Part shown: piece after piece, positions 1 through 64,000 of the stretch
Layout: every line of letters starts with the position of its first letter
Numbering within the stretch: the first letter of the stretch is position 1
NCBI GenBank assembly: GCA_950097015.1
Contig: CATNEN010000034.1
Span: forward strand, 5,580,001-5,644,000
Source: Macrostomum hystrix
Lineage: Eukaryota; Animalia; Platyhelminthes
Direction: 5' to 3'
DNA: 64,000 nt
Notes under the pieces: generated by a model
Databases searched by the model: none
Seen by the model: only the letters and a program-made list of their open reading frames with translations
What the model was told of the DNA's origin: nothing
Made by a program: the position numbers and the translations under genes

Positions 1-162
1 CTGTGCCTTCCATCTTGCTGCTTTTGGCCCTGTTGGCTAAACTGCCACTATTTGACCGTCATTATTTGGCTGCGCCCCAAATAAATGTGGCCTCGCCGGG
101 GAATCGAACTTAGGAACTGCGGAGCAAGAGGCAAACGCGTTAACCGCTCTGCCACCGACTCC
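1..162 (-). mobile_element. tRNA-derived SINE (head plus start of body; runs off the window edge)
   Basis: Reverse complement of 86-162 reads GGAGTCGGTGGCAGAGCGGTTAACGCG...AAGTTCGATTCCCCGGCGAGGCC, with a Pol III A-box (TGGCAGAGCGG) and B-box (GTTCGATTCC) but no clean acceptor stem; a related diverged copy lies at ~33.6-33.8 kb. Confidence 0.6.
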
Positions 163-3100
163 CAATGTGTTCGGATTACGTTACATGCAGAACTTTGTAT
201 TGAAACTTAAAAAGTATTGAAACGGATTTAGCTTTATTTAATTTCTCTCCAAAGAAAAACTCATAAAGGAACGATAAGTGTCCCAAACTGGCTTCACACG
301 AAGCCAAAGCAACGAACTCACCGCCCTCGAATCTTATTCCCTAATTAAGCAATGCTCGCAAAGACAGATTAATAAGAAACTTTATGTCAAACAATTTAGC
401 CGAGCCGATCCACTCAGCCGTTTCTCAATTTAGAAATGCTGCGTCATTCGATCCAAACAACCTTCAGAGATTGACAAGCTTCCCAACTTGCTGCAAGCTA
501 ATACCCTGCTTGTCTCTTTGGATATTGTGTTTCCGCTTGGCCGTCAAAATAAATCCGCCTTAGGTCCGAACCCGCGCTCTCAGCGGTGCAGCCCAGAGTG
601 TGGAAGTCAATTAATTTTCTGCAACTTTTACTCAGTCTCTCAGAGCCTCACATTACACTCATTTCACTAACCTCGATCAGCCCCTGAATCTGAGAACCCC
701 CTAGGGATGAAAGACTCAATCCCAGCAGGGTAATTCCACGCACACGGGAAGCGCTGGTAAACACAGCAACCCGGGCCGCTCTGGCGGGGGATTCACAGAC
801 ACGGATGCATTAAGCTGAGCTTGTCGCTTGGCAAGGCTAACAATGGAGCGGAAGGCTAACACGGAGCAAAGTTTACCAGCCCGAAAGCATTGCGGGAAAA
901 GTTTTACTCTGGGTGCTTGCTGGAAGCACTGATAGCGAGTAGCTGTCGCTGTCGTTGATGAGCACGTCATCTACCTGAAACAAGGACGCAGATTCAGGTG
1001 GGTTTTCCGTGCTAAGTGGATACTGGAGAGGGACAGAAGACGATCCAAGGGTGTAATGAATGAGCTCCAACTCCCTGCAAAATGAGAAGCGAGACAATAC
1101 TCATTGCTCATATAGGCGGGAAAGAGAAAGGCCAATTACGGCTGTCTCAGGGATCTTCCCATCGCATAGTAGCTAGAGTCCTTCTAGGTCCTTCTAAGCC
1201 TCACAAAATCCACCTTGTCTGCATCCGCGAATTCAGTTCTATCTTTAATTAATTCAGAAAAAAACAGGAAACGCAAAAAAGCAATAGTGTTCTCGGTTTT
1301 TTTGGTCAACCCAGAGCTCTCCTGCTACGCTTCAAAGTTATGAGCATTTAGATAGGTCGCTGGTTTTAATGCGGACGACACTTTTTTTAGACGCAACTAC
1401 TGTAAAATACTTTCTTTCTGTATTTATCTTTTTTTATTAGCCAACAGACTAGCAGAAAGAAACTTTCAGTTGGAAGTGCTTATCCATAACCGGGGAACTC
1501 TGCCCGAGTTTTTGTCCTTCAAAATATCAGCAGCGATGGAACACAAATAGTGAAGTCGGGTTACGGGCGCTAAAAATCGACATTTTTTGCTCAAAAAGTT
1601 GGGCGACATAAGCAACATTAATCTAACCGAATGCATCTGTTGAGCTTGATTTTGATTTCTGCCTTTGTTTTAAGTCCCCGACTTTCTAGTTTCTGTCATC
1701 TGCGCTAATATTACTTTTTAACTACTGGGCGTAAATAAAAATAGGTTATGCATGTAATGATCCAGTCTGTGGATCTATAAAAGATCCCACTTACTTTCGA
1801 ACCGAACCGAAAAGTCAGATTCAGTGATTTGAACATCTCGGGACGGGATATTCGGCCTTACTTTTACTTATTGTATGGCCTGGACGTAGATGAGGACTTA
1901 ATTACTCTGGAATTGGGTCTCAGGGATTCTCGTTTCCGCTTAAGTAGCGATTGAATCTGTGCCTCTTGCCAGACTCCTTGATGGGCATTCGTCGGAATGA
2001 CAAGGAAGCAAGGAAGATGAGAAGCTAGATCTCGCTTGAGACGGCTCGCTACAATCGCCTGTGGAGATGCCCGCATACCAAAATCTGTAAGGATTTTATC
2101 ATATTTGACACTTTCGCTACCGCTACAAGCTGCGAGCGTAATTTTAATATCAGCTGACCTGTAACTGGAGCAGCTAGGATAATTTCCTGAGTTTCATTGA
2201 AATTCAACTCAAACGACATTCTCTCAGTCCAACAGCTGGTGCTGAAGTTTTCTTGTCTCATTTTGTTTTGAAAATTGTTAAGTGGATTTCGTTGAAAAAA
2301 TAAACTGCCGTAGCATGGTTGAAGAGTCGTCCGCTAACAACTCTTGTGCGTGTGCGTGCCCGCATATCAATGATGTCAGGTCTTCGCGTTGCTGCAAACA
2401 CTTGTCGTGAACTGCTTTTCAGAAAAAAAAATTCAGCTGGCAGATATGGCGAAAACAAAAGTATCTTAGGGAAGAATACAGGATGTTTACACAATGGTAA
2501 GGGGATATCTAGAATTATCGGAAATGAAGAGGGGGAAAGGAGGCGACAGAAAACGAGGGATGCATTGCATGGAGATCTTCATTTCTGCCGTCTGCCTGAG
2601 GTTGAAATTAGGCAATTGAGATTAAGTCAGCCGTAAAGACGAGAGAAAAACTGCGTGGTATTCCCAAGTTGAGTACACACATGGGTTAAATTGTGTGTGC
2701 CTGCCTTCGCGAGGAGTAGCAGATGCTAGTGTAGGCTGCATCAGCATTGTCTAAAAAAGGCAAACATCGAATACGATCCTGAGTCGGATGCGGAATCCCA
2801 CCCCATCTTGTTCTATTTTCTCCTACATCGCTCATTATAATTCTACCGTTTCTAGACCGGGCGCTCTTTGCGAGCATTTGAAGCACAGCCCTGTCGTCAT
2901 CGGAAAGAGTTTCATGCTCCATTTGATTCTTGCCTTTTTATCCAGAGCTTTTTCCGACCCTTTTGTAATTTGCGCTACTCGAGCAACAGAAAAGTGGCAT
3001 GCAGCGAGGCATTGTAGTTCGTCTGCACAGCTTTGCCTACTGGATTTCAGACAGCATTTTCTGCTGCCTGTAAGCAGTTCTTTGCTTCCTGTTTTCTATT

Positions 3101-5187
3101 TCCTCACCGTATACCAGTAGCGAAGTAACACGAATGACCACTTAGAGGGCGCCAAAGCGGTCCCAGATCGCAGAATGCTCACACAAACCTAGCTTCTCCA
3201 TTAGAGATTTACTCTCGAGTGCCTCCTAAGTCCTAACACAAGGCTTGGCGTACTTATGCAAGAGCTATAAAATCATTGCATAATGATTTGTAGTCACAAT
3301 GTGAAATCTAAAAAAGAGTTACCATTAATGACGCGTTCTATAATGGTATTACAACTTTTGGATTGATTCCAGAAGGTTAACAGGTCGCCAGATTATGAGG
3401 GCAGAATGTTGTAGTAAAAAACTGATATGTTTTATGTACTTCTAAGTAGATCCGATACCTAGGTAGGTATGATTGTCTCTTCTAATTGATACAAATGACT
3501 AAAGATAAAAACGATTTTGGGTGCAGTGAAAATAAGCATTACGCCTGAACAGCAGTATGAATAAATATGCTCGCATGTATTGAATATTTTAGTGCAACTT
3601 ACTTTCTACTAGTAGGTGTTGACTTTTCTGAAGTACAAAGATTTTTACCGATAAGATTGGAATTCACTACAAATGTGTGCAACATATGTGCGACTCGTCT
3701 TTTTAGCCTCCCGCGTTTCCGTCCATCGGTCTAGTTTTCAAGGCATTCAGTTCCCTGTGGCTGCCATTGGACCGAAAAGCTGGACCAATTCTGGGCAGAA
3801 CAGGAGCCAATGTCGGTTCCAAGCCTCCGTTCAGCTTCCCAGATTCCAGCATCAACTCGCTCCTACTAGCTTCTTCTGTTAAATCTCTGGCTTCCATGCT
3901 ACGCAATCGTATTCGCAGCTGCATCACCGCTTGCCAAAATTAGATTTCTTCGCCACTAATTGGGAATATTTCACCTTAAGAAGCATCTAGTTTGTACTCA
4001 TGCGAGGAACGAGAAAGCCTTATTTAACATGATCTAAATATCCAATTTTAAATTTCACATACAAATGAGCCAGGTGCGCTGCGCTTTGAGTTTAACCATG
4101 GATGCGAAACGTAATTAATTAAAATATAAGCTCGTAGTTGTAATTGAATTGATACTTTTATAATTGAGCTTACAATTGAAGCAAATCAATTTGGCCTTTT
4201 GGTTGGAAGTTTTTATCGTACTTCCACATTATTTTGTGTTGGTCGTTGCCTACATGCACGCGCTGTCGAAAGACTCAAACCAGCTTATACAGGATTCATA
4301 TTCAGGTCCTTATACAAGACCTAGAAATAACTTTGATTTCTAGCCCTTGAATTAACCAAGCCCCTGAATCGGGACATTTTCGGATGATAATAAGCTCAAG
4401 ACTTCGTGAAAATATTTCTTTAACAGTTGAGTCTTAGCCATTCAGACTAGAGAAAGAGATGGACTTCTATTGAACCTGCCTTCTTTTAGCTGTCGAAATC
4501 GCCCATTACCTCGTTGCCCATTGTTTACTGTTGCCTCTGTGTCTAGTATGAAAGAGACAGAGAGAGCATTATTTGCTTTCGCTCATCTCGGGCTTCGGTA
4601 TTCGCTTTGTCATTTACCTGGTGGCCACCGCAATGGCATGTGGTTTGAGGTGCGTGCGCGCGTGTTTGCAAGCGAGCACAATGCCAAAGAATTGAATCGT
4701 CACAATTTGTATGCGCGTCGCAGGTAGGTGAGCACTTCAGACCCGACCGGTCTATGCCAGTGAACAATTCAACCCATGGAATGCATCAGAGCCGGGCGCA
4801 AGCGACATCGTTCGAGGGCTTGCTACTCTTATATTTGACGACAATAACTAAAAAACTAAATGAGACTGCGAGAAAAATGAGCGGCGGGTTTTGTTCTGGC
4901 TTGCTAGAATGAAGGCGACTTCGCCTAGTCAGGTTCATCTCTCTCTCTCGCTGTGTGTCTGTGCCTGTGTGGACGCCCATTCATTACGCGCGCATTGATG
5001 CCAGTGAGTTAGTTTCTGGCACACAGAATTTGTCTCCATGCAGTTAGTTACACCGCGGGCAGCTGGCTGTAGCACGGTTAGTGGAGGTGGGTGGGCAAGC
5101 GGGCGAGCCAGTCTTTGGGCACTGTGCATAAAATGCAAGGCGGGCCACGAGAGAGACAGAGCGAGCACAGCGGGCTCAAGCAAAGTC

Positions 5188-8100
5188 ATGAGCAAAGCTG
5201 AGCTGGAGACCCGGGTCCAGCAGTGGCTGGAGGATAACCATGAGATCGTGCATAACCCGCCTCTTGGTGCCAACCAGTGCTCCATCGAGTATGAGAAAGC
5301 CCGACAACGCGGCATCTTTGACGAACTCAACAAGATCGGATCTAAGGTAAAATCTGCACATTTTACACGAATTCAAAATGCTTGTCATTATTGATCATTC
5401 ACAGTAGGTTAATGAGTAGGCTACACTTGCCCCAACATGCAGGACCTTAATCGGCAGGTAAAAGACCAATGCGCGCTAAATGCCAACCGCGTGCGAGACA
5501 ACATCGTGTCCCTGGACTACATCGGCAAGATCGCTGGTCTGGAGGGCTTGTTCTCGGTGAGTAAACTCCGAGCTCTTGAGCAACTAGCTCTTTTATATAC
5601 CTTGAATATTTTTTGCAATCTTGTAATGCTTCTGGACGCCGTTGCAGAAGGCCACGGCGGAATTGCTCGGCACTGCGCATCAATTATCGACGGAGGAGGT
5701 CGAAAATCTGTCCGAAGTGCGCAAACCGCTGCTTGGCTCAGTTCAGCGCTGCTGGCAGTGGGTGGAGCTGCTCTCGACTCTGTCGCGGCTTCACTTGAGG
5801 AACGCAGCGGACTACAACGCCTTCCATGTCGAGTGCCACGATGCGAGAGAACGGCTGACGAGGAACTTTGGACACGCGCTGCGCCAGCAGGAGTGCCTGT
5901 TCCACCTGTCGCACACAGAGAGGACCAAGCGCCTACTAGCCAACCTCACGGTGAGTTGCTCTTCTGCAAAATTTAAGTGGGTCTAAACTGAAGCCACCTA
6001 CAGATATAATACGGTTAATTGTGTTTAGCTTAGTTAACTACTGTGAGATATAAACTGTGAGATATAAATTATAATTCTATGCCATGAGCCCATAACGCCA
6101 CCTGATAAATATAAATAGAAATAGCATCTAACCCAGTTGGGCCAGCCCGTGGCTATTGCGCGGAGCAATTCCAAAGGCTATATAAGTATACAAATGCTCA
6201 GTCCATGAACTCGAGATACAGCCACAGCGTCCCAACCATCCAATTTGCACACCACCTATTTCTAGAACCCGTTTCCCAGTCGGTGGCTGGAACAATGGAG
6301 GTTTCACACACAAATTATATAAATTGGAGCACATCAACACTCGTTTGCCTGAAAATGATACTTTGCTAGTCTGGAAACCAAATTAGTAGCCTCGTCAGTC
6401 AGTTAGTCTAATAGCAGTGCTGAACAGATTCATATGCAATAGCAAATTAGGACTAAAGTGCATATAGTGGACGCGTGTCGTAGTGACTCTCCGTTGGAAG
6501 CATCTTCTAGCAGAGCTCTATAATCTGGAGAGGCTGAGATGATTTTCTTCAGCTTGATTACGTAGAGTTGCTTAGGACGCTGCTCAATCTTCTAAAGTTT
6601 AAATCGGCAGGGAGGGAAAACGAAAGAGCCAGTTTAAAGTTATTCCCCCGCTATAGGAGCTGACTTAGAGCAATTGCAACGCTCTGAAATCTGTTACTTG
6701 GCTTTTGTGTAAGTGCGTGTATCTGAAATATTTGCAAAACAGTGCTTGTACTCGTACCAGCATTTCGCTTTTAGGAGGGCGGTTATGAGCGCGCAACAAG
6801 AGTTCATAACTTCATTTAAACGTTGCTTGTCCTCCGGTTTAAACAAAATGGCCCAGGAAAAAACGACAGTTGACAAACTACATGTATGTCAGTAATATTG
6901 CATACGGCGGCTGTCGCCTAGTGGATATAGCGTCGCCTCACGAATCGGGGTTCGATTCCCGACTCCACTGGAGCAATTTGTGTCCTTTAGCAAGACACTT
7001 CAGCGACCTTTGCTTCAGTTCACCAGCTGTTAAATGGGTACCAGCATGGGAAGCTAGGGTAATTGAGGGTGGGTGTGTGGCGTCCCCACAGTCCATGGAC
7101 TGAAAAGTCGAAAGCAACCTTCAGATGCTCCGCGCAATAGCTTCGACTGTGCTGAACTTTGGCTATACTTATAGTTTGGGCAGGCGTAATCAGTTATCAG
7201 AAAAAAGTCCGAGAGTCTTGGACTCGGGAGAGGTGGATACCAGGAGAGAAGGCCGAGACTAGGACAGAGCCGAGACTAGAAGAGAAAGATAAAGATGGTG
7301 AAAGACTGGGAACTTTGTTATTTGAAATCTTCAAATACCGCTGTCCCTGGCCATATAGGACTCGCTGAAGCACTGCCTGACGGACTGGGAGGCTGTGGAC
7401 CATCTGCTGGCTAAGAGCCACTCCATCGTACCCGTGGCCGAGCGGCTTGGCAAGCCTCGCAACCCATCATTAAAGGCTATTTGCGCTTGCAAGTACGAGA
7501 CTCCAGAGGTGAGTTCGCGTACAAGTGTTCGCGCTCGTTTCTAAGTGGCGATAGCTTTGTCAGTAACCTACGCTATATTAGGTATGGGGCATATACATAC
7601 AAAGTATGTAAATTTCTCTTTAAACTTCAGTTTCGAATCAGTGAGGGTGATGAAGTAGTTCTGCTGGACAACTCGGACAAGCACCTGTGGAGAGTCGCGC
7701 TTGACGACGGCTGCGAAGTCCAGCTGCCCTCCGTCATGGTCTGGATCCCGCCTTGCGACGCGCACAGCGTTGAGAAGGGAATCGGGTGCGTTGTTAATTC
7801 CTTAGCTATTATTTATTTAGAAAGTAATTTCCTTGTGAAAGCAGGCTTCTCGCCCTCAAAGGTGGGCTTTTGCTCCTAGCACGGCAAGAGTGGTAAGTAT
7901 CGCTATTTTAGATGTTTCCATATTGTTGAATCTCTGTTTTGTCTGACAATGAGCTCAACTATCATGTGACCAGAAGTGATAAAGCTATAGTTAGCACAAT
8001 GGAATTTCCGACACTACTTATTCAAATCACTGCCACAGTCTGCGCAAGAAGTTCTCGGACATGTGGACGGATCTACTGGAGAAATTTCGAGTCAGCACTG

Positions 8101-9261
8101 TGGTCCACCTGAACGGCATCTTCAGCCACTTTCTGGATCGTCAAACGGTACGTCTCATTTCTACGCAGGGTTTGTCTAGAAATATAACTATTGTCACAGC
8201 CTTAAAGTACTTTTGTTTGATGCTTGATCGCAACCGTCTCATGGGCAATAGGGGGCGAGGTGACGCATTAATTTTTTATGCAGAAAGCATCAACATATTT
8301 TACACAAGTTGGAAATTATTTTTTTGCTTTAACCCAAGTGCGAAGGTGTTCTTGCAGCTTGGGAGCTAGATGAAGATCTCATCTATTAGGCTAGGTTATT
8401 TGTTCAGTTCACAAATAACCTGAATAAATAGATTAAGATTTAGGCTTCACTTTAGCATACGTACGGTATAAACGATAATACAGTAACATAATAATTATAA
8501 TACGAAAATAATGTAATGACGACCAATACGAAAATTTGATTTCCAGCACGGGGCCATTGAGTATCCCTAAATTAAAATGCATTTTTTCAAAAAGTTTCAC
8601 TCGAAACGTTATCCTATTATGTTTGATTTGTCCCAACTCCAGCCCATTCAGGTGAGCGATCTCAGCAAGGCGCACGAGCTGTTCGAGCTCATCAAGAGCA
8701 CCATCTTGGCCGACGAGCCCACTGATGGAGTGCAGAATCTGGCCCGCCTGCTGGATGAAGTGAAGGCCAGGACCGTTCACAAAGGCGAGAAAGTCTATAA
8801 AAACATTTGAATCGCATTGTGTTCCAGATAAACGAAAGCATTAATTGCGAACTAACATTTTTTTGCAGATCAAGTCAATGCTGCTCTTGGACGAGACCCG
8901 AGACTCAGTAAGGCTAAAAACACTGAAAGTATCACTATTTTTCTTTTCGCATTCTCAGTGAACTTTTTCAGCCCATGTCTTTGCCATTCATTTATTTATG
9001 GTACCCAGAATCAGTTTATTAGTTCCCACCCAACAACAAATAATCAACAGGACCAGAAAATGTGCACTTTCCCTCAACTGAGCTGGTTCGACTACACACA
9101 ATAGTCTCCAAGCTTTGGCAGCATCTCCGGCACTGGACGGAGTTTCAAGAGTCCGGGTCACTGCCGCACTGGTCGCTGCTGCACTGCGTGCAACACGGCA
9201 TCGGCCAGCACAGGGACAGCGGACGACTGGTGCCTCCAGTCAGGAGCGCGGAGGAAATTGA
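5188..9261 (+). CDS. Plakin domain exons (spectrin-like repeats plus inserted SH3) of the giant gene
   Basis: CWQWVELLSTLSRLHLRNAADYNAFH resembles the desmoplakin/plectin W-x-W...HL-x-x-N-A-x-Y-x-x-F motif. KSHSIVPV...KAICACKYE...ISEGDEVVLLDNSDKHLWRV...GCEVQLPSVMVWIPP matches the plakin SH3 (compare desmoplakin RALCDY...KGDECILKDN...W...VPSV...IPPP). No calponin-homology domain seen. Confidence 0.85.
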
Positions 9262-12200
9262 GTAAGTTGCTGCTGAGAAGACACAAGGATCGCAATAAGC
9301 CTAGAGGGGTCGGGGTCACAGGAATAATTCGCTGCCGGAAGAACAGTGTCGTTGCAGATTTCCTGCATGTCTTGCATGACAGCTAGCGTGACAGATGGTG
9401 CAGGTATATTCCGAGCTCATTTTGGAACGCTCAATAATTTGCGCTTTCACTCAGAAAAAAATTAGCTGATGAGGCTAGTTATTCACTTTGTTTGGACTGA
9501 CGTTCTTGAAGGAGACTAAGAGCCTTCGGCAAAGAAGCACAGGCCTTGAAAAGGCCCCACCCGACAAAATCCGCATTAGGAAATTGCACCCTATCCTGCT
9601 TTTGATAGGGATGAAGCTCTGATTTTGAGAGTGATCGAAAAAATCTATCTTCGGCATACAGTAATACTCTGACAGGAGCTCGAAGAAATTTTTGTTTAAT
9701 CAAAGGTCCGCAGGCAGCCGATCCGGCAATGAAGCAAGCAATCAGCTAAATTGAGAGCGCAAAGTTGCTCTCACTGCTATTGTGGGAGATGGGGCGAATC
9801 GAGAGTATTTACAGCTTTTCGTTCCGAGCAGCGATTAAATACCAGAAGGGGCAGAGGGAGCTTCGTCTGTGCTCAAAAGCCTCAGCTCCCGCCTGGTGCT
9901 CTGGGAAGCGCTTGAGAAGACTTGAGCTTCTGCGCGTGTGTTGCCCTTAGTTTCTTCTTGGAATTAAGTGTGGGCGCTCAAGTGTGCGGAGCAGGTGCTA
10001 TACTGCGGATTATTTTTGCCACCTTTACTGGAAGCAGACTCTCAGGATTACGTCCGGGCCCGCTAGATGTTTTGCTGAAAACATCTATTAAACCTGGTTG
10101 TTATCAGCATCTGTTCCTACTTGTGAGACTGGAAAATATGGATACAGGTGTTTTGTGTGCGGATGGATTACTAACCTCATGAATAAGTGGGTCTTCTGGG
10201 CAAGTTTTCAATTCTAAATGTTTTGCGACGCTTTCCTAAATGTTTCTAAAATTTCTGTCATTAACATTTTTTTCGTAACGATAGCCAATGCCCTAAAATG
10301 CCTATTTGGCCAAATAGTTGCGCACACTTTTATGTTTACGCCGCTTAAAAAGAAGAACAACCATGTGTTTTCATATCGTTTCAAAAATCTAGTTCAGTCG
10401 TCACATGGGCGTCCCGATTCCGCATTTTTGCATTAGGGTACTCCTTGATACACAAAACCATGATTTCATGGACTGGAGAAATGAATGTAGCAATCTTAGC
10501 AATTCTAGCACTTCTCGTAGTACTTAGATCTTTCCGAAATATGGATAAACATATAAAAAGTATATTGTATCACAGCTCGAATCATGCTTTGAATGCTTAT
10601 GCTTATGATTACTATTAAGTAGTAAAGTGCAGTTTGTAGTTGATACACCACTGATACACCGCGCAAGAAAACTGTTAAAGTGCAGCTAAAAAGGATCATT
10701 GAAACAATTTTTACAGGCAAAAGCTGGCCCACGGTCAGGATGAACTGAGGAGGCTTCAAAACAGCTTAAACGCCATGACTGGTCCACGTCAGTGTCGAAA
10801 AGATGACGAGCCAATTGCAGCGCCTCCTCTGATTGGCCATCTGGACCTCGGCGATAGTCCTGGATTAGCAGCCAAGCCTATCCGTGCTGCAGCCAGCACA
10901 CAAAGAGACGCGGCTACGGACACCGGCTCGGTGACAGAGCTGTTAATGCAGCTGATGAACGAGCGTCGCGAATTCGCTCGCGCAGCGCTACGCCGCGAAG
11001 CTCGACAACGAGAGACTGCGACACAGACAAGCGGACAAGACAAGCCTGATGGTCCTTCTAGCTGCAGTCAAAGCAATGGCATGGGCGGCTTTGCTCAGGT
11101 TTCTGAGCGAAGTGTTGAGTGCCAACTGGCGCAAGAACAGCTTGCCACCTCTTCGGCTAACGCAGGCTTGTCTCTCGAGAGTACGGCTGCTCATACTCAG
11201 ACAGAGGATAAGCTTTTTGATCTGGAAGAGCCTGCTGTGATAGATAGGCAGAAACTTGCTATGGCTCCACCTGTTGAATCATCCGATGCGCATGTCCTGT
11301 CGGGTCCAACTGGATGGACGCAGTGGGCAGGCCAGGTGGGCGCCGCGTTTTCACAGTTTGCAGATAGTTGCAGTCAGGCCGGAAGCGGCTATTTGAACTC
11401 TGCGCATCAGCAAGTACAAAGCGGCCTAAGTAACTGGCAGACTTGTGACGCATCGGTCATTGCCAGAGATGTTCGTTATTCTGTTACATCAACTTCTCAG
11501 ACGGACTCGGTCGAAAGAGATTTGCTCGAAACTTTCGTTAAATGCCGAACGTTGACGGCTGTTGCGGAGACTCAGTCAAGAGTCGAACAGGCGGTGCAGA
11601 GCTGCCAGGCATCAGTGGACACGCTGCACGCTAGTTTAAGTGCTCACCTAGAGATTGAAAATGCATGTGTTCATATCAGACAGCCAAGTGTAGAAGCCGA
11701 TGCGTGGGTTCACGAAGAGACTTGCGACGCAAGCACCGAGTGCATCCGGATAATTGAGGACGCAGAAAGTGCGTGGACAGTTCCCAGGAAGGATGAAGCA
11801 ATCAGCATTCGGCCGGCTAAAGCGATAACCGTTGATTCTCAGAGCCAAACTTTTGAAGCAGTAACACGAAGGAGCAGCCTAGCAACCCAGTGTAGCATTA
11901 GTGCTTGTGACTCGGCGATACAGAGCGCAGCAGAGACAACCGACTTCGAGGTTCAGATGTCGCCAGAACCAATGCAAGCCAGCAGCACCAGTGTTCATAT
12001 CTCTATAAGTAGCATTGACGGTGGATCACAGACCCACACGACTGATGTAGCTGATGAAGAGACTGAGTACTCAATGTCACTATGCGAGTCCTGGCAGCAA
12101 ACTGAGGCAAGGGCGACAGAAAATTTTGGAATGAGCACAACTTCACAAACAGCAGACGCCGCGTGTCAGAGCCGAATTGCTTGCGTCGAGGCTAACACAG

Positions 12201-15200
12201 AGACGAAAAAAATAACGTCCTACAGCGTACTAGTTCAGATGGCAGTTAAAATGCAAGACGCAAGCACTGAGTCCAGCTGCCAGCTGGCTAGCGATGAAGC
12301 TCAAACGAACGCAAAGCTCATGCGGCATGTGGAAACAGACTACGCCATAGAGATGGTTGATAACCAGATCCAGACTGACGGTGACTTTGAAGAAGAAGTA
12401 GTCGAGACTTATGTGGTACAGCAGCAAGCAATCATGCCTATGGCTACACAAAGCGAGGACTTCGCTTCACAGACGGAAGTTAACACTACAGAATGTTTCG
12501 TCAGAGTCGACCGCCCGGCTTATGCAAATGCAGAAACGGACACAGGCAGAGCCTCCAACCAAGACAGTGTTAAAGCAGAGTACAAAGCAGATGCCCAACA
12601 ATCTAGCGTCAATGCTAGTGTGGCACACGCAGAAGTGGCGACTGCGACGGAGCAAAAGTCCACTGAGTTCGCACTGCAATGGGAACTTACGTGCTCGAAT
12701 AGTAGCACAGAAACAGAGAAAAGCACACTGCTTTGTGAAAGCGTTGGCCTTCAGACTGAAAATAATCAAGTCGAAAAGCTGGAGAAAGAAACTAATTACG
12801 AAGTTTCCTTCGCGAATGCAGCATTTCAAACTCCAAATTTAGAGTACGAAAATGTGCTCACAATCGCTCATGTTATAACTGCCGACAGTAGTTCGCTCTG
12901 CACCATAGAATTGGACAGTTCTGCTTGTCAAACTGAAGACAAGGCGGAAATCATAAGAAGAGATGTAGCCACAGCTGTAGAATGGCAAAGAATTGACAAG
13001 GAATGCATCTGCCATATTGCCATTAGCGATGCCTATCAGCAAACAGATGCAAAAGAATCCGAGGAAAAAGACATGACAACCCAAACAATCACCGAAGCAC
13101 GCGACTCAGTAGTCAAAGTCGGAGCACTTGTTCTGGATGCATCGACACTGACTGACACAGTCGAAGTCCAAACAGCCGACAAGGAGACAGTCTATACATT
13201 GTCAATGAGCGACGCTACTCATCAGACAGAAAGTGAGATGAATCATGCATCGATTGTCATCAGGCCAGACATCGCTGAGGTTGCATCGTTGTGTGCCTGT
13301 GAAAGCTCCGACACCACAACCCAAACAATCACCGAAGCACGCGACTCAGTAGTCAAAGTCGGAGCACTTGTTCTGGATGCATCGACACTGACTGACACAG
13401 TCGAAGTCCAAACAGCCGACAAGGAGACAGTCTATACATTGTCAATGGTTGATAGTGCAGGACAAACCGAAGTCGAGTGCCTAGAGATGGCGACAAGAGT
13501 TGAACCACAAATGGCTGCGAGCGCTTCAATGTGGGACGCCGAATCAAACGACATGTCAACACAGACTCTGTACGAATGCACCGAAACCCTAGTGACAATC
13601 GGATCCACTGTTGAGGATAAAGCAACCGAGATATCATTGCACGTCAGCTGTCAGGAGCAACAGACGGACTCGATTGTTGTTGATACGGCTGAGAAGCAGA
13701 CCGAGTACAACTTGGTGGTCTGCGACGCTACGCTGCAGACTGAGGGCGAGTTGATTCAAGCATTTGCAGTCTTCAAAACAGCCACAAGCGAAACTGCTTC
13801 AGTATGGGAGTGTGAGAGCACAGATATGACAGCCCAAACAATCACCGAAGCACTCGACTCAGTAGTCAAAGTCGGAGCACTTGTTCTGGATGCATCGACA
13901 CTGACTGACACAGTCGAAGTCCAAACAGCCGACAAGGAGACAGTCTATACATTGTCAATGAGCGACGCTACTCATCAGACAGAAAGTGAGATGAATCATG
14001 CATCGATTGTCATCAGGCCAGACGTCGCTGAGGTTGCATCGTTGTGTGCCTGTGAAAGCTCCGACACCACAACCCAAACAATCACCGAAGCACGCGACTC
14101 AGTAGTCAAAGTCGGAGCACTTGTTCTGGATGCATCGACACTGACTGACACAGTCGAAGTCCAAACAGTCGACAAGGAGACAGTCTATACATTGTCAATG
14201 GTTGATAGTGCAGGACAAACCGAAGTCGAGTGCCTAGAGATGGCGACAAGAGTTGAACCACAAATGGCTGCGAGCGCTTCAATGTGGGACGCCGAATCAA
14301 ACGACATGTCAACACAGACTCTGTACGAATGCACCGAAACCCTAGTGACAATCGGATCCACTGTTGAGGATAAAGCAACCGAGATATCATTGCACGTCAG
14401 CTGTCAGGAGCAACAGACGGACTCGATTGTTGTTGATACGGCTGAGAAGCAGACCGAGTACAACTTGGTGGTCTGCGACGCTACGCTGCAGACTGAGGGC
14501 GAGTTGATCCAAGCATTTGCAGTCTTCAAAACAGCCACAAGCGAAACTGCTTCAGTATGGGAGTGTGAGAGCACAGATATGACAGCCCAAACAATCACCG
14601 AAGCACTCGACTCAGTAGTCAAAGTCGGAGCACTTGTTCTGGATGCATCGACACTGACTGACACAGTCGAAGTCCAAACAGCCGACAAGGAGACAGTCTA
14701 TACATTGTCAATGAGCGACGCTACTCATCAGACAGAAAGTGAGATGAATCATGCATCGATTGTCATCAGGCCAGACGTCGCTGAGGTTGCATCGTTGTGT
14801 GCCTGTGAAAGCTCCGACACCACAACCCAAACAATCACCGAAGCACGCGACTCAGTAGTCAAAGTCGGAGCACTTGTTCTGGATGCATCGACACTGACTG
14901 ACACAGTCGAAGTCCAAACAGCCGACAAGGAGACAGTCTATACATTGTCAATGGTTGATAGTGCAGGACAAACCGAAGTCGAGTGCCTAGAGATGGCGAC
15001 AAGAGTTGAACCACAAATGGCTGCGAGCGCTTCAATGTGGGACGCCGAATCAAACGACATGTCAACACAGACTCTGTACGAATGCACCGAAACCCTAGTG
15101 ACAATCGGATCCACTGTTGAGGATAAAGCAACCGAGATATCATTGCACGTCAGCTGTCAGGAGCAACAGACGGACTCGATTGTTGTTGATACGGCTGAGA

Positions 15201-18200
15201 AGCAGACCGAGTACAACTTGGTGGTCTGCGACGTTACGCTGCAGACTGAGGGCGAATTGATTCAAGCATTTGCAGTCTTCAAAACAGCCACAAGCGAAAC
15301 TGCTTCAGTATGGGAGTGTGAGAGCACAGATATGACAGCCCAAACAATCACCGAAGCACTCGACTCAGTAGTCAAAGTCGGAGCACTTGTTCTGGATGCA
15401 TCGACACTGACTGACACAGTCGAAGTCCAAACAGCCGACAAGGAGACAGTCTATACATTGTCAATGAGCGACGCTACTCATCAGACAGAAAGTGAGATGA
15501 ATCATGCATCGATTGTCATCAGGCCAGACGTCGCTGAGGTTGCATCGTTGTGTGCCTGTGAAAGCTCCGACACCACAACCCAAACAATCACCGAAGCACG
15601 CGACTCAGTAGTCAAAGTCGGAGCACTTGTTCTGGATGCATCGACACTGACTGACACAGTCGAAGTCCAAACAGCCGACAAGGAGACAGTCTATACATTG
15701 TCAATGAGCGACGCTACTCATCAGACAGAAAGTGAGATGAATCATGCATCGATTGTCATCAGGCCAGACATCGCTGAGGTTGCATCGTTGTGTGCCTGTG
15801 AAAGCTGCGACACCACAACCCAAACAATCACCGAAGCACGCGACTCAGTAGTCAAAGTCGGAGCACTTGTTCTGGATGCATCGACACTGACTGACACAGT
15901 CGAAGTCCAAACAGCCGACAAGGAGACAGTCTATACATTGTCAATGAGCGACGCTACTCATCAGACAGAAAGTGAGATGAATCATGCATCGATTGTCATC
16001 AGGCCAGACGTCGCTGAGGTTGCATCGTTGTGTGCCTGTGAAAGCTGCGACACCACAACCCAAACAATCACCGAAGCACGCGACTCAGTAGTCAAAGTCG
16101 GAGCACTTGTTCTGGATGCATCGACACTGACTGACACAGTCGAAGTCCAAACAGCCGACAAGGAGACAGTCTATACATTGTCAATGGTTGATAGTGCAGG
16201 ACAAACCGAAGTCGAGTGCCTAGAGATGGCGACAAGAGTTGAACCACAAATGGCTGCGAGCGCTTCAATGTGGGACGCCGAATCAAACGACATGTCAACA
16301 CAGACTCTGTACGAATGCACCGAAACCCTAGTGACAATCGGATCCACTGTTGAGGATAAAGCAACCGAGATATCATTGCACGTCAGCTGTCAGGAGCAAC
16401 AGACGGACTCGATTGTTGTTGATACGGCTGAGAAGCAGACCGAGTACAACTTGGTGGTCTGCGACGCTACGCTGCAGACTGAGGGCGAGTTGATTCAAGC
16501 ATTTGCAGTCTTCAAAACAGCCACAAGCGAAACTGCTTCAGTATGGGAGTGTGAGAGCACAGATATGACAGCCCAAACAATCACCGAAGCACGCGACTCA
16601 GTAGTCAAAGTTGGAGCACTTGTTCTGGATGCATCGACACTGACTGACACAGTCGAAGTCCAAACAGCCGACAAGGAGACAGTCTATACATTGTCAATGA
16701 GCGACGCTACTCATCAGACAGAAAGTGAGATGAATCATGCATCGATTGTCATCAGGCCAGACGTCGCTGAGGTTGCATCGTTGTGTGCCTGTGAAAGCTC
16801 CGACACCACAACCCAAACAATCACCGAAGCACGCGACTCAGTAGTCAAAGTCGGAGCACTTGTTCTGGATGCATCGACACTGACTGACACAGTCGAAGTC
16901 CAAACAGCCGACAAGGAGACAGTCTATACATTGTCAATGGTTGATAGTGCAGGACAAACCGAAGTCGAGTGCCTAGAGATGGCGACAAGAGTTGAACCAC
17001 AAATGGCTGCGAGCGCTTCAATGTGGGACGCCGAATCAAACGACATGTCAACACAGACTCTGTACGAATGCACCGAAACCCTAGTGACAATCGGATCCAC
17101 TGTTGAGGATAAAGCAACCGAGATATCATTGCACGTCAGCTGTCAGGAGCAACAGACGGACTCGATTGTTGTTGATACGGCTGAGAAGCAGACCGAGTAC
17201 AACTTGGTGGTCTGCGACGCTACGCTGCAGACTGAGGGCGAGTTGATTCAAGCATTTGCAGTCTTCAAAACAGCCACAAGCGAAACTGCTTCAGTATGGG
17301 AGTGTGAGAGCACAGATATGACAACCCAAACAATCACCGAAGCACGCGACTCAGTAGTCAAAGTCGGAGCACTTGTTCTGGATGCATCGACACTGACTGA
17401 CACAGTCGAAGTCCAAACAGCCGACATGGAGACAGTCTATACATTGTCAATGAGCGACTGCTACTCATCAGACAGAAAGTGAGATGAATCATGCATCGAT
17501 TGTCATCAGGCCAGACGTCGCTGAGGTTGCATCGTTGTGTGCCTGTGAAAGCTGCGACACCACAACCCAAACAATCACCGAAGCACGCGACTCAGTAGTC
17601 AAAGTCGGAGCACTTGTTCTGGATGCATCGACACTGACTGACACAGTCGAAGTCCAAACAGCCGACAAGGAGACAGTCTATACATTGTCAATGGTTGATA
17701 GTGCAGGACAAACCGAAGTCGAGTGCCTAGAGATGGCGACAAGAGTTGAACCACAAATGGCTGCGAGCGCTTCAATGTGGGACGCCGAATCAAACGACAT
17801 GTCAACACAGACTCTGTACGAATGCACCGAAACCCTAGTGACAATCGGATCCACTGTTGAGGATAAAGCAACCGAGATATCATTGCACGTCAGCTGTCAG
17901 GAGCAACAGACGGACTCGATTGTTGTTGATACGGCTGAGAAGCAGACCGAGTACAACTTGGTGGTCTGCGACGCTACGCTGCAGACTGAGGGCGAGTTGA
18001 TTCAAGCATTTGCAGTCTTCAAAACAGCCACAAGCGAAACTGCTTCAGTATGGGAGTGTGAGAGCACAGATATGACAACCCAAACAATCACCGAAGCACG
18101 CGAGTCAGTAGTCAAAGTTGGAGCACTTGTTCTGGATGCATCGACACTGACTGACACAGTCGAAGTCCAAACAGCCGACAAGGAGACAGTCTATACATTG

Positions 18201-21200
18201 TCAATGAGCGACGCTACTCATCAGACAGAAAGTGAGATGAATCATGCATCGATTGTCATCAGGCCAGACGTCGCTGAGGTTGCATCGTTGTGTGCCTGTG
18301 AAAGCTCCGACACCACAACCCAAACAATCACCGAAGCACGCGACTCAGTAGTCAAAGTCGGAGCACTTGTTCTGGATGCATCGACACTGACTGACACAGT
18401 CGAAGTCCAAACAGCCGACAAGGAGACAGTCTATACATTGTCAATGAGCGACGCTACTCATCAGACAGAAAGTGAGATGAATCATGCATCGATTGTCATC
18501 AGGCCAGACGTCGCTGAGGTTGCATCGTTGTGTGCCTGTGAAAGCTGCGACACCACAACCCAAACAATCACCGAAGCACGCGACTCAGTAGTCAAAGTCG
18601 GAGCACTTGTTCTGGATGCATCGACACTGACTGACACAGTCGAAGTCCAAACAGCCGACAAGGAGACAGTCTATACATTGTCAATGGTTGATAGTGCAGG
18701 ACAAACCGAAGTCGAGTGCCTAGAGATGGCGACAAGAGTTGAACCACAAATGGCTGCGAGCGCTTCAATGTGGGACGCCGAATCAAACGACATGTCAACA
18801 CAGACTCTGTACGAATGCACCGAAACCCTAGTGACAATCGGATCCACTGTTGAGGATAAAGCAACCGAGATATCATTGCACGTCAGCTGTCAGGAGCAAC
18901 AGACGGACTCGATTGTTGTTGATACGGCTGAGAAGCAGACCGAGTACAACTTGGTGGTCTGCGACGCTACGCTGCAGACTGAGGGCGAGTTGATTCAAGC
19001 ATTTGCAGTCTTCAAAACAGCCACAAGCGAAACTGCTTCAGTATGGGAGTGTGAGAGCACAGATATGACAGCCCAAACAATCACCGAAGCACTCGACTCA
19101 GTAGTCAAAGTCGGAGCACTTGTTCTGGATGCATCGACACTGACTGACACAGTCGAAGTCCAAACAGCCGACATGGAGACAGTCTATACATTGTCAATGA
19201 GCGACGCTACTCATCAGACAGAAAGTGAGATGAATCATGCATCGATTGTCATCAGGCCAGACGTCGCTGAGGTTGCATCGTTGTGTGCCTGTGAAAGCTC
19301 CGACACCACAACCCAAACAATCACCGAAGCACGCGACTCAGTAGTCAAAGTCGGAGCACTTGTTCTGGATGCCTCGACACTGACTGACACAGTCGAAGTC
19401 CAAACAGCCGACAAGGAGACAGTCTATACATTGTCAATGGTTGATAGTGCAGGACAAACCGAAGTCGAGTGCCTAGAGATGGCGACAAGAGTTGAACCAC
19501 AAATGGCTGCGAGCGCTTCAAAGTGGGACGCCGAATCAAACGACATGTCAACACAGACTCTGTACGAATGCACCGAAACCCTAGTGACAATCGGATCCAC
19601 TGTTGAGGATAAAGCAACCGAGATATCATTGCACGTCAGCTGTCAGGAGCAACAGACGGACTCGATTGTTGTTGATACGGCTGAGAAGCAGACCGAGTAC
19701 AACTTGGTGGTCTGCGACGCTACGCTGCAGACTGAGGGCGAGTTGATTCAAGCATTTGCAGTCTTCAAAACAGCCACAAGCGAAACTGCTTCAGTATGGG
19801 AGTGTGAGAGCACAGATATGACAGCCCAAACAATCACCGAAGCACTCGACTCAGTAGTCAAAGTTGGAGCACTTGTTCTGGATGCATCGACACTGACTGA
19901 CACAGTCGAAGTCCAAACAGCCGACAAGGAGACAGTCTATACATTGTCAATGAGCGACGCTACTCATCAGACAGAAAGTGAGATGAATCATGCATCGATT
20001 GTCATCAGGCCAGACGTCGCTGAGGTTGCATCGTTGTGTGCCTGTGAAAGCTCCGACACCACAACCCAAACAATCACCGAAGCACACGACTCAGTAGTCA
20101 AAGTCGGAGCACTTGTTCTGGATGCATCGACACTGACTGACACAGTCGAAGTCCAAACAGCCGACAAGGAGACAGTCTATACATTGTCAATGAGCGACGC
20201 TACTCATCAGACAGAAAGTGAGATGAATCATGCATCGATTGTCATCAGGCCAGACGTCGCTGAGGTTGCATCGTTGTGTGCCTGTGAAAGCTCCGACACC
20301 ACAACCCAAACAATCACCGAAGCACACGACTCAGTAGTCAAAGTCGGAGCACTTGTTCTGGATGCATCGACACTGACTGACACAGTCGAAGTCCAAACAG
20401 CCGACAAGGAGACAGTCTATACATTGTCAATGAGCGACGCTACTCATCAGACAGAAAGTGAGATGAATCATGCATCGATTGTCATCAGGCCAGACGTCGC
20501 TGAGGTTGCATCGTTGTGTGCCTGTGAAAGCTCCGACACCACAACCCAAACAATCACCGAAGCACGCGACTCAGTAGTCAAAGTCGGAGCACTTGTTCTG
20601 GATGCCTCGACACTGACTGACTCAGTCGAAGTCCAAACAGCCGACAAGGAGACAGTCTATACATTGTCAATGAGCGACGCTTCTCATCAGACTCAAAATG
20701 TTTCTTTGCAGTCATCTGCCAGGGTTGTCGTTTTGTTGTCCGATCGGAGCACGGAGCCACTATTACTTTTTTCAGTTGCAAGCACTTCTCAACAAACAGA
20801 GTCAACTGTAATCCAGACGGCGGATGGACAGACTGAATACTCATTACAAAATGATCTAAGTGAAACAGTTGCTCAAAAAGAGTGGGAAATTGAGGAAGCG
20901 TTTGTTAAGTGTGCGCCACCTTTAGTTAATGCAATGTGCTGTTGCGCACCTCGAGTTAATGTCGGCAGTAGTCAAGTCAACAGTGCTAGTATTCATGCCA
21001 GTGTCAATTTAAGCATTAGCATGAAAGACGCATCCCAGCAGACAAATCTTTTTTTGAGCAGCAAGCAGAAACAGACTGACTCAAAGGAAGTCTCAACTAT
21101 CGCAACTGACTGCCAGAGCTTTTCCCCAGTGGATTCATTTGTGAAAGTGGGAACTGATATTTCTGACTTTAGTGAACAGACAGAGCAACTGGTTGCTGAT

Positions 21201-23013
21201 TCCAACGCAAAAGTTGGCTGCCAAGTCACGACGAATTATACGGAACCGGTACTCCGTCTTGTTGAAGTGCCTTGTCAAACCGAGTCAATCGAAGTCACCG
21301 AGAAGGCACCTGTTATTATTGAGGAGACTTTGGTGCGCTGCCACTCAGATTTTTGGGCTGAAGCATCAGTCACAGCGGATCCAAAAATATTTCTTATAGA
21401 AGCAGTCTGCCAGACGACAGAACTTCGATGCATAGCCACCGCATCTCAGCATGCGATTGAAGTCGTAAATGAAAACGCCAATGCAATAAAGCAGTTGCGA
21501 AACGTGCAAACAGATGTCACGGACTTACTAGCCAGTCTGGTTAGCGAGGCGGAGGTGAAACACAACTCAGAAGCTGATGAACAAAATCAGATTGATTCTG
21601 TGGATGCACCAGTGCAGAAGCGCTTGTTCAAGTCAGCTTCAGATACTCGCGATACTGCATCGCTGTACTCAGCAGTACGCCAAGAAGACACTGGTTCGCA
21701 TTTCCAGTACCACCCGGAGCTTCATCATCATAGTTTTTCCAACCCGGATATTCAGTTCCACAGCCACTACGCACAAACAGAAATTATCTGCATCCATGAT
21801 GGGCCTATGGTAGATACAGCAACCTCACATCGGGACGATGTACCGAGTAAGAATCAAGTCTGTTAATTTTGTTGCGGGTAAAAATCTGGATTTTGCCTTT
21901 TCCTTTTTTCTTCAGTTTTATCTCTTCGTACCTTTTCTTTATTATTTTTAATATGCTGGATAAATTATGAGCTAGCAGATTTTTTTATCTAGGCTAGCAA
22001 CTGAACAAGAGCATATAACTACATTTTTTCTCAGAGTTCTGCCTGCAATTCTAATGCTCTGCTCCTTTTATATTTTAGGTCTGTCAGACACCTTTTTCAG
22101 TACATCTGCCCAGCCCCATTTGAGCCCATCGGGCCTTCTGAGTCCTGGTCTTATGCTGCGGCTGCGCAGCTCTAAGGAACCGGATTCCGACGGAGAACAG
22201 GTGGTGTCTAGCATGGCCCGCCTTGTTGATCGAGTGCAGCCATCACCGCAGCCGTCACCGATGTCACTACCGCTTTCTCCTGAGCACCAACATCAACAGA
22301 AGCTAAGAGCTGATACAACTGATGATGCTAAACCATTAATGCCTACTGTTTTTTCAAGAAAACAGCAACAGCAGCCGCAGGCTCAACAGTATCAACAACA
22401 GCCTCAGAGTCCGCAATCCTTCCGGCAGCGCCATCTTGGAGTGTCGAATCCCGAAGAATGTGAAGCAACCACCACCACCACTATGTCAGGACCGGTGCCA
22501 GCTTTGGCCTCAGCGTCGGGTCCCATGCAGTCACGAAAAGTTACTCCTGCTGCATCGGGCTTAAAGAGTCCCGGTCTGATGTTCCGACTGCGAAATGAAG
22601 AGGCAGCTGAAGCGGCAGAGCAGCAGAGCATGCTGGCTGAGATGACTCGCGTGGCCGGCCGAATGCCCGGTAGCGGTGGAATTGGCGGCACAGGCAGTGG
22701 TGGCCTTGGACCCCCAATGCCAGTTCCTCGTACACCCTCTGCACCCTCCTCGAGAGGTTCATCGTCTGATGACTCAATGGTGCTGGGTCAGGAGGCTCAG
22801 GGAGTTCAGGCACCACCGCAGCAGGCGCCGCGGCAGGCCCCACATCCTACGGAGGAATTCGAGCTAGCAAGAAAGCGGGCGACTGCAAGGCGCCTTCTAA
22901 GAGAGCAGGAGGAGCGAGATGAAGCAGAGGCCGAGGCGCAGAGGCGCCAGCGTCGAGTTGAACCAGGAGGTGACGCTGGCGTAGGACCGGCCCCTGGGCC
23001 AAGAGAGGCATGA
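5188..23013 (+). CDS. Giant plakin-family protein (~4,478 aa): N-terminal plakin domain with SH3, ~3,700-aa QT-motif repeat region, low-complexity C-terminus
   Basis: Manually assembled exons 5188-5346, 5443-5556, 5648-5950, 7359-7508, 7631-7785, 8039-8147, 8652-8784, 8869-8907, 9051-9261, 10717-21846, 22079-23013. All introns are GT-AG except one GC-AG (8785-8868) and all phases are compatible. Summed length is 13,437 nt (divisible by 3) after removing one inserted base at 17459. A further upstream exon cannot be excluded. Confidence 0.75.
6906..7140 (+). mobile_element. tRNA-derived CORE-like SINE in an intron of the plakin gene
   Basis: A-box TCGCCTAGTGG and B-box GGTTCGATTCC, followed by TGTGTCCTTTAGCAAGACACTT...CTTCAGTTCACCAGCTGTTAAATGGG, which resembles the CORE domain of MIR-type SINEs. 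Confidence 0.65.
10717..21846 (+). CDS. Giant single exon (~11.1 kb, ~3,710 aa), acidic Thr/Ser/Glu-rich, with 11-aa-periodic D-x-x-x-Q-T motifs
   Basis: Acceptor TTTACAG|G at 10716/10717 and donor CCGA|GTAAGA at 21846/21847. ORFs 10775-17482 and 17484-21866 become one frame if the extra T at 17459 is removed. Confidence 0.85.
13082..20690 (+). repeat. Coding higher-order tandem array: 14 A units (240 bp/80 aa), 8 B units (513 bp/171 aa) and a terminal partial unit
   Basis: The shared core QTITEARDSVVKVGALVLDASTLTDTVEVQTADKETVYTLSM recurs at 13082, 13322, 13835, 14075 ... 20547. Order is ABABABAAABABABAABABAAA, and 14x240+8x513+1=7465 matches 20547-13082. Confidence 0.95.
22079..23013 (+). 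CDS. Terminal exon of the plakin-repeat gene; Pro/Gln/Ser-rich with a duplicated SGLxSPGLMxRLR motif
   Basis: Acceptor TATTTTAG|GT at 22078/22079 is phase-compatible with the giant exon donor (A+GT=Ser); open to TGA at 23011-23013. Confidence 0.7.
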
Positions 23014-24990
23014 GTGACTTATTTTTATTTTTGTGTGTTCTTCTAATTCACTGAATAGTATTTTTACCTGAAACTGTAACTGAATAGTTGCGGTAAACGA
23101 ATAATCATGCTTCTCAGAATTTTAAACGGACGCTAGAAACATATAAAATATTTTCGATGACTTTAAAGTACTCAAACATATTTAAGCACATTTACTTTTG
23201 GTACATTGACTGCTCAAGGAAAGTGAGAATTCTTACGTGCTACTCCATTCTCAGTAGACTAACCTGGTCTTTGTTGTATTTTTAGACAATGCTACCTTCT
23301 GTAATAATAATTAGGAATGTTATTATAATGCTCGTTGACTTGAAATATTAACATAAACGCTTACGCCTGTTTTAATTTAGTTTCAAATTAGTAAATAATG
23401 TTCTCGCTCTCATTGGAAATTAGAATTTGACAGTCATAGCGCTAGGTGGTGCATATCTAACAATTACTTCTGCTCCATTATTATACCACCACTAGAACTC
23501 CTCTTGCAACTGCCATGTTAGTTGTTAGTTCCATATTTCTGAGTACTGAGTGAAATATTTAACTGCTACTTTGTCTATACGAATCAATCATTTGTGAAAG
23601 ACACATTATAACAAAATATAAAACCTAGCTAAATATTTTCACACTACGCTTTACGTATAAAACGAAAAGTTTTTTTAATTTATTTGTTTTGTAATTTAGG
23701 TTCCGCTTCATTTTTTCTTACGATTGGACATGGGAAGATCCACATATTTCGGGCGGGCGAGACCGCCATTATGCCGGGCGGGACCGTCATCCATCATGCG
23801 TCATTGCCGCGAAAATGTAAAAAATAAATACCTTCATCTCTTTTATCTTCATTATCCCACTCATTTGTCTACTCTTTATCAAGCGAGCAACACTACCCGA
23901 CAGCGTAATTTGTTTGTATCAAATTCTAATCTAATTAGATCTGGTCGCACCCAAAAGCCTGAGTTATATCATTTTTAGCTTATTGCTGAAATGTAGTCAG
24001 CCACTTGCCGAGTCAGTGCCAGCGTCAAGTTTCTTGTGATGCTTGCAAGCCTTTAGTGATAATCAAAATTGTCACTGATCAGGAGGCTGAAGGAGGCATA
24101 ATGAGCCGCATCGCTGATACTTTTGCTGCACATTTTAACAAAGCAATGACTCACTGCGACTTATTATTCCTCAATAATAAAAGCCGCAATCCTGCCGGCC
24201 GGCTTTGTTAGTTTATGTTTAGCGAACACTTTCGCTGATCCATTAAATATGAATAATATAGGTTCTCAATAAAACCAAGCACCACATAAACACTGAACAA
24301 GACTGACTGCTTGGATATCCATATGATAACACGGAGCCAAGAACCATAAGCACGTTTTAGCCAATTAAAAACGTCTTTCAACGGTTCAGCGTTCTATCTT
24401 AATTGTTTAGATGACCGACACGCAAATCCTGATGTGAAATGAGATCCTTTGGCCTACATTTTCTGTCGAGACATTTGTGTCTTTAGGACAGTAACAAAGA
24501 GTGAATATTACGCTGGCCTAATGCAAACGATGTACGCAGTTAGGTACTTAGCTACATTTATGTAAATAATCATAAAAGCTCAAAGTGAAATAGAACAAAC
24601 ATTTTGGTAGCTTGCTCAGAGCTATTTAATTCAGCATCAGATCAGCACAACGATGTAAAGCTATTTTGAGATCATGAGTATAGGCTTTGCCAATGCTGCA
24701 TGCACTAACTGGCTTACACGTATCAAAAAATCTACTTAAAAGGTGCAATAACAGGTGGCGAACTGGATCTAGCAGAAACCGATTGCTCAGAGAGTAATGT
24801 ATAGCTGAGAGCTTTAGTATACACATGAAATGTATAAAAATGCCATTGAATTATCAATATGGATACTCCTAATAATTTAATTTTAAACTAGATTTTCATT
24901 TGCGATCAGCTATTTAAATACGCTCAATCCATCAAGAATAAAGAGTAAAGAGTATAGAGTAAATCATAAATAATAAAGAGAGCCATTCAG

Positions 24991-25284
24991 TTAAACTTTT
25001 TCGGAGCGTCTTTTATTCCGTCGCGACCTCCATCGGTAGTAGTAGGTCCCTGCCACGACTAGAGCAATCAGCAGTGCGACAAGGATTACAGCAATGCAGG
25101 TCACCTGGCCTTTGCTAATGGTGCATAATTTTCCTGTCCAATCTTTGAGGCATTTGCAATGATACACGTCGGGTTCGATCTTCTCGCAGAAGCTTTCTTC
25201 CGAGCACAAGGCTTGATATTTTTTATATATATGTTCGTGCTCTTCATCGTGCGTGCACCTCCTGGTTGCGTTCGAGCTACTTAA
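24991..25284 (-). pseudogene. EGF-TM microprotein paralogue 1; open frame but TTA where paralogue 2 has its ATG
   Basis: SSSNATRRCTHDEEHEHIYKKYQALCSEESFCEKIEPDVYHCKCLKDWTGKLC, then TM (VTCIAVILVALLIALVVAGTYYY) and RWRSRRNKRRSEKV*. In-frame TAA at 25300-25302 upstream and no in-frame ATG; it could be functional only if spliced from an unseen exon at the AAG/TAG acceptor 25277-25282. Confidence 0.6.
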
Positions 25285-25343
25285 AAAAGCAACGAAAAGT
25301 TATATGTTTAACTGCTATCCAAGCTCAGCCAGTGGGCACAGCT

Positions 25344-25351
25344 TATTTATA
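25344..25351 (-). promoter_or_regulatory. Putative TATA box (TATAAATA) of EGF-TM paralogue 1
   Basis: About 60 nt upstream of the start-codon position; the same motif is conserved at 28719-28726 in paralogue 2 despite diverged surroundings. Confidence 0.5.
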
Positions 25352-25999
25352 TACACAAAGACGATTGAGCCGGAATCGCCGAGGTCCAACCTGCAACCAT
25401 GCACTTGGGCTAGACCAATTAGCCTTTATCAGGCAGTCCTGCTGTCCATATATGACCAATGCTAGGAAGGTTCAGCTCAGAGAGATCACCTAAATTGGGC
25501 ACTATTTATTTTGGCTCGGAACCGGACAATTTGCGGCTAAATAAAAGGGTTGCTATTTAGCCAATACCATTGAAGCGTAAACATTCGATGCAGAACAGCC
25601 CCGCGCATGAGGCGCCCTCAATTCATGTCGCTCGCTTTCAAAAAGCGACAAAAATCTCTCGTTTCGGCGAAAAATGACATGCCTTGTTTGACTTTCATGT
25701 TCTGTTCTGCTCAGTAAATTAATCTCAATTGATGAAGGGACTGAATACTACAGATACTACACTAGTAGACTACTAATGTATACTAGTATCTGCAGAATCA
25801 ACTAACGGCAAAGATATGACATTTTAATCACTTCGCGCACTCGTGCTTTTGCCATTGACGCACTCGTTTTCGTGCAGGAATATTACATTCTAATCATTCT
25901 AATCGTATATAAAGTGCACTCGAAGTAAATGTTTTTAGCTAGGCAGCCTGATTGGCCTCTAAGCAAATAATATCAAATGAGTCTACGATCTGTACCCGT

Positions 26000-27400
26000 A
26001 GAGAACAGATCCGTAGAGAACCACGTACCCGTAGTTCCCGTCTTGGGTGTTAATCCAGTGGCGCATCTGTGCCCTATCGTCTGGAAGAAAGTGTTGGGCA
26101 CACGGACCGTCTTCGGCTTTGATAGACTGCGTTGGGTTTTCTCCTAGTATGTCAGAGCGCGTGTTTTGACTTAGCTTCAGGGTGGTCCTTGGATACAGCT
26201 GGTAGGCGAGAGCCGCCCATTTCGCAAACCCCTGTGGGCCCGCAGACAGGCGGGGCTGCGAATCACAACAAGATGCAAATGAAATTATAGTCAAGTCCTT
26301 TCACCCAATAAAAAGCATGCAATTAAAAAATCAGGTCAGGGTAGTCCGCCGGTCCGTCCTGCAGCGTTGTCTTCCGAGGGGAAGATAATACGTGGATCGT
26401 CTTGTCATCCAAAGGATATCATCAACACGGAGGCCGGCAATGCAGTCCAGCGTCCCGCCTGACAAATGGTAAATTCACTCCAAGCCCTGCTAGAGCTCCG
26501 CATGAAGCAGCGCTCTATCAGGTGCCGAGAACACAAGCGTCAGTGTCGGAAGCTTTGTAGGTTCGGCAGAGCGACAAGAAAGCGCTTCCTTCAGGGCTAT
26601 TAGATGCTGACGAGTCGGATGGCGAGTGCTTGTGACAGAATTTAGCTGGCGACACACCTCAACCAGCTGCTGCCTGCTGGTCTTCTGAATCCTAGTGGCC
26701 CTCCGTCATTACGTGGTCGCCGACATCGTCGTACACAGTGACAGAACGGGGGCCGTCGAAGCGCTGAAATAGCTCAGCGTACCATTCGACGACGTCAATT
26801 GGGTGCTGCACACCCCAATTGCCGGTGACGTGTGGAGCTTTCGGCTGCGGGCCTTCCACGTTCCGCGGATGCCTTTCAGATCGGAAGTGCCTGGGGGACC
26901 CAGTCTCGAGCCTCGCCTTCGACAGCGACGCACAAAGCATATTTTCTTTGCTTTTACCGTAGCCTGAAAGCCTTAGCAGACGACGCCTTGTGCATATCTC
27001 GCTACGCGCGTTGCTCTGCCTCTGCCTCCTTTTTGCTTTTGCAGGTTCAGCACCTTCTGCCTCCTGCCCCTCTCGTCCGCTTCCTGGCTGCCGAGTATCC
27101 AAGCCTTGTACGCGTCGGATTAGGATAAATATTAGCGCTTTTGCCGACTGAAATGCGGGGCCTAGCAGCCTGATGCTCCAAGCTGGCGCAGCTGGTCATC
27201 ATTGGCCGACCGTAAATAACATGACAGTGTACAAGTAGATACACCACCCGACAAAAAGACCCATTCAGCCTGCTGTCGGACCATGCTTTGAGTACAGGCT
27301 TTGCTGGTACAACTGGCCAGCCTGCTGGTCATCCTACAAGAGCGTGCGGATACCGCCTTCTGGAACACATGATGTGCGCTTCCCGCGTTATCTGACCCGC
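26000..27400 (-). other. GC-rich decayed coding-like segment, unidentified (possible transposon remnant)
   Basis: Adjacent partial frames (26692-27102 and a continuation ATRIQKTSRQQLVEVCRQLN...) are broken by stops and shifts; GC is higher than in the flanks; the segment is absent from the duplicated flanks of paralogues 1 and 2. Confidence 0.3.
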
Positions 27401-28356
27401 GTAAACTATCATCTCCGTTCTGCTCTAATCTTTTTTGTCTCTCTTTTTGTGTTAAAGTTGCCTTCCCAACGTGCCTCTCTTCTCGGTTTCATCCTGGCGA
27501 TCCGCTAAGTGTAGACTGGCCCGGCCAATCGTTTATAGCCGCGTCGAAGCTGTATGTGCCTGCTGTTTGGCTTGGATTGGCTAGGTTGGAGCACACATGT
27601 GGGTTCTTAAGCGCTGCAGTGTTATGCGTGTCGCCTCACCTTCTCTCTCACTCTCGCCTATTTTATTCCCCGTGCCAACCATGTCGGTTTTTTATTTGCT
27701 AAAATACTAAATATTTCACAAATGTAAATAAACAGTTCGAATCTTGTTTATGTGAAGGAAGATTCCTTATCTTCCTTCGTAGGACTGCAGATTGGATCAA
27801 GCTTGAGCACTATGATACATTCCCTGATCCAAAGTATATACAATGTGCTCGTAAAAATCAGCTGAAAAAAATAAACAAGAAAGTTATTGAATATGCAAAA
27901 CGCTGCACGTGTCGCAATGTATGAAAAGTGTTATGCTAAACGATGATGCTTAAGCTCGATCCTTACGTTATTTATTTGAGCATCATGCGAGCTACGAGAG
28001 TATCAGCGCAAGAACGCTAACGATGATGAAACAATATAATAGTTTATTAGTACAGGATTTGCCAATGCTGCTTACAATAACAAACACGCACGTATGAAGC
28101 AACCGATGTACTTTTATGATTTTTCACAACGTGCTCTCTCGACGAGAGCCGTGTGGCGATCTGGATATGGATCTAGCAGAAAGTGATTGCTTAGGGAGTG
28201 TTGCGTAGCTTAACTTCATTACAAAATCGAAAATAATAAATGGCACTGAAGTAATACAGTTCTTAAGTAATGAACAACATTAATGTTTGCGATTAACTTT
28301 TTAAAGACGTTCAATCCATCAAGAATAACACACAGTGAATAAAGAGAGCCATTCAG

Positions 28357-28651
28357 TTAAACTTTTTCGGAGCGCCTTTTATTCCGTCGCGACCTCCATC
28401 GGTAGTAGTAGGTGCCTGCCACGACTAGAGCAATCAGCAGTGCGACAAGGATTACAGCAATGCAGGTCACCTGGCCTTTGCTAATGGTGCATAATTTTCC
28501 TGTCCAATCTTTGAGGCATTTGCAATGATACACTGTCGGGTTCGATCTTCTCGCAGAAGCTTTCTTCCAAGCACAAGGCTTGATATTTTTTAAATATATG
28601 TTCGTACTCTTCATCGTGCGTGCACCTCCTGGTTGCGTTGGAGCTACTCAT
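28357..28651 (-). pseudogene. EGF-TM microprotein paralogue 2 (MSSSNATRRCT...SEKV); one extra base at 28534 shifts the frame (pseudogene or assembly error)
   Basis: Nearly identical to 24991-25284 (295 vs 294 nt). ATG at 28649-28651; plus strand reads CACTGTCGGG here versus CACGTCGGG in paralogue 1. Confidence 0.65.
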
Positions 28652-28718
28652 TTTTGATCGGCAGCAAAATTACAACAAATTTTTTATGTTATCTGATCTG
28701 TGAGATTTGCGCACAGCT

Positions 28719-28726
28719 TATTTATA
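28719..28726 (-). promoter_or_regulatory. Putative TATA box (TATAAATA) of EGF-TM paralogue 2
   Basis: 68 nt upstream of the ATG; conserved with paralogue 1. Confidence 0.5.
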
Positions 28727-30752
28727 CAAAATAGCGACTGATTGAGCTCCAATCGCCGAGGTCTAACCTACGACCGCTGACAAGCCTAGGACTGGACAAA
28801 ATAGCCGGCAGCAACCAGCACTGCTGACCATATTTGTAAATTAATAATGCCTTAGAGATTCGAGATAAATCACCTAAATTGGACAGAATCTATTTCTGTT
28901 GCAAACCAAGAAAAGGCTAGTTTCTATTTAATTAATTCAGTCGAATAAACAAGCTTCAAAGCTAATATGTGTCATCCAAGCAGAAAGGCCCTACGCATGC
29001 GAGGTCCTTAATTCATGTCGCTTGGTTTCAAAGAAAGCCAAACAAGTCTTGCGTGCGCGATGGCTAATGTGTTGGTGTTAAATTTGCTTCAACTAGACAT
29101 TTAGACATAAGCTAGCGGCATGTCAAACATTGGAATTAGCACAATGTTTCTAAAAACATTGAAAGCAAAGTTTTCTTTCGTTTTAAAAAATGTTTTTCAT
29201 TCTTTCCCGTTGGCCACGATGCGATTTTTTTATTAGAGTCAATTTAGCAGCACCAACACAACAAGATCACGGGCAACACCACCTGAAATCTGCTGCTGCA
29301 CCGACGGATCCCAAATCAAGTCCGTCTTTGGACTGGGCTACAGCATTACCTGCATATGCAATCTATTATTTTCTCACAGATAAGCTAAAAATATGTCAGG
29401 GTGTGCAACAAACCCAAAGCTCGGCGATTGCCTCGATTTTGATAATAAAAAAGCAAATGAGCAGCAGGAAATGGAACACCTACTAATGGATTTAGCAGGT
29501 CCTGCGTAATCGGTTTTCGAAGTGCGAACAAAGGAAAAGTGCAACCTGAGTCGCTAAAAATATTCAAGTGCTGAAGCATAGAGCACGGTAGTGCTAAAAA
29601 AATAAAAAACGGTTGTTTACTGCATAATTATAATAGTGAGGATTTACGATCGAGTGCGAATAGATTTATTTGTTTTTTAGTCTGGCGAAAATCGATGTGC
29701 CAGGTGGTATTCTGGCAAAATAGTATTAGTCACAGTTAAAGGAATCGAAGCAGAAGCACTGAAGGCCCTTTTAAATAGGACCACACACTGCAGAATAACA
29801 TAAGCTAACAAGTGTGTCGTCTTTTAAAGCAATAGAAATCTCGCAATTAGTCACCTGCAATCAGAATTGGTTTTATTTCCTGAATAAAACTTTGAATGAA
29901 AAGAATGTTTTGTGAACCATTGTGAGCCATTGAGTGTATTGGCCTATGCAAAGTATAATTCCCTAGGTTGTTAAATTTACAAACAGTAAAAACGACACAA
30001 AACTTACTCTCATTTGAAAAGCCATCAGTTCAAAATACTTCCGACATTCACTCACTTGCAAGACAAGCCAAAAAATAAAGTGCTTTCAAATAAGAATAAG
30101 CACAAAATTTGCAGTCTATCAAAAATCTAAGTTACAGTTTCCGTACGCTACAAAAGTACTCTGTGAAACTTCGACTTTGGATTAAAACTTGTTTGAATAT
30201 GCATACATGTCAACTATACTCAGCATCTAGAAGAATGCTGCTAATTTTCAGAGTGGAAATCAACGCGTTTAATTTCGAGAAAAAGCGGCCATCATTTGAA
30301 TCAGTTTAAGGCCCAGGTAAATTAATTGTGGCACGTGACCAACAAGGACAAACGACAGTAGGAATATTAAAAACCCACGAAATAAAAACATAAATCAATA
30401 GCCCGCTTAGTTTATTCATTGTTTTCACTTTTCTAATTTGCAATGCGAGGCAATCGCATGTCGAAATAATGGTAGGCATTTAGATTTGATGAGCTGAGAA
30501 TCTATATTATACACTATTTAAGGCACATATGTAATGAAGAACCATTTGCAGAGCTTCGAAACAGAACGGTACAATATCTCTACTTGACTAATTTAAATTT
30601 TTCTAGCCGATAATCAGGAGCCCAGGCGTAGCAATCGTTAGCTTAGGGGGGCATAATGTTTCGAAAAAAATATGTTAAACGTCATTCCAAAACATTCTAC
30701 ATCATTTTACGAAGTTTTATGATTTCCGTACTGAACATTGGTCGTTACTTTG

Positions 30753-30803
30753 CTACTTACTTACTACTAATTAACCACTTATTTCGTAGTAGTAAGTAAG
30801 TAG
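30753..30803. repeat. Perfect 17-bp inverted repeat with a 17-nt loop
   Basis: CTACTTACTTACTACTA (30753-30769) and TAGTAGTAAGTAAGTAG (30787-30803). Confidence 0.8.
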
Positions 30804-31301
30804 TATATATCCGCACTAAGATGGGTCGTTAAATAAATGTCTAATACGCACGAACCTTTCTGTCCCTTGTTCTTTCCCCTATTCTGCTACTCTCGATCCA
30901 AAGAGTACAGAGTTAAGATATATTTAGCTTGTCCTTAGACTGGACTGGAAGCCCGAGTTCGGTAAGCCTACAGGCAGGTAATGAATTCTGAGCTTGTCCT
31001 CAATTACGAGTATGCGGAGTCAACTAAACTTTTGGATGCTCCAATGATAGTGTTCGCTTGGTCTTACAAGCTCTCAATAATTGGATTAGTGACTGACACT
31101 ATTTCTTAAGCTCACAAAAGGAAATTGTCACGAAAATGAGAGTGGACTAAAGTAATATGAGAAAACTTGCCTAAGAGAAGCCAACTGAGCAAGAAATAAA
31201 TTTAAAGCGGTCACTATGGGACTAGCTGCTAATATACCGGGTGTCAAGCTACAAGAAGAATTGCACAAAAAGCCGTCTCACTCAGGAATCGAAATCCTCG
31301 C

Positions 31302-31637
31302 TCAGCAAGTCTGCGCGCCGTCATCGCCGCCACCTGAGTTGGCTTGAACGCTGCGTTGATTTTTGCGCAAATTAAAGTAAACGAGAAGGACGGCGCATAC
31401 GATAATCAGCAGGATGATGATGCCTACTAGGGGCATGTAGATAGACGTCATGGCCGAGGCGATGCCCATAGAAGGGAAGAAGTCTGGCTCGTTGCACAGC
31501 TGGCCGACCCAGCCTGTCAGGCACTCGCAGTAGTAGGTGCTCGGCTCGATCAGTCTGCAGTAGCCGCCCTCCTGACAGTTGAAGCCATACTTCTCCACTA
31601 TGTACTTCTGCGTCTCGGTCGCCGTGCAGTTGCGCAT
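31302..31637 (-). CDS. EGF-TM microprotein paralogue 3 (111 aa, intact, intronless)
   Basis: MRNCTATETQKYIVEKYGFNCQEGGYCRLIEPSTYYCECLTGWVGQLC gives C-x16-C-x5-C-x9-C-x-C-x8-C, followed by a TM segment (PLVGIIILLIIVCAVLLVYF) and RKNQR. In-frame TGA three codons upstream of the ATG. Confidence 0.85.
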   Translation of the reverse strand: MRNCTATETQKYIVEKYGFNCQEGGYCRLIEPSTYYCECLTGWVGQLCNEPDFFPSMGIASAMTSIYMPLVGIIILLIIVCAVLLVYFNLRKNQRSVQANSGGGDDGAQTC

Positions 31638-33375
31638 TGTGCGTCAGATTGCTTTTCGTAAGAACTGTGGAATTCAGAAAATTGTTTATGCAGCTTGAAC
31701 ATTGACTTCCAGTCGTGAGAAACGCATCGTGTCTATCATTTGGCAAATATTTGGTTCTACGACAATATATATTTTTGTCGATAAAATTACGTGTAATACG
31801 GCAAGAATAAGCATGGAAAGAAGAGTAATTGCACATCAGAATGAGTTTACTTCGTATTTCATAAGTTTCTATTTGAGGAATATCGAGTATAAACAAATCT
31901 ACATAAAATTATATACCTAGTTGAGTTATAATTAAATTTACATATACCAGGAGTTCATTTCATCTAATACTCAAATTTTCAAATTTAAGAATCAATTTAT
32001 ATTTGATTGGTTTAAATCTTCTCCACCAAAAGTTTTTTAAGATTTATAAAAAGGTCTCAATTCTCTGTACCATTGTCATGGGTTCTGATTTAACAGCTCG
32101 CGATAGCAGGAGAAGCCGTCTCAGATTAGACTCAGGGCTGCTCATTCGGCCAGACTTGTATGAGGTACTAAGGTATGGCAATCAATCAATAGATTAACTT
32201 TCAAGCCGAGTCGTCAATGCTATTTCATTTGAAAACTTCAGCAATGGATTCATAATCAACTGTCCAGTACCAATACCATATTTTTTCAGAAACAAATTAG
32301 CAGCCCTTACCTCAAGACTTGCTAGCAGATCCGCGATTTGCAGTTGAAGTCAAATGCAGTGAGCAAAAATTGGCTTGGGTGGCTGGCCTGCAGCTTCGCA
32401 GTTTAGCCAAAGTTATCGTAATCTGTATAGATAAAAGGCAAGGTAGGTCTAAGCGCTGCCAATGTGCTGGTTAGGAGAAAGGCGAGATGCAGTGAAGGCA
32501 GTCACCGCTCATGTAAGACTTGCCTTTAATAAGCGAAATCTGTTACATTGCCATATGGAAGACTCTTATCAGCGAAAATGTACACTTAGGTTAATGTGCA
32601 GTATTGTTTAGAGTTTTTATAAGACAGTGAATGAAATCAAAATGGGGTGGATGACACTTTTTGGCGTTGGCGTTAAAATGCTATGTGCATTGATTGTGCG
32701 ATTTTGCACAAATTAAGTAGAGGGTCTAAAGCGCGCCTATAAATAATTGTGAGGTCATTGTACCTGCAGCCAACACTGTACCTACACTGGAAGTAAGCTG
32801 GCCAATTTAAAATTTAGCTCCTTCAGCCGATCAGTCAGTCGGCGTAGGTAAATTTATTACCCAGGTAGCTGAGAACTTTTTTTGCATAGCCAGTTCTTTT
32901 AAATAACCTATATGCGTAGCTGCTGTATCCGAGCGAAGTTTTATTGTAAAAAAACATATAATATCACATTTTTTAGCTTACATTCTGCGACTTATTGTCG
33001 AAACACATTTTTGTTCGAGTAGTTTGTCTCAGAGTTCAGTTCAGCTGCGTTCAGTGAGTTTTCTGACAATAATAAGCGAATTATTTTAAGTTTAGGCTCT
33101 AGGTGATTTCCTACATCTCATTTTAGCTTTTTTCCTGTACAGTCATATGCGCCAGTGAAACTCATTAAAAAGTTTGTAATTTCTAGAGGAATCCGCAAGA
33201 GTAGCAAATGCGCAGAGAACTATTTTAATTGATGCTTTTTTATTAGCAGGAAATTCAGCTTATTGAACTTGGATTCAACAAATATTCTATCTGCAGCGAA
33301 CCTAAAGTTTAGTTAGAAAATGTTTCGAGTGTAAGTGCTTAGAGTGTACTCTTCGAAATCCTTTTATTTAATAAA

Positions 33376-33450
33376 GGGAGCTTGTAGCCCAGTGGTTAGA
33401 CTTAAAGCTTCAAACTTTTGACTGAGAGGTCTAGGGTTCGAGTCTTAGCA
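33376..33450 (+). mobile_element. tRNA-like Pol III head (SINE fragment or tRNA pseudogene)
   Basis: A-box TAGCCCAGTGG and B-box GGTTCGAGTC; no complementary acceptor stem. Confidence 0.45.
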
Positions 33451-33579
33451 ATTTGTTGCAAGTTGCGGCGGCTGACTTAACTGAATAAATTAAATGATTA
33501 ATATTTATATACCTTAATATTGCCTTACTAAATTATAAAATAATAAAGAATATATACAGGAAAGGCTGTGGGCTCATGC

Positions 33580-33790
33580 ACATCATTTGGAGAAAGCAAG
33601 TCAGCAACGAGAGGCAATTCTGGTCTTTTCGCTGAATTCTGAACACCCACGCACTCGACTGACACCGTACGCGGGCACACACTCACACAGGCGGGTTCAT
33701 CTGCCCTGACGCCCCAAATGAATGTGCTTTGAATTTTAGTTCAGGGACCTTGGTGCGAGAGGCAAACGCGTGAACGCGCTCTGCCACTCA
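33580..33790 (-). mobile_element. Diverged copy of the SINE seen at 1-162
   Basis: Shares GCCCCAAAT(A/G)AATGTG and GAGGCAAACGCGT...CGCTCTGCCAC with 73-155. Confidence 0.45.
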
Positions 33791-35515
33791 CCTCGCCGGG
33801 GCCAACTCAACTTAATGAAACAATTTATAAAGCAATAGTATATAGTAAAAAACAGAGTCTATACCTTTGAATCTATCGATGGAGGTGATCGCGCGGACTC
33901 TCTCGAGTCAAGCTTTGAATTCCTTTTTAGGAAATGTAGCAAAAAGTTAGAAAAGGAATTAATATAGAATATAGAACTTTCAATAATGAAATTCGCTTTT
34001 CTGTAATTTCTGCAAGCCGTTTGAGCAGGATATTAAATTTCTTTCGCGTACTTTCGCACTTCAATACTAGCGTCCACATGCTTGTCATAGCGCTTACCAT
34101 AGACAATCGTACAAAAGCACCACTACTTCCTCGTTCCGCCCGTTATTTTGTAGTAACCCACTTTAGGTTACTGAATTAAACAGTGTTCAAATAGAATTAT
34201 ATGCACAAAAAGCATCATGCATCATCCCATAAAAATAGCCAGAAATCATTTTCCTTTTCAGTCTCAATCTCGGTTTTCAATCTTACCATAGACAATAAAC
34301 TGAGTACATGTATCTTATAGAATGTACATTAGTCTCTCCAATTCTCTCTCCGAAAGTCAGAAGCAGAGGCGACAGGAAAGCAAGGGTCTGAAGCTGAGCG
34401 TGTCTAAATTGAATGATGGGTGTCTAAATTGAATATGTGCTTTGTCTCAGAACTAGAATTTTTACCATAGACAAATCGCTCTCAATGAGGAAGTGTTTTA
34501 ATTGAATATCCACTGTCTAAATCGAATATCTGCTGTTTAAATTGAAGTCAGCTTTGTCTAATTTGAACGTCCAACTGAAGGTATAAAAATAGAGTGTCGA
34601 AGATGAATGTCAAGTTGTCTAAATTGCAGCGCAGATTTGTTGAAATTTAACGGGAAAAGGTGTAGTAAAATGGTACAAGTTTGACAAAAATAGGCCAAAC
34701 AGTTTACTATCAAATGTGGATTATACATACAAAGGTACCAACTTTAGTATATAGAATACGTCAAGTACTCATAAGCTTTACTGCTCAAGTTTAAATTATT
34801 AAGACTTAGCGTATAGATATGGACACACTACACTAGTTCGTAAGATATCATAATTTTAGTCTACTTAAATTAGTGAATTACAACGAAGTTTATATCAATA
34901 TGAGAATCTTTCAAGCCAATGCATTTCACTTCTACGAAAGAAAATTTCATTTAATTAATTCTAAGTTTCTAAGTTAAATCGACAAAGTAAGTGATAGCAC
35001 TTTTATGCAGTGGCTATTCAAAAATAATTTTGCCGCAAAATAATACCTTCACTTAATTAACTACAAAATGATCGACTTTACTTCAAATCACTTAAAATCA
35101 CTTTCGGCCACAGTCAGGACAGGCTTTATGGCTATCCAGATGTAATATTTTTTGCGAAGTGTACAATCTCTGGGCGTACTGTTGATAAGTACAGGTAGCT
35201 CCTGTTCTTTTTTATATTTACCAAAACAACAGTGGAGTGTCAGGCACAGAAAAAATACTCCTAAGGCTTTCAATTCGTAGCAGATGGTTAGATTGTCGGG
35301 AGAGTATGGCACAAAAAAGGAATGCAATTTAACTAAGGCACTCGTAGCAGAAACAGTTTGGGACAGTAAAAGTTTAGCTGAAATGATATGGACCAGTTAG
35401 TAGGATCACAATAAATGTACTGAAGCGCCGATCAGTTCGTTGGCTTCAACGTTATTCCTGCATGCCTCTAGTTTGAAAACCAGCATCTTGAATGCACTGA
35501 TTGGAAACTGGTCAT

Positions 35516-35893
35516 CTAAACCGCGGGCTGCTGCTGCTTGTCATCCTCAGGACGCCGCTTCTTCTTCAAGACGCCGCTTTCGCCTTGTTGCCGCTGTCTA
35601 AAAACAAAGTAGAGTGTTATGATCAGGACCACAGTGAGCAGCAGGATGCAGATGCTGAGCATAGCTAGCTTATCAGCTAGCAGCATGGAAGCCGCATATC
35701 GAATCTTTTTTGATGGCATGTTGCAAACTTCGGTGCAGATGTTGCCGCAAAACGGTGCGGGGCAGACGCATTCGTATCCTTTTCGAACTTGACCGTGACC
35801 CAGGACGACCCGGCAAAAGCCACCTTCTTGGCACTCGTAACCGTAGACATCTTTGATGTATTTCTGTGCCTCGTCGGCAGTGCAGTTAACCAT
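35516..35893 (-). CDS. EGF-TM microprotein paralogue 4 (125 aa, intact, intronless, two extra Cys)
   Basis: MVNCTADEAQKYIKDVYGYECQEGGFCRVVLGHGQVRKGYECVCPAPFCGNICTEVC, followed by a TM segment (LAMLSICILLLTVVLIITLYFVF) and a basic tail ending QPAV*. Confidence 0.85.
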   Translation of the reverse strand: MVNCTADEAQKYIKDVYGYECQEGGFCRVVLGHGQVRKGYECVCPAPFCGNICTEVCNMPSKKIRYAASMLLADKLAMLSICILLLTVVLIITLYFVFRQRQQGESGVLKKKRRPEDDKQQQPAV

Positions 35894-36983
35894 TTCAATC
35901 TGTCAAAGTTTATCAGTCTAGCAAACCGCTTGCGTTAACAACTTTTAGAAGCTTCCTCGATTTCTCTCTCGTTCTAGCCTAATTTTGCAAGATACCGTTG
36001 CGCACAGTCTTTCGCTGCGACATTACCTTTTGTAGAAAATTTTCCAAAACAGTAGTGGCGGTAGGCTAAACAGCCACCTCAAATTTAAATCGATGCCAAG
36101 TAGACTATGCGCTCACTGTCTGTCTTCCGCTCTGTCTGAAACCGGCCCGCTCCAGTCAGCATTGCAGGTGTTATCAAGTATCTACACCAGCTTAGGAAAT
36201 CACTGGAACTGGCCAACACTTGTAGCCATTTTGTTTGATGTCTATCTTGCGCTACGCGTGCTATTCTTTCTCATGACAAATATGGTTTACCATCTGACAA
36301 ACGCTTAGCTGGTGTTACTAACACCCGCCTAAATTTTACTTGCCAATTTTAGTCAAGGGAAATTCCGAGTTTTCCTTCGCTAAAGCTGAAATTCTATATT
36401 TAAATCGAGATGCATGGATGCTAAACGGATTTTCTATAAATTGACTATTTAGAACACTGAATGGTTCCGACTGTTCAGATCAAGATTTGCGAAAACTTTG
36501 AAGCTCTCATGCGGTCCAGGTTTGTGTAGGAGTCCATGGCATTTGATAGCTTACAAGCCTTGATGTCCACTTGTCCACTATTAAAAAATGTACATTTGCG
36601 CTGTATTTCTCAACGGTACTCTGCCTGTCTGGCCCATTTTACTGCTCACCAACAAGATCTGAACTGTTTTAGCCACTTAAACAAATCTACTCAAGACTTC
36701 CGCAAAGAGAATAGACATCGCCAGACCAATCAGCTTCTAAATGGAGGTAAAATTAGTCCAGATAAAGTGGTCCAAGCAAACCGCTGGAAAATTACCCTTA
36801 CTCTTATAAGCCTATTGTCGTTTACAGCTCTTCAGAGATTTTAACTTGGTACCTAAATCAATTTTATGGGCCTAAATATTATATTGCAAAATCAAAAGCA
36901 TTTGAATTTGACGTTCATTTGAATATGCCTTAAACTCATCCATTCCCAATCGCCATAATGATCGATCACTGAATTATAGACTC

Positions 36984-38393
36984 GTGTACGCCTACGTGAT
37001 TCAGTTGTGTACTCCTGTGTGATTCAGTTGTGTACTCCTGTGTGATTCAGTTGTGTACTCCTGTGTGATTCAGTTGTGCACTCCTGTGTGATTAAGTTGT
37101 GTACTCCTGTGTGATTCAGTTGTCTTCTCCTGTGTGATTCAGTTGTGTACTCCTGTGTGATTCAGTTGTGTACTCCTGTGTGATTCAGTTGTGTACTCCT
37201 GTGTGATTCAGTTGTGTACTCCTGTGTGATTCAGTTGTCTGCACCTCTGTAATTCAGTTGTGTACTCCTGTGTGATTCAGTTGTGCACTCCTGTGTGATT
37301 CAGTTGTCTTCTCCTGTGTGATTCAGTTGACTACTCCTGTTTGATTCAGTTGTGTACTCCTGTGTGATTCAGTTGTGCACTCCTGTGTGATTCAGTTGTC
37401 TTCTCCTGTGTGATTCAGTTGACTACTCCTGTGTGATTCAGTTGTGTACTCCTGTGTGATTCAGTTGTGTACTCCTGTGTGATTCAGTTGTGCACTCCTG
37501 TGTGATTCAGTTGTGTACTCCTGTGTGATTCAGTTGTGTACTCCTGTGTGATTCAGTTGTGTACTCCTGTGTGATTCAGTTGTGTACTCCTGTGTGATTT
37601 AGTTGTGTACTCCTGTGTGATTCAGTTGTCTGCACCTCTGTAATTCAGTTGTGTACTCCTGTGTGATTCAGTTGTGTACTCCTGTGTGATTCAGTTGTGT
37701 ACTCCTGTGTGATTCAGTTGTGTACTCCTGTGTGATTCAGTTGTGTACTCCTGTGTGATTCAGTTGTGTACTCCTGTGTGATTCAGTTGTGTACTCCTGT
37801 GTGATTCAGTTGTGCACTCCTGTGTGATTCAGTTGTGTACTCCTGTGTGATTCAGTTGTGTACTCCTGTGTGATTCAGTTGTCTGCACCTCTGTAATTCA
37901 GTTGTGTACTCCTGTGTGATTCAGTTGTGTACTCCTGTGTGATTCAGTTGTGTACTCCTGTGTGATTCAGTTGTGCACTCCTGTGTGATTCAGTTGTGTA
38001 CTCCTGTGTGATTCAGTTGTCTGCACCTCTGTAATTCAGTTGTGTACTCCTGTGTGATTAAGTTATGTACTCCTGTGTGATTCAGTTGTGCACTCCTGTG
38101 TGATTCAGTTGTGTACTCCTGTGTGATTCAGTTGTGTACTCCTGTGTGATTCAGTTGTGCACTCCTGTGTGATTCAGTTGTGTACTCCTGTGTGATTCAG
38201 TTGTCTTCTCCTGTGTGATTCAGTTGTGTACTCCTGTGTGATTCAGTTGTGCACTCCTGTGTGATTCAGTTGTGTACTCCTGTGTGATTCAGTTGTGTAC
38301 TCCTGTGTGATTCAGTTGTGTACTCCTGTGTGATTAAGTTGACTACTCCTGTGTGATTAAGTTGTGTACTCCTGTGTGATTCAGTTGTGTACT
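36984..38393. repeat. 23-bp satellite, left arm (~61 units; consensus GTGTGATTCAGTTGTGTACTCCT)
   Basis: Direct 23-bp periodicity (TCAGTTG at 37001, 37024, ...) with recurring variant units. Confidence 0.95.
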
Positions 38394-38580
38394 TGTGTTG
38401 TACTTTTATATGTGTTGTACTTTCATTATATAGAAACTAGTATTTGACCGTTGCAGCTAAATATCCCATAGACAATTCGTTCTACCTGTTTGTTTGCGAG
38501 GACCGCGTTAAGAGTGTTTGCGGCTCTAGCTTTCGTGCTAACCCCGGGCTTTGCTATCTACACAAATACATTAGACCACA
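38394..38580 (+). repeat. 5' LTR (187 bp)
   Basis: Identical to the 3' LTR except for a 2-bp AT indel near the start. Confidence 0.95.
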
Positions 38581-38603
38581 AGCTATCGCGGCAATACGCA
38601 ACG

Positions 38604-39314
38604 ATGGCAAGCGCAGTCAAATTCAGCGACATAATCAAGCAGTACGACGGTGAAGAGGATTTTTCGCGCTGGGCACAGAAGCTCGAACTCGTTGCCAAGC
38701 TCCAAAAAGTGAATGACCTGGCTGCTTTCATCCCACTATTTCTATTGGGAGGTGCGTTCGCCGTGTACCAGGCACTAAACGAGGAAAGCAAGTCGGACTA
38801 CAAAACTCTGAAAGCGGCTCTTACCTCAGCGTTCTGCCCAAACAAGTACAAAGCATACGACGAGTTCGTGTCACGCAGGCTCGGCCCCGGGGAGTCCGTG
38901 GACGTTTTTCTCGCGGATCTCACGAGGCTTGCACGCCTAGTGGACGAGATCCCCGGGGAAGAATGGATCAAATGCGCATTCGTCCGCGGGCTTCCAGCAA
39001 CCGTCAGTCAGCAGCTGATCGCTTCCTGCTCTCTAAAAGAGCTCGAACTCCATGAACTAGCGGAGAAAGCTAGAAACTTAACGATCAGTCGCGAGTCCTG
39101 CTGTGTTGTCTCGAGCGCAGGAAATGCGCGAAGCGCTGGAAAGTTCGCCCCACGCAACAAAGTGATGTCGTGCTACTCGTGCGGCAAGGAGGGCCATGTG
39201 AGCAAAGAGTGCATGGAACGCAACCGAGCGAATCAAGGTTGTTTTGTTTGTGGAAAAGCGGGACATGTGGCTGCTCGATGCCCGCAGCGCGCCGATTTTC
39301 AAAAAAACGAGTGA
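38604..39314 (+). CDS. gag: Gag with two CCHC zinc knuckles
   Basis: MASAVKFSDIIKQYDGEEDF...; CYSCGKEGHVSKEC and CFVCGKAGHVAARC. Confidence 0.92.
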   Translation: MASAVKFSDIIKQYDGEEDFSRWAQKLELVAKLQKVNDLAAFIPLFLLGGAFAVYQALNEESKSDYKTLKAALTSAFCPNKYKAYDEFVSRRLGPGESVDVFLADLTRLARLVDEIPGEEWIKCAFVRGLPATVSQQLIASCSLKELELHELAEKARNLTISRESCCVVSSAGNARSAGKFAPRNKVMSCYSCGKEGHVSKECMERNRANQGCFVCGKAGHVAARCPQRADFQKNE

Positions 39315-42300
39315 TGGAAGCGCGGAATGTTTGCGCCAACGGGCTTCCTTGTGCACCGGCGCACCTACCATCGTTAAGTGTTCATGTTAATAGTTTGGTC
39401 GTTACTGCTTTAGTAGATACTGGTTGTTCGCGGTCCATCGTTTCTTCACGAGTTACTGGAGTTAAAAAACGTCCCGTTCACGAGAGGGTCACGATGATGA
39501 ATGGTGACTCAGCAGAATGTGAATGGGAGGCTGACGTTACTTTGTCTGTTCGAGGCCACCAATTACCAGTGCTGCGATGTATCGTTATGGACATCCTTCC
39601 TGGGTTCGATTTGCTGCTTGGGATGGATGCTATCAGCCGATTGGGCGGTGTCTCTGTGAAGCGAGATTGCCGCAGTGTCCGCTTCGGTATTGAAGAGCAG
39701 TCATTAGCGCTGGAGACTGCTGCGGTAGCCAAGGCTTTCTCAAAACCAAAGGCGGAGTCACCTGTGAGCTGTCCGGCAGGAGAGGTCGAGTCACCTGTGA
39801 GCTGTCCGGCAGGAGAGGTCGAGTCACCTGTGAGCTGTCCGGCAGGAGAGGTCGAGTCACCTGTGAGCTGTCCGGCAGAAGAGGTCGAGTCACCTGTGAG
39901 CTGTCCGACAGGAGAGGTCGAGTCACCTGTGAGCTGTCCGGCAGGAGAGGTCGAGTCACCTGTGAGCTGTCCGGCAGGAGAGGTCGAGTCACCTGTGAGC
40001 TGTCCGGCAAGAGGAGCGAGGCTTGCGAAAAATACTTTAACCGAGGCGTGCCTGGTGCTTGAGGAAAAAGACTTCTCTGCTAAGTTTATCGATGGAGAGT
40101 GGACAGTGGCATGGAAGTGGCTGGATGAGGACCCACTACTGTCAAATACGATAGCTCAATACCGAGTCCCACCAGAGGCGGTAGGCGAGTATGAGTCAGA
40201 GATAAAAGACTGGATTCAGCGAGGTTGGCTGCTACCGTTCGAAGGTGACAGTGACGGCGTCATCCCTCTGATGGCAGTGGTGCAGACCAACAAAGCAAAG
40301 GTGCGGCCTGTACTCGACTATCGCGAGTTGAACCAGTACGTGTCAAGCCACACCGCCGAAAGCGTCGTGTGCGGCGCCAAGCTCCGGGCCTGGCGGCGGC
40401 TCGGTGAGAATGCGAGTATCATCGACCTGCGGAAGGCCTACCTACAACTGCGATTGGACCCCAGTCTCTGGCGCTACCAAGTAGTGAGGTTCAAAGGCCG
40501 CCGTTACTGTCTCACCCGGTTAGGATTCGGACTCAACGTGGCGCCAAAAATTATGACGGCGGTTGTGAACAAAGTCCTGTCGATGGAAGACGACGTGCGT
40601 GAGGCCACGGACTCTTACATTGACGACATTATTGTGAACAATAGCAAGATTCCGAATGAACGCGTAACTGGGTTGCTTGCCCGGTTCGGGCTAGAAGCCA
40701 AGCCTCCTGAGAGCCTCATTGGGGGCCGCGTGCTCGGCCTCCGCGTCTACCGTCGAGAGGATGGGGTCATTTGCTGGAAACGAGACAATGTCCTCTCTCA
40801 GTTGAAAGGTCCAGCAACACGACGGCAACTATTCTCCTGGTGCGGCCAGCTAGTAGGCCATTTCCCCGTCGCCGCATGGCTGCGTGTCGCATGCAGCTAC
40901 TTGAAGCGGGTCACCAGCACAATCGCGTGGGACGCTATCGTCAGCGAGTCTGCCATGCGGATCGCCCAAGAAATCAGCGAAATGGTCCAGGAACGAGATC
41001 CTGTCGCTGGGGTGTGGACCGTTGACGAGACTTCGCGCTGTCGCGTCTGGTGCGACGCCAGCAGCATCGCCATTGGAGCCGTCATCGAATTTGGTGGCGT
41101 AATCGTGGAGGACGCCTCGTGGTTGCGAAAACAAGACGACGCTGCGCACATCAATCTTGCCGAACTTGAGGCGGTCCTCAAGGGTATCAACCTTGCCCTC
41201 GCTTGGGGTACGAGGAAAGTTGAAGTGTTGACTGATTCTGCAACCGTGCACGGCTGGCTCCAGTCTTTGATTGTCGGCGATAAGCCCGTGCGAGTCAAAG
41301 GTCTCGGTGAAGCTCTGGTTCGGAAACGGCTATCATTAATCCGAGACACGGCGTCGGAGTGCGAGCTCGAGCTACTGACATCGCTGGTGCCATCTTCAGC
41401 AAACAAGGCAGACGCACTGACGCGAGTACCGCAACAGTGGCTGCGCCAGCGGCCCTTCTGTGCAGTGGCGCTGCGCCCCGTTGACATGGATCTCCGTGCG
41501 TGCCACGAGAAGCACCACTTCGGGGTGGACAGGACGCTCTACCTGGCCAAACTGTGCTTCCCTGAACGTGAGGTACTGCGTGAAGAGGGTGAGCGCATCG
41601 TTGCAAACTGCATCCGATGCAAGTCCGTAGACCCTGCGCCGATGGTTTGGGACCATGGCAGACTCGAGGTGGATGCAAACTGGTGGCGCTTGGCCTGCGA
41701 CGTGACCCACTTTAAGGACGACCGCTATCTGTCCATTGTTGACTGCGGGCCGAGCAGATTCTCGCTGTGGCGAAAACTCACCGACGAGCGGACAGCGTCA
41801 ATTACCGGGATACTCGTGCAGGTGTTCCGAGAGCGGGGCCCTCCCTGGCAGCTGCTTCTGGACAATTCACCGACCTTCCGCTCCGCTGAGGTCCGTGCGT
41901 TTTGTGAGGCTTGGGGAGTGCAGCTCCTCTTCCGTTGCGCTCAACGGCCGTCAGGCAACGGAATAGTCGAGCGCAATCATCGGACGATTAAGCGGATGGC
42001 AGCCAGAACCGGAAAGGACGTACTGGAAATGGTGTTCTGGTACAACATGGCTCCAAAGGATGGCACTCGCAAGGACAGCGTGCCCAGCAGAATGGTCAGC
42101 ACCTATGACTGGAAGCCGCCAACTGTGTCTCTCCCTGAGGCCTTGGAGACCTTGGAGGCAAACCCCACCCTGCCAGTGGGAACAGAAGTGTTTGTTAAAC
42201 CGCCGGCCGTCAGATGCACCGACGAGTGGCCTAGGGGACGCGTGACGGGCCAGGGACAAGGGTCTACGGTGGAGGTCGATGGCCTTCCCCGTCACGTAGC

Positions 42301-42424
42301 TGACGTCCGCCCGGCACCAGACACGCAACCGCAGCCTCCTGGGGTGGAGCGAGCTGTCGAGCGGGATGCCGAACCACGACGGTCTAATAGGGTGAAGTCG
42401 GCGCCGGTCCGTTACGAACCTTGA
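39299..42424 (+). CDS. pol: Pol polyprotein: aspartic protease, 11-aa repeat linker, reverse transcriptase, RNase H, integrase
   Basis: LVDTGCS (PR), YIDDII (RT), WCDAS...AELEAV...TDS (RNase H), H-x3-H...C-x2-C, LACDV, LLDNSPTF, NGIVER (integrase); uninterrupted ORF. Confidence 0.95.
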   Translation, partial: SKKRVMEARNVCANGLPCAPAHLPSLSVHVNSLVVTALVDTGCSRSIVSSRVTGVKKRPVHERVTMMNGDSAECEWEADVTLSVRGHQLPVLRCIVMDILPGFDLLLGMDAISRLGGVSVKRDCRSVRFGIEEQSLALETAAVAKAFSKPKAESPVSCPAGEVESPVSCPAGEVESPVSCPAGEVESPVSCPAEEVESPVSCPTGEVESPVSCPAGEVESPVSCPAGEVESPVSCPARGARLAKNTLTEACLVLEEKDFSAKFIDGEWTVAWKWLDEDPLLSNTIAQYRVPPEAVGEYESEIKDWIQRGWLLPFEGDSDGVIPLMAVVQTNKAKVRPVLDYRELNQYVSSHTAESVVCGAKLRAWRRLGENASIIDLRKAYLQLRLDPSLWRYQVVRFKGRRYCLTRLGFGLNVAPKIMTAVVNKVLSMEDDVREATDSYIDDIIVNNSKIPNERVTGLLARFGLEAKPPESLIGGRVLGLRVYRREDGVICWKRDNVLSQLKGPATRRQLFSWCGQLVGHFPVAAWLRVACSYLKRVTSTIAWDAIVSESAMRIAQEISEMVQERDPVAGVWTVDETSRCRVWCDASSIAIGAVIEFGGVIVEDASWLRKQDDAAHINLAELEAVLKGINLALAWGTRKVEVLTDSATVHGWLQSLIVGDKPVRVKGLGEALVRKRLSLIRDTASECELELLTSLVPSSANKADALTRVPQQWLRQRPFCAVALRPVDMDLRACHEKHHFGVDRTLYLAKLCFPEREVLREEGERIVANCIRCKSVDPAPMVWDHGRLEVDANWWRLACDVTHFKDDRYLSIVDCGPSRFSLWRKLTDERTASITGILVQVFRERGPPWQLLLDNSPTFRSAEVRAFCEAWGVQLLFRCAQRPSGNGIVERNHRTIKRMAARTGKDVLEMVFWYNMAPKDGTRKDSVPSRMVSTYDWKPPTVSLPEALETLEANPTLPVGTEVFVKPPAVRCTDEWPRGRVTGQGQGSTVEVDGLPRHVADVRPAPDTQPQPPGVERAVERDAEPRRSNRVKSAPVRYEP
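39302..39365 (+). promoter_or_regulatory. -1 programmed ribosomal frameshift signal (A AAA AAC plus downstream stem/pseudoknot)
   Basis: Gag codons CAA AAA AAC GAG TGA; pol is in the -1 frame. After a 7-nt spacer GGAAGC pairs with GCTTCC, and TGCGCC can pair with GGCGCA. Confidence 0.75.
39755..40009 (+). repeat. 33-bp in-frame tandem repeat (ESPVSCPAGEV x ~8) inside pol
   Basis: GAGTCACCTGTGAGCTGTCCGGCAGGAGAGGTC, 7 full units plus 1 partial unit. Confidence 0.95.
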
Positions 42425-42453
42425 TCTCTTGTGATCCGGAGATCAGGGGGTGA

Positions 42454-42638
42454 TGTGTTGTACTTTTATGTGTTGTACTTTCATTATATAGAAACTAGTA
42501 TTTGACCGTTGCAGCTAAATATCCCATAGACAATTCGTTCTACCTGTTTGTTTGCGAGGACCGCGTTAAGAGTGTTTGCGGCTCTAGCTTTCGTGCTAAC
42601 CCCGGGCTTTGCTATCTACACAAATACATTAGACCACA
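42454..42638 (+). repeat. 3' LTR (185 bp)
   Basis: Matches 38394-38580; followed by TSD GTACT and resumption of the satellite in register. Confidence 0.95.
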
Positions 42639-44069
42639 GTACTCCTGTGTGATTCAGTTGTGTACTCCTGTGTGATTCAGTTGTGTACTCCTGTGTGATT
42701 CAGTTGTCTGCACCTCTGTAATTCAGTTGTGTACTCCTGTGTGATTCAGTTGTGTACTCCTGTGTGATTCAGTTGTGTACTCCTGTGTGATTCAGTTGTG
42801 TACTCCTGTGTGATTCAGTTGTGTACTCCTGTGTGATTCAGTTGTGTACTCCTGTGTGATTCAGTTGTGTACTCCTGTGTGATTCAGTTGTGTACTCCTG
42901 TGTGATTCAGTTGTCTGCACCTCTGTAATTCAGTTGTGTACTCCTGTGTGATTCAGTTGTGTACTCCTGTGTGATTCAGTTGTGTACTCCTATGTGATTC
43001 AGTTGTGTACTCCTGTGTGATTCAGTTGTGTACTCCTGTGTGATTAAGTTGTGTACTCCTGTGTGATTAAGTTGTGTACTCCTGTGTGATTCAGTTGTGT
43101 ACTCCTGTGTGATTAAGTTGTGTACTCCTGTGTGATTCAGTTGTGTACTCCTGTGTGATTCAGTTGTGTACTCCTGTGTGATTCAGTTGTGTACTCCTGT
43201 GTGATTCAGTTGTCTACTCCTGTGTGATTCAGTTGTGTACTCCTGTGTGATTCAGTTGTGTACTCCTGTGTGATTCAGTTGTGTACTCCTGTGTGATTCA
43301 GTTGTGTACTCCTGTGTGATTCAGTTGTGTACTCCTGTGTGATTCAGTTGTGTACTCCTGTGTGATTCAGTTGACTACTCCTGTGTGATTCAGTTGTGTA
43401 CTCCTGTGTGATTCAGTTGTGTACTCCTGTGTGATTAAGTTATCTACTCCTGTGTGATTCAGTTGTGTACTCCTGTGTGATTCAGTTGTATACTCCTGTG
43501 TGATTCAGTTGTGTACTCCTGTGTGATTCAGTTGTGTACTCCTGTGTGATTCAGTTGTGTACTCCTGTGTGATTAAGTTATCTACTCCTGTGTGATTCAG
43601 TTGTGTACTCCTGTGTGATTCAGTTGTGTACTCCTGTGTGATTCAGTTGTCTGCACCTCTGTAATTCAGTTGTGTACTCCTGTGTGATTCAGTTGTGTAC
43701 TCCTGTGTGATTCAGTTGTGTACTCCTGTGTGATTCAGTTGTGCACTCCTGTGTGATTCAGTTGTGTACTCCTGTGTGATTCAGTTGTCTGCACCTCTGT
43801 AATTCAGTTGTGTACTCCTGTGTGATTCAGTTGTGCACTCCTGTGTGATTCAGTTGTGCACTCCTGTGTGATTCAGTTGTGTACTCCTGTGTGATTAAGT
43901 TGTGTACTCCTGTGTGATTCAGTTGTGTACTCCTGTGTGATTAAGTTGTGTACTCCTGTGTGATTCAGTTGTGCACTCCTGTGTGATTCAGTTGTGTACT
44001 CCTGTGTGATTCAGTTGTGCACTCCTGTGTGATTCAGTTGTCTTCTCCTGTGTGATTCAGTTGTGTACT
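42639..44069. repeat. 23-bp satellite, right arm (~62 units)
   Basis: Same consensus and variant units as the left arm. Confidence 0.95.
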
Positions 44070-44874
44070 TTTATGTTGTCTGCTTACCATTTTTCAGAGC
44101 CATTTTACTTACGTGGCTGAATGCTCTGATAAATATCATTTATCAGATCCTAACACGTCAGTGTTAGGTTATCGAATAGAGATTAGTGTGAAATATTTTA
44201 AGGCTCAGCTGGTCAAAATGCCTGAAATTTTAGTTGTTTATCGAAGGCCACCAGATAAATAAATAAAGAACAATTACTACTTAAAGTAGTATACAAAGCA
44301 GATGTGCTTTGAATTGTGCAGAATTATAGCTAATTGCTAATTATTGTCTATTAGACTGATCATATGGTACGACATCGTGGCACAAAATAGACAATTAGTT
44401 ATGTTCTCGTAACTTTACCAAAGCCAGAGTCAGATCAAGCGTCCTATTTTTAGTGTAATAAACCAATATAGAGAAGCGGAATGTCCTTAAGATCAGTTAG
44501 GAAATTGTGATTTAAAACTTGGGCGGACAGGCAGCGCAAAATATAAAAGTGTTTAACTTTTAAACTAAATGCAAGAGGCGGGGAGCTTTCAGCAAGAAGT
44601 CTATTGTTATATAGCAGTGGGCGAATAAAGTTCAATGATTTGAAAAAAGCTATAGTGCTGCGAACGGAAAGTACACGTATTTAACGTGAAAAAGTCATTT
44701 ACAAAACAAGACTTTTGCAGCAAGGTTAAAACAAATTAGCGAACAAGAAGAGGACTGTTCTTATATAGCAGCATGCATGCGACAAGTTTTTGTGGGTGTT
44801 ATAACAAGCTTGGAATTAAGCAGCTGTAGGCTACACGGCTGGTGCACCTAATTACATCGTCCGTATTTATATAT

Positions 44875-45293
44875 CAGGGGTAGGCAAACTTATTTGCTGG
44901 CGGGCCAAAGAGAGAACCTATAAGACGGCAGCGGGCCGCATTGAATGTATAAATATGAGATAGGAGAGAGATGAGACACGGGAGAGATGAGACACGGGAG
45001 AGATTAGACACGGGAGAGATAAGACAGGGGAGAGATTAGACACGGGAGAGATGAGACACAGGAGAGATTAGACACGGGAGAGATTAGACATGGGAGAGAT
45101 TAGACACGGGAGAGATAAGACACGGAAGAGATTAGACACGAGAGCGATGAGACACGGGAGAGATTAGACACGAGAGAGATTAGACACGAGAGAGATGAAA
45201 CAGGACACTGTAGATGTCAGAAGGGGCAACGGGCCGGATTTGGGAGCTTCGAGGGCCGCATCTGGCCCGCGGGCCGGAGTTTGCCGACCCCTG
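44875..45293. mobile_element. hAT-type MITE (419 bp) with 8-bp TSD TTATATAT and an internal 16-bp minisatellite
   Basis: TIRs CAGGGGTAGGCAAACT / AGTTTGCCGACCCCTG; TSD at 44867-44874 and 45294-45301; GGGAGAGATTAGACAC x ~14-15 at ~44965-45205. Confidence 0.9.
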
Positions 45294-46009
45294 TTATATA
45301 TGGTAAAAAATTATAAACATGCTTTGCCGAGATGCTCATTATTACGGCACAAATTGTTTTTTGACTATACGGTCATAAACTAGGATTTTAGCCGAAATTA
45401 AAATGGCTTTGGAAATTAGGCGACGCACTCATTTTGTTGGTACATTTGTATAAGGTCTGTCGATATTCGAAACAACTTCGCGCATATCGAAACTTAAACT
45501 TTGTTCTAAGTGTTAACTTGTTTCAGTTGAGAAATCGGCTCCGTTATTAGCAAAAACTCGTTAGTTTTCTTCGCTTACCAATTTGCGAGCTTTCAGGTTT
45601 AAATAAGGGACTAGTCAGGGAATATGCTAAAGAGTGTAGATAGCAAGTGATAAGAGGGTTAACAAAGCATATAGGAAATTTGTAGCTTTGAGAAATAATA
45701 TCAGCAATCAAACAAAGTATAGTTATAGTTTAGATTAGTTGGAGATTTCACGAAATTAAATTCGGAAACTAAATCTTTCGGAAATGAAAGATACGTAAAG
45801 TATTGATTAGAAAGCTATTCCATGGCTGACAGGTCTCGGTCGGTTGCGGTCTATGTGTTCCATCAAGTTCTACCCTGGATATGGTCAACCAGTCCAAGTA
45901 TTTTTGGATGCCTTGACCTATAGTCTAAATTCAGTTAGACTATCTGTGTCTGTGCAAGGCTGCATGAATTTGTAATGACTACGAGTACGAGTAGTGCTTA
46001 AGAATAGCA

Positions 46010-46479
46010 TCAGGCTAAGTATTCTTTGCGCTGCGAACCGGTTTCGCAGTTCCACACTGATTGTAGCGGCGGTGTTGGCTCTGAGTTCAGCGGAGCTGCT
46101 GTCCCGCTAACCGGTCGGTAGATTGGCTGGTTGCCGCGCCGGTTGACGAGCGGGTTGCCGCTCTGCTCGCGTCTCTCGCGCTCCTTATTATCCTGGCGCC
46201 GACGATGACGCCTAACCAGGAAAAATATAACAATGCAAAGCACAACAATAGCGATAATCACCACCAGGGGTATGACCACAACAATTTTTAGATCCGCTGC
46301 GCCCAAGGAAATCCGGCGTATCGCATATGTCATTCTTCCAGCCAGGTAGGCACTGGCAGAATAGCTTGCCGTGTGGCATCCTTCTGCAGTAGCCGCCCTC
46401 CTGGCAGTAGCTGTGCAGCTGGAGTCGCAAGCCTCTCACGCTCATCCACTGTGCAGTTAGTTACTCCGTAGTCGGACAT
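46010..46479 (-). pseudogene. EGF-TM microprotein paralogue 5, split over three frames (two frameshifts; pseudogene or assembly errors)
   Basis: Frame 1 MSDYGVTNCTVDERER; frame 2 LRLQLHSYCQEGGYCRRMPHGKLFCQCLPGWKNDICDTPDF; frame 3 SLGAADLKIVVVIPLVVIIAIVVLCIVIFFLVRRHRRR...EYLA*. Confidence 0.7.
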
Positions 46480-47715
46480 TGATTTACTTGTGTGATGCGA
46501 ATGCGATACTGCAAGCTGTCTTCTAGGCAGCAGCTGGTTTATTCTGGCCGCTTAGCCTCTATGGATTCGCCTTGCTCTAGCTAATACTAATAGATCTGAA
46601 GCGTATGAGCCTTTCGTTGTATACTGTTTCTCGCTTTGTAAGGCAATGAAGACTGCCGGTCTTTTCTTGAGTAAAAAAAGCAGAATGAGGTGGTAATTTC
46701 AGGAGGGTCTTCTCAATTTGAGAAAATGAGCGTCACAATGGCTTCGTCGATAAAAAGGCCTGCATTGTGCGCACAGGTTAACTATTGTACAGTCGCCAGT
46801 GTTCATGGGCATGGCATGTTCTCTGTCTCTGCCAACCCAACCTCCCCTATAGCTTTCAAGGGACATTGCGACAGCGAGGAAAGGAACGGAAAACGCGCCC
46901 ACCCACCAACAAGCCCACCCCACACCTCAGCCTACACGTTGGATTGAACTCTACCCGTGCCCGGTTGAAATTCGTCTCCAATGTTTAGAGGCGAGACGAG
47001 ACAAGCAGCATTCATTGCCAAATAGAAGATAGTGGGTGGGCATTGTATGTTCTTATGCTCGTTTATGTGGTATTTTTGGGTCTGGTGAGGGAAATGCCTT
47101 TTTGCTGACTCACTTTTAAAATAAATCCATACAGGGCACTCAAAGGACAATGGCAATTATATATCCCTATACTAAAATTCAAAACTATCTATATCTATAT
47201 ATATTTATTTATTTACTATAAGTTAGCAAACACTAAAATAATATTATATATACATATTTGAATTGCATAATTAACCAATGTTGCAGTTACGAATATCCCT
47301 GCGTACTATAGTATGCTTTCTTTGGCATTTAACATGCCAGATTTTTCTCATTATTTTGTAACACAATTATTACATAATGTAGGTGAAACTTTAAAGCCGC
47401 AGAAAAATATAGTGCAAACGGGAAAATATGCAAGATAACTTAGTATCTGGCAAAGATCGTATACTCCTTATGTATATACTAGCTTTTTTTGCCCGTTGTT
47501 TTTGGGGCAGAAATTTAAAGCAAAGCAGTAAGCAATTCACGTCTCTGTATTAACTTTATAGTGAAGGTCACCATTTATTTATTTACTGCATTAATGAAAA
47601 GTGAAGAGTTTGTTTAAGGGCGTTTTAAGTAAAAAATAAGTGAAAAGTTTGTCCAAAAAGCCCCCTCTTGATTACTTCTTTAGAAACATGTCTCTTAGCC
47701 ACTCCTCTATACAGT

Positions 47716-47990
47716 CAGTGGCAGATCCAGGAATTTTGTTTTGGGGCGGTCTGTCAGGGGAGCGCCATGAGAATCACAGAGGGGGTGCCAGCGGCCGAAA
47801 AAGGGCGCCAGGAGCCAAGAAAGGGCGCCAGCGGCTGAAAAACGGGAGCCAGCGGCTGAAAAAGGGGCGCCAGCGGCCGAAAAGGGGCGCCAGTGCTGCG
47901 ACTGGCGCCCCTGGTGGGGGCATCTTATTCCCATGATTAAAATTTAGGGGGGCGACTGCCCCCCCGCCCCCCCCCCTAAATCTGCCTCTG
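47716..47990. mobile_element. hAT-type MITE nested in the Helitron 3' arm (other copies 52344-52617, 54252-54523, 56312-56583, 60752-61026)
   Basis: Imperfect TIR CAGTGGCAGATCCAGG / CCTAAATCTGCCTCTG; 8-bp TSD TATACAGT at 47708-47715 and 47991-47998; internal ~21-bp GGCGCCAGCGGCTGAAAA repeats. Confidence 0.8.
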
Positions 47991-48142
47991 TATACAGTAT
48001 GCATGTACACGCGTATACATAAGGAAAATAGCCATGGCATAACAATAACAATGTCAAAGAAACAAAATTAAACTGTTTCAGAGTTCAGAGTTAGACAGGT
48101 CAAGGTCAATTCGTGACTACTTTTCTATTAATTGCTTGCGAG

Positions 48143-49109
48143 TCACCTCAAGGCCTGGGGATACACCACATTCTTCGTTCTTCCCCTTGGTGCGAAAATG
48201 AATAGGCCAGCTGGAGTTCCAACACGGGAGCAGGCGACATAAAGCTGCCCATGCGAGAAGCAAGGAGTCTCCAGGTTGATGCCAGCCACCTTCAGCGACT
48301 GTCCCTGAGCCTTGTTAATAGTCATCGCAAAGCACACTCTCACAGGGAACTGCAGTCGCTTGAACTGAAATGGCAGGTCCGTGGGGATAATTGGAATCTG
48401 GGGAACGAACACAGACTCTCCTCTGCCAGATCCAGTCATTATCGTGGCCTCAATCACGTGTGGGAAGAGCCGCCTGACTATCAGTCTGGTGCCGTTACAC
48501 AGCCTTGGCGCATTCAGGTTGCGGAGGAGCATAATTGGTGCCCCAACTTTCAGCTGCAAGTTGTGCGATGGAGTTCCAGGAGGATCTAGAGAGTTCAGAA
48601 ACTCAACAGGATACTCCACAGCGGTGTCATCAGTCAACGTTGTATCAATTGACTTGTAGGTGAAAACTGCACCTGGCAACTCCTGAAGCAGTTGGTAGTT
48701 AATTTCGTTGGCGGCATCATTTCTAGGACACAGAATTGCCCTCTCTGACAGCCAGTCAACGTCAGCATATCGAACCATCAGGTTCGGGTAAACTTTTGCC
48801 TTGAGCTCCTGCACTGACTGCACAATGGTTCCGATTGTAGCGATCGATGACTGCCCATCCTCGGTGCTAATCTCCAGCAGACCATTGCCGATTCGCAATA
48901 GATTGGCAGAGAACTCATGAGCTGTTTCGTCTCCTTGAATTGTAGCTCTCATGTTTGTTCGTACAGGTGCAACTTCACAACCGATGGCCACAGGTGAGAT
49001 GATTTTAGGCAAGCATTAATCTCATCAGCAGGAGTGCCACGAGGAATCACAGGCAGCGTCTGTCTAAAGTCTCCAGACAGCAGCAGAGTGACACCACCCA
49101 TCAGTTGAT
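48143..49109 (-). pseudogene. Helitron RepHel C-terminal PIF1 helicase fragment (unit 1, longest)
   Basis: LLLSGDFRQTLPV...ERAILCPRN...LKVGAPIMLLRNL...CNGTRL...RLQFPV...AMTINKAQGQSL...FSHGQLYVACSRV...VVYPQALR*; 2-bp insertion near 48960. Confidence 0.9.
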
Positions 49110-49871
49110 CGCCAGCCTCTCTCTTTCTTCTATCCCAGGCTGGCTGGAGAGAAATATCGCCCTGCGCACTGTGACGCCACCGCACTCAGTCTCAGTGCTG
49201 CTTGGGGGCCAGTAGACAGTCTAGGGGTTTGGGCTGTGTACATTCACGGCTTGAAATACAATGTACAGTCTGGGGCTTCGGCGCCCGGGGAAGGGAGGGG
49301 GTGGCTGTAATAAAATTTGGCCCGCAGAGTGGCGGAGGGGAGTTGGGGTGGCTGTCCTCGGAAAACAAAAAGTGACTCACTTTGAGATGATGCAGCTTTG
49401 CTCTGGATTGAGTAGAGATGTTCAAAATTGACAGCATTGTTGGAAAACATGTAAAGTGTAAGTGGATCAAATTTGGAGAAAATCTGACAAAGTGGGGCGA
49501 CGATATGTCGAATTGAGTGATTTTTTGACGATTTTTGAGCAGTTTTTTGCACTTTTGAGCAGGAAGGAAATGATTTTTCGGGAATTTGAGTAGCCTATTG
49601 CACTCAGCGTAGGTGGTTTTAGGTATGTGCAAAGTTTGGTGCGATTTGGTTGAGCGGTTTCGGCGTCTATAAAGACAAAAGGTTGCACACAGACAGACAG
49701 ACAGACAGAGTTTTCACTTTTATATACTAGCTTTTTTGCCCGTTGTTTTTGGGGCAGAAATTTAAAGCAAAGCAGTAAGCAATTCACGTCTCTGTATTAA
49801 CTTTATAGTGAAGGTCACCATTTATTTATTTACTGCATTAATGAAAAGTGAAGAGTTTGTTTAAGGGCGTA

Positions 49872-51457
49872 CTGGCTCTGACAGCCAGTCAACGTCAGCA
49901 TATCGAACCATCAGGTTCGGGTAAACTTTTGCCTTGAGCTCCTGCACTGACTGCACAATGGTTCCGATTGTAGCGATCGATGACTGCCCATTCTCTGTGC
50001 TAATCTCCAGCAGACCATTGCCGATTCGCAATAGATTGGCAGAGAACTCATGAGCTGTTTCGTCTCCTTGAATTGTAGCTCTCATGTTTGTTCGTAGGTG
50101 CAACTTCACAACCGATGGCCACAGGTGAGATGATTTTAGGAAAGCATTAATCTCATCAGCAGGAGTGCCTCGCGGAATCACAGGCAGCGTCTGTCTAAAG
50201 TCTCCAGACAGCAGCAGAGTGACACCACCCATCAGTTGATTGCTATTGCGCAGGTCTTTCAAAGTTAAGTTGAGTGCTTCAAATGCCAGTTTGTGGGACA
50301 TGGTACACTCATCCCAGACGATAAGCTTGCAAGCCTGAAGCACTCTGGCAGTGCCTGTGTTTTTCTTGATGTTGCACAGCGGATTCTCCGCTCAAGACAG
50401 ATCAAGCGGCAACTTCAGTGCTGAGTGGGCAGTGCGACCGCCTGGCAGCAAGGTGGCTGTAATTCCAGAGGAAGCTACAGCAATGGCAACGTCGCCTCGT
50501 TGCCTGACCTTTGCCAGAAGGAGGTTGATTAGAAATTTTTTTCCTGTGCCACCTGGAGCATCAAGAAAAACCATGCCACCAACGTTGTTGTTGACTCTGC
50601 GCAATAGCTCGCGGTACGCCTCTAGCTGCTCAGGCATGAGTCGGGGCTCATTCTCCTCTATGAACTGTCCCAGCTGCTCCTGGTCATCCAGCTCTTCCAG
50701 CAGTCCCAGTCGCTGACATGCTTCATGAAAAGTTTGGCAGGTATGGCCTTCCACCGTTCTAATGTGTCTAAATGACGTCGGACCAATCACGGTGTGTAGC
50801 AGGTAGTAGCATTCACTGTGGTTTGGGTGCACCGTGTACTCTGGCTAATGCATCAGTCTGTCGTATTTCAGGATGGCCTGGAACTGCAGCGCCTTGAACC
50901 CGCCGCTTCCATCCTTTCGAAGAGGCGTTCCATGTGTAATAGGCAGGCACCTGGTGGTACAGCAAAGTCCTGGCAAAGGGGTCTTCAGCGCACAACTTGA
51001 AGAAAGCAGTAAGAGTAGTGTCCTGTGGCCTTTGAGCACGCTGCTGGATGTTCTCCTCCGTAAAGTATACTCTCTGACCGTTTTCCAGGTGCACACTGAG
51101 GTGCATGACAGTTGGGTGGCGTTCATGAATAGAGAATCCGAAGATTCGCCACATTGCCTCGTTAGAGCTGATACCTTCCGCTCTTGAAGCGATTGACTTC
51201 GTCAAATTCGTTTACTATGCCTCCAGGTCCCTCAATGTTGAACACTGCTTGGTCGCTACCCTTGCAGTACTCAACGTTGATGTGTGGATTGAACACCTTG
51301 GACAGTAGCGGGCAGTAGGGAACGACCCATCTGTTGTCCAGATCGATCTCTTCATTCCCATGGCTGCATAGAATAATGCGAGTGGTAAAGCCGCCATCCT
51401 CACGTGATCTCCGTCGATACAGCGGATAACCGTCTTGTATTTTAGCAAAGCACTGTA
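49872..51457 (-). pseudogene. Helitron RepHel middle fragment (end of Rep to helicase motifs I-III), unit 2, with multiple deletions
   Basis: DGYPLYRRR, DNRWVVPYCPLLS, HINVEYC, SSNEAMWRIFGF, DAPGGTGKKFL, VASSGITATLL, IVWDECTM, GDFRQTLPV. Confidence 0.9.
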
Positions 51458-52769
51458 CGCCAGCCTCTCTCTTTCTTCTATCCCAGGCTGGCTGGAGAGA
51501 AATATTGACCGGAGAGCCCTGCGCACTGGGACGCCACCGCACTCACCGCACTCAGTCTCAGTGCTGCTTGGGGGCCAGTAGACAGTCTAGGGGTTTGGGC
51601 TGTGTACATTCACGGCTTGAAATGCAATGTACAGTCTGGGGCTTCGGCGCCCGGGGAAGGGAGGGGGTGGCTGTATTAAAATTTGGCCCGCAGAGTGGCG
51701 GAGGGGAGTTGGGGTGGCTGTCCTCGGAAAACAAAAAGTGACTCACTTTGAGATGATGCAGCTTTGCTCTGGATTGAGTAGAGATGTTCAAAATTGACAG
51801 CATTGTTGGAAAACATGTAAAGTGTAAGTGGATCAAATTTGGAGAAAATCTGACAAAGTGGGGCGACGATATGTCGAATTGAGTGATTTTTTGACGATTT
51901 TTGAGCAGTTTTTTGCACTTTTGAGCAGGAAGGAAATGATTTTTCGGGAATTTGAGTAGCCTATTGCACTCAGCGTAGGTGGTTTTAGGTATGTGCAAAG
52001 TTTGGTGCGATTTGGTTGAGCGGTTTCGGCGTCTATAAAGACAAAAGGTTGCACACAGACAGACAGACAGACAGACAGAGTTTTCACTTTTATATATATA
52101 GACTAGCTTTTTTTGCCCGTTGTTTTTGGGGCAGAAATTTAAAGCAAAGCATGCAGTAAGCAATTCACGTCTCTGTATTAACTTTATAGTGAAGGTCACC
52201 ATTTATTTATTTACTGCAATAATGAAAAGTGAAGAGTTTGTTTAAGGGCGTTTTAAGTAAAAAATAAGTGAAAAGTTTGTCCAAACAGCCCCCTCTTGAT
52301 TACTTCTTTAGAAACATGTCTCTTAGCCACTCCTCTATACAGTCAGTGGCAGATCCAGGAATTTTGTTTTGGGGCGGTCTGTCAGGGGAGCACCATGAGA
52401 ATCACAGAGGGGGTGCCAGCAGCCGAAAAAGGGCGCCAGGAGCCAAGAAAGGGCGCCAGCGGCTGAAAAACGGGAGCCAGCGGCTGAAAAAGGGGCGCCA
52501 GCGGCCAGAAGGGGCGCCAGTGCTGCGACTGGCGCCCCTGGTGGGGGCATCTTATTCCCATTATTAAAATTTAGGGCGGCGACTGCCCCCCCACCCCCCC
52601 CCCTAAATCTGCCTCTGTATACTGTATGCATGTACACACGTATACATTAGGAAAATAGCCATGGCACAACAATAACAATGTCAAAGAAACAAAATTAAAC
52701 TGTTTCAGAATTCAGAGTTAGACAGGTCAAGGTCAATTCGTGACTACTTTTCTATTAATTGCTTGCGAG

Positions 52770-53380
52770 TCACCTCAAGGCCTGGGGATACACCACATTC
52801 TTCGTTCTTCCCCTTGGTGCGAAAATGAATAGGCCAGCTGGAGTTCCAACACGGGAGCAGGCGACATAAAGCTGCCCATGCGAGAAGCAAGGAGTCTCCA
52901 GGTTGATGCCAGCCACCTTCAGCGACTGTCCCTGAGCCTTGTTAATAGTCATCGCAAAGCACACTCTCACAGGGAGCTGCAGTCGCTTGAACTGAAATGG
53001 CAGGTCCGTGGGGATAATCCGGGGAACAAACACAGACTCTCCTCTGCCAGATCCAGTCATTATCGTGGCCTCAATCACGTGTGGGAAGAGCCGCCTGACT
53101 ATCAGTCTGGTGCCGTTACACAGCCTTGGCGCATTCAGGTTGCGGAGGAGCATAATTGGTGCCCCAACTTTCAGCTGCAAGTTGTGCGATGGAGTTCCAG
53201 GAGGATCTAGAGAGTTCAGAAACTCAACAGGATACTCCACAGCGGTGTCATCAGTCAACGTTGTATCAATTGACTTGTAGGTGAAAACTGCACCTGGCAA
53301 CTCCTGAAGCAGTTGGTAGTTAATTTCGTTGGCGGCATCATTTCTAGGACACAGAACTGCCCTCTCTGACAGCCAGTCAA
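52770..53380 (-). pseudogene. Helitron helicase C-terminal fragment (unit 3)
   Basis: Same sequence as unit 1 from VDWLSERA to VVYPQALR*. Confidence 0.88.
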
Positions 53381-54675
53381 CGCCAGCCTCTCTCTTTCTT
53401 CTATCCCAGGCTGGCTGGAGAGAAATATCGACCGGAGAGCCCTGCGCACTGGGACGCCACCGCACTCACCGCACTCAGTCTCAGTGCTGCTTGGGGGCCA
53501 GTAGACAGTCTAGGGGTTTGGGCTGTGTACATTCACGGCTTGAAATACAATGTACAGTCTGGGGCTTCGGCGCCCGGGGAAGGGAGGGGGTGGCTGTAAT
53601 AAAATTTGGCCCGCAGAGTGGCGGAGGGGAGTTGGGGTGGCTGTCCTCGGAAAACAAAAAGTGACTCACTTTGAGATGATGCAGCTTTGCTCTGGATTGA
53701 GTAGAGATGTTCAAAATTGACAGCATTGTTGGAAAACATGTAAAGTGTAAGTGGATCAAATTTGGAGAAAATCTGACAAAGTGGGGCGACGATATGTCGA
53801 ATTGAGTGATTTTTTGACGATTTTTGAGCAGTTTTTTGCACTTTTGAGCAGGAAGGAAATGATTTTTCGGGAATTTGAGTAGCCTATTGCACTCAGCGTA
53901 GGTGGTTTTAGGTATGTGCAAAGTTTGGTGCGATTTGGTTGAGCGGTTTCGGCGTCTATAAAGACAAAAGGTTGCACACAGACAGACAGACAGACAGAGT
54001 TTTCACTTTTATATACTAGCTTTTTTGCCCGTTGTTTTTGGGGCAGAAATTTAAAGCAAAGCAGTAAGCAATTCACGTCTCTGTATTAACTTTATAGTGA
54101 AGGTCACCATTTATTTATTTACTGCATTAATGAAAAGTGAAGAGTTTGTTTAAGGGCGTTTTAAGTAAAAAATAAGTGAAAAGTTTGTCCAAACAGCCCC
54201 CTCTTGATTACTTCTTTAGAAACATGTCTCTTAGCCACTCCTCTATACAGTCAGTGGCAGATCCAGGAATTTTGTTTTGGGGCGGTCTGTCAGGGGAGCG
54301 CCATGAGAATCACAGAGGGGGTGCCAGCGGCCGAAAAAGGGCGCCAGGAGCCAAGAAAGGGCGCCAGCGGCTGAAAAACGGGAGCCAGCGGCTGAAAAAG
54401 GGGCGCCAGCGGCCGAAAAGGGGCGCCAGTGCTGCGACTGGCGCCCCTGGTGGGGGCATCTTATTCCCATGATTAAAATTTAGGGGGGCAACTGCCCCCC
54501 CGCCCCCCCTAAATCTGCCTCTGTATACAGTATGCATGTGCATGCGTATACATAAGGAAAATAGCCATGGCATAACAATAACAATGTCAAAGAAACAAAA
54601 TTAAACTGTTTCAGAGTTCAGAGTTAGACAGGTCAAGGTCAATTCGTGACTACTTTTCTATTAATTGCTTGCGAG

Positions 54676-55340
54676 TCACCTCAAGGCCTGGGGATACACC
54701 ACATTCTTCGTTCTTCCCCTTGGTGCGAAAATGAATAGGCCAGCTGGAGTTCCAACACGGGAGCAGGCGACATAAAGCTGCCCATGCGAGAAGCAAGGAG
54801 TCTCCAGGTTGATGCCAGCCACCTTCAGCGACTGTCCCTGAGCCTTGTTAATAGTCATCGCAAAGCACACTCTCACAGGGAACTGCAGTCGCTTGAACTG
54901 AAATGGCAGGTCCGTGGGGATAATTGGAATCTGGGGAACGAACACAGACTCTCCTCTGCCAGATCCAGTCATTATCGTGGCCTCAATCACGTGTGGGAAG
55001 AGCCGCCTGACTATCAGTCTGGTGCCGTTACACAGCCTTGGCGCATTCAGGTTGCGGAGGAGCATAATTGGTGCCCCAACTTTCAGCTGCAAGTTGTGCG
55101 ATGGAGTTCCAGGAGGATCTAGAGAGTTCAGAAACTCAACAGGATACTCCACAGCGGTGTCATCAGTCAACGTTGTATCAATTGACTTGTAGGTGAAAAC
55201 TGCACCTGGCAACTCCTGAAGCAGTTGGTAGTTAATTTCGTTGGCGGCATCATTTCTAGGACACAGAATTGCCCTCTCTGACAGCCAGTCAACGTCAGCA
55301 TATCGAACCATCAGGTTCGGGTAAACTTTTGCCTTGAGCT
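54676..55340 (-). pseudogene. Helitron helicase C-terminal fragment (unit 4)
   Basis: LKAKVYPNLMVRY to VVYPQALR*, fused to a duplicated 5' arm. Confidence 0.88.
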
Positions 55341-56735
55341 TTTTTGACGATTTTTTGAGCAGTTTTTTGCACTTTTGAGCAGGAAGGAAATGATTTTTCG
55401 GGAATTTGAGTAGCCTATTGCACTCAGCGTAGGTGGTTTTAGGTATGTGCAAAGTTTGGTGCGATTTGGTTGAGCGGTTTCGGCGTCTATAAAGACAAAA
55501 GACAGACACTGGGACGCCACCGCACTCACCGCACTCAGTCTCAGTGCTGCTTGGGGGCCAGTAGACAGTTTAGGGGTTTGGGCTGTGTACATTCACGGCT
55601 TGAAATACAATGTACAGTCTGGGGCTTCGGCGCCCGGGGAAGGGAGGGGGTGGCTGTAATAAAATTTGGCCCGCAGAGTGGCGGAGGGGAGTTGGGGTGG
55701 CTGTCCTCGGAAAACAAAAAGTGACTCACTTTGAGATGATGCAGCTTTGCTCTGGATTGAGTAGAGATGTTCAAAATTGACAGCATTGTTGGAAAACATG
55801 TAAAGTGTAAGTGGATCAAATTTGGAGAAAATCTGACAAAGTGGGGCGACGATATGTCGAATTGAGTGATTTTTTGACGATTTTTGAGCAGTTTTTTTGC
55901 ACTTTTGAGCAGGAAGGAAATGATTTTTCGGGAATTTGAGTAGCCTATTGCACTCAGCGTAGGTGGTTTTAGGTATGTGCAAAGTTTGGTGCGATTTGGT
56001 TGAGCGGTTTCGGCGTCTATAAAGACAAAAGGTTGCACACAGACAGACAGACAGACAGAGTTTTCACTTTTATATACTAGCTTTTTTGCCCGTTGTTTTT
56101 GGGGCAGAAATTTAAAGCAAAGCAGTAAGCAATTCACGTCTCTGTATTAACTTTATAGTGAAGGTCACCATTTATTTATTTACTGCATTAATGAAAGTGA
56201 AGAGTTTGTTTAAGGGCGTTTTAAGTAAAAAATAAGTGAAAAGTTTGTCCAAACAGCCCCCTCTTGATTACTTCTTTAGAAACATGTCTCTTAGCCACTC
56301 CTCTATACAGTCAGTGGCAGATCCAGGAATTTTGTTTTGGGGCGGTCTGTCAGGGGAGCGCCATGAGAATCACAGAGGGGGTGCCAGCGGCCGAAAAAGG
56401 GCGCCAGGAGCCAAGAAAGGGCGCCAGCGGCTGAAAAACGGGAGCCAGCGGCTGAAAAAGGGGCGCCAGCGGCCGAAAAGGGGCGCCAGTGCTGCGACTG
56501 GCGCCCCTGGTGGGGGCATCTTATTCCCATGATTAAAATTTAGGGGGGCAACTGCCCCCCCGCCCCCCCTAAATCTGCCTCTGTATACAGTATGCATGTG
56601 CATGCGTATACATAAGGAAAATAGCCATGGCATAACAATAACAATGTCAAAGAAACAAAATTAAACTGTTTCAGAGTTCAGAGTTAGACAGGTCAAGGTC
56701 AATTCGTGACTACTTTTCTATTAATTGCTTGCGAG

Positions 56736-57400
56736 TCACCTCAAGGCCTGGGGATACACCACATTCTTCGTTCTTCCCCTTGGTGCGAAAATGAATAGGC
56801 CAGCTGGAGTTCCAACACGGGAGCAGGCGACATAAAGCTGCCCATGCGAGAAGCAAGGAGTCTCCAGGTTGATGCCAGCCACCTTCAGCGACTGTCCCTG
56901 AGCCTTGTTAATAGTCATCGCAAAGCACACTCTCACAGGGAACTGCAGTCGCTTGAACTGAAATGGCAGGTCCGTGGGGATAATTGGAATCCGGGGAACG
57001 AACACAGACTCTCCTCTGCCAGATCCAGTCATTATCGTGGCCTCAATCACGTGTGGGAAGAGCCGCCTGACTATCAGTCTGGTGCCGTTACACAGCCTTG
57101 GCGCATTCAGGTTGCGGAGGAGCATAATTGGTGCCCCAACTTTCAGCTGCAAGTTGTGCGATGGAGTTCCAGGAGGATCTAGAGAGTTCAGAAACTCAAC
57201 AGGATACTCCACAGCGGTGTCATCAGTCAACGTTGTATCAATTGACTTGTAGGTGAAAACTGCACCTGGCAACTCCTGAAGCAGTTGGTAGTTAATTTCG
57301 TTGGCGGCATCATTTCTAGGACACAGAATTGCCCTCTCTGACAGCCAGTCAACGTCAGCATATCGAACCATCAGGTTCGGGTAAACTTTTGCCTTGAGCT
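56736..57400 (-). pseudogene. Helitron helicase C-terminal fragment (unit 5, near-copy of unit 4)
   Basis: Same breakpoints as unit 4, offset ~2,060 bp. Confidence 0.88.
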
Positions 57401-58281
57401 TTTTTGACGATTTTTGAGCAGTTTTTTTGCACTTTTGAGCAGGAAGGAAATGATTTTTTCGGGAATTTGAGTAGCCTATTGCACTCAGCGTAGGTGGTTT
57501 TAGGTATGTGCAAAGTTTGGTGCGATTTGGTTGAGCGGTTTCGGCGTCTATAAAGACAAAAGACAGACACTGGGACGCCACCGCACTCACCGCACTCAGT
57601 CTCAGTGCTGCTTGGGGGCCAGTAGACAGTTTAGGGGTTTGGGCTGTGTACATTCACGGCTTGAAATACAATGTACAGTCTGGGGCTTCGGCGCCCGGGG
57701 AAGGGAGGGGGTGGCTGTAATAAAATTTGGCCCGCAGAGTGGCGGAGGGGAGTTGGGGTGGCTGTCCTCGGAAAACAAAAAGTGACTCACTTTGAGATGA
57801 TGCAGCTTTGCTCTGGATTGAGTAGAGATGTTCAAAATTGACAGCATTGTTGGAAAACATGTAAAGTGTAAGTGGATCAAATTTGGAGAAAATCTGACAA
57901 AGTGGGGCGACGATATGTCGAATTGAGTGATTTTTTGACGATTTTTGAGCAGTTTTTTGCACTTTTGAGCAGGAAGGAAATGATTTTTCGGGAATTTGAG
58001 TAGCCTATTGCACTCAGCGTAGGTGGTTTTAGGTATGTGCAAAGTTTGGTGCGATTTGGTTGAGCGGTTTCGGCGTCTATAAAGACAAAAGGTTGCACAC
58101 AGACAGACAGACAGACAGAGTTTTCACTTTTATATACTAGCTTTTTTGCCCGTTGTTTTTGGGGCAGAAATTTAAAGCAAAGCAGTAAGCAATTCACGTC
58201 TCTGTATTAACTTTATAGTGAAGGTCACCATTTATTTATTTACTGCATGAATGAAAAGTGAAGAGTTTGTTTAAGGGCGTA

Positions 58282-59867
58282 CTGGCTCTGACAGCCAGTC
58301 AACGTCAGCATATCGAACCATCAGGTTCGGGTAAACTTTTGCCTTGAGCTCCTGCACTGACTGCACAATGGTTCCGATTGTAGCGATCGATGACTGCCCA
58401 TTCTCTGTGCTAATCTCCAGCAGACCATTGCCGATTCGCAATAGATTGGCAGAGAACTCATGAGCTGTTTCGTCTCCTTGAATTGTAGCTCTCATGTTTG
58501 TTCGTAGGTGCAACTTCACAACCGATGGCCACAGGTGAGATGATTTTAGGAAAGCATTAATCTCATCAGCAGGAGTGCCTCGCGGAATCACAGGCAGCGT
58601 CTGTCTAAAGTCTCCAGACAGCAGCAGAGTGACACCACCCATCAGTTGATTGCTATTGCGCAGGTCTTTCAAAGTTAAGTTGAGTGCTTCAAATGCCAGT
58701 TTGTGGGACATGGTACACTCATCCCAGACGATAAGCTTGCAAGCCTGAAGCACTCTGGCAGTGCCTGTGTTTTTCTTGATGTTGCACAGCGGATTCTCCG
58801 CTCAAGACAGATCAAGCGGCAACTTCAGTGCTGAGTGGGCAGTGCGACCGCCTGGCAGCAAGGTGGCTGTAATTCCAGAGGAAGCTACAGCAATGGCAAC
58901 GTCGCCTCGTTGCCTGACCTTTGCCAGAAGGAGGTTGATTAGAAATTTTTTTCCTGTGCCACCTGGAGCATCAAGAAAAACCATGCCACCAACGTTGTTG
59001 TTGACTCTGCGCAATAGCTCGCGGTACGCCTCTAGCTGCTCAGGCATGAGTCGGGGCTCATTCTCCTCTATGAACTGTCCCAGCTGCTCCTGGTCATCCA
59101 GCTCTTCCAGCAGTCCCAGTCGCTGACATGCTTCATGAAAAGTTTGGCAGGTATGGCCTTCCACCGTTCTAATGTGTCTAAATGACGTCGGACCAATCAC
59201 GGTGTGTAGCAGGTAGTAGCATTCACTGTGGTTTGGGTGCACCGTGTACTCTGGCTAATGCATCAGTCTGTCGTATTTCAGGATGGCCTGGAACTGCAGC
59301 GCCTTGAACCCGCCGCTTCCATCCTTTCGAAGAGGCGTTCCATGTGTAATAGGCAGGCACCTGGTGGTACAGCAAAGTCCTGGCAAAGGGGTCTTCAGCG
59401 CACAACTTGAAGAAAGCAGTAAGAGTAGTGTCCTGTGGCCTTTGAGCACGCTGCTGGATGTTCTCCTCCGTAAAGTATACTCTCTGACCGTTTTCCAGGT
59501 GCACACTGAGGTGCATGACAGTTGGGTGGCGTTCATGAATAGAGAATCCGAAGATTCGCCACATTGCCTCGTTAGAGCTGATACCTTCCGCTCTTGAAGC
59601 GATTGACTTCGTCAAATTCGTTTACTATGCCTCCAGGTCCCTCAATGTTGAACACTGCTTGGTCGCTACCCTTGCAGTACTCAACGTTGATGTGTGGATT
59701 GAACACCTTGGACAGTAGCGGGCAGTAGGGAACGACCCATCTGTTGTCCAGATCGATCTCTTCATTCCCATGGCTGCATAGAATAATGCGAGTGGTAAAG
59801 CCGCCATCCTCACGTGATCTCCGTCGATACAGCGGATAACCGTCTTGTATTTTAGCAAAGCACTGTA
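58282..59867 (-). pseudogene. Helitron RepHel middle fragment (unit 6, near-copy of unit 2)
   Basis: Same translations and deletions as 49872-51457, offset 8,410 bp. Confidence 0.9.
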
Positions 59868-61178
59868 CGCCAGCCTCTCTCTTTCTTCTATCCCAGGCTG
59901 GCTGGAGAGAAATATTGACCGGAGAGCCCTGCGCACTGGGACGCCACCGCACTCACCGCACTCAGTCTCAGTGCTGCTTGGGGGCCAGTAGACAGTCTAG
60001 GGGTTTGGGCTGTGTACATTCACGGCTTGAAATGCAATGTACAGTCTGGGGCTTCGGCGCCCGGGGAAGGGAGGGGGTGGCTGTATTAAAATTTGGCCCG
60101 CAGAGTGGCGGAGGGGAGTTGGGGTGGCTGTCCTCGGAAAACAAAAAGTGACTCACTTTGAGATGATGCAGCTTTGCTCTGGATTGAGTAGAGATGTTCA
60201 AAATTGACAGCATTGTTGGAAAACATGTAAAGTGTAAGTGGATCAAATTTGGAGAAAATCTGACAAAGTGGGGCGACGATATGTCGAATTGAGTGATTTT
60301 TTGACGATTTTTGAGCAGTTTTTTGCACTTTTGAGCAGGAAGGAAATGATTTTTCGGGAATTTGAGTAGCCTATTGCACTCAGCGTAGGTGGTTTTAGGT
60401 ATGTGCAAAGTTTGGTGCGATTTGGTTGAGCGGTTTCGGCGTCTATAAAGACAAAAGGTTGCACACAGACAGACAGACAGACAGACAGAGTTTTCACTTT
60501 TATATATATAGATACTAGCTTTTTTTGCCCGTTGTTTTTGGGGCAGAAATTGAAAGCAAAGCAGTAAGCAATTCACGTCTCTGTATTAACTTTATAGTGA
60601 AGGTCACCATTTATTTATTTACTGCATTAATGAAAAGTGAAGAGTTTGTTTAAGGGCGTTTTAAGTAAAAAATAAGTGAAAAGTTTGTCCAAACAGCCCC
60701 CTCTTGATTACTTCTTTAGAAACATGTCTCTTAGCCACTCCTCTATACAGTCAGTGGCAGATCCAGGAATTTTGTTTTGGGGCGGTCTGTCAGGGGAGCG
60801 CCATGAGAATCACAGAGGGGGTGCCAGCAGCCGAAAAAGGGCGCCAGGAGCCAAGAAAGGGCGCCAGCGGCTGAAAAACGGGAGCCAGCGGCTGAAAAAG
60901 GGGCGCCAGCGGCCGAAAAGGGGTGCCAGTTCTGCGACTGGCGCCCCTGGTGGGGGCATCTTATTCCCATGATTAAAATTTTGGGGGGGGCGACTGCCCC
61001 CCGCCCCCCCCCTAAATCTGCCTCTGTATACAGTATGCATGTACACGCGTATACATAAGGAAAATAGCCATGGCATAACAATAACAATGTCAAAGAAACA
61101 AAATTAAACTGTTTCAGAGTTCAGAGTTAGACAGGTCAAGGTCAATTCGTGACTACTTTTCTATTAATTGCTTGCGAG

Positions 61179-61795
61179 TCACCTCAAGGCCTGGGGATAC
61201 ACCACATTCTTCGTTCTTCCCCTTGGTGCGAAAATGAATAGGCCAGCTGGAGTTCCAACACGGGAGCAGGCGACATAAAGCTGCCCATGCGAGAAGCAAG
61301 GAGTCTCCAGGTTGATGCCAGCCACCTTCAGCGACTGTCCCTGAGCCTTGTTAATAGTCATCGCAAAGCACACTCTCACAGGGAACTGCAGTCGCTTGAA
61401 CTGAAATGGCAGGTCCGTGGGGATAATTGGAATCCGGGGAACGAACACAGACTCTCCTCTGCCAGATCCAGTCATTATCGTGGCCTCAATCACGTGTGGG
61501 AAGAGCCGCCTGACTATCAGTCTGGTGCCGTTACACAGCCTTGGCGCATTCAGGTTGCGGAGGAGCATAATTGGTGCCCCAACTTTCAGCTGCAAGTTGT
61601 GCGATGGAGTTCCAGGAGGATCTAGAGAGTTCAGAAACTCAACAGGATACTCCACAGCGGTGTCATCAGTAAACGTTGTATCAATTGACTTGTAGGTGAA
61701 AACTGCACCTGGCAACTCCTGAAGCAGTTGGTAGTTAATTTCGTTGGCGGCATCATTTCTAGGACACAGAATTGCCCTCTCTGACAGCCAGTCAA
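61179..61795 (-). pseudogene. Helitron helicase C-terminal fragment (unit 7, same breakpoint as unit 3)
   Basis: VDWLSERAIL to VVYPQALR*. Confidence 0.88.
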
Positions 61796-64000
61796 CGCCA
61801 GCCTTTCTCTTTCTTCTATCCCAGGCTGGCTGGAGAGAAATATCGACCGGAGAGCCCTACGCACTGGGACGCCACCGCACTCACCGCACTCAGTCTCAGT
61901 GCTGCTTGGGGGCCAGTAGACAGTCTAGGGGTTTGGGCTGTGTACATTCACGGCTTGAAATACAATGTACAGTCTGGGGCTTCGGCGCCCGGGGAAGGGA
62001 GGGGGTGGCTGTAATAAAATTTGGCCCGCAGAGTGGCGGAGGGGAGTTGGGGTGGCTGTCCTCGGAAAACAAAAAGTGACTCACTTTGAGATGATGCAGC
62101 TTTGCTCTGGATTGAGTAGAGATGTTCAAAATTGACAGCATTGTTGGAAAACATGTAAAGTGTAAGTGGATCAAATTTGGAGAAAATCTGACAAAGTGGG
62201 GCGACGATATGTCGAATTGAGTGATTTTTTGACGATTTTTGAGCAGTTTTTTGCACTTTTGAGCAGGAAGGAAATGATTTTTCAGGAATTTGAGTAGCCT
62301 ATTGCACTCAGCGTAGGTGGTTTTAGGTATGTGCAAAGTTTGGTGCGATTTGGTTGAGCGGTTTCGGCGTCTATAAAGACAAAAGGTTGCACACAGACAG
62401 ACAGACAGACAGACAGAGTTTTCACTTTTATATATATAGATAGATACGATCTATGATATATGAATTATCAGACGCAAAGTGCTTACTGTAAGTAGTATTC
62501 GATAAATAATAAAGTAGGATTTCTAAGTATTCGGCGTTTTTCACTTAAATGATTGTAGTATTTACTCGCAAGTAGATTAACTACGCTTCTGTAAAATATT
62601 TCTTTCAGAAAATATTTTTTCTATTATTAATACAATAATATTATGAAGTATTACTTAATCACAGTCTTATTACCATTTTTGTTAAAAAAAACAAAAATAC
62701 TTCAATAAGTGTTACGAAAAGTAAAACTGAACTTCAGAGTTGTTAGTCCAGAAATATACCCACGCACTCAACAATTTAAAAAGTTTTTAAGATCATACTT
62801 TTAGGGATCATTTCTATAGTATGTTTCGCCAGGACGTCAACCAAAATTGACCCTGGACCCAAACCCGCGAGGACGAGGCCAAGCCTGCCTTTCTGAGCGC
62901 GAAGCGGGTTACAGCTGGTTGCTTCTTCAACCTCGGCTGTAACCATTGATGACCGCTTTTCACCCTCCGAGCAGGGTGGAAAGGGAAGGCAGGCAAGCTG
63001 AGCGGTTTTACGAAATCAAAGATAAACTCACAGCTAAGTTTCTAGTCTTTATAATTTTAACGAGCGGTATTCCTCCTCCGGAAGAAGTTAAGGGAAGAGA
63101 TTTCCCATCACCTGATTTTCCATCCGTCAAACTCTAACTATGCGAAGAGAACTCCATGAACCTTCAATCACTTTAACTTAAAATAGTCCATTTTTTAGGA
63201 CAGTGAAGGTAGCCCCAGGCCAGCTCTTTTTGTAAGCACATTCCACTCAGCCAAGGCAGAGGTGCGAATTAAAAATAGAAACAATTTTCTCAACAGCCTC
63301 CTCTCCGCCCCACTTAGTGTACACCTGATTTCACTAAATAAATCAGACCCCGCTCTGCCGACCGCCGCGCCCACCTGCTGCGCGCACAATGCACTGTCAG
63401 AATGCATTGCAAGACTTTCTCCGCTTACAGCATCCACAGTTTCTCAAATTTCGTAAAACAAATCACATCCCTGAAATCAGCACTTCAAGCTCTTTCCAGA
63501 AATATAAGTTGTGCGAACGGCCACCTCTCCGCCCCATTTTCAAACCGACTGCCAACCCTCCACTCTGGACAGAAAATACACTGAACAGATAGGCGAAACT
63601 TTCTGATGCAACAATTTGATTTTTCGTCAGGGTAGAGGATATGTGTGCTACTCAATACTACTGGCACTTTCTTCTGCTTTTTGAGGATCTTAGAATTTGA
63701 AATTCCAGAATTAAAATAGCCTATATTAAAGCCGACCTAAAGCCGACCTCGGAAAATTCCCATTTTCCCATATAAGTTTCAACGCTGAGTTGCCAGTAAT
63801 TTCATTATGATTAAGTATCTTATCAAGCTCTTAGAGTACAAATACGAGTACGAACTAAAGGGAAAAATGGCCGGGAATCCAGTGACTCATGATTCACCAG
63901 AATCATCTACTGATAGTAGTCCTGTTTGCGAATGTTCGGACAGGGAAAAATTGCGTATCCCCGAAAAATGCGTTCAAATGCAACTAATATATTAACACTG

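Follow-up and report, generated by a model that had tools for sequence, protein, structure and literature searches.

Plakins tie junctions to the cytoskeleton, and the rods and tails they use for this come from few module types. In some spectraplakin isoforms (Drosophila Shot, C. elegans VAB-10A, and MACF1b), a giant exon of plakin repeats comes after the plakin domain. AHNAK/desmoyokin is a one-exon giant of thousands of residues. It is made of near-identical units of ~100 amino acids (aa) with a strand-like periodicity. Proteins of this type have a small N-terminal domain and are linked to the cell cortex and to junctions. The AHNAK repeats are basic and contain proline, and the AHNAK head is a PDZ domain.

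The window analyzed here is a 64,000-nt stretch of DNA from the flatworm Macrostomum hystrix. It contains a lineage-specific plakin variant that is a real gene. Judged from its sequence, the giant exon of this gene appears to be a new kind of plakin rod, made of an orphan and very acidic repeat. Our preferred reading is an expressed 11-exon plakin-family cytolinker with a long, acidic, beta-prone spacer or scaffold rod and a conserved tail. We give this reading about an even chance. Literature searches on the Macrostomum lignano locus and on plakins in Macrostomum or planarians found nothing relevant.

Gene structure and plakin-type head

The features of the gene are listed in Table 1. Nine head exons are spliced into the giant exon at 10717 in transcript contigs from four RNA-type runs, and the reading frame is open from the ATG at 5188 through the head exons into the giant exon. 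Head and giant exon thus belong to one transcript, as the original prediction had it, and its start at 5188 was exact. The introns between exons 1 and 10 are GT..AG throughout, bar one GC..AG. RNA contigs reach 2.4 kb inside the giant exon. Transcription was seen at both gene ends, from RNA contigs at the 5' end and from RNA word share at the 3' end.

The gene had been predicted to end at 21846. This position is exact as an exon end and carries a conserved GTAAG donor, but it is not the gene end, as a conserved exon 11 follows. The gene probably continues past 21846 through this conserved splice. The donor, acceptor, phase, and stop of the exon 10/11 splice are all conserved in L001, and the RNA word share (0.85) is consistent with the intron being spliced out. 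The putative exon 11 is proline/glutamine-rich and contains two SGL-x-SPGLM-x-RLR motifs and a charged C-terminal helix. Its conserved, non-acidic 310-aa tail may form a second attachment end. With exon 11 the gene has 11 exons, and the protein would be 4,481 aa without the extra T at 17459.

Table 1. Features of the plakin-type gene, in window positions
Feature	Position	Strand	Content and evidence
Exon 1	5168..5346	+	RNA contigs begin 5168-5175; start codon 5188
Exon 2	5443..5556	+	Head, helical; joint 5346>5443 GT..AG, 4 runs
Exon 3	5648..5950	+	Head, spectrin-like helices; joints; desmoplakin/plectin PDB alignment via homolog P0001
Exon 4	7359..7508	+	Helix end and SH3 start; joints; SH3_10 via homolog's spliced head
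Exon 5	7631..7785	+	Bulk of plakin-type SH3; PF17902 E 4.9e-10; 3r6n match
Exon 6	8039..8147	+	Head; RNA joints
Exon 7	8643..8784	+	Head; donor GC instead of GT; RNA joints
Exon 8	8869..8907	+	Micro-exon, 39 nt; RNA joints
Exon 9	9051..9261	+	Final head exon; joint 9261>10717, 4 runs
Exon 10 (giant)	10717..21846	+	11,130 nt, ~3,710 codons; ORFs, RNA contigs, conserved donor at 21846
Exon 10 unique N flank	10717..12906	+	729 aa, 13 QT, short conserved islands; P0001 comparison
Exon 10 tandem array	12907..20806	+	14 A and 8 B units and decaying end copies
Extra T	17459..17459	+	Frame break, stop 17480-17482; compared with 13 intact copies
Exon 10 unique C flank	20807..21846	+	9 QT; final 35 codons highly conserved
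Exon 11 (putative)	22079..23013	+	310 aa; donor, acceptor, phase, stop conserved in L001; RNA word share

The head is N-terminal and ~460 aa long. A plakin/SH3 head had been predicted, and a profile check of the head exons had been proposed. The check found SH3_10 (PF17902), the only Pfam family there, above its cut-off of 22.8 bits. The match was E 4.9e-10 and 39.8 bits on exon 5 (profile positions 25-65) and E 1.1e-14 and 54.7 bits on the spliced head of the M. lignano homolog P0001 (profile positions 1-65). Structure matches across the SH3 domain were to desmoplakin (3r6n; E 8e-10) and plectin (3pe0; E 6e-7). These alignments, made via P0001, contain ~100 residues of helices before the SH3 and ~35 after it. 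The AlphaFold model of the head has long helices on either side of the SH3, with a pLDDT of only 41. None of the Pfam spectrin-repeat models scored on the homolog's spliced head. The closest database relative of the head is a desmoplakin-like fish protein (21% identity), and the transcript has no calponin-homology actin-binding domain upstream.

The N-terminal 460 aa are probably a shortened desmoplakin-type plakin domain with its SH3 embedded in spectrin-like helices. By analogy with desmoplakin, plectin, and BPAG1e, it would anchor the protein at a junction or at a membrane complex.

The giant exon and its repeats

The array spans 7.9 kb. Unit A (240 nt, 80 aa) occurs 14 times and unit B (513 nt, 171 aa) 8 times. 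They are arranged as ABABABAAABABABAABABAAA, with a decaying copy at the end. Nucleotide identity is 98.3% among A copies and 99.7% among B copies. The giant-exon repeats are acidic, and T, V, E, and D are abundant in them. The net charge is about -440 for exon 10 and ~-0.14 per residue for the array. The array is 30% hydrophobic and 34% beta-formers, with hardly any proline or glycine. In a charge-hydropathy plot it falls on the ordered side, and its hydrophobicity equals that of the folded head.

The original prediction described the giant exon as one exon with one open frame. It is a single exon, but the frame is broken. One of the 14 A copies carries an extra T at 17459, where the unit spacing is 241 nt instead of 240, and the shifted frame runs into a stop at 17480-17482. 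If real, this frameshift would truncate the protein. The stop could mark a pseudogene, with the gene broken or decaying, or it could be an assembly artifact from an array collapsed or expanded by the assembler. Copies that are 99 to 100% identical are difficult to assemble, and the array of the M. lignano homolog likewise has several frame changes. However, the frame is open for 4.4 kb beyond the shift, in phase with exon 11 and the conserved stop. Both gene ends are transcribed, and purifying selection is evident. We consider a broken gene or an artifact very unlikely.

The claim that no coiled-coil or spectrin rod follows the head agreed with the beta-prone, acidic composition and with the lack of any Pfam family in 3,700 aa. 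By eye, only short helices of ~30 aa were visible in the giant exon, and no long coiled coil was evident. SH3_10 was the sole Pfam family in the search, which covered all head exons, exon 11, the array, and the two flanks. Weak Pfam matches in the array (Bact_transglu_N, Epiplasmin, and others) were rejected as summed repeat noise, with no single significant stretch. Pfam gave no match to plakin repeats (PF00681) or GAS2/EF in exon 10 or exon 11. A diverged plakin repeat was rejected because the profile comparison (hhalign) with the desmoplakin-like protein gave a probability of 0.1%. ESM Atlas look-alikes for A-B-A, exon 11, and the N flank were all <0.9, with low recognition, and gave no leads.

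Among 1.84 billion representative proteins, the sole relative of the giant exon is P0001 of M. lignano. A word-based homolog search with the exon-10 flank gave no match. The P0001 locus is collinear with the gene described here, exon 11 included. It carries an array of its own with a 195-aa unit, so the arrays expand independently in each copy. The N flank is 48% identical to P0001, with very few indels. Against P0001, pN is 0.33 and pS is 0.72 in the exon-10 flank, and pN is 0.12 and pS is 0.57 in the head. Exon 10 evolves ~2.7 times faster than the head. Purifying selection is evident on both the head and the flank.

The hydrophobic class is conserved at 67% of flank positions, compared with a background of 28%. 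Conserved flank residues cluster in short islands; Q, P, and G are kept best and aromatics worst. A hydrophobic core would be a poorer match to this Q/P/G pattern than motif islands within a disordered chain. Structure prediction of the repeat gave no confident autonomous fold (AlphaFold2, A-B-A segment as a single chain; mean pLDDT 32), with a shallow alignment of 4 rows from 2 genes. The absence of a confident fold also fits disorder.

The region could be a disordered acidic spacer or entropic spring, with its recurring D-x-x-x-Q-T-E/D serving as linear motifs for another partner or as modification sites. The low pLDDT, the short islands, the faster evolution of the exon, the net charge, and the lack of a family in Pfam or the Atlas are consistent with this. 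The 30% hydrophobic content, the near absence of proline and glycine, and the ordered side of the plot argue against it, as do the very few indels at 48% identity and the conserved hydrophobic pattern. We regard a disordered spacer as possible but rather unlikely.

In our preferred reading, the giant lineage-specific exon would stand in place of the usual rod of coiled coil, spectrin repeats, or plakin repeats. It would serve as a structural spacer or scaffold that is long, strongly acidic, and beta-prone. Each module of ~33 aa may consist of short amphipathic, strand-like hydrophobic runs, then an acidic D-x-x-x-Q-T-E/D cap. The modules are probably grouped as the 80-aa and 171-aa units, which appear recently amplified and homogenized. 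Selection may act on the length of the region and on the D-x-x-x-Q-T-E/D modules. The modules may pack on each other, or each may offer a docking site, repeated many times, to a candidate partner.

The QT motif and LC8

The giant exon contains about 125 copies of QT, where roughly 30 are expected. There are 103 in the array (22 expected; z 20), 13 in the N flank (5.7 expected; z 3.4), and 9 in the C flank (2.1 expected; z 5.2). The predicted 98 copies in the perfect array were recovered (14x3 + 8x7 = 98), and the enrichment in both flanks supports the claim that the unique sequence keeps the pattern. In P0001, 11/16 QT sites are kept, compared with 25% of all dipeptides (p 2.4e-4). After removal of duplicates, the motif logo has D at -4 (p 2e-10) and D/E at +2 (p 2e-7), with hydrophobic residues enriched at -8 and -6. 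The conserved repeat motif is D-x-x-x-Q-T-E/D. By its enrichment and conservation, QT appears to be a selected motif.

An 11-residue period had been claimed for the repeat. The QT spacings are 29, 18, and 33 in the A unit and 29, 18, 33, 33, 12, 13, and 33 in the B unit, and the sub-repeat is ~33 aa. These spacings of 12 to 33 give no such period, and the unit lengths of 80 and 171 are no multiples of 11. Hydrophobicity power is at background at period 11 (z -0.8, 0.8, 0.2) and high at period 13 (z 9). The proposed geometry of one LC8 per 11-residue strand is unsupported because no 11-residue period exists.

The QT sites were originally read as multivalent LC8 (DYNLL) sites. The LC8 dimers would pair and stiffen two parallel chains, replacing the coiled-coil rod. 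The published consensus is [D/S]-4 K-3 x-2 [T/V/I]-1 Q0 [T/V]+1 [D/E]+2 (PMC3078936), and I/L at +2 of TQT is a non-binder category (PMC6607443). The proposed LC8-motif prediction over the giant exon gave a mixed result: 23/126 QT sites pass the coded rules (PMC6607443), and 58/126 fail at most one. A [T/V/I]-Q-T anchor is present in 53/126 sites. The flanks are partly LC8-like, in that D at -4 and D/E at +2 are as in the consensus (PMC3078936; PMC6607443), but positions -1 and -3 have no preference. T/V/I at the buried position -1 is at background, 31% compared with 28% here and 26% compared with 24% in the homolog (non-duplicate sites; p 0.39 and 0.50). Nor is K/R above background at -3, where the most frequent residues are A, T, and S. 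Residue +2 of the TQT sites is I or L, and residue -1 of the QT-E/D sites is H, G, K, Q, or L.

One TQT per B-type unit is kept in the homolog (NDMSTQTL and SDIATQTA), but DTVEVQTA, the only array site type that passes all rules, is TIEIERSD there. The enriched and conserved QT core and a pLDDT of 32 are compatible with LC8 sites in a disordered chain, and no long coiled coil was evident by eye to dimerize the protein. However, LC8 binds disordered chains (PMC12057147), whereas the array is as hydrophobic as the folded head and has no 11-residue register. An LC8 rod can arise in KANK1 from weak, noncanonical sites numbering 15 or more (PMC12803091). The LC8 idea is weakened yet tenable because multivalent clients such as KANK1 tolerate noncanonical anchors (PMC12803091). 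We consider it unlikely.

A broader form, in which LC8 or another dimeric hub binds D-x-x-x-Q-T-E/D at 50 or more sites and zips the array into a micrometer-scale rod, we consider distinctly unlikely. We estimate the fully extended length of ~3,700 residues at ~1.2 um (0.34 nm per residue). If true, no known LC8 client would come near it in multivalency, and it would replace the classical plakin coiled-coil rod.

Comparison with known systems

LC8 clients such as ASCIZ, Nup159, and the KANK1 linker L2 have many Q-T-centered motifs, and those of the flatworm protein are spaced at 12 to 33 residues. Flatworm motifs share D at -4 and D/E at +2 with the clients. They differ in being ~10 times more numerous, in the absence of the LC8 preferences at -1 and -3, and in surroundings that are hydrophobic and beta-prone, not clearly disordered. 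KANK1 makes the LC8-stiffened rod a real mechanism in a cytoskeletal adaptor (PMC12803091). Should the motif be bound by LC8 or another hub, the protein would be an extreme natural test case of the recent KANK1 proposal (PMC12803091), in which multivalency turns a disordered chain into a rigid rod.

D-x-x-x-Q-T-E/D is a compact, conserved motif. Its partner is open to a direct search in M. lignano, a species with established methods for RNA interference and in situ hybridization.

The plakin domain of desmoplakin, plectin, and envoplakin has a plakin-type SH3 (PF17902) between spectrin-like helices, and the flatworm head probably has the same arrangement. Desmoplakin has no calponin-homology domain upstream, and neither does the flatworm transcript. 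Compared with desmoplakin and plectin, the flatworm head is only ~460 aa, roughly the repeats around the SH3, at 21 to 23% identity. Unlike these plakins, the protein has no evident coiled-coil rod, and it has no plakin repeats or GAR/EF tail. The plakin head is retained and an orphan repeat takes the place of everything else. Among the 1.84 billion representative proteins, this repeat is confined to Macrostomum. The plakin domain can thus recombine with a completely different long spacer.

The layout is similar to that of AHNAK, with no sequence relation; the flatworm repeats are acidic and the head is of the plakin type. As in the spectraplakins with a giant plakin-repeat exon, one very large repeat exon follows the plakin domain, but the flatworm repeats have no PF00681 match and are acidic and T/V/E/D-rich.

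Gene structure and neighboring elements

A single gene occupies the plus strand from 5168 to 23013. Logan contigs of unrecorded kind, apparently RNA, were taken from four runs in a single 2020 study and placed on 4950-10949. Each run gave one contig of ~3.8 kb that joins ten blocks (4/4 runs), and exon ends were set by fitting the contig cuts to the splice consensus. Eight of the introns between exons 1 and 10 are GT..AG and one is GC..AG. The spliced frame contains no stop from the ATG at 5188 into the giant open reading frame (ORF). The head (the product of exons 1-9) and the giant exon (exon 10) are therefore on one transcript. The contigs reach 2.4 kb into the giant exon and end ~30 nt inside the first perfect repeat unit, which is typical of short-read assemblies. 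The original prediction named separate genes for the plakin exons and the giant exon as its refutation; contigs from four runs join the two.

Features of the plus-strand gene and the retroelement
Feature	Position	Strand	Basis or content
Exon 1	5168-5346	+	contig block, splice consensus
Exon 2	5443-5556	+	contig block, splice consensus
Exon 3	5648-5950	+	contig block, splice consensus
Exon 4	7359-7508	+	contig block, splice consensus
Exon 5	7631-7785	+	contig block, splice consensus
Exon 6	8039-8147	+	contig block, splice consensus
Exon 7	8643-8784	+	contig block, splice consensus
Exon 8	8869-8907	+	contig block, splice consensus
Exon 9	9051-9261	+	contig block, splice consensus
Exon 10 start	10717 onwards	+	contig block, splice consensus
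Exon 10	10717-21846	+	unique N flank, array, C flank
Exon 10 N flank		+	729 aa, non-repeated
Exon 10 array	12907-20806	+	14 A units of 240 nt (80 aa), 8 B units of 513 nt (171 aa)
Exon 10 C flank		+	350 aa, non-repeated
LTR-type retroelement	38490-42424	+	gag ORF and pol ORF domains

The giant exon has a single relative among 1.84 billion representative proteins, which were searched exhaustively with HMMER. This relative is P0001, a partial hypothetical protein from Macrostomum lignano (GCA_002269645.1). Collinearity between the window and its locus, L001, extends over exons 1-11. The two copies are old, since synonymous sites are saturated (pS 0.57-0.72). Between them pN is 0.12 in the head and 0.33 in the exon 10 flank, and both regions are under purifying selection.

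The gene had been predicted to end at 21846. This position is exact as the end of exon 10, with a conserved GTAAG donor at the very point where similarity to the homolog ends in both protein and DNA, but the gene appears to continue into a further exon, exon 11. The homolog locus shares the acceptor at 22079, the phase, and the stop at 23011-23013. Sampled words of 21600-23300 were present in the four runs at 0.85, against ~0.86 expected if the 232-nt intron alone were missing. With the putative 21846/22079 splice and without one extra T in the array, the sequence from the ATG at 5188 to the stop at 23011 spans 13,443 nt (4,481 codons). The exon 11 tail (22079-23010, plus strand) encodes two SGL-x-SPGLM-x-RLR copies and a charged helix (EFELARKRATARRLLREQEERDEAEAEAQRR), both kept in the homolog. 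It matched no known family in Pfam or the ESM Atlas.

The window also contains mobile elements. The retroelement encodes two CCHC zinc knuckles in its gag ORF and an aspartyl protease, a reverse transcriptase, an RNase H-like domain, and an integrase in its pol ORF. Within the pol ORF, the protease and reverse transcriptase are separated by ESPVSCPAGEV repeats, encoded by a 33-bp tandem repeat of 7.8 copies (39755-40013, plus strand). The element is flanked by arrays of ~1.4 kb at 36984-38393 and 42639-44069 with a common 23-bp unit (~61 copies each), which possibly lie within its terminal repeats. On the minus strand, 48143-57653 contains four near-identical ORFs for a C-terminal portion of a Pif1-type helicase, recognized by its Pif1 2B domain (E 2.6e-19). 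They lie within a tandemly duplicated segment, in which a GGGCGCCAGCGGCCGAAAAA 20-mer cluster is also repeated. They are probably Helitron-like fragments.

The plakin-type head

The head is 460 aa long and includes a plakin-type SH3 domain. The predicted plakin/SH3 identity was borne out by a Pfam profile search, in which PF17902 matched the window exon alone (E 4.9e-10) and the full profile matched the spliced head of the homolog (E 1.1e-14). The homolog head is 78% identical to the window head. Its residues 121-318 match the desmoplakin plakin-domain structure 3r6n (E 8e-10), and it also matches the plectin structure 3pe0 (E 6e-7). Its top relative in a large protein collection was a fish desmoplakin-like protein with 21% identity. 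The best-kept residues are F, C, W, and L, the conservation order expected for a fold. AlphaFold, given two rows of alignment, produced a poor model (pLDDT 41) with long helices followed by an SH3-sized strand block and more helices. The transcript contains no calponin-homology exon upstream of the head.

The giant exon and its QT motifs

The array has the unit order ABABABAAABABABAABABAAA, then a decaying last copy. Mean nucleotide identity between copies is 98.3% for A and 99.7% for B. Both units are composed of modules of ~33 aa, such as ESEMNHASIVIRPDIAEVASLCACESSDTTTQT, EVECLEMATRVEPQMAASASMWDAESNDMSTQT, and EGELIQAFAVFKTATSETASVWECESTDMTTQT. Spacings between Gln-Thr (QT) dipeptides are 29/18/33 for A units and 29/18/33/33/12/13/33 for B units. 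The 11-residue period proposed originally is absent: neither 80 nor 171 is divisible by 11, QT spacings range from 12 to 33, and hydrophobicity has power at ~13 and none at 11.

The exon had also been read as a single frame. At 17459 one copy reads GAC-T-GCT where 13 others read GACGCT, and this extra T changes the frame and leads to a stop at 17480-17482. In this assembly the single frame is broken at this base, and the next 4.4 kb is open in the new frame. If the T is real, the protein would be cut short at ~2,715 aa. The giant exon of the homolog is broken into four ORFs by frame changes within its array (L001 14555-15723). From this, such arrays seem prone to errors in long-read assemblies, a point relevant to the extra T.

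The predicted abundance of QT was confirmed. The array contains 103 QT dipeptides against 22 expected by composition (z 20). The flanks are also enriched, with 13 against 5.7 in the N flank (z 3.4) and 9 against 2.1 in the C flank (z 5.2). The homolog keeps 11 of 16 flank QT sites, against 24.6% of all dipeptides (p 2.4e-4), and Q is among the top-conserved residues of the exon 10 flank. The homolog array differs, with a 195-aa unit, and retains GQTE, TQT, QQTD, and LQT at homologous places. By enrichment, conservation, and independent arrays, the QT pattern is real and selected. Because each paralog has homogenized a unit of its own, selection appears to target module number and motif, not exact sequence. 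With Q as position 0, the de-duplicated motif has hydrophobic residues at -8 and -6, D at -4 (43%, p 2e-10), QT, and D/E at +2 (52-68% of sites, p 2e-7 and 6e-6).

The start of exon 10 (10770-11010, plus strand) encodes strongly conserved short islands, DEPxAAPPLIGHLDLG and DAATDTGSxTELLMQL..ERR.FAR.ALRR, in a faster-evolving stretch. They are candidate docking motifs separate from QT.

Proposed LC8 binding and comparison with known systems

The QT motifs are unlikely to be LC8 binding sites. The LC8 consensus has D/S at -4, K at -3, x at -2, T/V/I at -1, Q at 0, T/V at +1, and D/E at +2 (PMC3078936). Positions -1 and +1 are buried and require mid-sized hydrogen-bonding or hydrophobic residues; P, D, or E is favored and hydrophobic residues are disfavored at +2, large or basic residues are favored at -3, and a polar contact such as D is favored at -4 (PMC6607443). 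The motif shares QT, D at -4, and D/E at +2 with this consensus, but T/V/I at -1 is at background (31% against 28%, p 0.39; homolog 26% against 24%) and there is no preference at -3. The PMC6607443 rules were coded crudely and scored over 126 QT sites. A [T/V/I]QT anchor was present in 53, at most one rule failed in 58, and all rules passed in 23; the predicted LC8 motif is matched only in part. All but one of these 23 are copies of one array site (DTVEVQTA 21, DSVEVQTA 1), which is TIEIERSD in the homolog; the remaining one, EDFASQTE, lies in the N flank. At +2 the TQT sites carry I or L, and at -1 the conserved QT-E/D sites carry G, H, K, Q, or L.

LC8 targets are disordered chains (PMC12057147). 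The array may be disordered, as AlphaFold found no confident fold from a four-row alignment (pLDDT 32) and flank conservation falls in short islands. However, the array matches the folded head in hydrophobicity and falls on the ordered side of a charge-hydropathy plot, 30% of residues are hydrophobic, and P/G is almost absent. Against the homolog, hydrophobic class is retained at 67% of positions with eight small indels only and 48% identity. In favor of LC8, no long coiled coil for dimerization was seen by eye. In KANK1, at least 15 weak noncanonical sites suffice for an LC8 rod with ~16-17 residues per LC8 (PMC12803091). Taken together, the LC8 idea is weakened yet survives. It loses the geometry of one LC8 per 11-residue strand, as no such register is present.

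The protein is read as a plakin-family cytolinker. Its desmoplakin-like head would, as inferred from the family, dock at a junctional or membrane complex. The conserved non-acidic exon 11 tail is probably the other attachment end. The giant acidic repeat would be a long beta-prone spacer or scaffold, with a strand-plus-D-x-x-x-Q-T-E/D module as its putative functional unit. The modules may pack together, remain disordered, or bind a partner.

A literature search found no publication on this protein, and a Pfam search found no Plectin repeat, spectrin rod, GAR, or EF match. A relation of the repeat profile to a desmoplakin-like protein was rejected (hhalign probability 0.1%). The protein is similar to multivalent LC8 clients in its core motif. 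It shares with plakins the SH3 in the plakin domain but is without every known plakin rod or tail module. Spectraplakin isoforms likewise have a giant repeat exon after the plakin domain, and AHNAK is alike in overall design.

Follow-up and report, generated by a model that had tools for sequence, protein, structure and literature searches.

Tandem paralogues encoding small EGF-transmembrane proteins with pro-neuregulin-4-like architecture in Macrostomum hystrix

In ErbB ligands a glycine and an arginine shortly before the sixth cysteine (C6) are conserved, the arginine near-universally (G39 and R41 in human EGF), and EGF and TGF-alpha carry C-x3-D-L after C6. Drosophila Spitz has a signal peptide. 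Pro-neuregulin-4 (pro-NRG4), by contrast, is a protein of about 115 aa with no N-terminal signal peptide, a single EGF-like module near its N-terminus, N-glycosylation sites in a short ectodomain, one transmembrane (TM) segment and a short tail (PMC8064692). Among invertebrates, Spitz, Gurken and Keren, planarian Smed-egf-1 to -5 and -8, and Echinococcus EmNRG have one EGF domain just upstream of the TM segment (PMC4914847). The Echinococcus ligands EmEGF and EmNRG have signal peptides (PMC12963305), and the planarian ligand genes all contain introns (PMC4914847). In Macrostomum lignano, a survey reported eight EGFRs and only two ligands (PMC4914847).

Here, we analyzed a 64,000-nt stretch of the Macrostomum hystrix genome (the window), the minus strand of which carries five tandem EGF-TM paralogues, c1 to c5 (Table 1). 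An earlier note on this DNA had described five same-strand paralogues with a shared cysteine spacing, N-terminal sequons and particular C-termini, all of which we recovered. The pattern C-x16-C-x5-C-x9/14-C-x-C-x8-C runs uninterrupted through three copies (c1, 25123-25257; c3, 31494-31628; c4, 35735-35884), and these three matches in the window compare with none in 100 shuffles of it. The sequon is NAT in c1 and c2 and NCT in c3, c4 and c5, and the C-termini from c1 to c5 are SEKV, SEKV, AQTC, QPAV and EYLA. The description of all five as microproteins holds for c3 and c4, which alone are intact ATG-to-stop ORFs; c1, c2 and c5 are damaged. All six cysteines and an N-C-T-x-x-E motif are invariant across seven family sequences, and a Met always lies 1-7 residues ahead of the N-C-T motif in both Macrostomum species. 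Spacing from C2 to C6 is canonical and C1-C2 is unusually long (15-16 residues; 9 in P0070), and as judged by cysteine order and spacing the module belongs to the EGF-like domains. The Pfam EGF model (PF00008) scored c3 at 21.5 bits, exactly at the gathering cut-off, with c4 (18.5) and c1 (13.4) both below it, and the Pfam search gave no neuregulin-specific match for the cluster proteins. A profile search of the animal's own genome matched c1 to c4 with E-values of 1e-8 to 3e-56 and c5 through its EGF piece only (E = 5.6e-4), and within this genome the N-C-T-x-x-E helix extension was confined to the cluster. Among 1.84 billion representatives, only three proteins, two from M. lignano and one from a marine metatranscriptome, had the whole architecture, in keeping with the lineage-specific family that had been proposed; beyond family members, the same search returned generic multi-EGF proteins only. 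The cluster is a real paralogous EGF-TM family with NRG4-like architecture, restricted to Macrostomum as far as databases show.

Table 1. Features of the EGF-TM cluster, in window coordinates.
Feature	Position	Strand	Remarks
c1	24991..25299	-	frame intact (SSSNATRRC...SEKV), without start codon
TATAAATA motif upstream of c1	25344..25351	-	~60 nt upstream of the c1 start-equivalent codon, inside block tataaataagctgtgc common to c2
c2	28357..28651	-	ATG at 28651-28649, NAT sequon, one frameshift
TATAAATA motif upstream of c2	28719..28726	-	counterpart of the c1 motif, read directly
c3 exon 2	31200..31664	-	covered by transcript-like contigs
c3 coding sequence	31302..31637	-	intact, 111 aa
c3 5'UTR intron	31665..32310	-	646 nt, GT..AG (gag/gtaagg ... 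ccacag/ttc), from contig joints
c3 non-coding first exon	32311..32462	-	at least 152 nt, contains no ATG
c4 transcript-like contig	35153..35998	-	unspliced, 100% identity to window
c4 coding sequence	35516..35893	-	intact, 125 aa
c5	46010..46479	-	three pieces, three frames

Both intact members are transcribed. Two studies contribute transcript-like contigs that match the window exactly, cover gene-sized stretches only and include a canonical GT..AG joint; their status as RNA rests on that spliced joint and on the gene-shaped coverage, the library type not being on record. In c3, the intron joints are present in contigs X4, X5 and X2, so that "intronless," as these genes had been called, applies to the coding sequence and not to the 5'UTR. 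Exon 2 of c3 extends another 187-245 nt past 31200 into the 3'UTR, and its 27 nt of 5'UTR have no upstream AUG and include the in-frame TGA three codons before the ATG that had been reported earlier. The 5'UTR of c4 likewise contains no AUG and has an in-frame TGA four codons ahead of the ATG. The ORF of each gene begins at the first AUG of its transcript, the in-frame TGA lying in the same exon, and the three M. lignano orthologues likewise have an in-frame stop 3-4 codons before the ATG. The reported absence of a signal peptide is thereby upheld, and upstream coding exons, set beforehand as a possible refutation, do not appear in the c3 and c4 transcripts. The c3 protein consists of an NCT sequon (residues 3-5), a predicted helix (6-17), the EGF core (21-48), a TM segment (about 66-90), a basic stop-transfer sequence and the AQTC end. 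The c4 protein has the NCT sequon, an x14 C3-C4 loop, two extra cysteines, a TM segment and a tail ending QPAV; the extra cysteines are kept in its M. lignano orthologue, which suggests a fourth disulfide.

In M. lignano, a single contig carries orthologues of c5, c4 and c3 as a syntenic cluster of unchanged order. The c5 orthologue (P0014/P0151; PAA62311/PAA55319) is intact, the c4 orthologue (P0150; PAA55318/PAA62310) has 50% identity and the c3 orthologue (L033:18232-18555) has 78%. The last is uncalled in the annotation, whereas the other two are annotated, as hypothetical proteins, which weakens the earlier remark that annotation easily misses such genes. Against M. lignano, dN/dS is ~0.13 for c3 (dS about 1) and 0.05-0.16 for the c5 pieces (dN 0.05-0.13, dS 0.66-1.6), and c3 and c5 are under purifying selection; the rapid divergence previously ascribed to the family is true of c4 alone. 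The suggested PDZ-like ends fared unevenly, since the QPAV of c4 is EEAS in M. lignano and the ends kept between species are KEYLA (c5) and x-Q-[ST]-C (c3) alone.

Hydropathy and charge calculations gave no hydrophobic N-terminal segment, a single TM segment and a positive-inside C-terminal flank (+3 to +7; +1 in c4, with KKKRR further on), the N-terminal domain having a net charge of -5 to +1. The family is accordingly predicted to be N-out (type III), in agreement with the topology proposed earlier. Type III (N-exo signal-anchor) proteins in general lack a cleavable signal peptide and have a basic cluster after their one TM segment and a short, acidic to neutral domain at the N-terminus, and in all this the family resembles them; it is, however, uncommon for the class to translocate an N-terminus that contains a folded, disulfide-rich module of ~50 residues. 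An AlphaFold2 model of the ectodomain (pLDDT 83-90) has the two-hairpin EGF fold with a helix at residues 6-17, such that the "x16 loop" is predicted to be a helix packed on the EGF fold. In structural searches with this predicted ectodomain EGF domains alone lead. The top ranks of an exhaustive PDB fold search were epiregulin, NRG1-beta, Spitz (Z 4.5), HB-EGF and TGF-alpha (Z 5.1-4.2); these are low values, as a common arrangement can give Z 4-5 for a 50-residue domain, and entries that differ by less than 1 Z are tied. The closest shapes in the ESM Atlas were gurken-like, proHB-EGF and proNRG1/2, and the closest language-model feature clusters were tomoregulin-1-like, pro-NRG4 (0.90) and gurken-like, Gurken-like clusters thus being nearest by both shape and features. 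The best single-domain match in a PDB sequence search was heregulin-alpha (28 bits).

The neuregulin comparison drawn in the earlier note was apt: like pro-NRG4, the cluster proteins are small (about 110-150 aa), with no signal peptide, a lone EGF module close to the N-terminus, N-glycosylation sequons in a short ectodomain, a TM segment and a short tail. Conversely, they have no sequence similarity to pro-NRG4 beyond the generic EGF core, their C1-C2 segment is 15-16 residues and predicted helical (7 residues in pro-NRG4), and C6 is preceded by L or I in every member, not by the Arg of NRG4. Furthermore, ErbB4 binding is established for NRG4, whereas any receptor binding by the cluster proteins is hypothetical. 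With ErbB ligands in general, including the invertebrate TM ligands, they share a small precursor in which a single EGF module lies directly upstream of the TM anchor; they differ from EmEGF and EmNRG in having no signal peptide and from the planarian ligand genes in their intronless coding sequence. Their spacing does not follow the ligand consensus C-x7-C-x4/5-C-x10-13-C-x-C-x8-C, given that C1-C2 and the C3-C4 of 9 residues in c1, c3 and c5 (14 in c4) fall outside it. Gly before C6 is present in c1, c3 and c4, and C-x3-D-F after C6, in c3, c5 and the C37 relative, resembles the C-x3-D-L of EGF and TGF-alpha. Several EGFR genes without introns are present in the M. hystrix genome, their products combining L-domain, furin-like, domain IV and Tyr kinase regions. 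None of the family's motifs is present in the sequence supplement of the M. lignano survey (PMC4914847).

The best explanation, to which we give a probability of roughly 0.45, is that the cluster encodes tandem small single-pass membrane proteins, the intact ones being putative juxtacrine or shed EGF-type ligands for some EGFRs. From the first AUG of the c3 or c4 mRNA, a protein of 111-125 aa without cleavable signal peptide would be made, and its lone hydrophobic segment, followed by a basic cluster, would act as a reverse signal-anchor (type III, N-out/C-in) that translocates the N-terminal domain of 58-75 residues across the ER membrane. In the lumen, glycosylation of the conserved N-C-T sequon could occur, and the EGF fold would be locked by three disulfides (by four in c4), the long C1-C2 segment forming an alpha-helix packed on its beta-hairpins. 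At the cell surface, one EGF module would be displayed on a short stalk, and the intact members may serve as membrane-anchored, juxtacrine or shed ligands for some of the many EGF receptors of the worm. Ligand function for the intact members, weighed by itself, is plausible if speculative. More doubtful is the bolder proposal that the cluster is the missing macrostomid EGFR ligand set, signal-peptide-less and type III, with the receptor-facing A-loop replaced by a glycosylated alpha-helix, and co-expanded with a large, largely intronless EGFR repertoire; if true, it would account for eight receptors vs. only two ligands in M. lignano.

It is also quite possible, if not our favored view, that this is a conserved type III EGF-TM family of surface recognition, adhesion or regulatory molecules that are not EGFR ligands, which would have arisen from a larger LamG-EGF-TM gene through partial duplication (final EGF, TM and tail) and the gain of a new helical N-terminus. 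Outside the cluster, every match in the genome begins near position 20 of the profile and corresponds to the terminal EGF and TM of a 380-470-aa LamG-EGF-TM open frame on contig C2; these are the next-best matches to the family. The EGF core (CQEGGxC...CxCxxGWxGxxC) is about as close to Notch-type (hEGF) repeats, with which it shares CQxGGxC...CxCxxG[FW]xGxxC and up to 48% identity (Notch1 EGF6); the Notch-type and LamG-EGF-TM proteins differ in being long and multi-domain, with signal peptides and without the N-C-T-x-x-E helix extension. The missing Arg before C6 points the same way, and the conservation of KEYLA and Q-[ST]-C between species suggests intracellular partners. A non-ligand role is harder to square with the fold, shape and feature searches, all of which rank ErbB-ligand precursors first, with the C-x3-D-F motif and with EGFRs that outnumber known ligands.

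The damaged copies bear on a third reading. In c1, TTA at 25284-25282 stands where c2 has ATG, an upstream TAA (25302-25300) closes the frame and there is no in-frame start ahead of the EGF module. c1 is 97.7% identical to c2 over 24972-25281, and their upstream flanks (25333-25392 and 28708-28769) have 81% similarity; the TATAAATA motif of c1 is a candidate core promoter. A 1-bp insertion at ~28534 relative to c1 splits the EGF module of c2 between C3 and C4 and leaves the TM segment and SEKV tail in the +1 frame. c5 consists of an N piece (ATG and NCT; 46479-about 46432), an EGF piece (about 46430-46314) and a TM and tail piece ending EYLA (46300-46010); compared with the M. lignano orthologue, which is intact and 151 aa long, it has +1 shifts at two sites (~46430 and 46306-46312). 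The EGF "module" of c2 and c5 exists only if the breaks are read through. None of the indels lies within a long homopolymer, and they are therefore probably real; in this genome, c1, c2 and c5 are recently disabled copies or carry assembly errors. Such lesions would fit a family that is decaying as a whole, has no function and yields transcripts only as noise; this reading is nevertheless improbable given the low dN/dS at a dS of about 1, the intact orthologues of c3, c4 and c5, the invariant cysteines and sequon, and the intact, transcribed and spliced state of the remaining genes, so that it is disfavored for c3 and c4.

Insertion in the opposite sense (N-in, type II), which would make the cysteine-rich module cytosolic and not a disulfide-bonded EGF, might be read from the absent signal peptide and from the K/R residues immediately ahead of the c4 TM segment. 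It is very improbable, since the basic cluster is C-terminal of the TM segment in 7/7 sequences, the N-terminal domain is acidic to neutral, only a lumenal location makes sense of six invariant cysteines and a conserved sequon, and the EGF fold is confidently predicted. Finally, that the ORFs are terminal exons of larger genes supplying a signal peptide or more domains has a minimal chance: c3 does have an upstream exon, c1 a possible acceptor (ttttttaag) at the expected ATG site and the C37 relative (L003) no ATG, resembling an internal exon. For c3 and c4, however, this reading is refuted: the ORF opens at the first AUG, an in-frame TGA precedes it by 3-4 codons within one exon, the c3 first exon has no ATG and the c4 contig is unspliced. 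The stops of the M. lignano orthologues and the constant Met before N-C-T also speak against it, and it could apply at most to c1.

Macrostomum is a regeneration and stem-cell model. Differentiation and regeneration in planarians, like tapeworm growth, are under the control of EGFR signaling. If they are not ligands, the cluster proteins form an ordinary lineage-specific EGF-TM family of modest interest. They would also illustrate, in a compact natural form, the export of a glycosylated, disulfide-rich domain that has no signal peptide. As a conserved, transcribed and uncharacterized NRG4-like family, they provide concrete EGFR-ligand candidates in a genus for which a survey reported far fewer ligands than receptors.

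We put at roughly 0.85 to 0.9 the probability that c1 to c5, five loci on the minus strand of the window, represent a conserved, Macrostomum-restricted family of signal-peptide-less EGF-transmembrane (EGF-TM) proteins. All five paralogues described in the earlier note are present in the window (G000:C34:5580001-5644000 of a 220-Mb assembly), but live genes number two, c3 and c4, not five. The cysteine pattern C-x15/16-C-x5-C-x9..14-C-x-C-x8-C runs uninterrupted through c1, c3 and c4, and none of 100 shuffles of the window contained it in full, which bears out that note, as do the sequons, the C-terminus of each copy and the stop that precedes the ATG of c3. Pfam EGF scores are weak (c3 21.5 bits, exactly at the cut-off; c4 18.5; c1 13.4).

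Loci of the EGF-TM family, its relatives and candidate receptors, and other features of the window (window coordinates unless a contig is named; C numbers are contigs of the M. hystrix assembly, L033 is M. lignano contig NIVC01001952.1)
Feature	Position	Strand	Remarks
c1	24991-25299	minus	frame unbroken through SSSNATRRC...SEKV; TTA in place of the c2 ATG
c2	28357-28651	minus	ATG start; EGF module split by 1-bp insertion at ~28534 relative to c1
c3	31302-31637	minus	intact, 111 aa
c4	35516-35893	minus	intact, 125 aa
c5	46010-46479	minus	three pieces in three frames; two frameshifts, ~46430 and 46306-46312
c3 contig	32462-32311, 31664-31200	minus	646-nt gap, GT..AG
c4 contig	35998-35153		846 nt, colinear with genome
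M. lignano c3 orthologue	L033:18232-18555		intact, 108 aa, 78% identical; 8 kb beyond c4 orthologue
M. lignano c4 orthologue	NIVC01001952.1		8.4 kb beyond c5 orthologue
M. lignano c5 orthologue	NIVC01001952.1		intact, 151 aa, C-terminus KEYLA
Distant EGF-TM relative	C37:2832111-2832392 (L003), C37:2836120-2836329		shares the C-D-E-P-D-F motif after last cysteine
Receptor L-domain matches	C1 (24.5-27.4 Mb), C9 (1.03-1.09 Mb), C3, C15, C39		
Complete EGFR genes	C1:22.19 Mb, C38:13.99 Mb, C25:7.35 Mb, C9 cluster		single open frames, 1087-1584 aa; ~seven copies in C9 cluster
LTR retrotransposon	36984-44076		separates c4 from c5
Retrotransposon gag ORF	38490-39314		zinc knuckles
Retrotransposon pol ORF	39170-42424		protease, RT, RNase H, integrase
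LTRs	36984-38393, 42639-44069		both largely tandem arrays, period ~23 bp
Dispersed transcribed repeat	33741-33792		~50 nt
PIF1-like helicase ORFs	48143-62336	minus	fragmented; PIF1, Pif1_2B domains; ~8.4-kb period
Giant A-rich open frames	10775-21866		two, 2235 and 1460 aa

Reads were examined over 31200-37100, the region of c3 and c4, and gave contigs from two studies with zero or very few differences from the window and coverage confined to gene-sized stretches; we take these as transcripts from a canonical spliced joint and gene-shaped coverage, the library type not being on record. The c3 contig, the same in two runs, spans a 5'UTR intron and continues into the 3'UTR, and its splice joint was seen again in a third run, from another study. 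Its first exon has no ATG, while the second starts 27 nt ahead of the ATG, with an in-frame TGA three codons upstream. Likewise, the c4 contig has no upstream ATG and carries an in-frame TGA four codons ahead of the start. The EGF-TM ORF of both transcripts therefore begins at the first AUG and cannot be lengthened by any exon further upstream, so that the reading of c3 and c4 as terminal exons of larger genes, with a signal peptide encoded upstream, is ruled out and the proposed lack of a signal peptide stands. The genes had also been called intronless, which holds for the coding regions of c3 and c4 but not for the 5'UTR of c3. Exact-protein look-ups with c3, c4 and P0002, a family protein of M. 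lignano, matched no contigs. One low-depth contig from run X1 joins the c4 3' end to 34947-34873, skipping 536 nt; since this joint (34947/35484) has no GT..AG on either strand, it was set aside as either a chimera or a deletion variant. Between c3 and c4 lies a dispersed transcribed repeat, which recurs in dozens of transcript-like contigs (runs X4, X5 and X1) that are not related in other respects, its two ends being loose; ARAGORN found no tRNA there, and a tRNA scan of the whole window likewise found none.

Evolutionary rates were estimated against M. lignano by the Nei-Gojobori method. For c3, dN was 0.127 and dS 1.01 (ratio 0.13), and for the three pieces of c5 dN was 0.05-0.13 and dS 0.66-1.6 (ratio about 0.05-0.16). 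These low values mean that the family is constrained, not freely diverging, and the rapid divergence once proposed gives way to purifying evolution for c3 and c5. Only c4 is fast (dN 0.39, dS saturated, 50% amino-acid identity), and its C-terminus is unconserved (QPAV in the window, EEAS in M. lignano), while KEYLA (c5) and Q-[ST]-C (c3) are kept between the species. Given this constraint, the frameshifts in c5 must be recent or assembly errors; no long homopolymer is present at either of them or at the c2 insertion. Across 311 bp coinciding with the coding region, c1 and c2 are 97.7% identical (dS ~0.05), and their flanks are only ~81-88% alike, or unalignable. This coding identity comes from gene conversion or very recent duplication. 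A TATAAATAAGCTGTGC block is common to both and lies ~60-70 nt ahead of where the start codon is or would be. The EGF module of c1 is preceded by no ATG, GTG or TTG in frame; donation of an ATG by a spliced leader was rejected, as the two candidate acceptors, read by eye, would run into stops. Elsewhere in the window, the retrotransposon pol ORF contains an 11-aa repeat, SPVSCPAGEVE (~39755-40013), and the PIF1-like repeats resemble Helitron-type elements arranged in tandem or nested in one another.

Conserved gene order is found in M. lignano, where the c3, c4 and c5 orthologues lie on one contig and match the window in both order and orientation, each with an in-frame stop 3-4 codons ahead of its start. 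The c3 orthologue is absent from the called genes of that record, though both neighbors are called; the other two orthologues have the gene identifiers Mlig022086 and Mlig002914. At L033:9990-10160, the first exon annotated for the c4 orthologue ends exactly with ATG (actcaATG, then gtgagt), is followed by an intron of ~150 nt and contributes one Met only; it may be a true cis exon or related to a spliced leader. Within the M. hystrix genome, the N-terminal 20 positions of the profile were matched only by the five cluster loci, and all other matches begin at the second cysteine. These others fall into two groups. One is the final EGF and TM of the long open frames with LamG-EGF-TM architecture on contig C2, the other a more distant exon on C37. 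Because it has neither an ATG nor the N-C-T helix, the C37 relative is more likely than not an exon from the interior or the end of a gene; it adjoins a long tandem repeat. When 1.84 billion representative proteins were searched with the profile, 277 matched at E <= 0.001. Almost all of these were multi-EGF proteins, and just two matches were end-to-end, P0002 (117 aa, E = 4e-27) and the intact c5 orthologue P0014 (151 aa, E = 1.7e-11), M. lignano proteins labelled hypothetical or "EGF-like domain-containing." A marine metatranscriptome protein, P0070, has in common with the family an M-x4-N-C-T-x-x-E start, the EGF module, a TM segment and a basic tail, but differs in a C1-C2 segment of 9 residues. 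Word-index protein searches found nothing with c3, and only three sequences already known with a seven-sequence profile. No papers were retrieved with the M. lignano gene identifiers, and in the literature on Macrostomum EGFR ligands no title or abstract points to the family, the Barberan survey alone being relevant. The family is undescribed in the searchable literature, and part of it is listed among the hypothetical proteins of M. lignano; the suggestion that annotation overlooks such genes applies to the c3 orthologue but not to those two proteins.

None of seven sequences compared has a hydrophobic N-terminal segment, and all seven contain a single 19-mer of strong hydrophobicity. Over the 15 residues C-terminal of it the net charge is +3 to +7 (+1 in c4, with KKKRR further along), and over the N-terminal domain of 58-75 residues it is -5 to +1. 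The six cysteines are invariant and the sequon is conserved. Collectively, hydropathy, charge, cysteines and sequon argue for an N-out, C-in reverse signal-anchor topology. From an alignment of only these seven sequences, AlphaFold2 modelled a TM helix and an ectodomain (pLDDT 83-90). The modelled ectodomain has a short strand at its N-terminus, forms the "x16 loop" into a helix (residues 6-17) and contains two EGF hairpins. We infer topology and fold on these grounds, and what sets the family apart is an insertion between cysteines one and two that is predicted to be helical and glycosylated.

In sequence, the module is a generic EGF. The best single-domain PDB matches were heregulin-alpha (28 bits) and an EGF/TGF-alpha chimera (27.6), and Notch1 repeats scored ~21 bits each with identity up to 48%; Foldseek against the PDB gave generic EGF matches only, none at E <= 1e-3. 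When the modelled ectodomain was compared exhaustively with the structures of 48,161 PDB representatives, ErbB ligands took ranks 1-7 (epiregulin, Z 5.1 and 5.0; NRG1-beta, 4.9; Spitz, 4.5; HB-EGF, 4.5; TGF-alpha, 4.3; NRG1-beta, 4.2), ahead of clotting-factor and Notch EGFs, but Z is low and many rows count as ties under the criterion of the tool. The nearest ESM Atlas clusters were tomoregulin-1-like, pro-NRG4 and gurken-like by features, and gurken-like, proHB-EGF and proNRG1/2 by shape (every TM-score < 0.5); these are leads, not tests, and agree with the ErbB-ligand direction. Two features speak against placing the family among the ErbB ligands. The C1-C2 and C3-C4 spacings depart from the ErbB-ligand consensus quoted in the earlier note, and L or I precedes the last cysteine in every family member, where ErbB ligands have a near-universal Arg. 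EGF and TGF-alpha have C-x3-D-L, to which C-x3-D-F after C6 in c3 and c5 is similar. That the EGF-TM members are surface molecules other than ligands is only slightly less probable than a ligand role. In architecture the family resembles NRG4, which lacks a signal peptide and has a single EGF module close to its N-terminus, a TM segment, a short tail and N-glycan sites (PMC8064692), and it is a variant of such single-EGF, membrane-anchored, NRG4-like precursors.

Candidate receptors are plentiful. At least 45 receptor L-domain matches occur in the genome, many in ~580-aa open frames and in tandem clusters, and four inspected loci, one of them in a tandem cluster on C9, encode receptors that are free of introns and combine L-domain, furin-like, domain IV and tyrosine-kinase domains. 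The EGFR-like repertoire is unusually large, and most of it lacks introns. When the c3 ectodomain (residues 1-60) was co-folded with ectodomain domains I-III of a single intronless EGFR (L036), the score was 0.00 with the supplied alignments unused, which is evidence neither way. A published survey of M. lignano reported 8 EGFRs and only 2 ligands (PMC4914847); motifs of the EGF-TM family did not occur in its sequence supplement, an OCR text that makes this check imperfect. We tentatively put forward the EGF-TM members as putative ligands of EGFRs in the worm, a possibility that falls somewhat short of an even chance.
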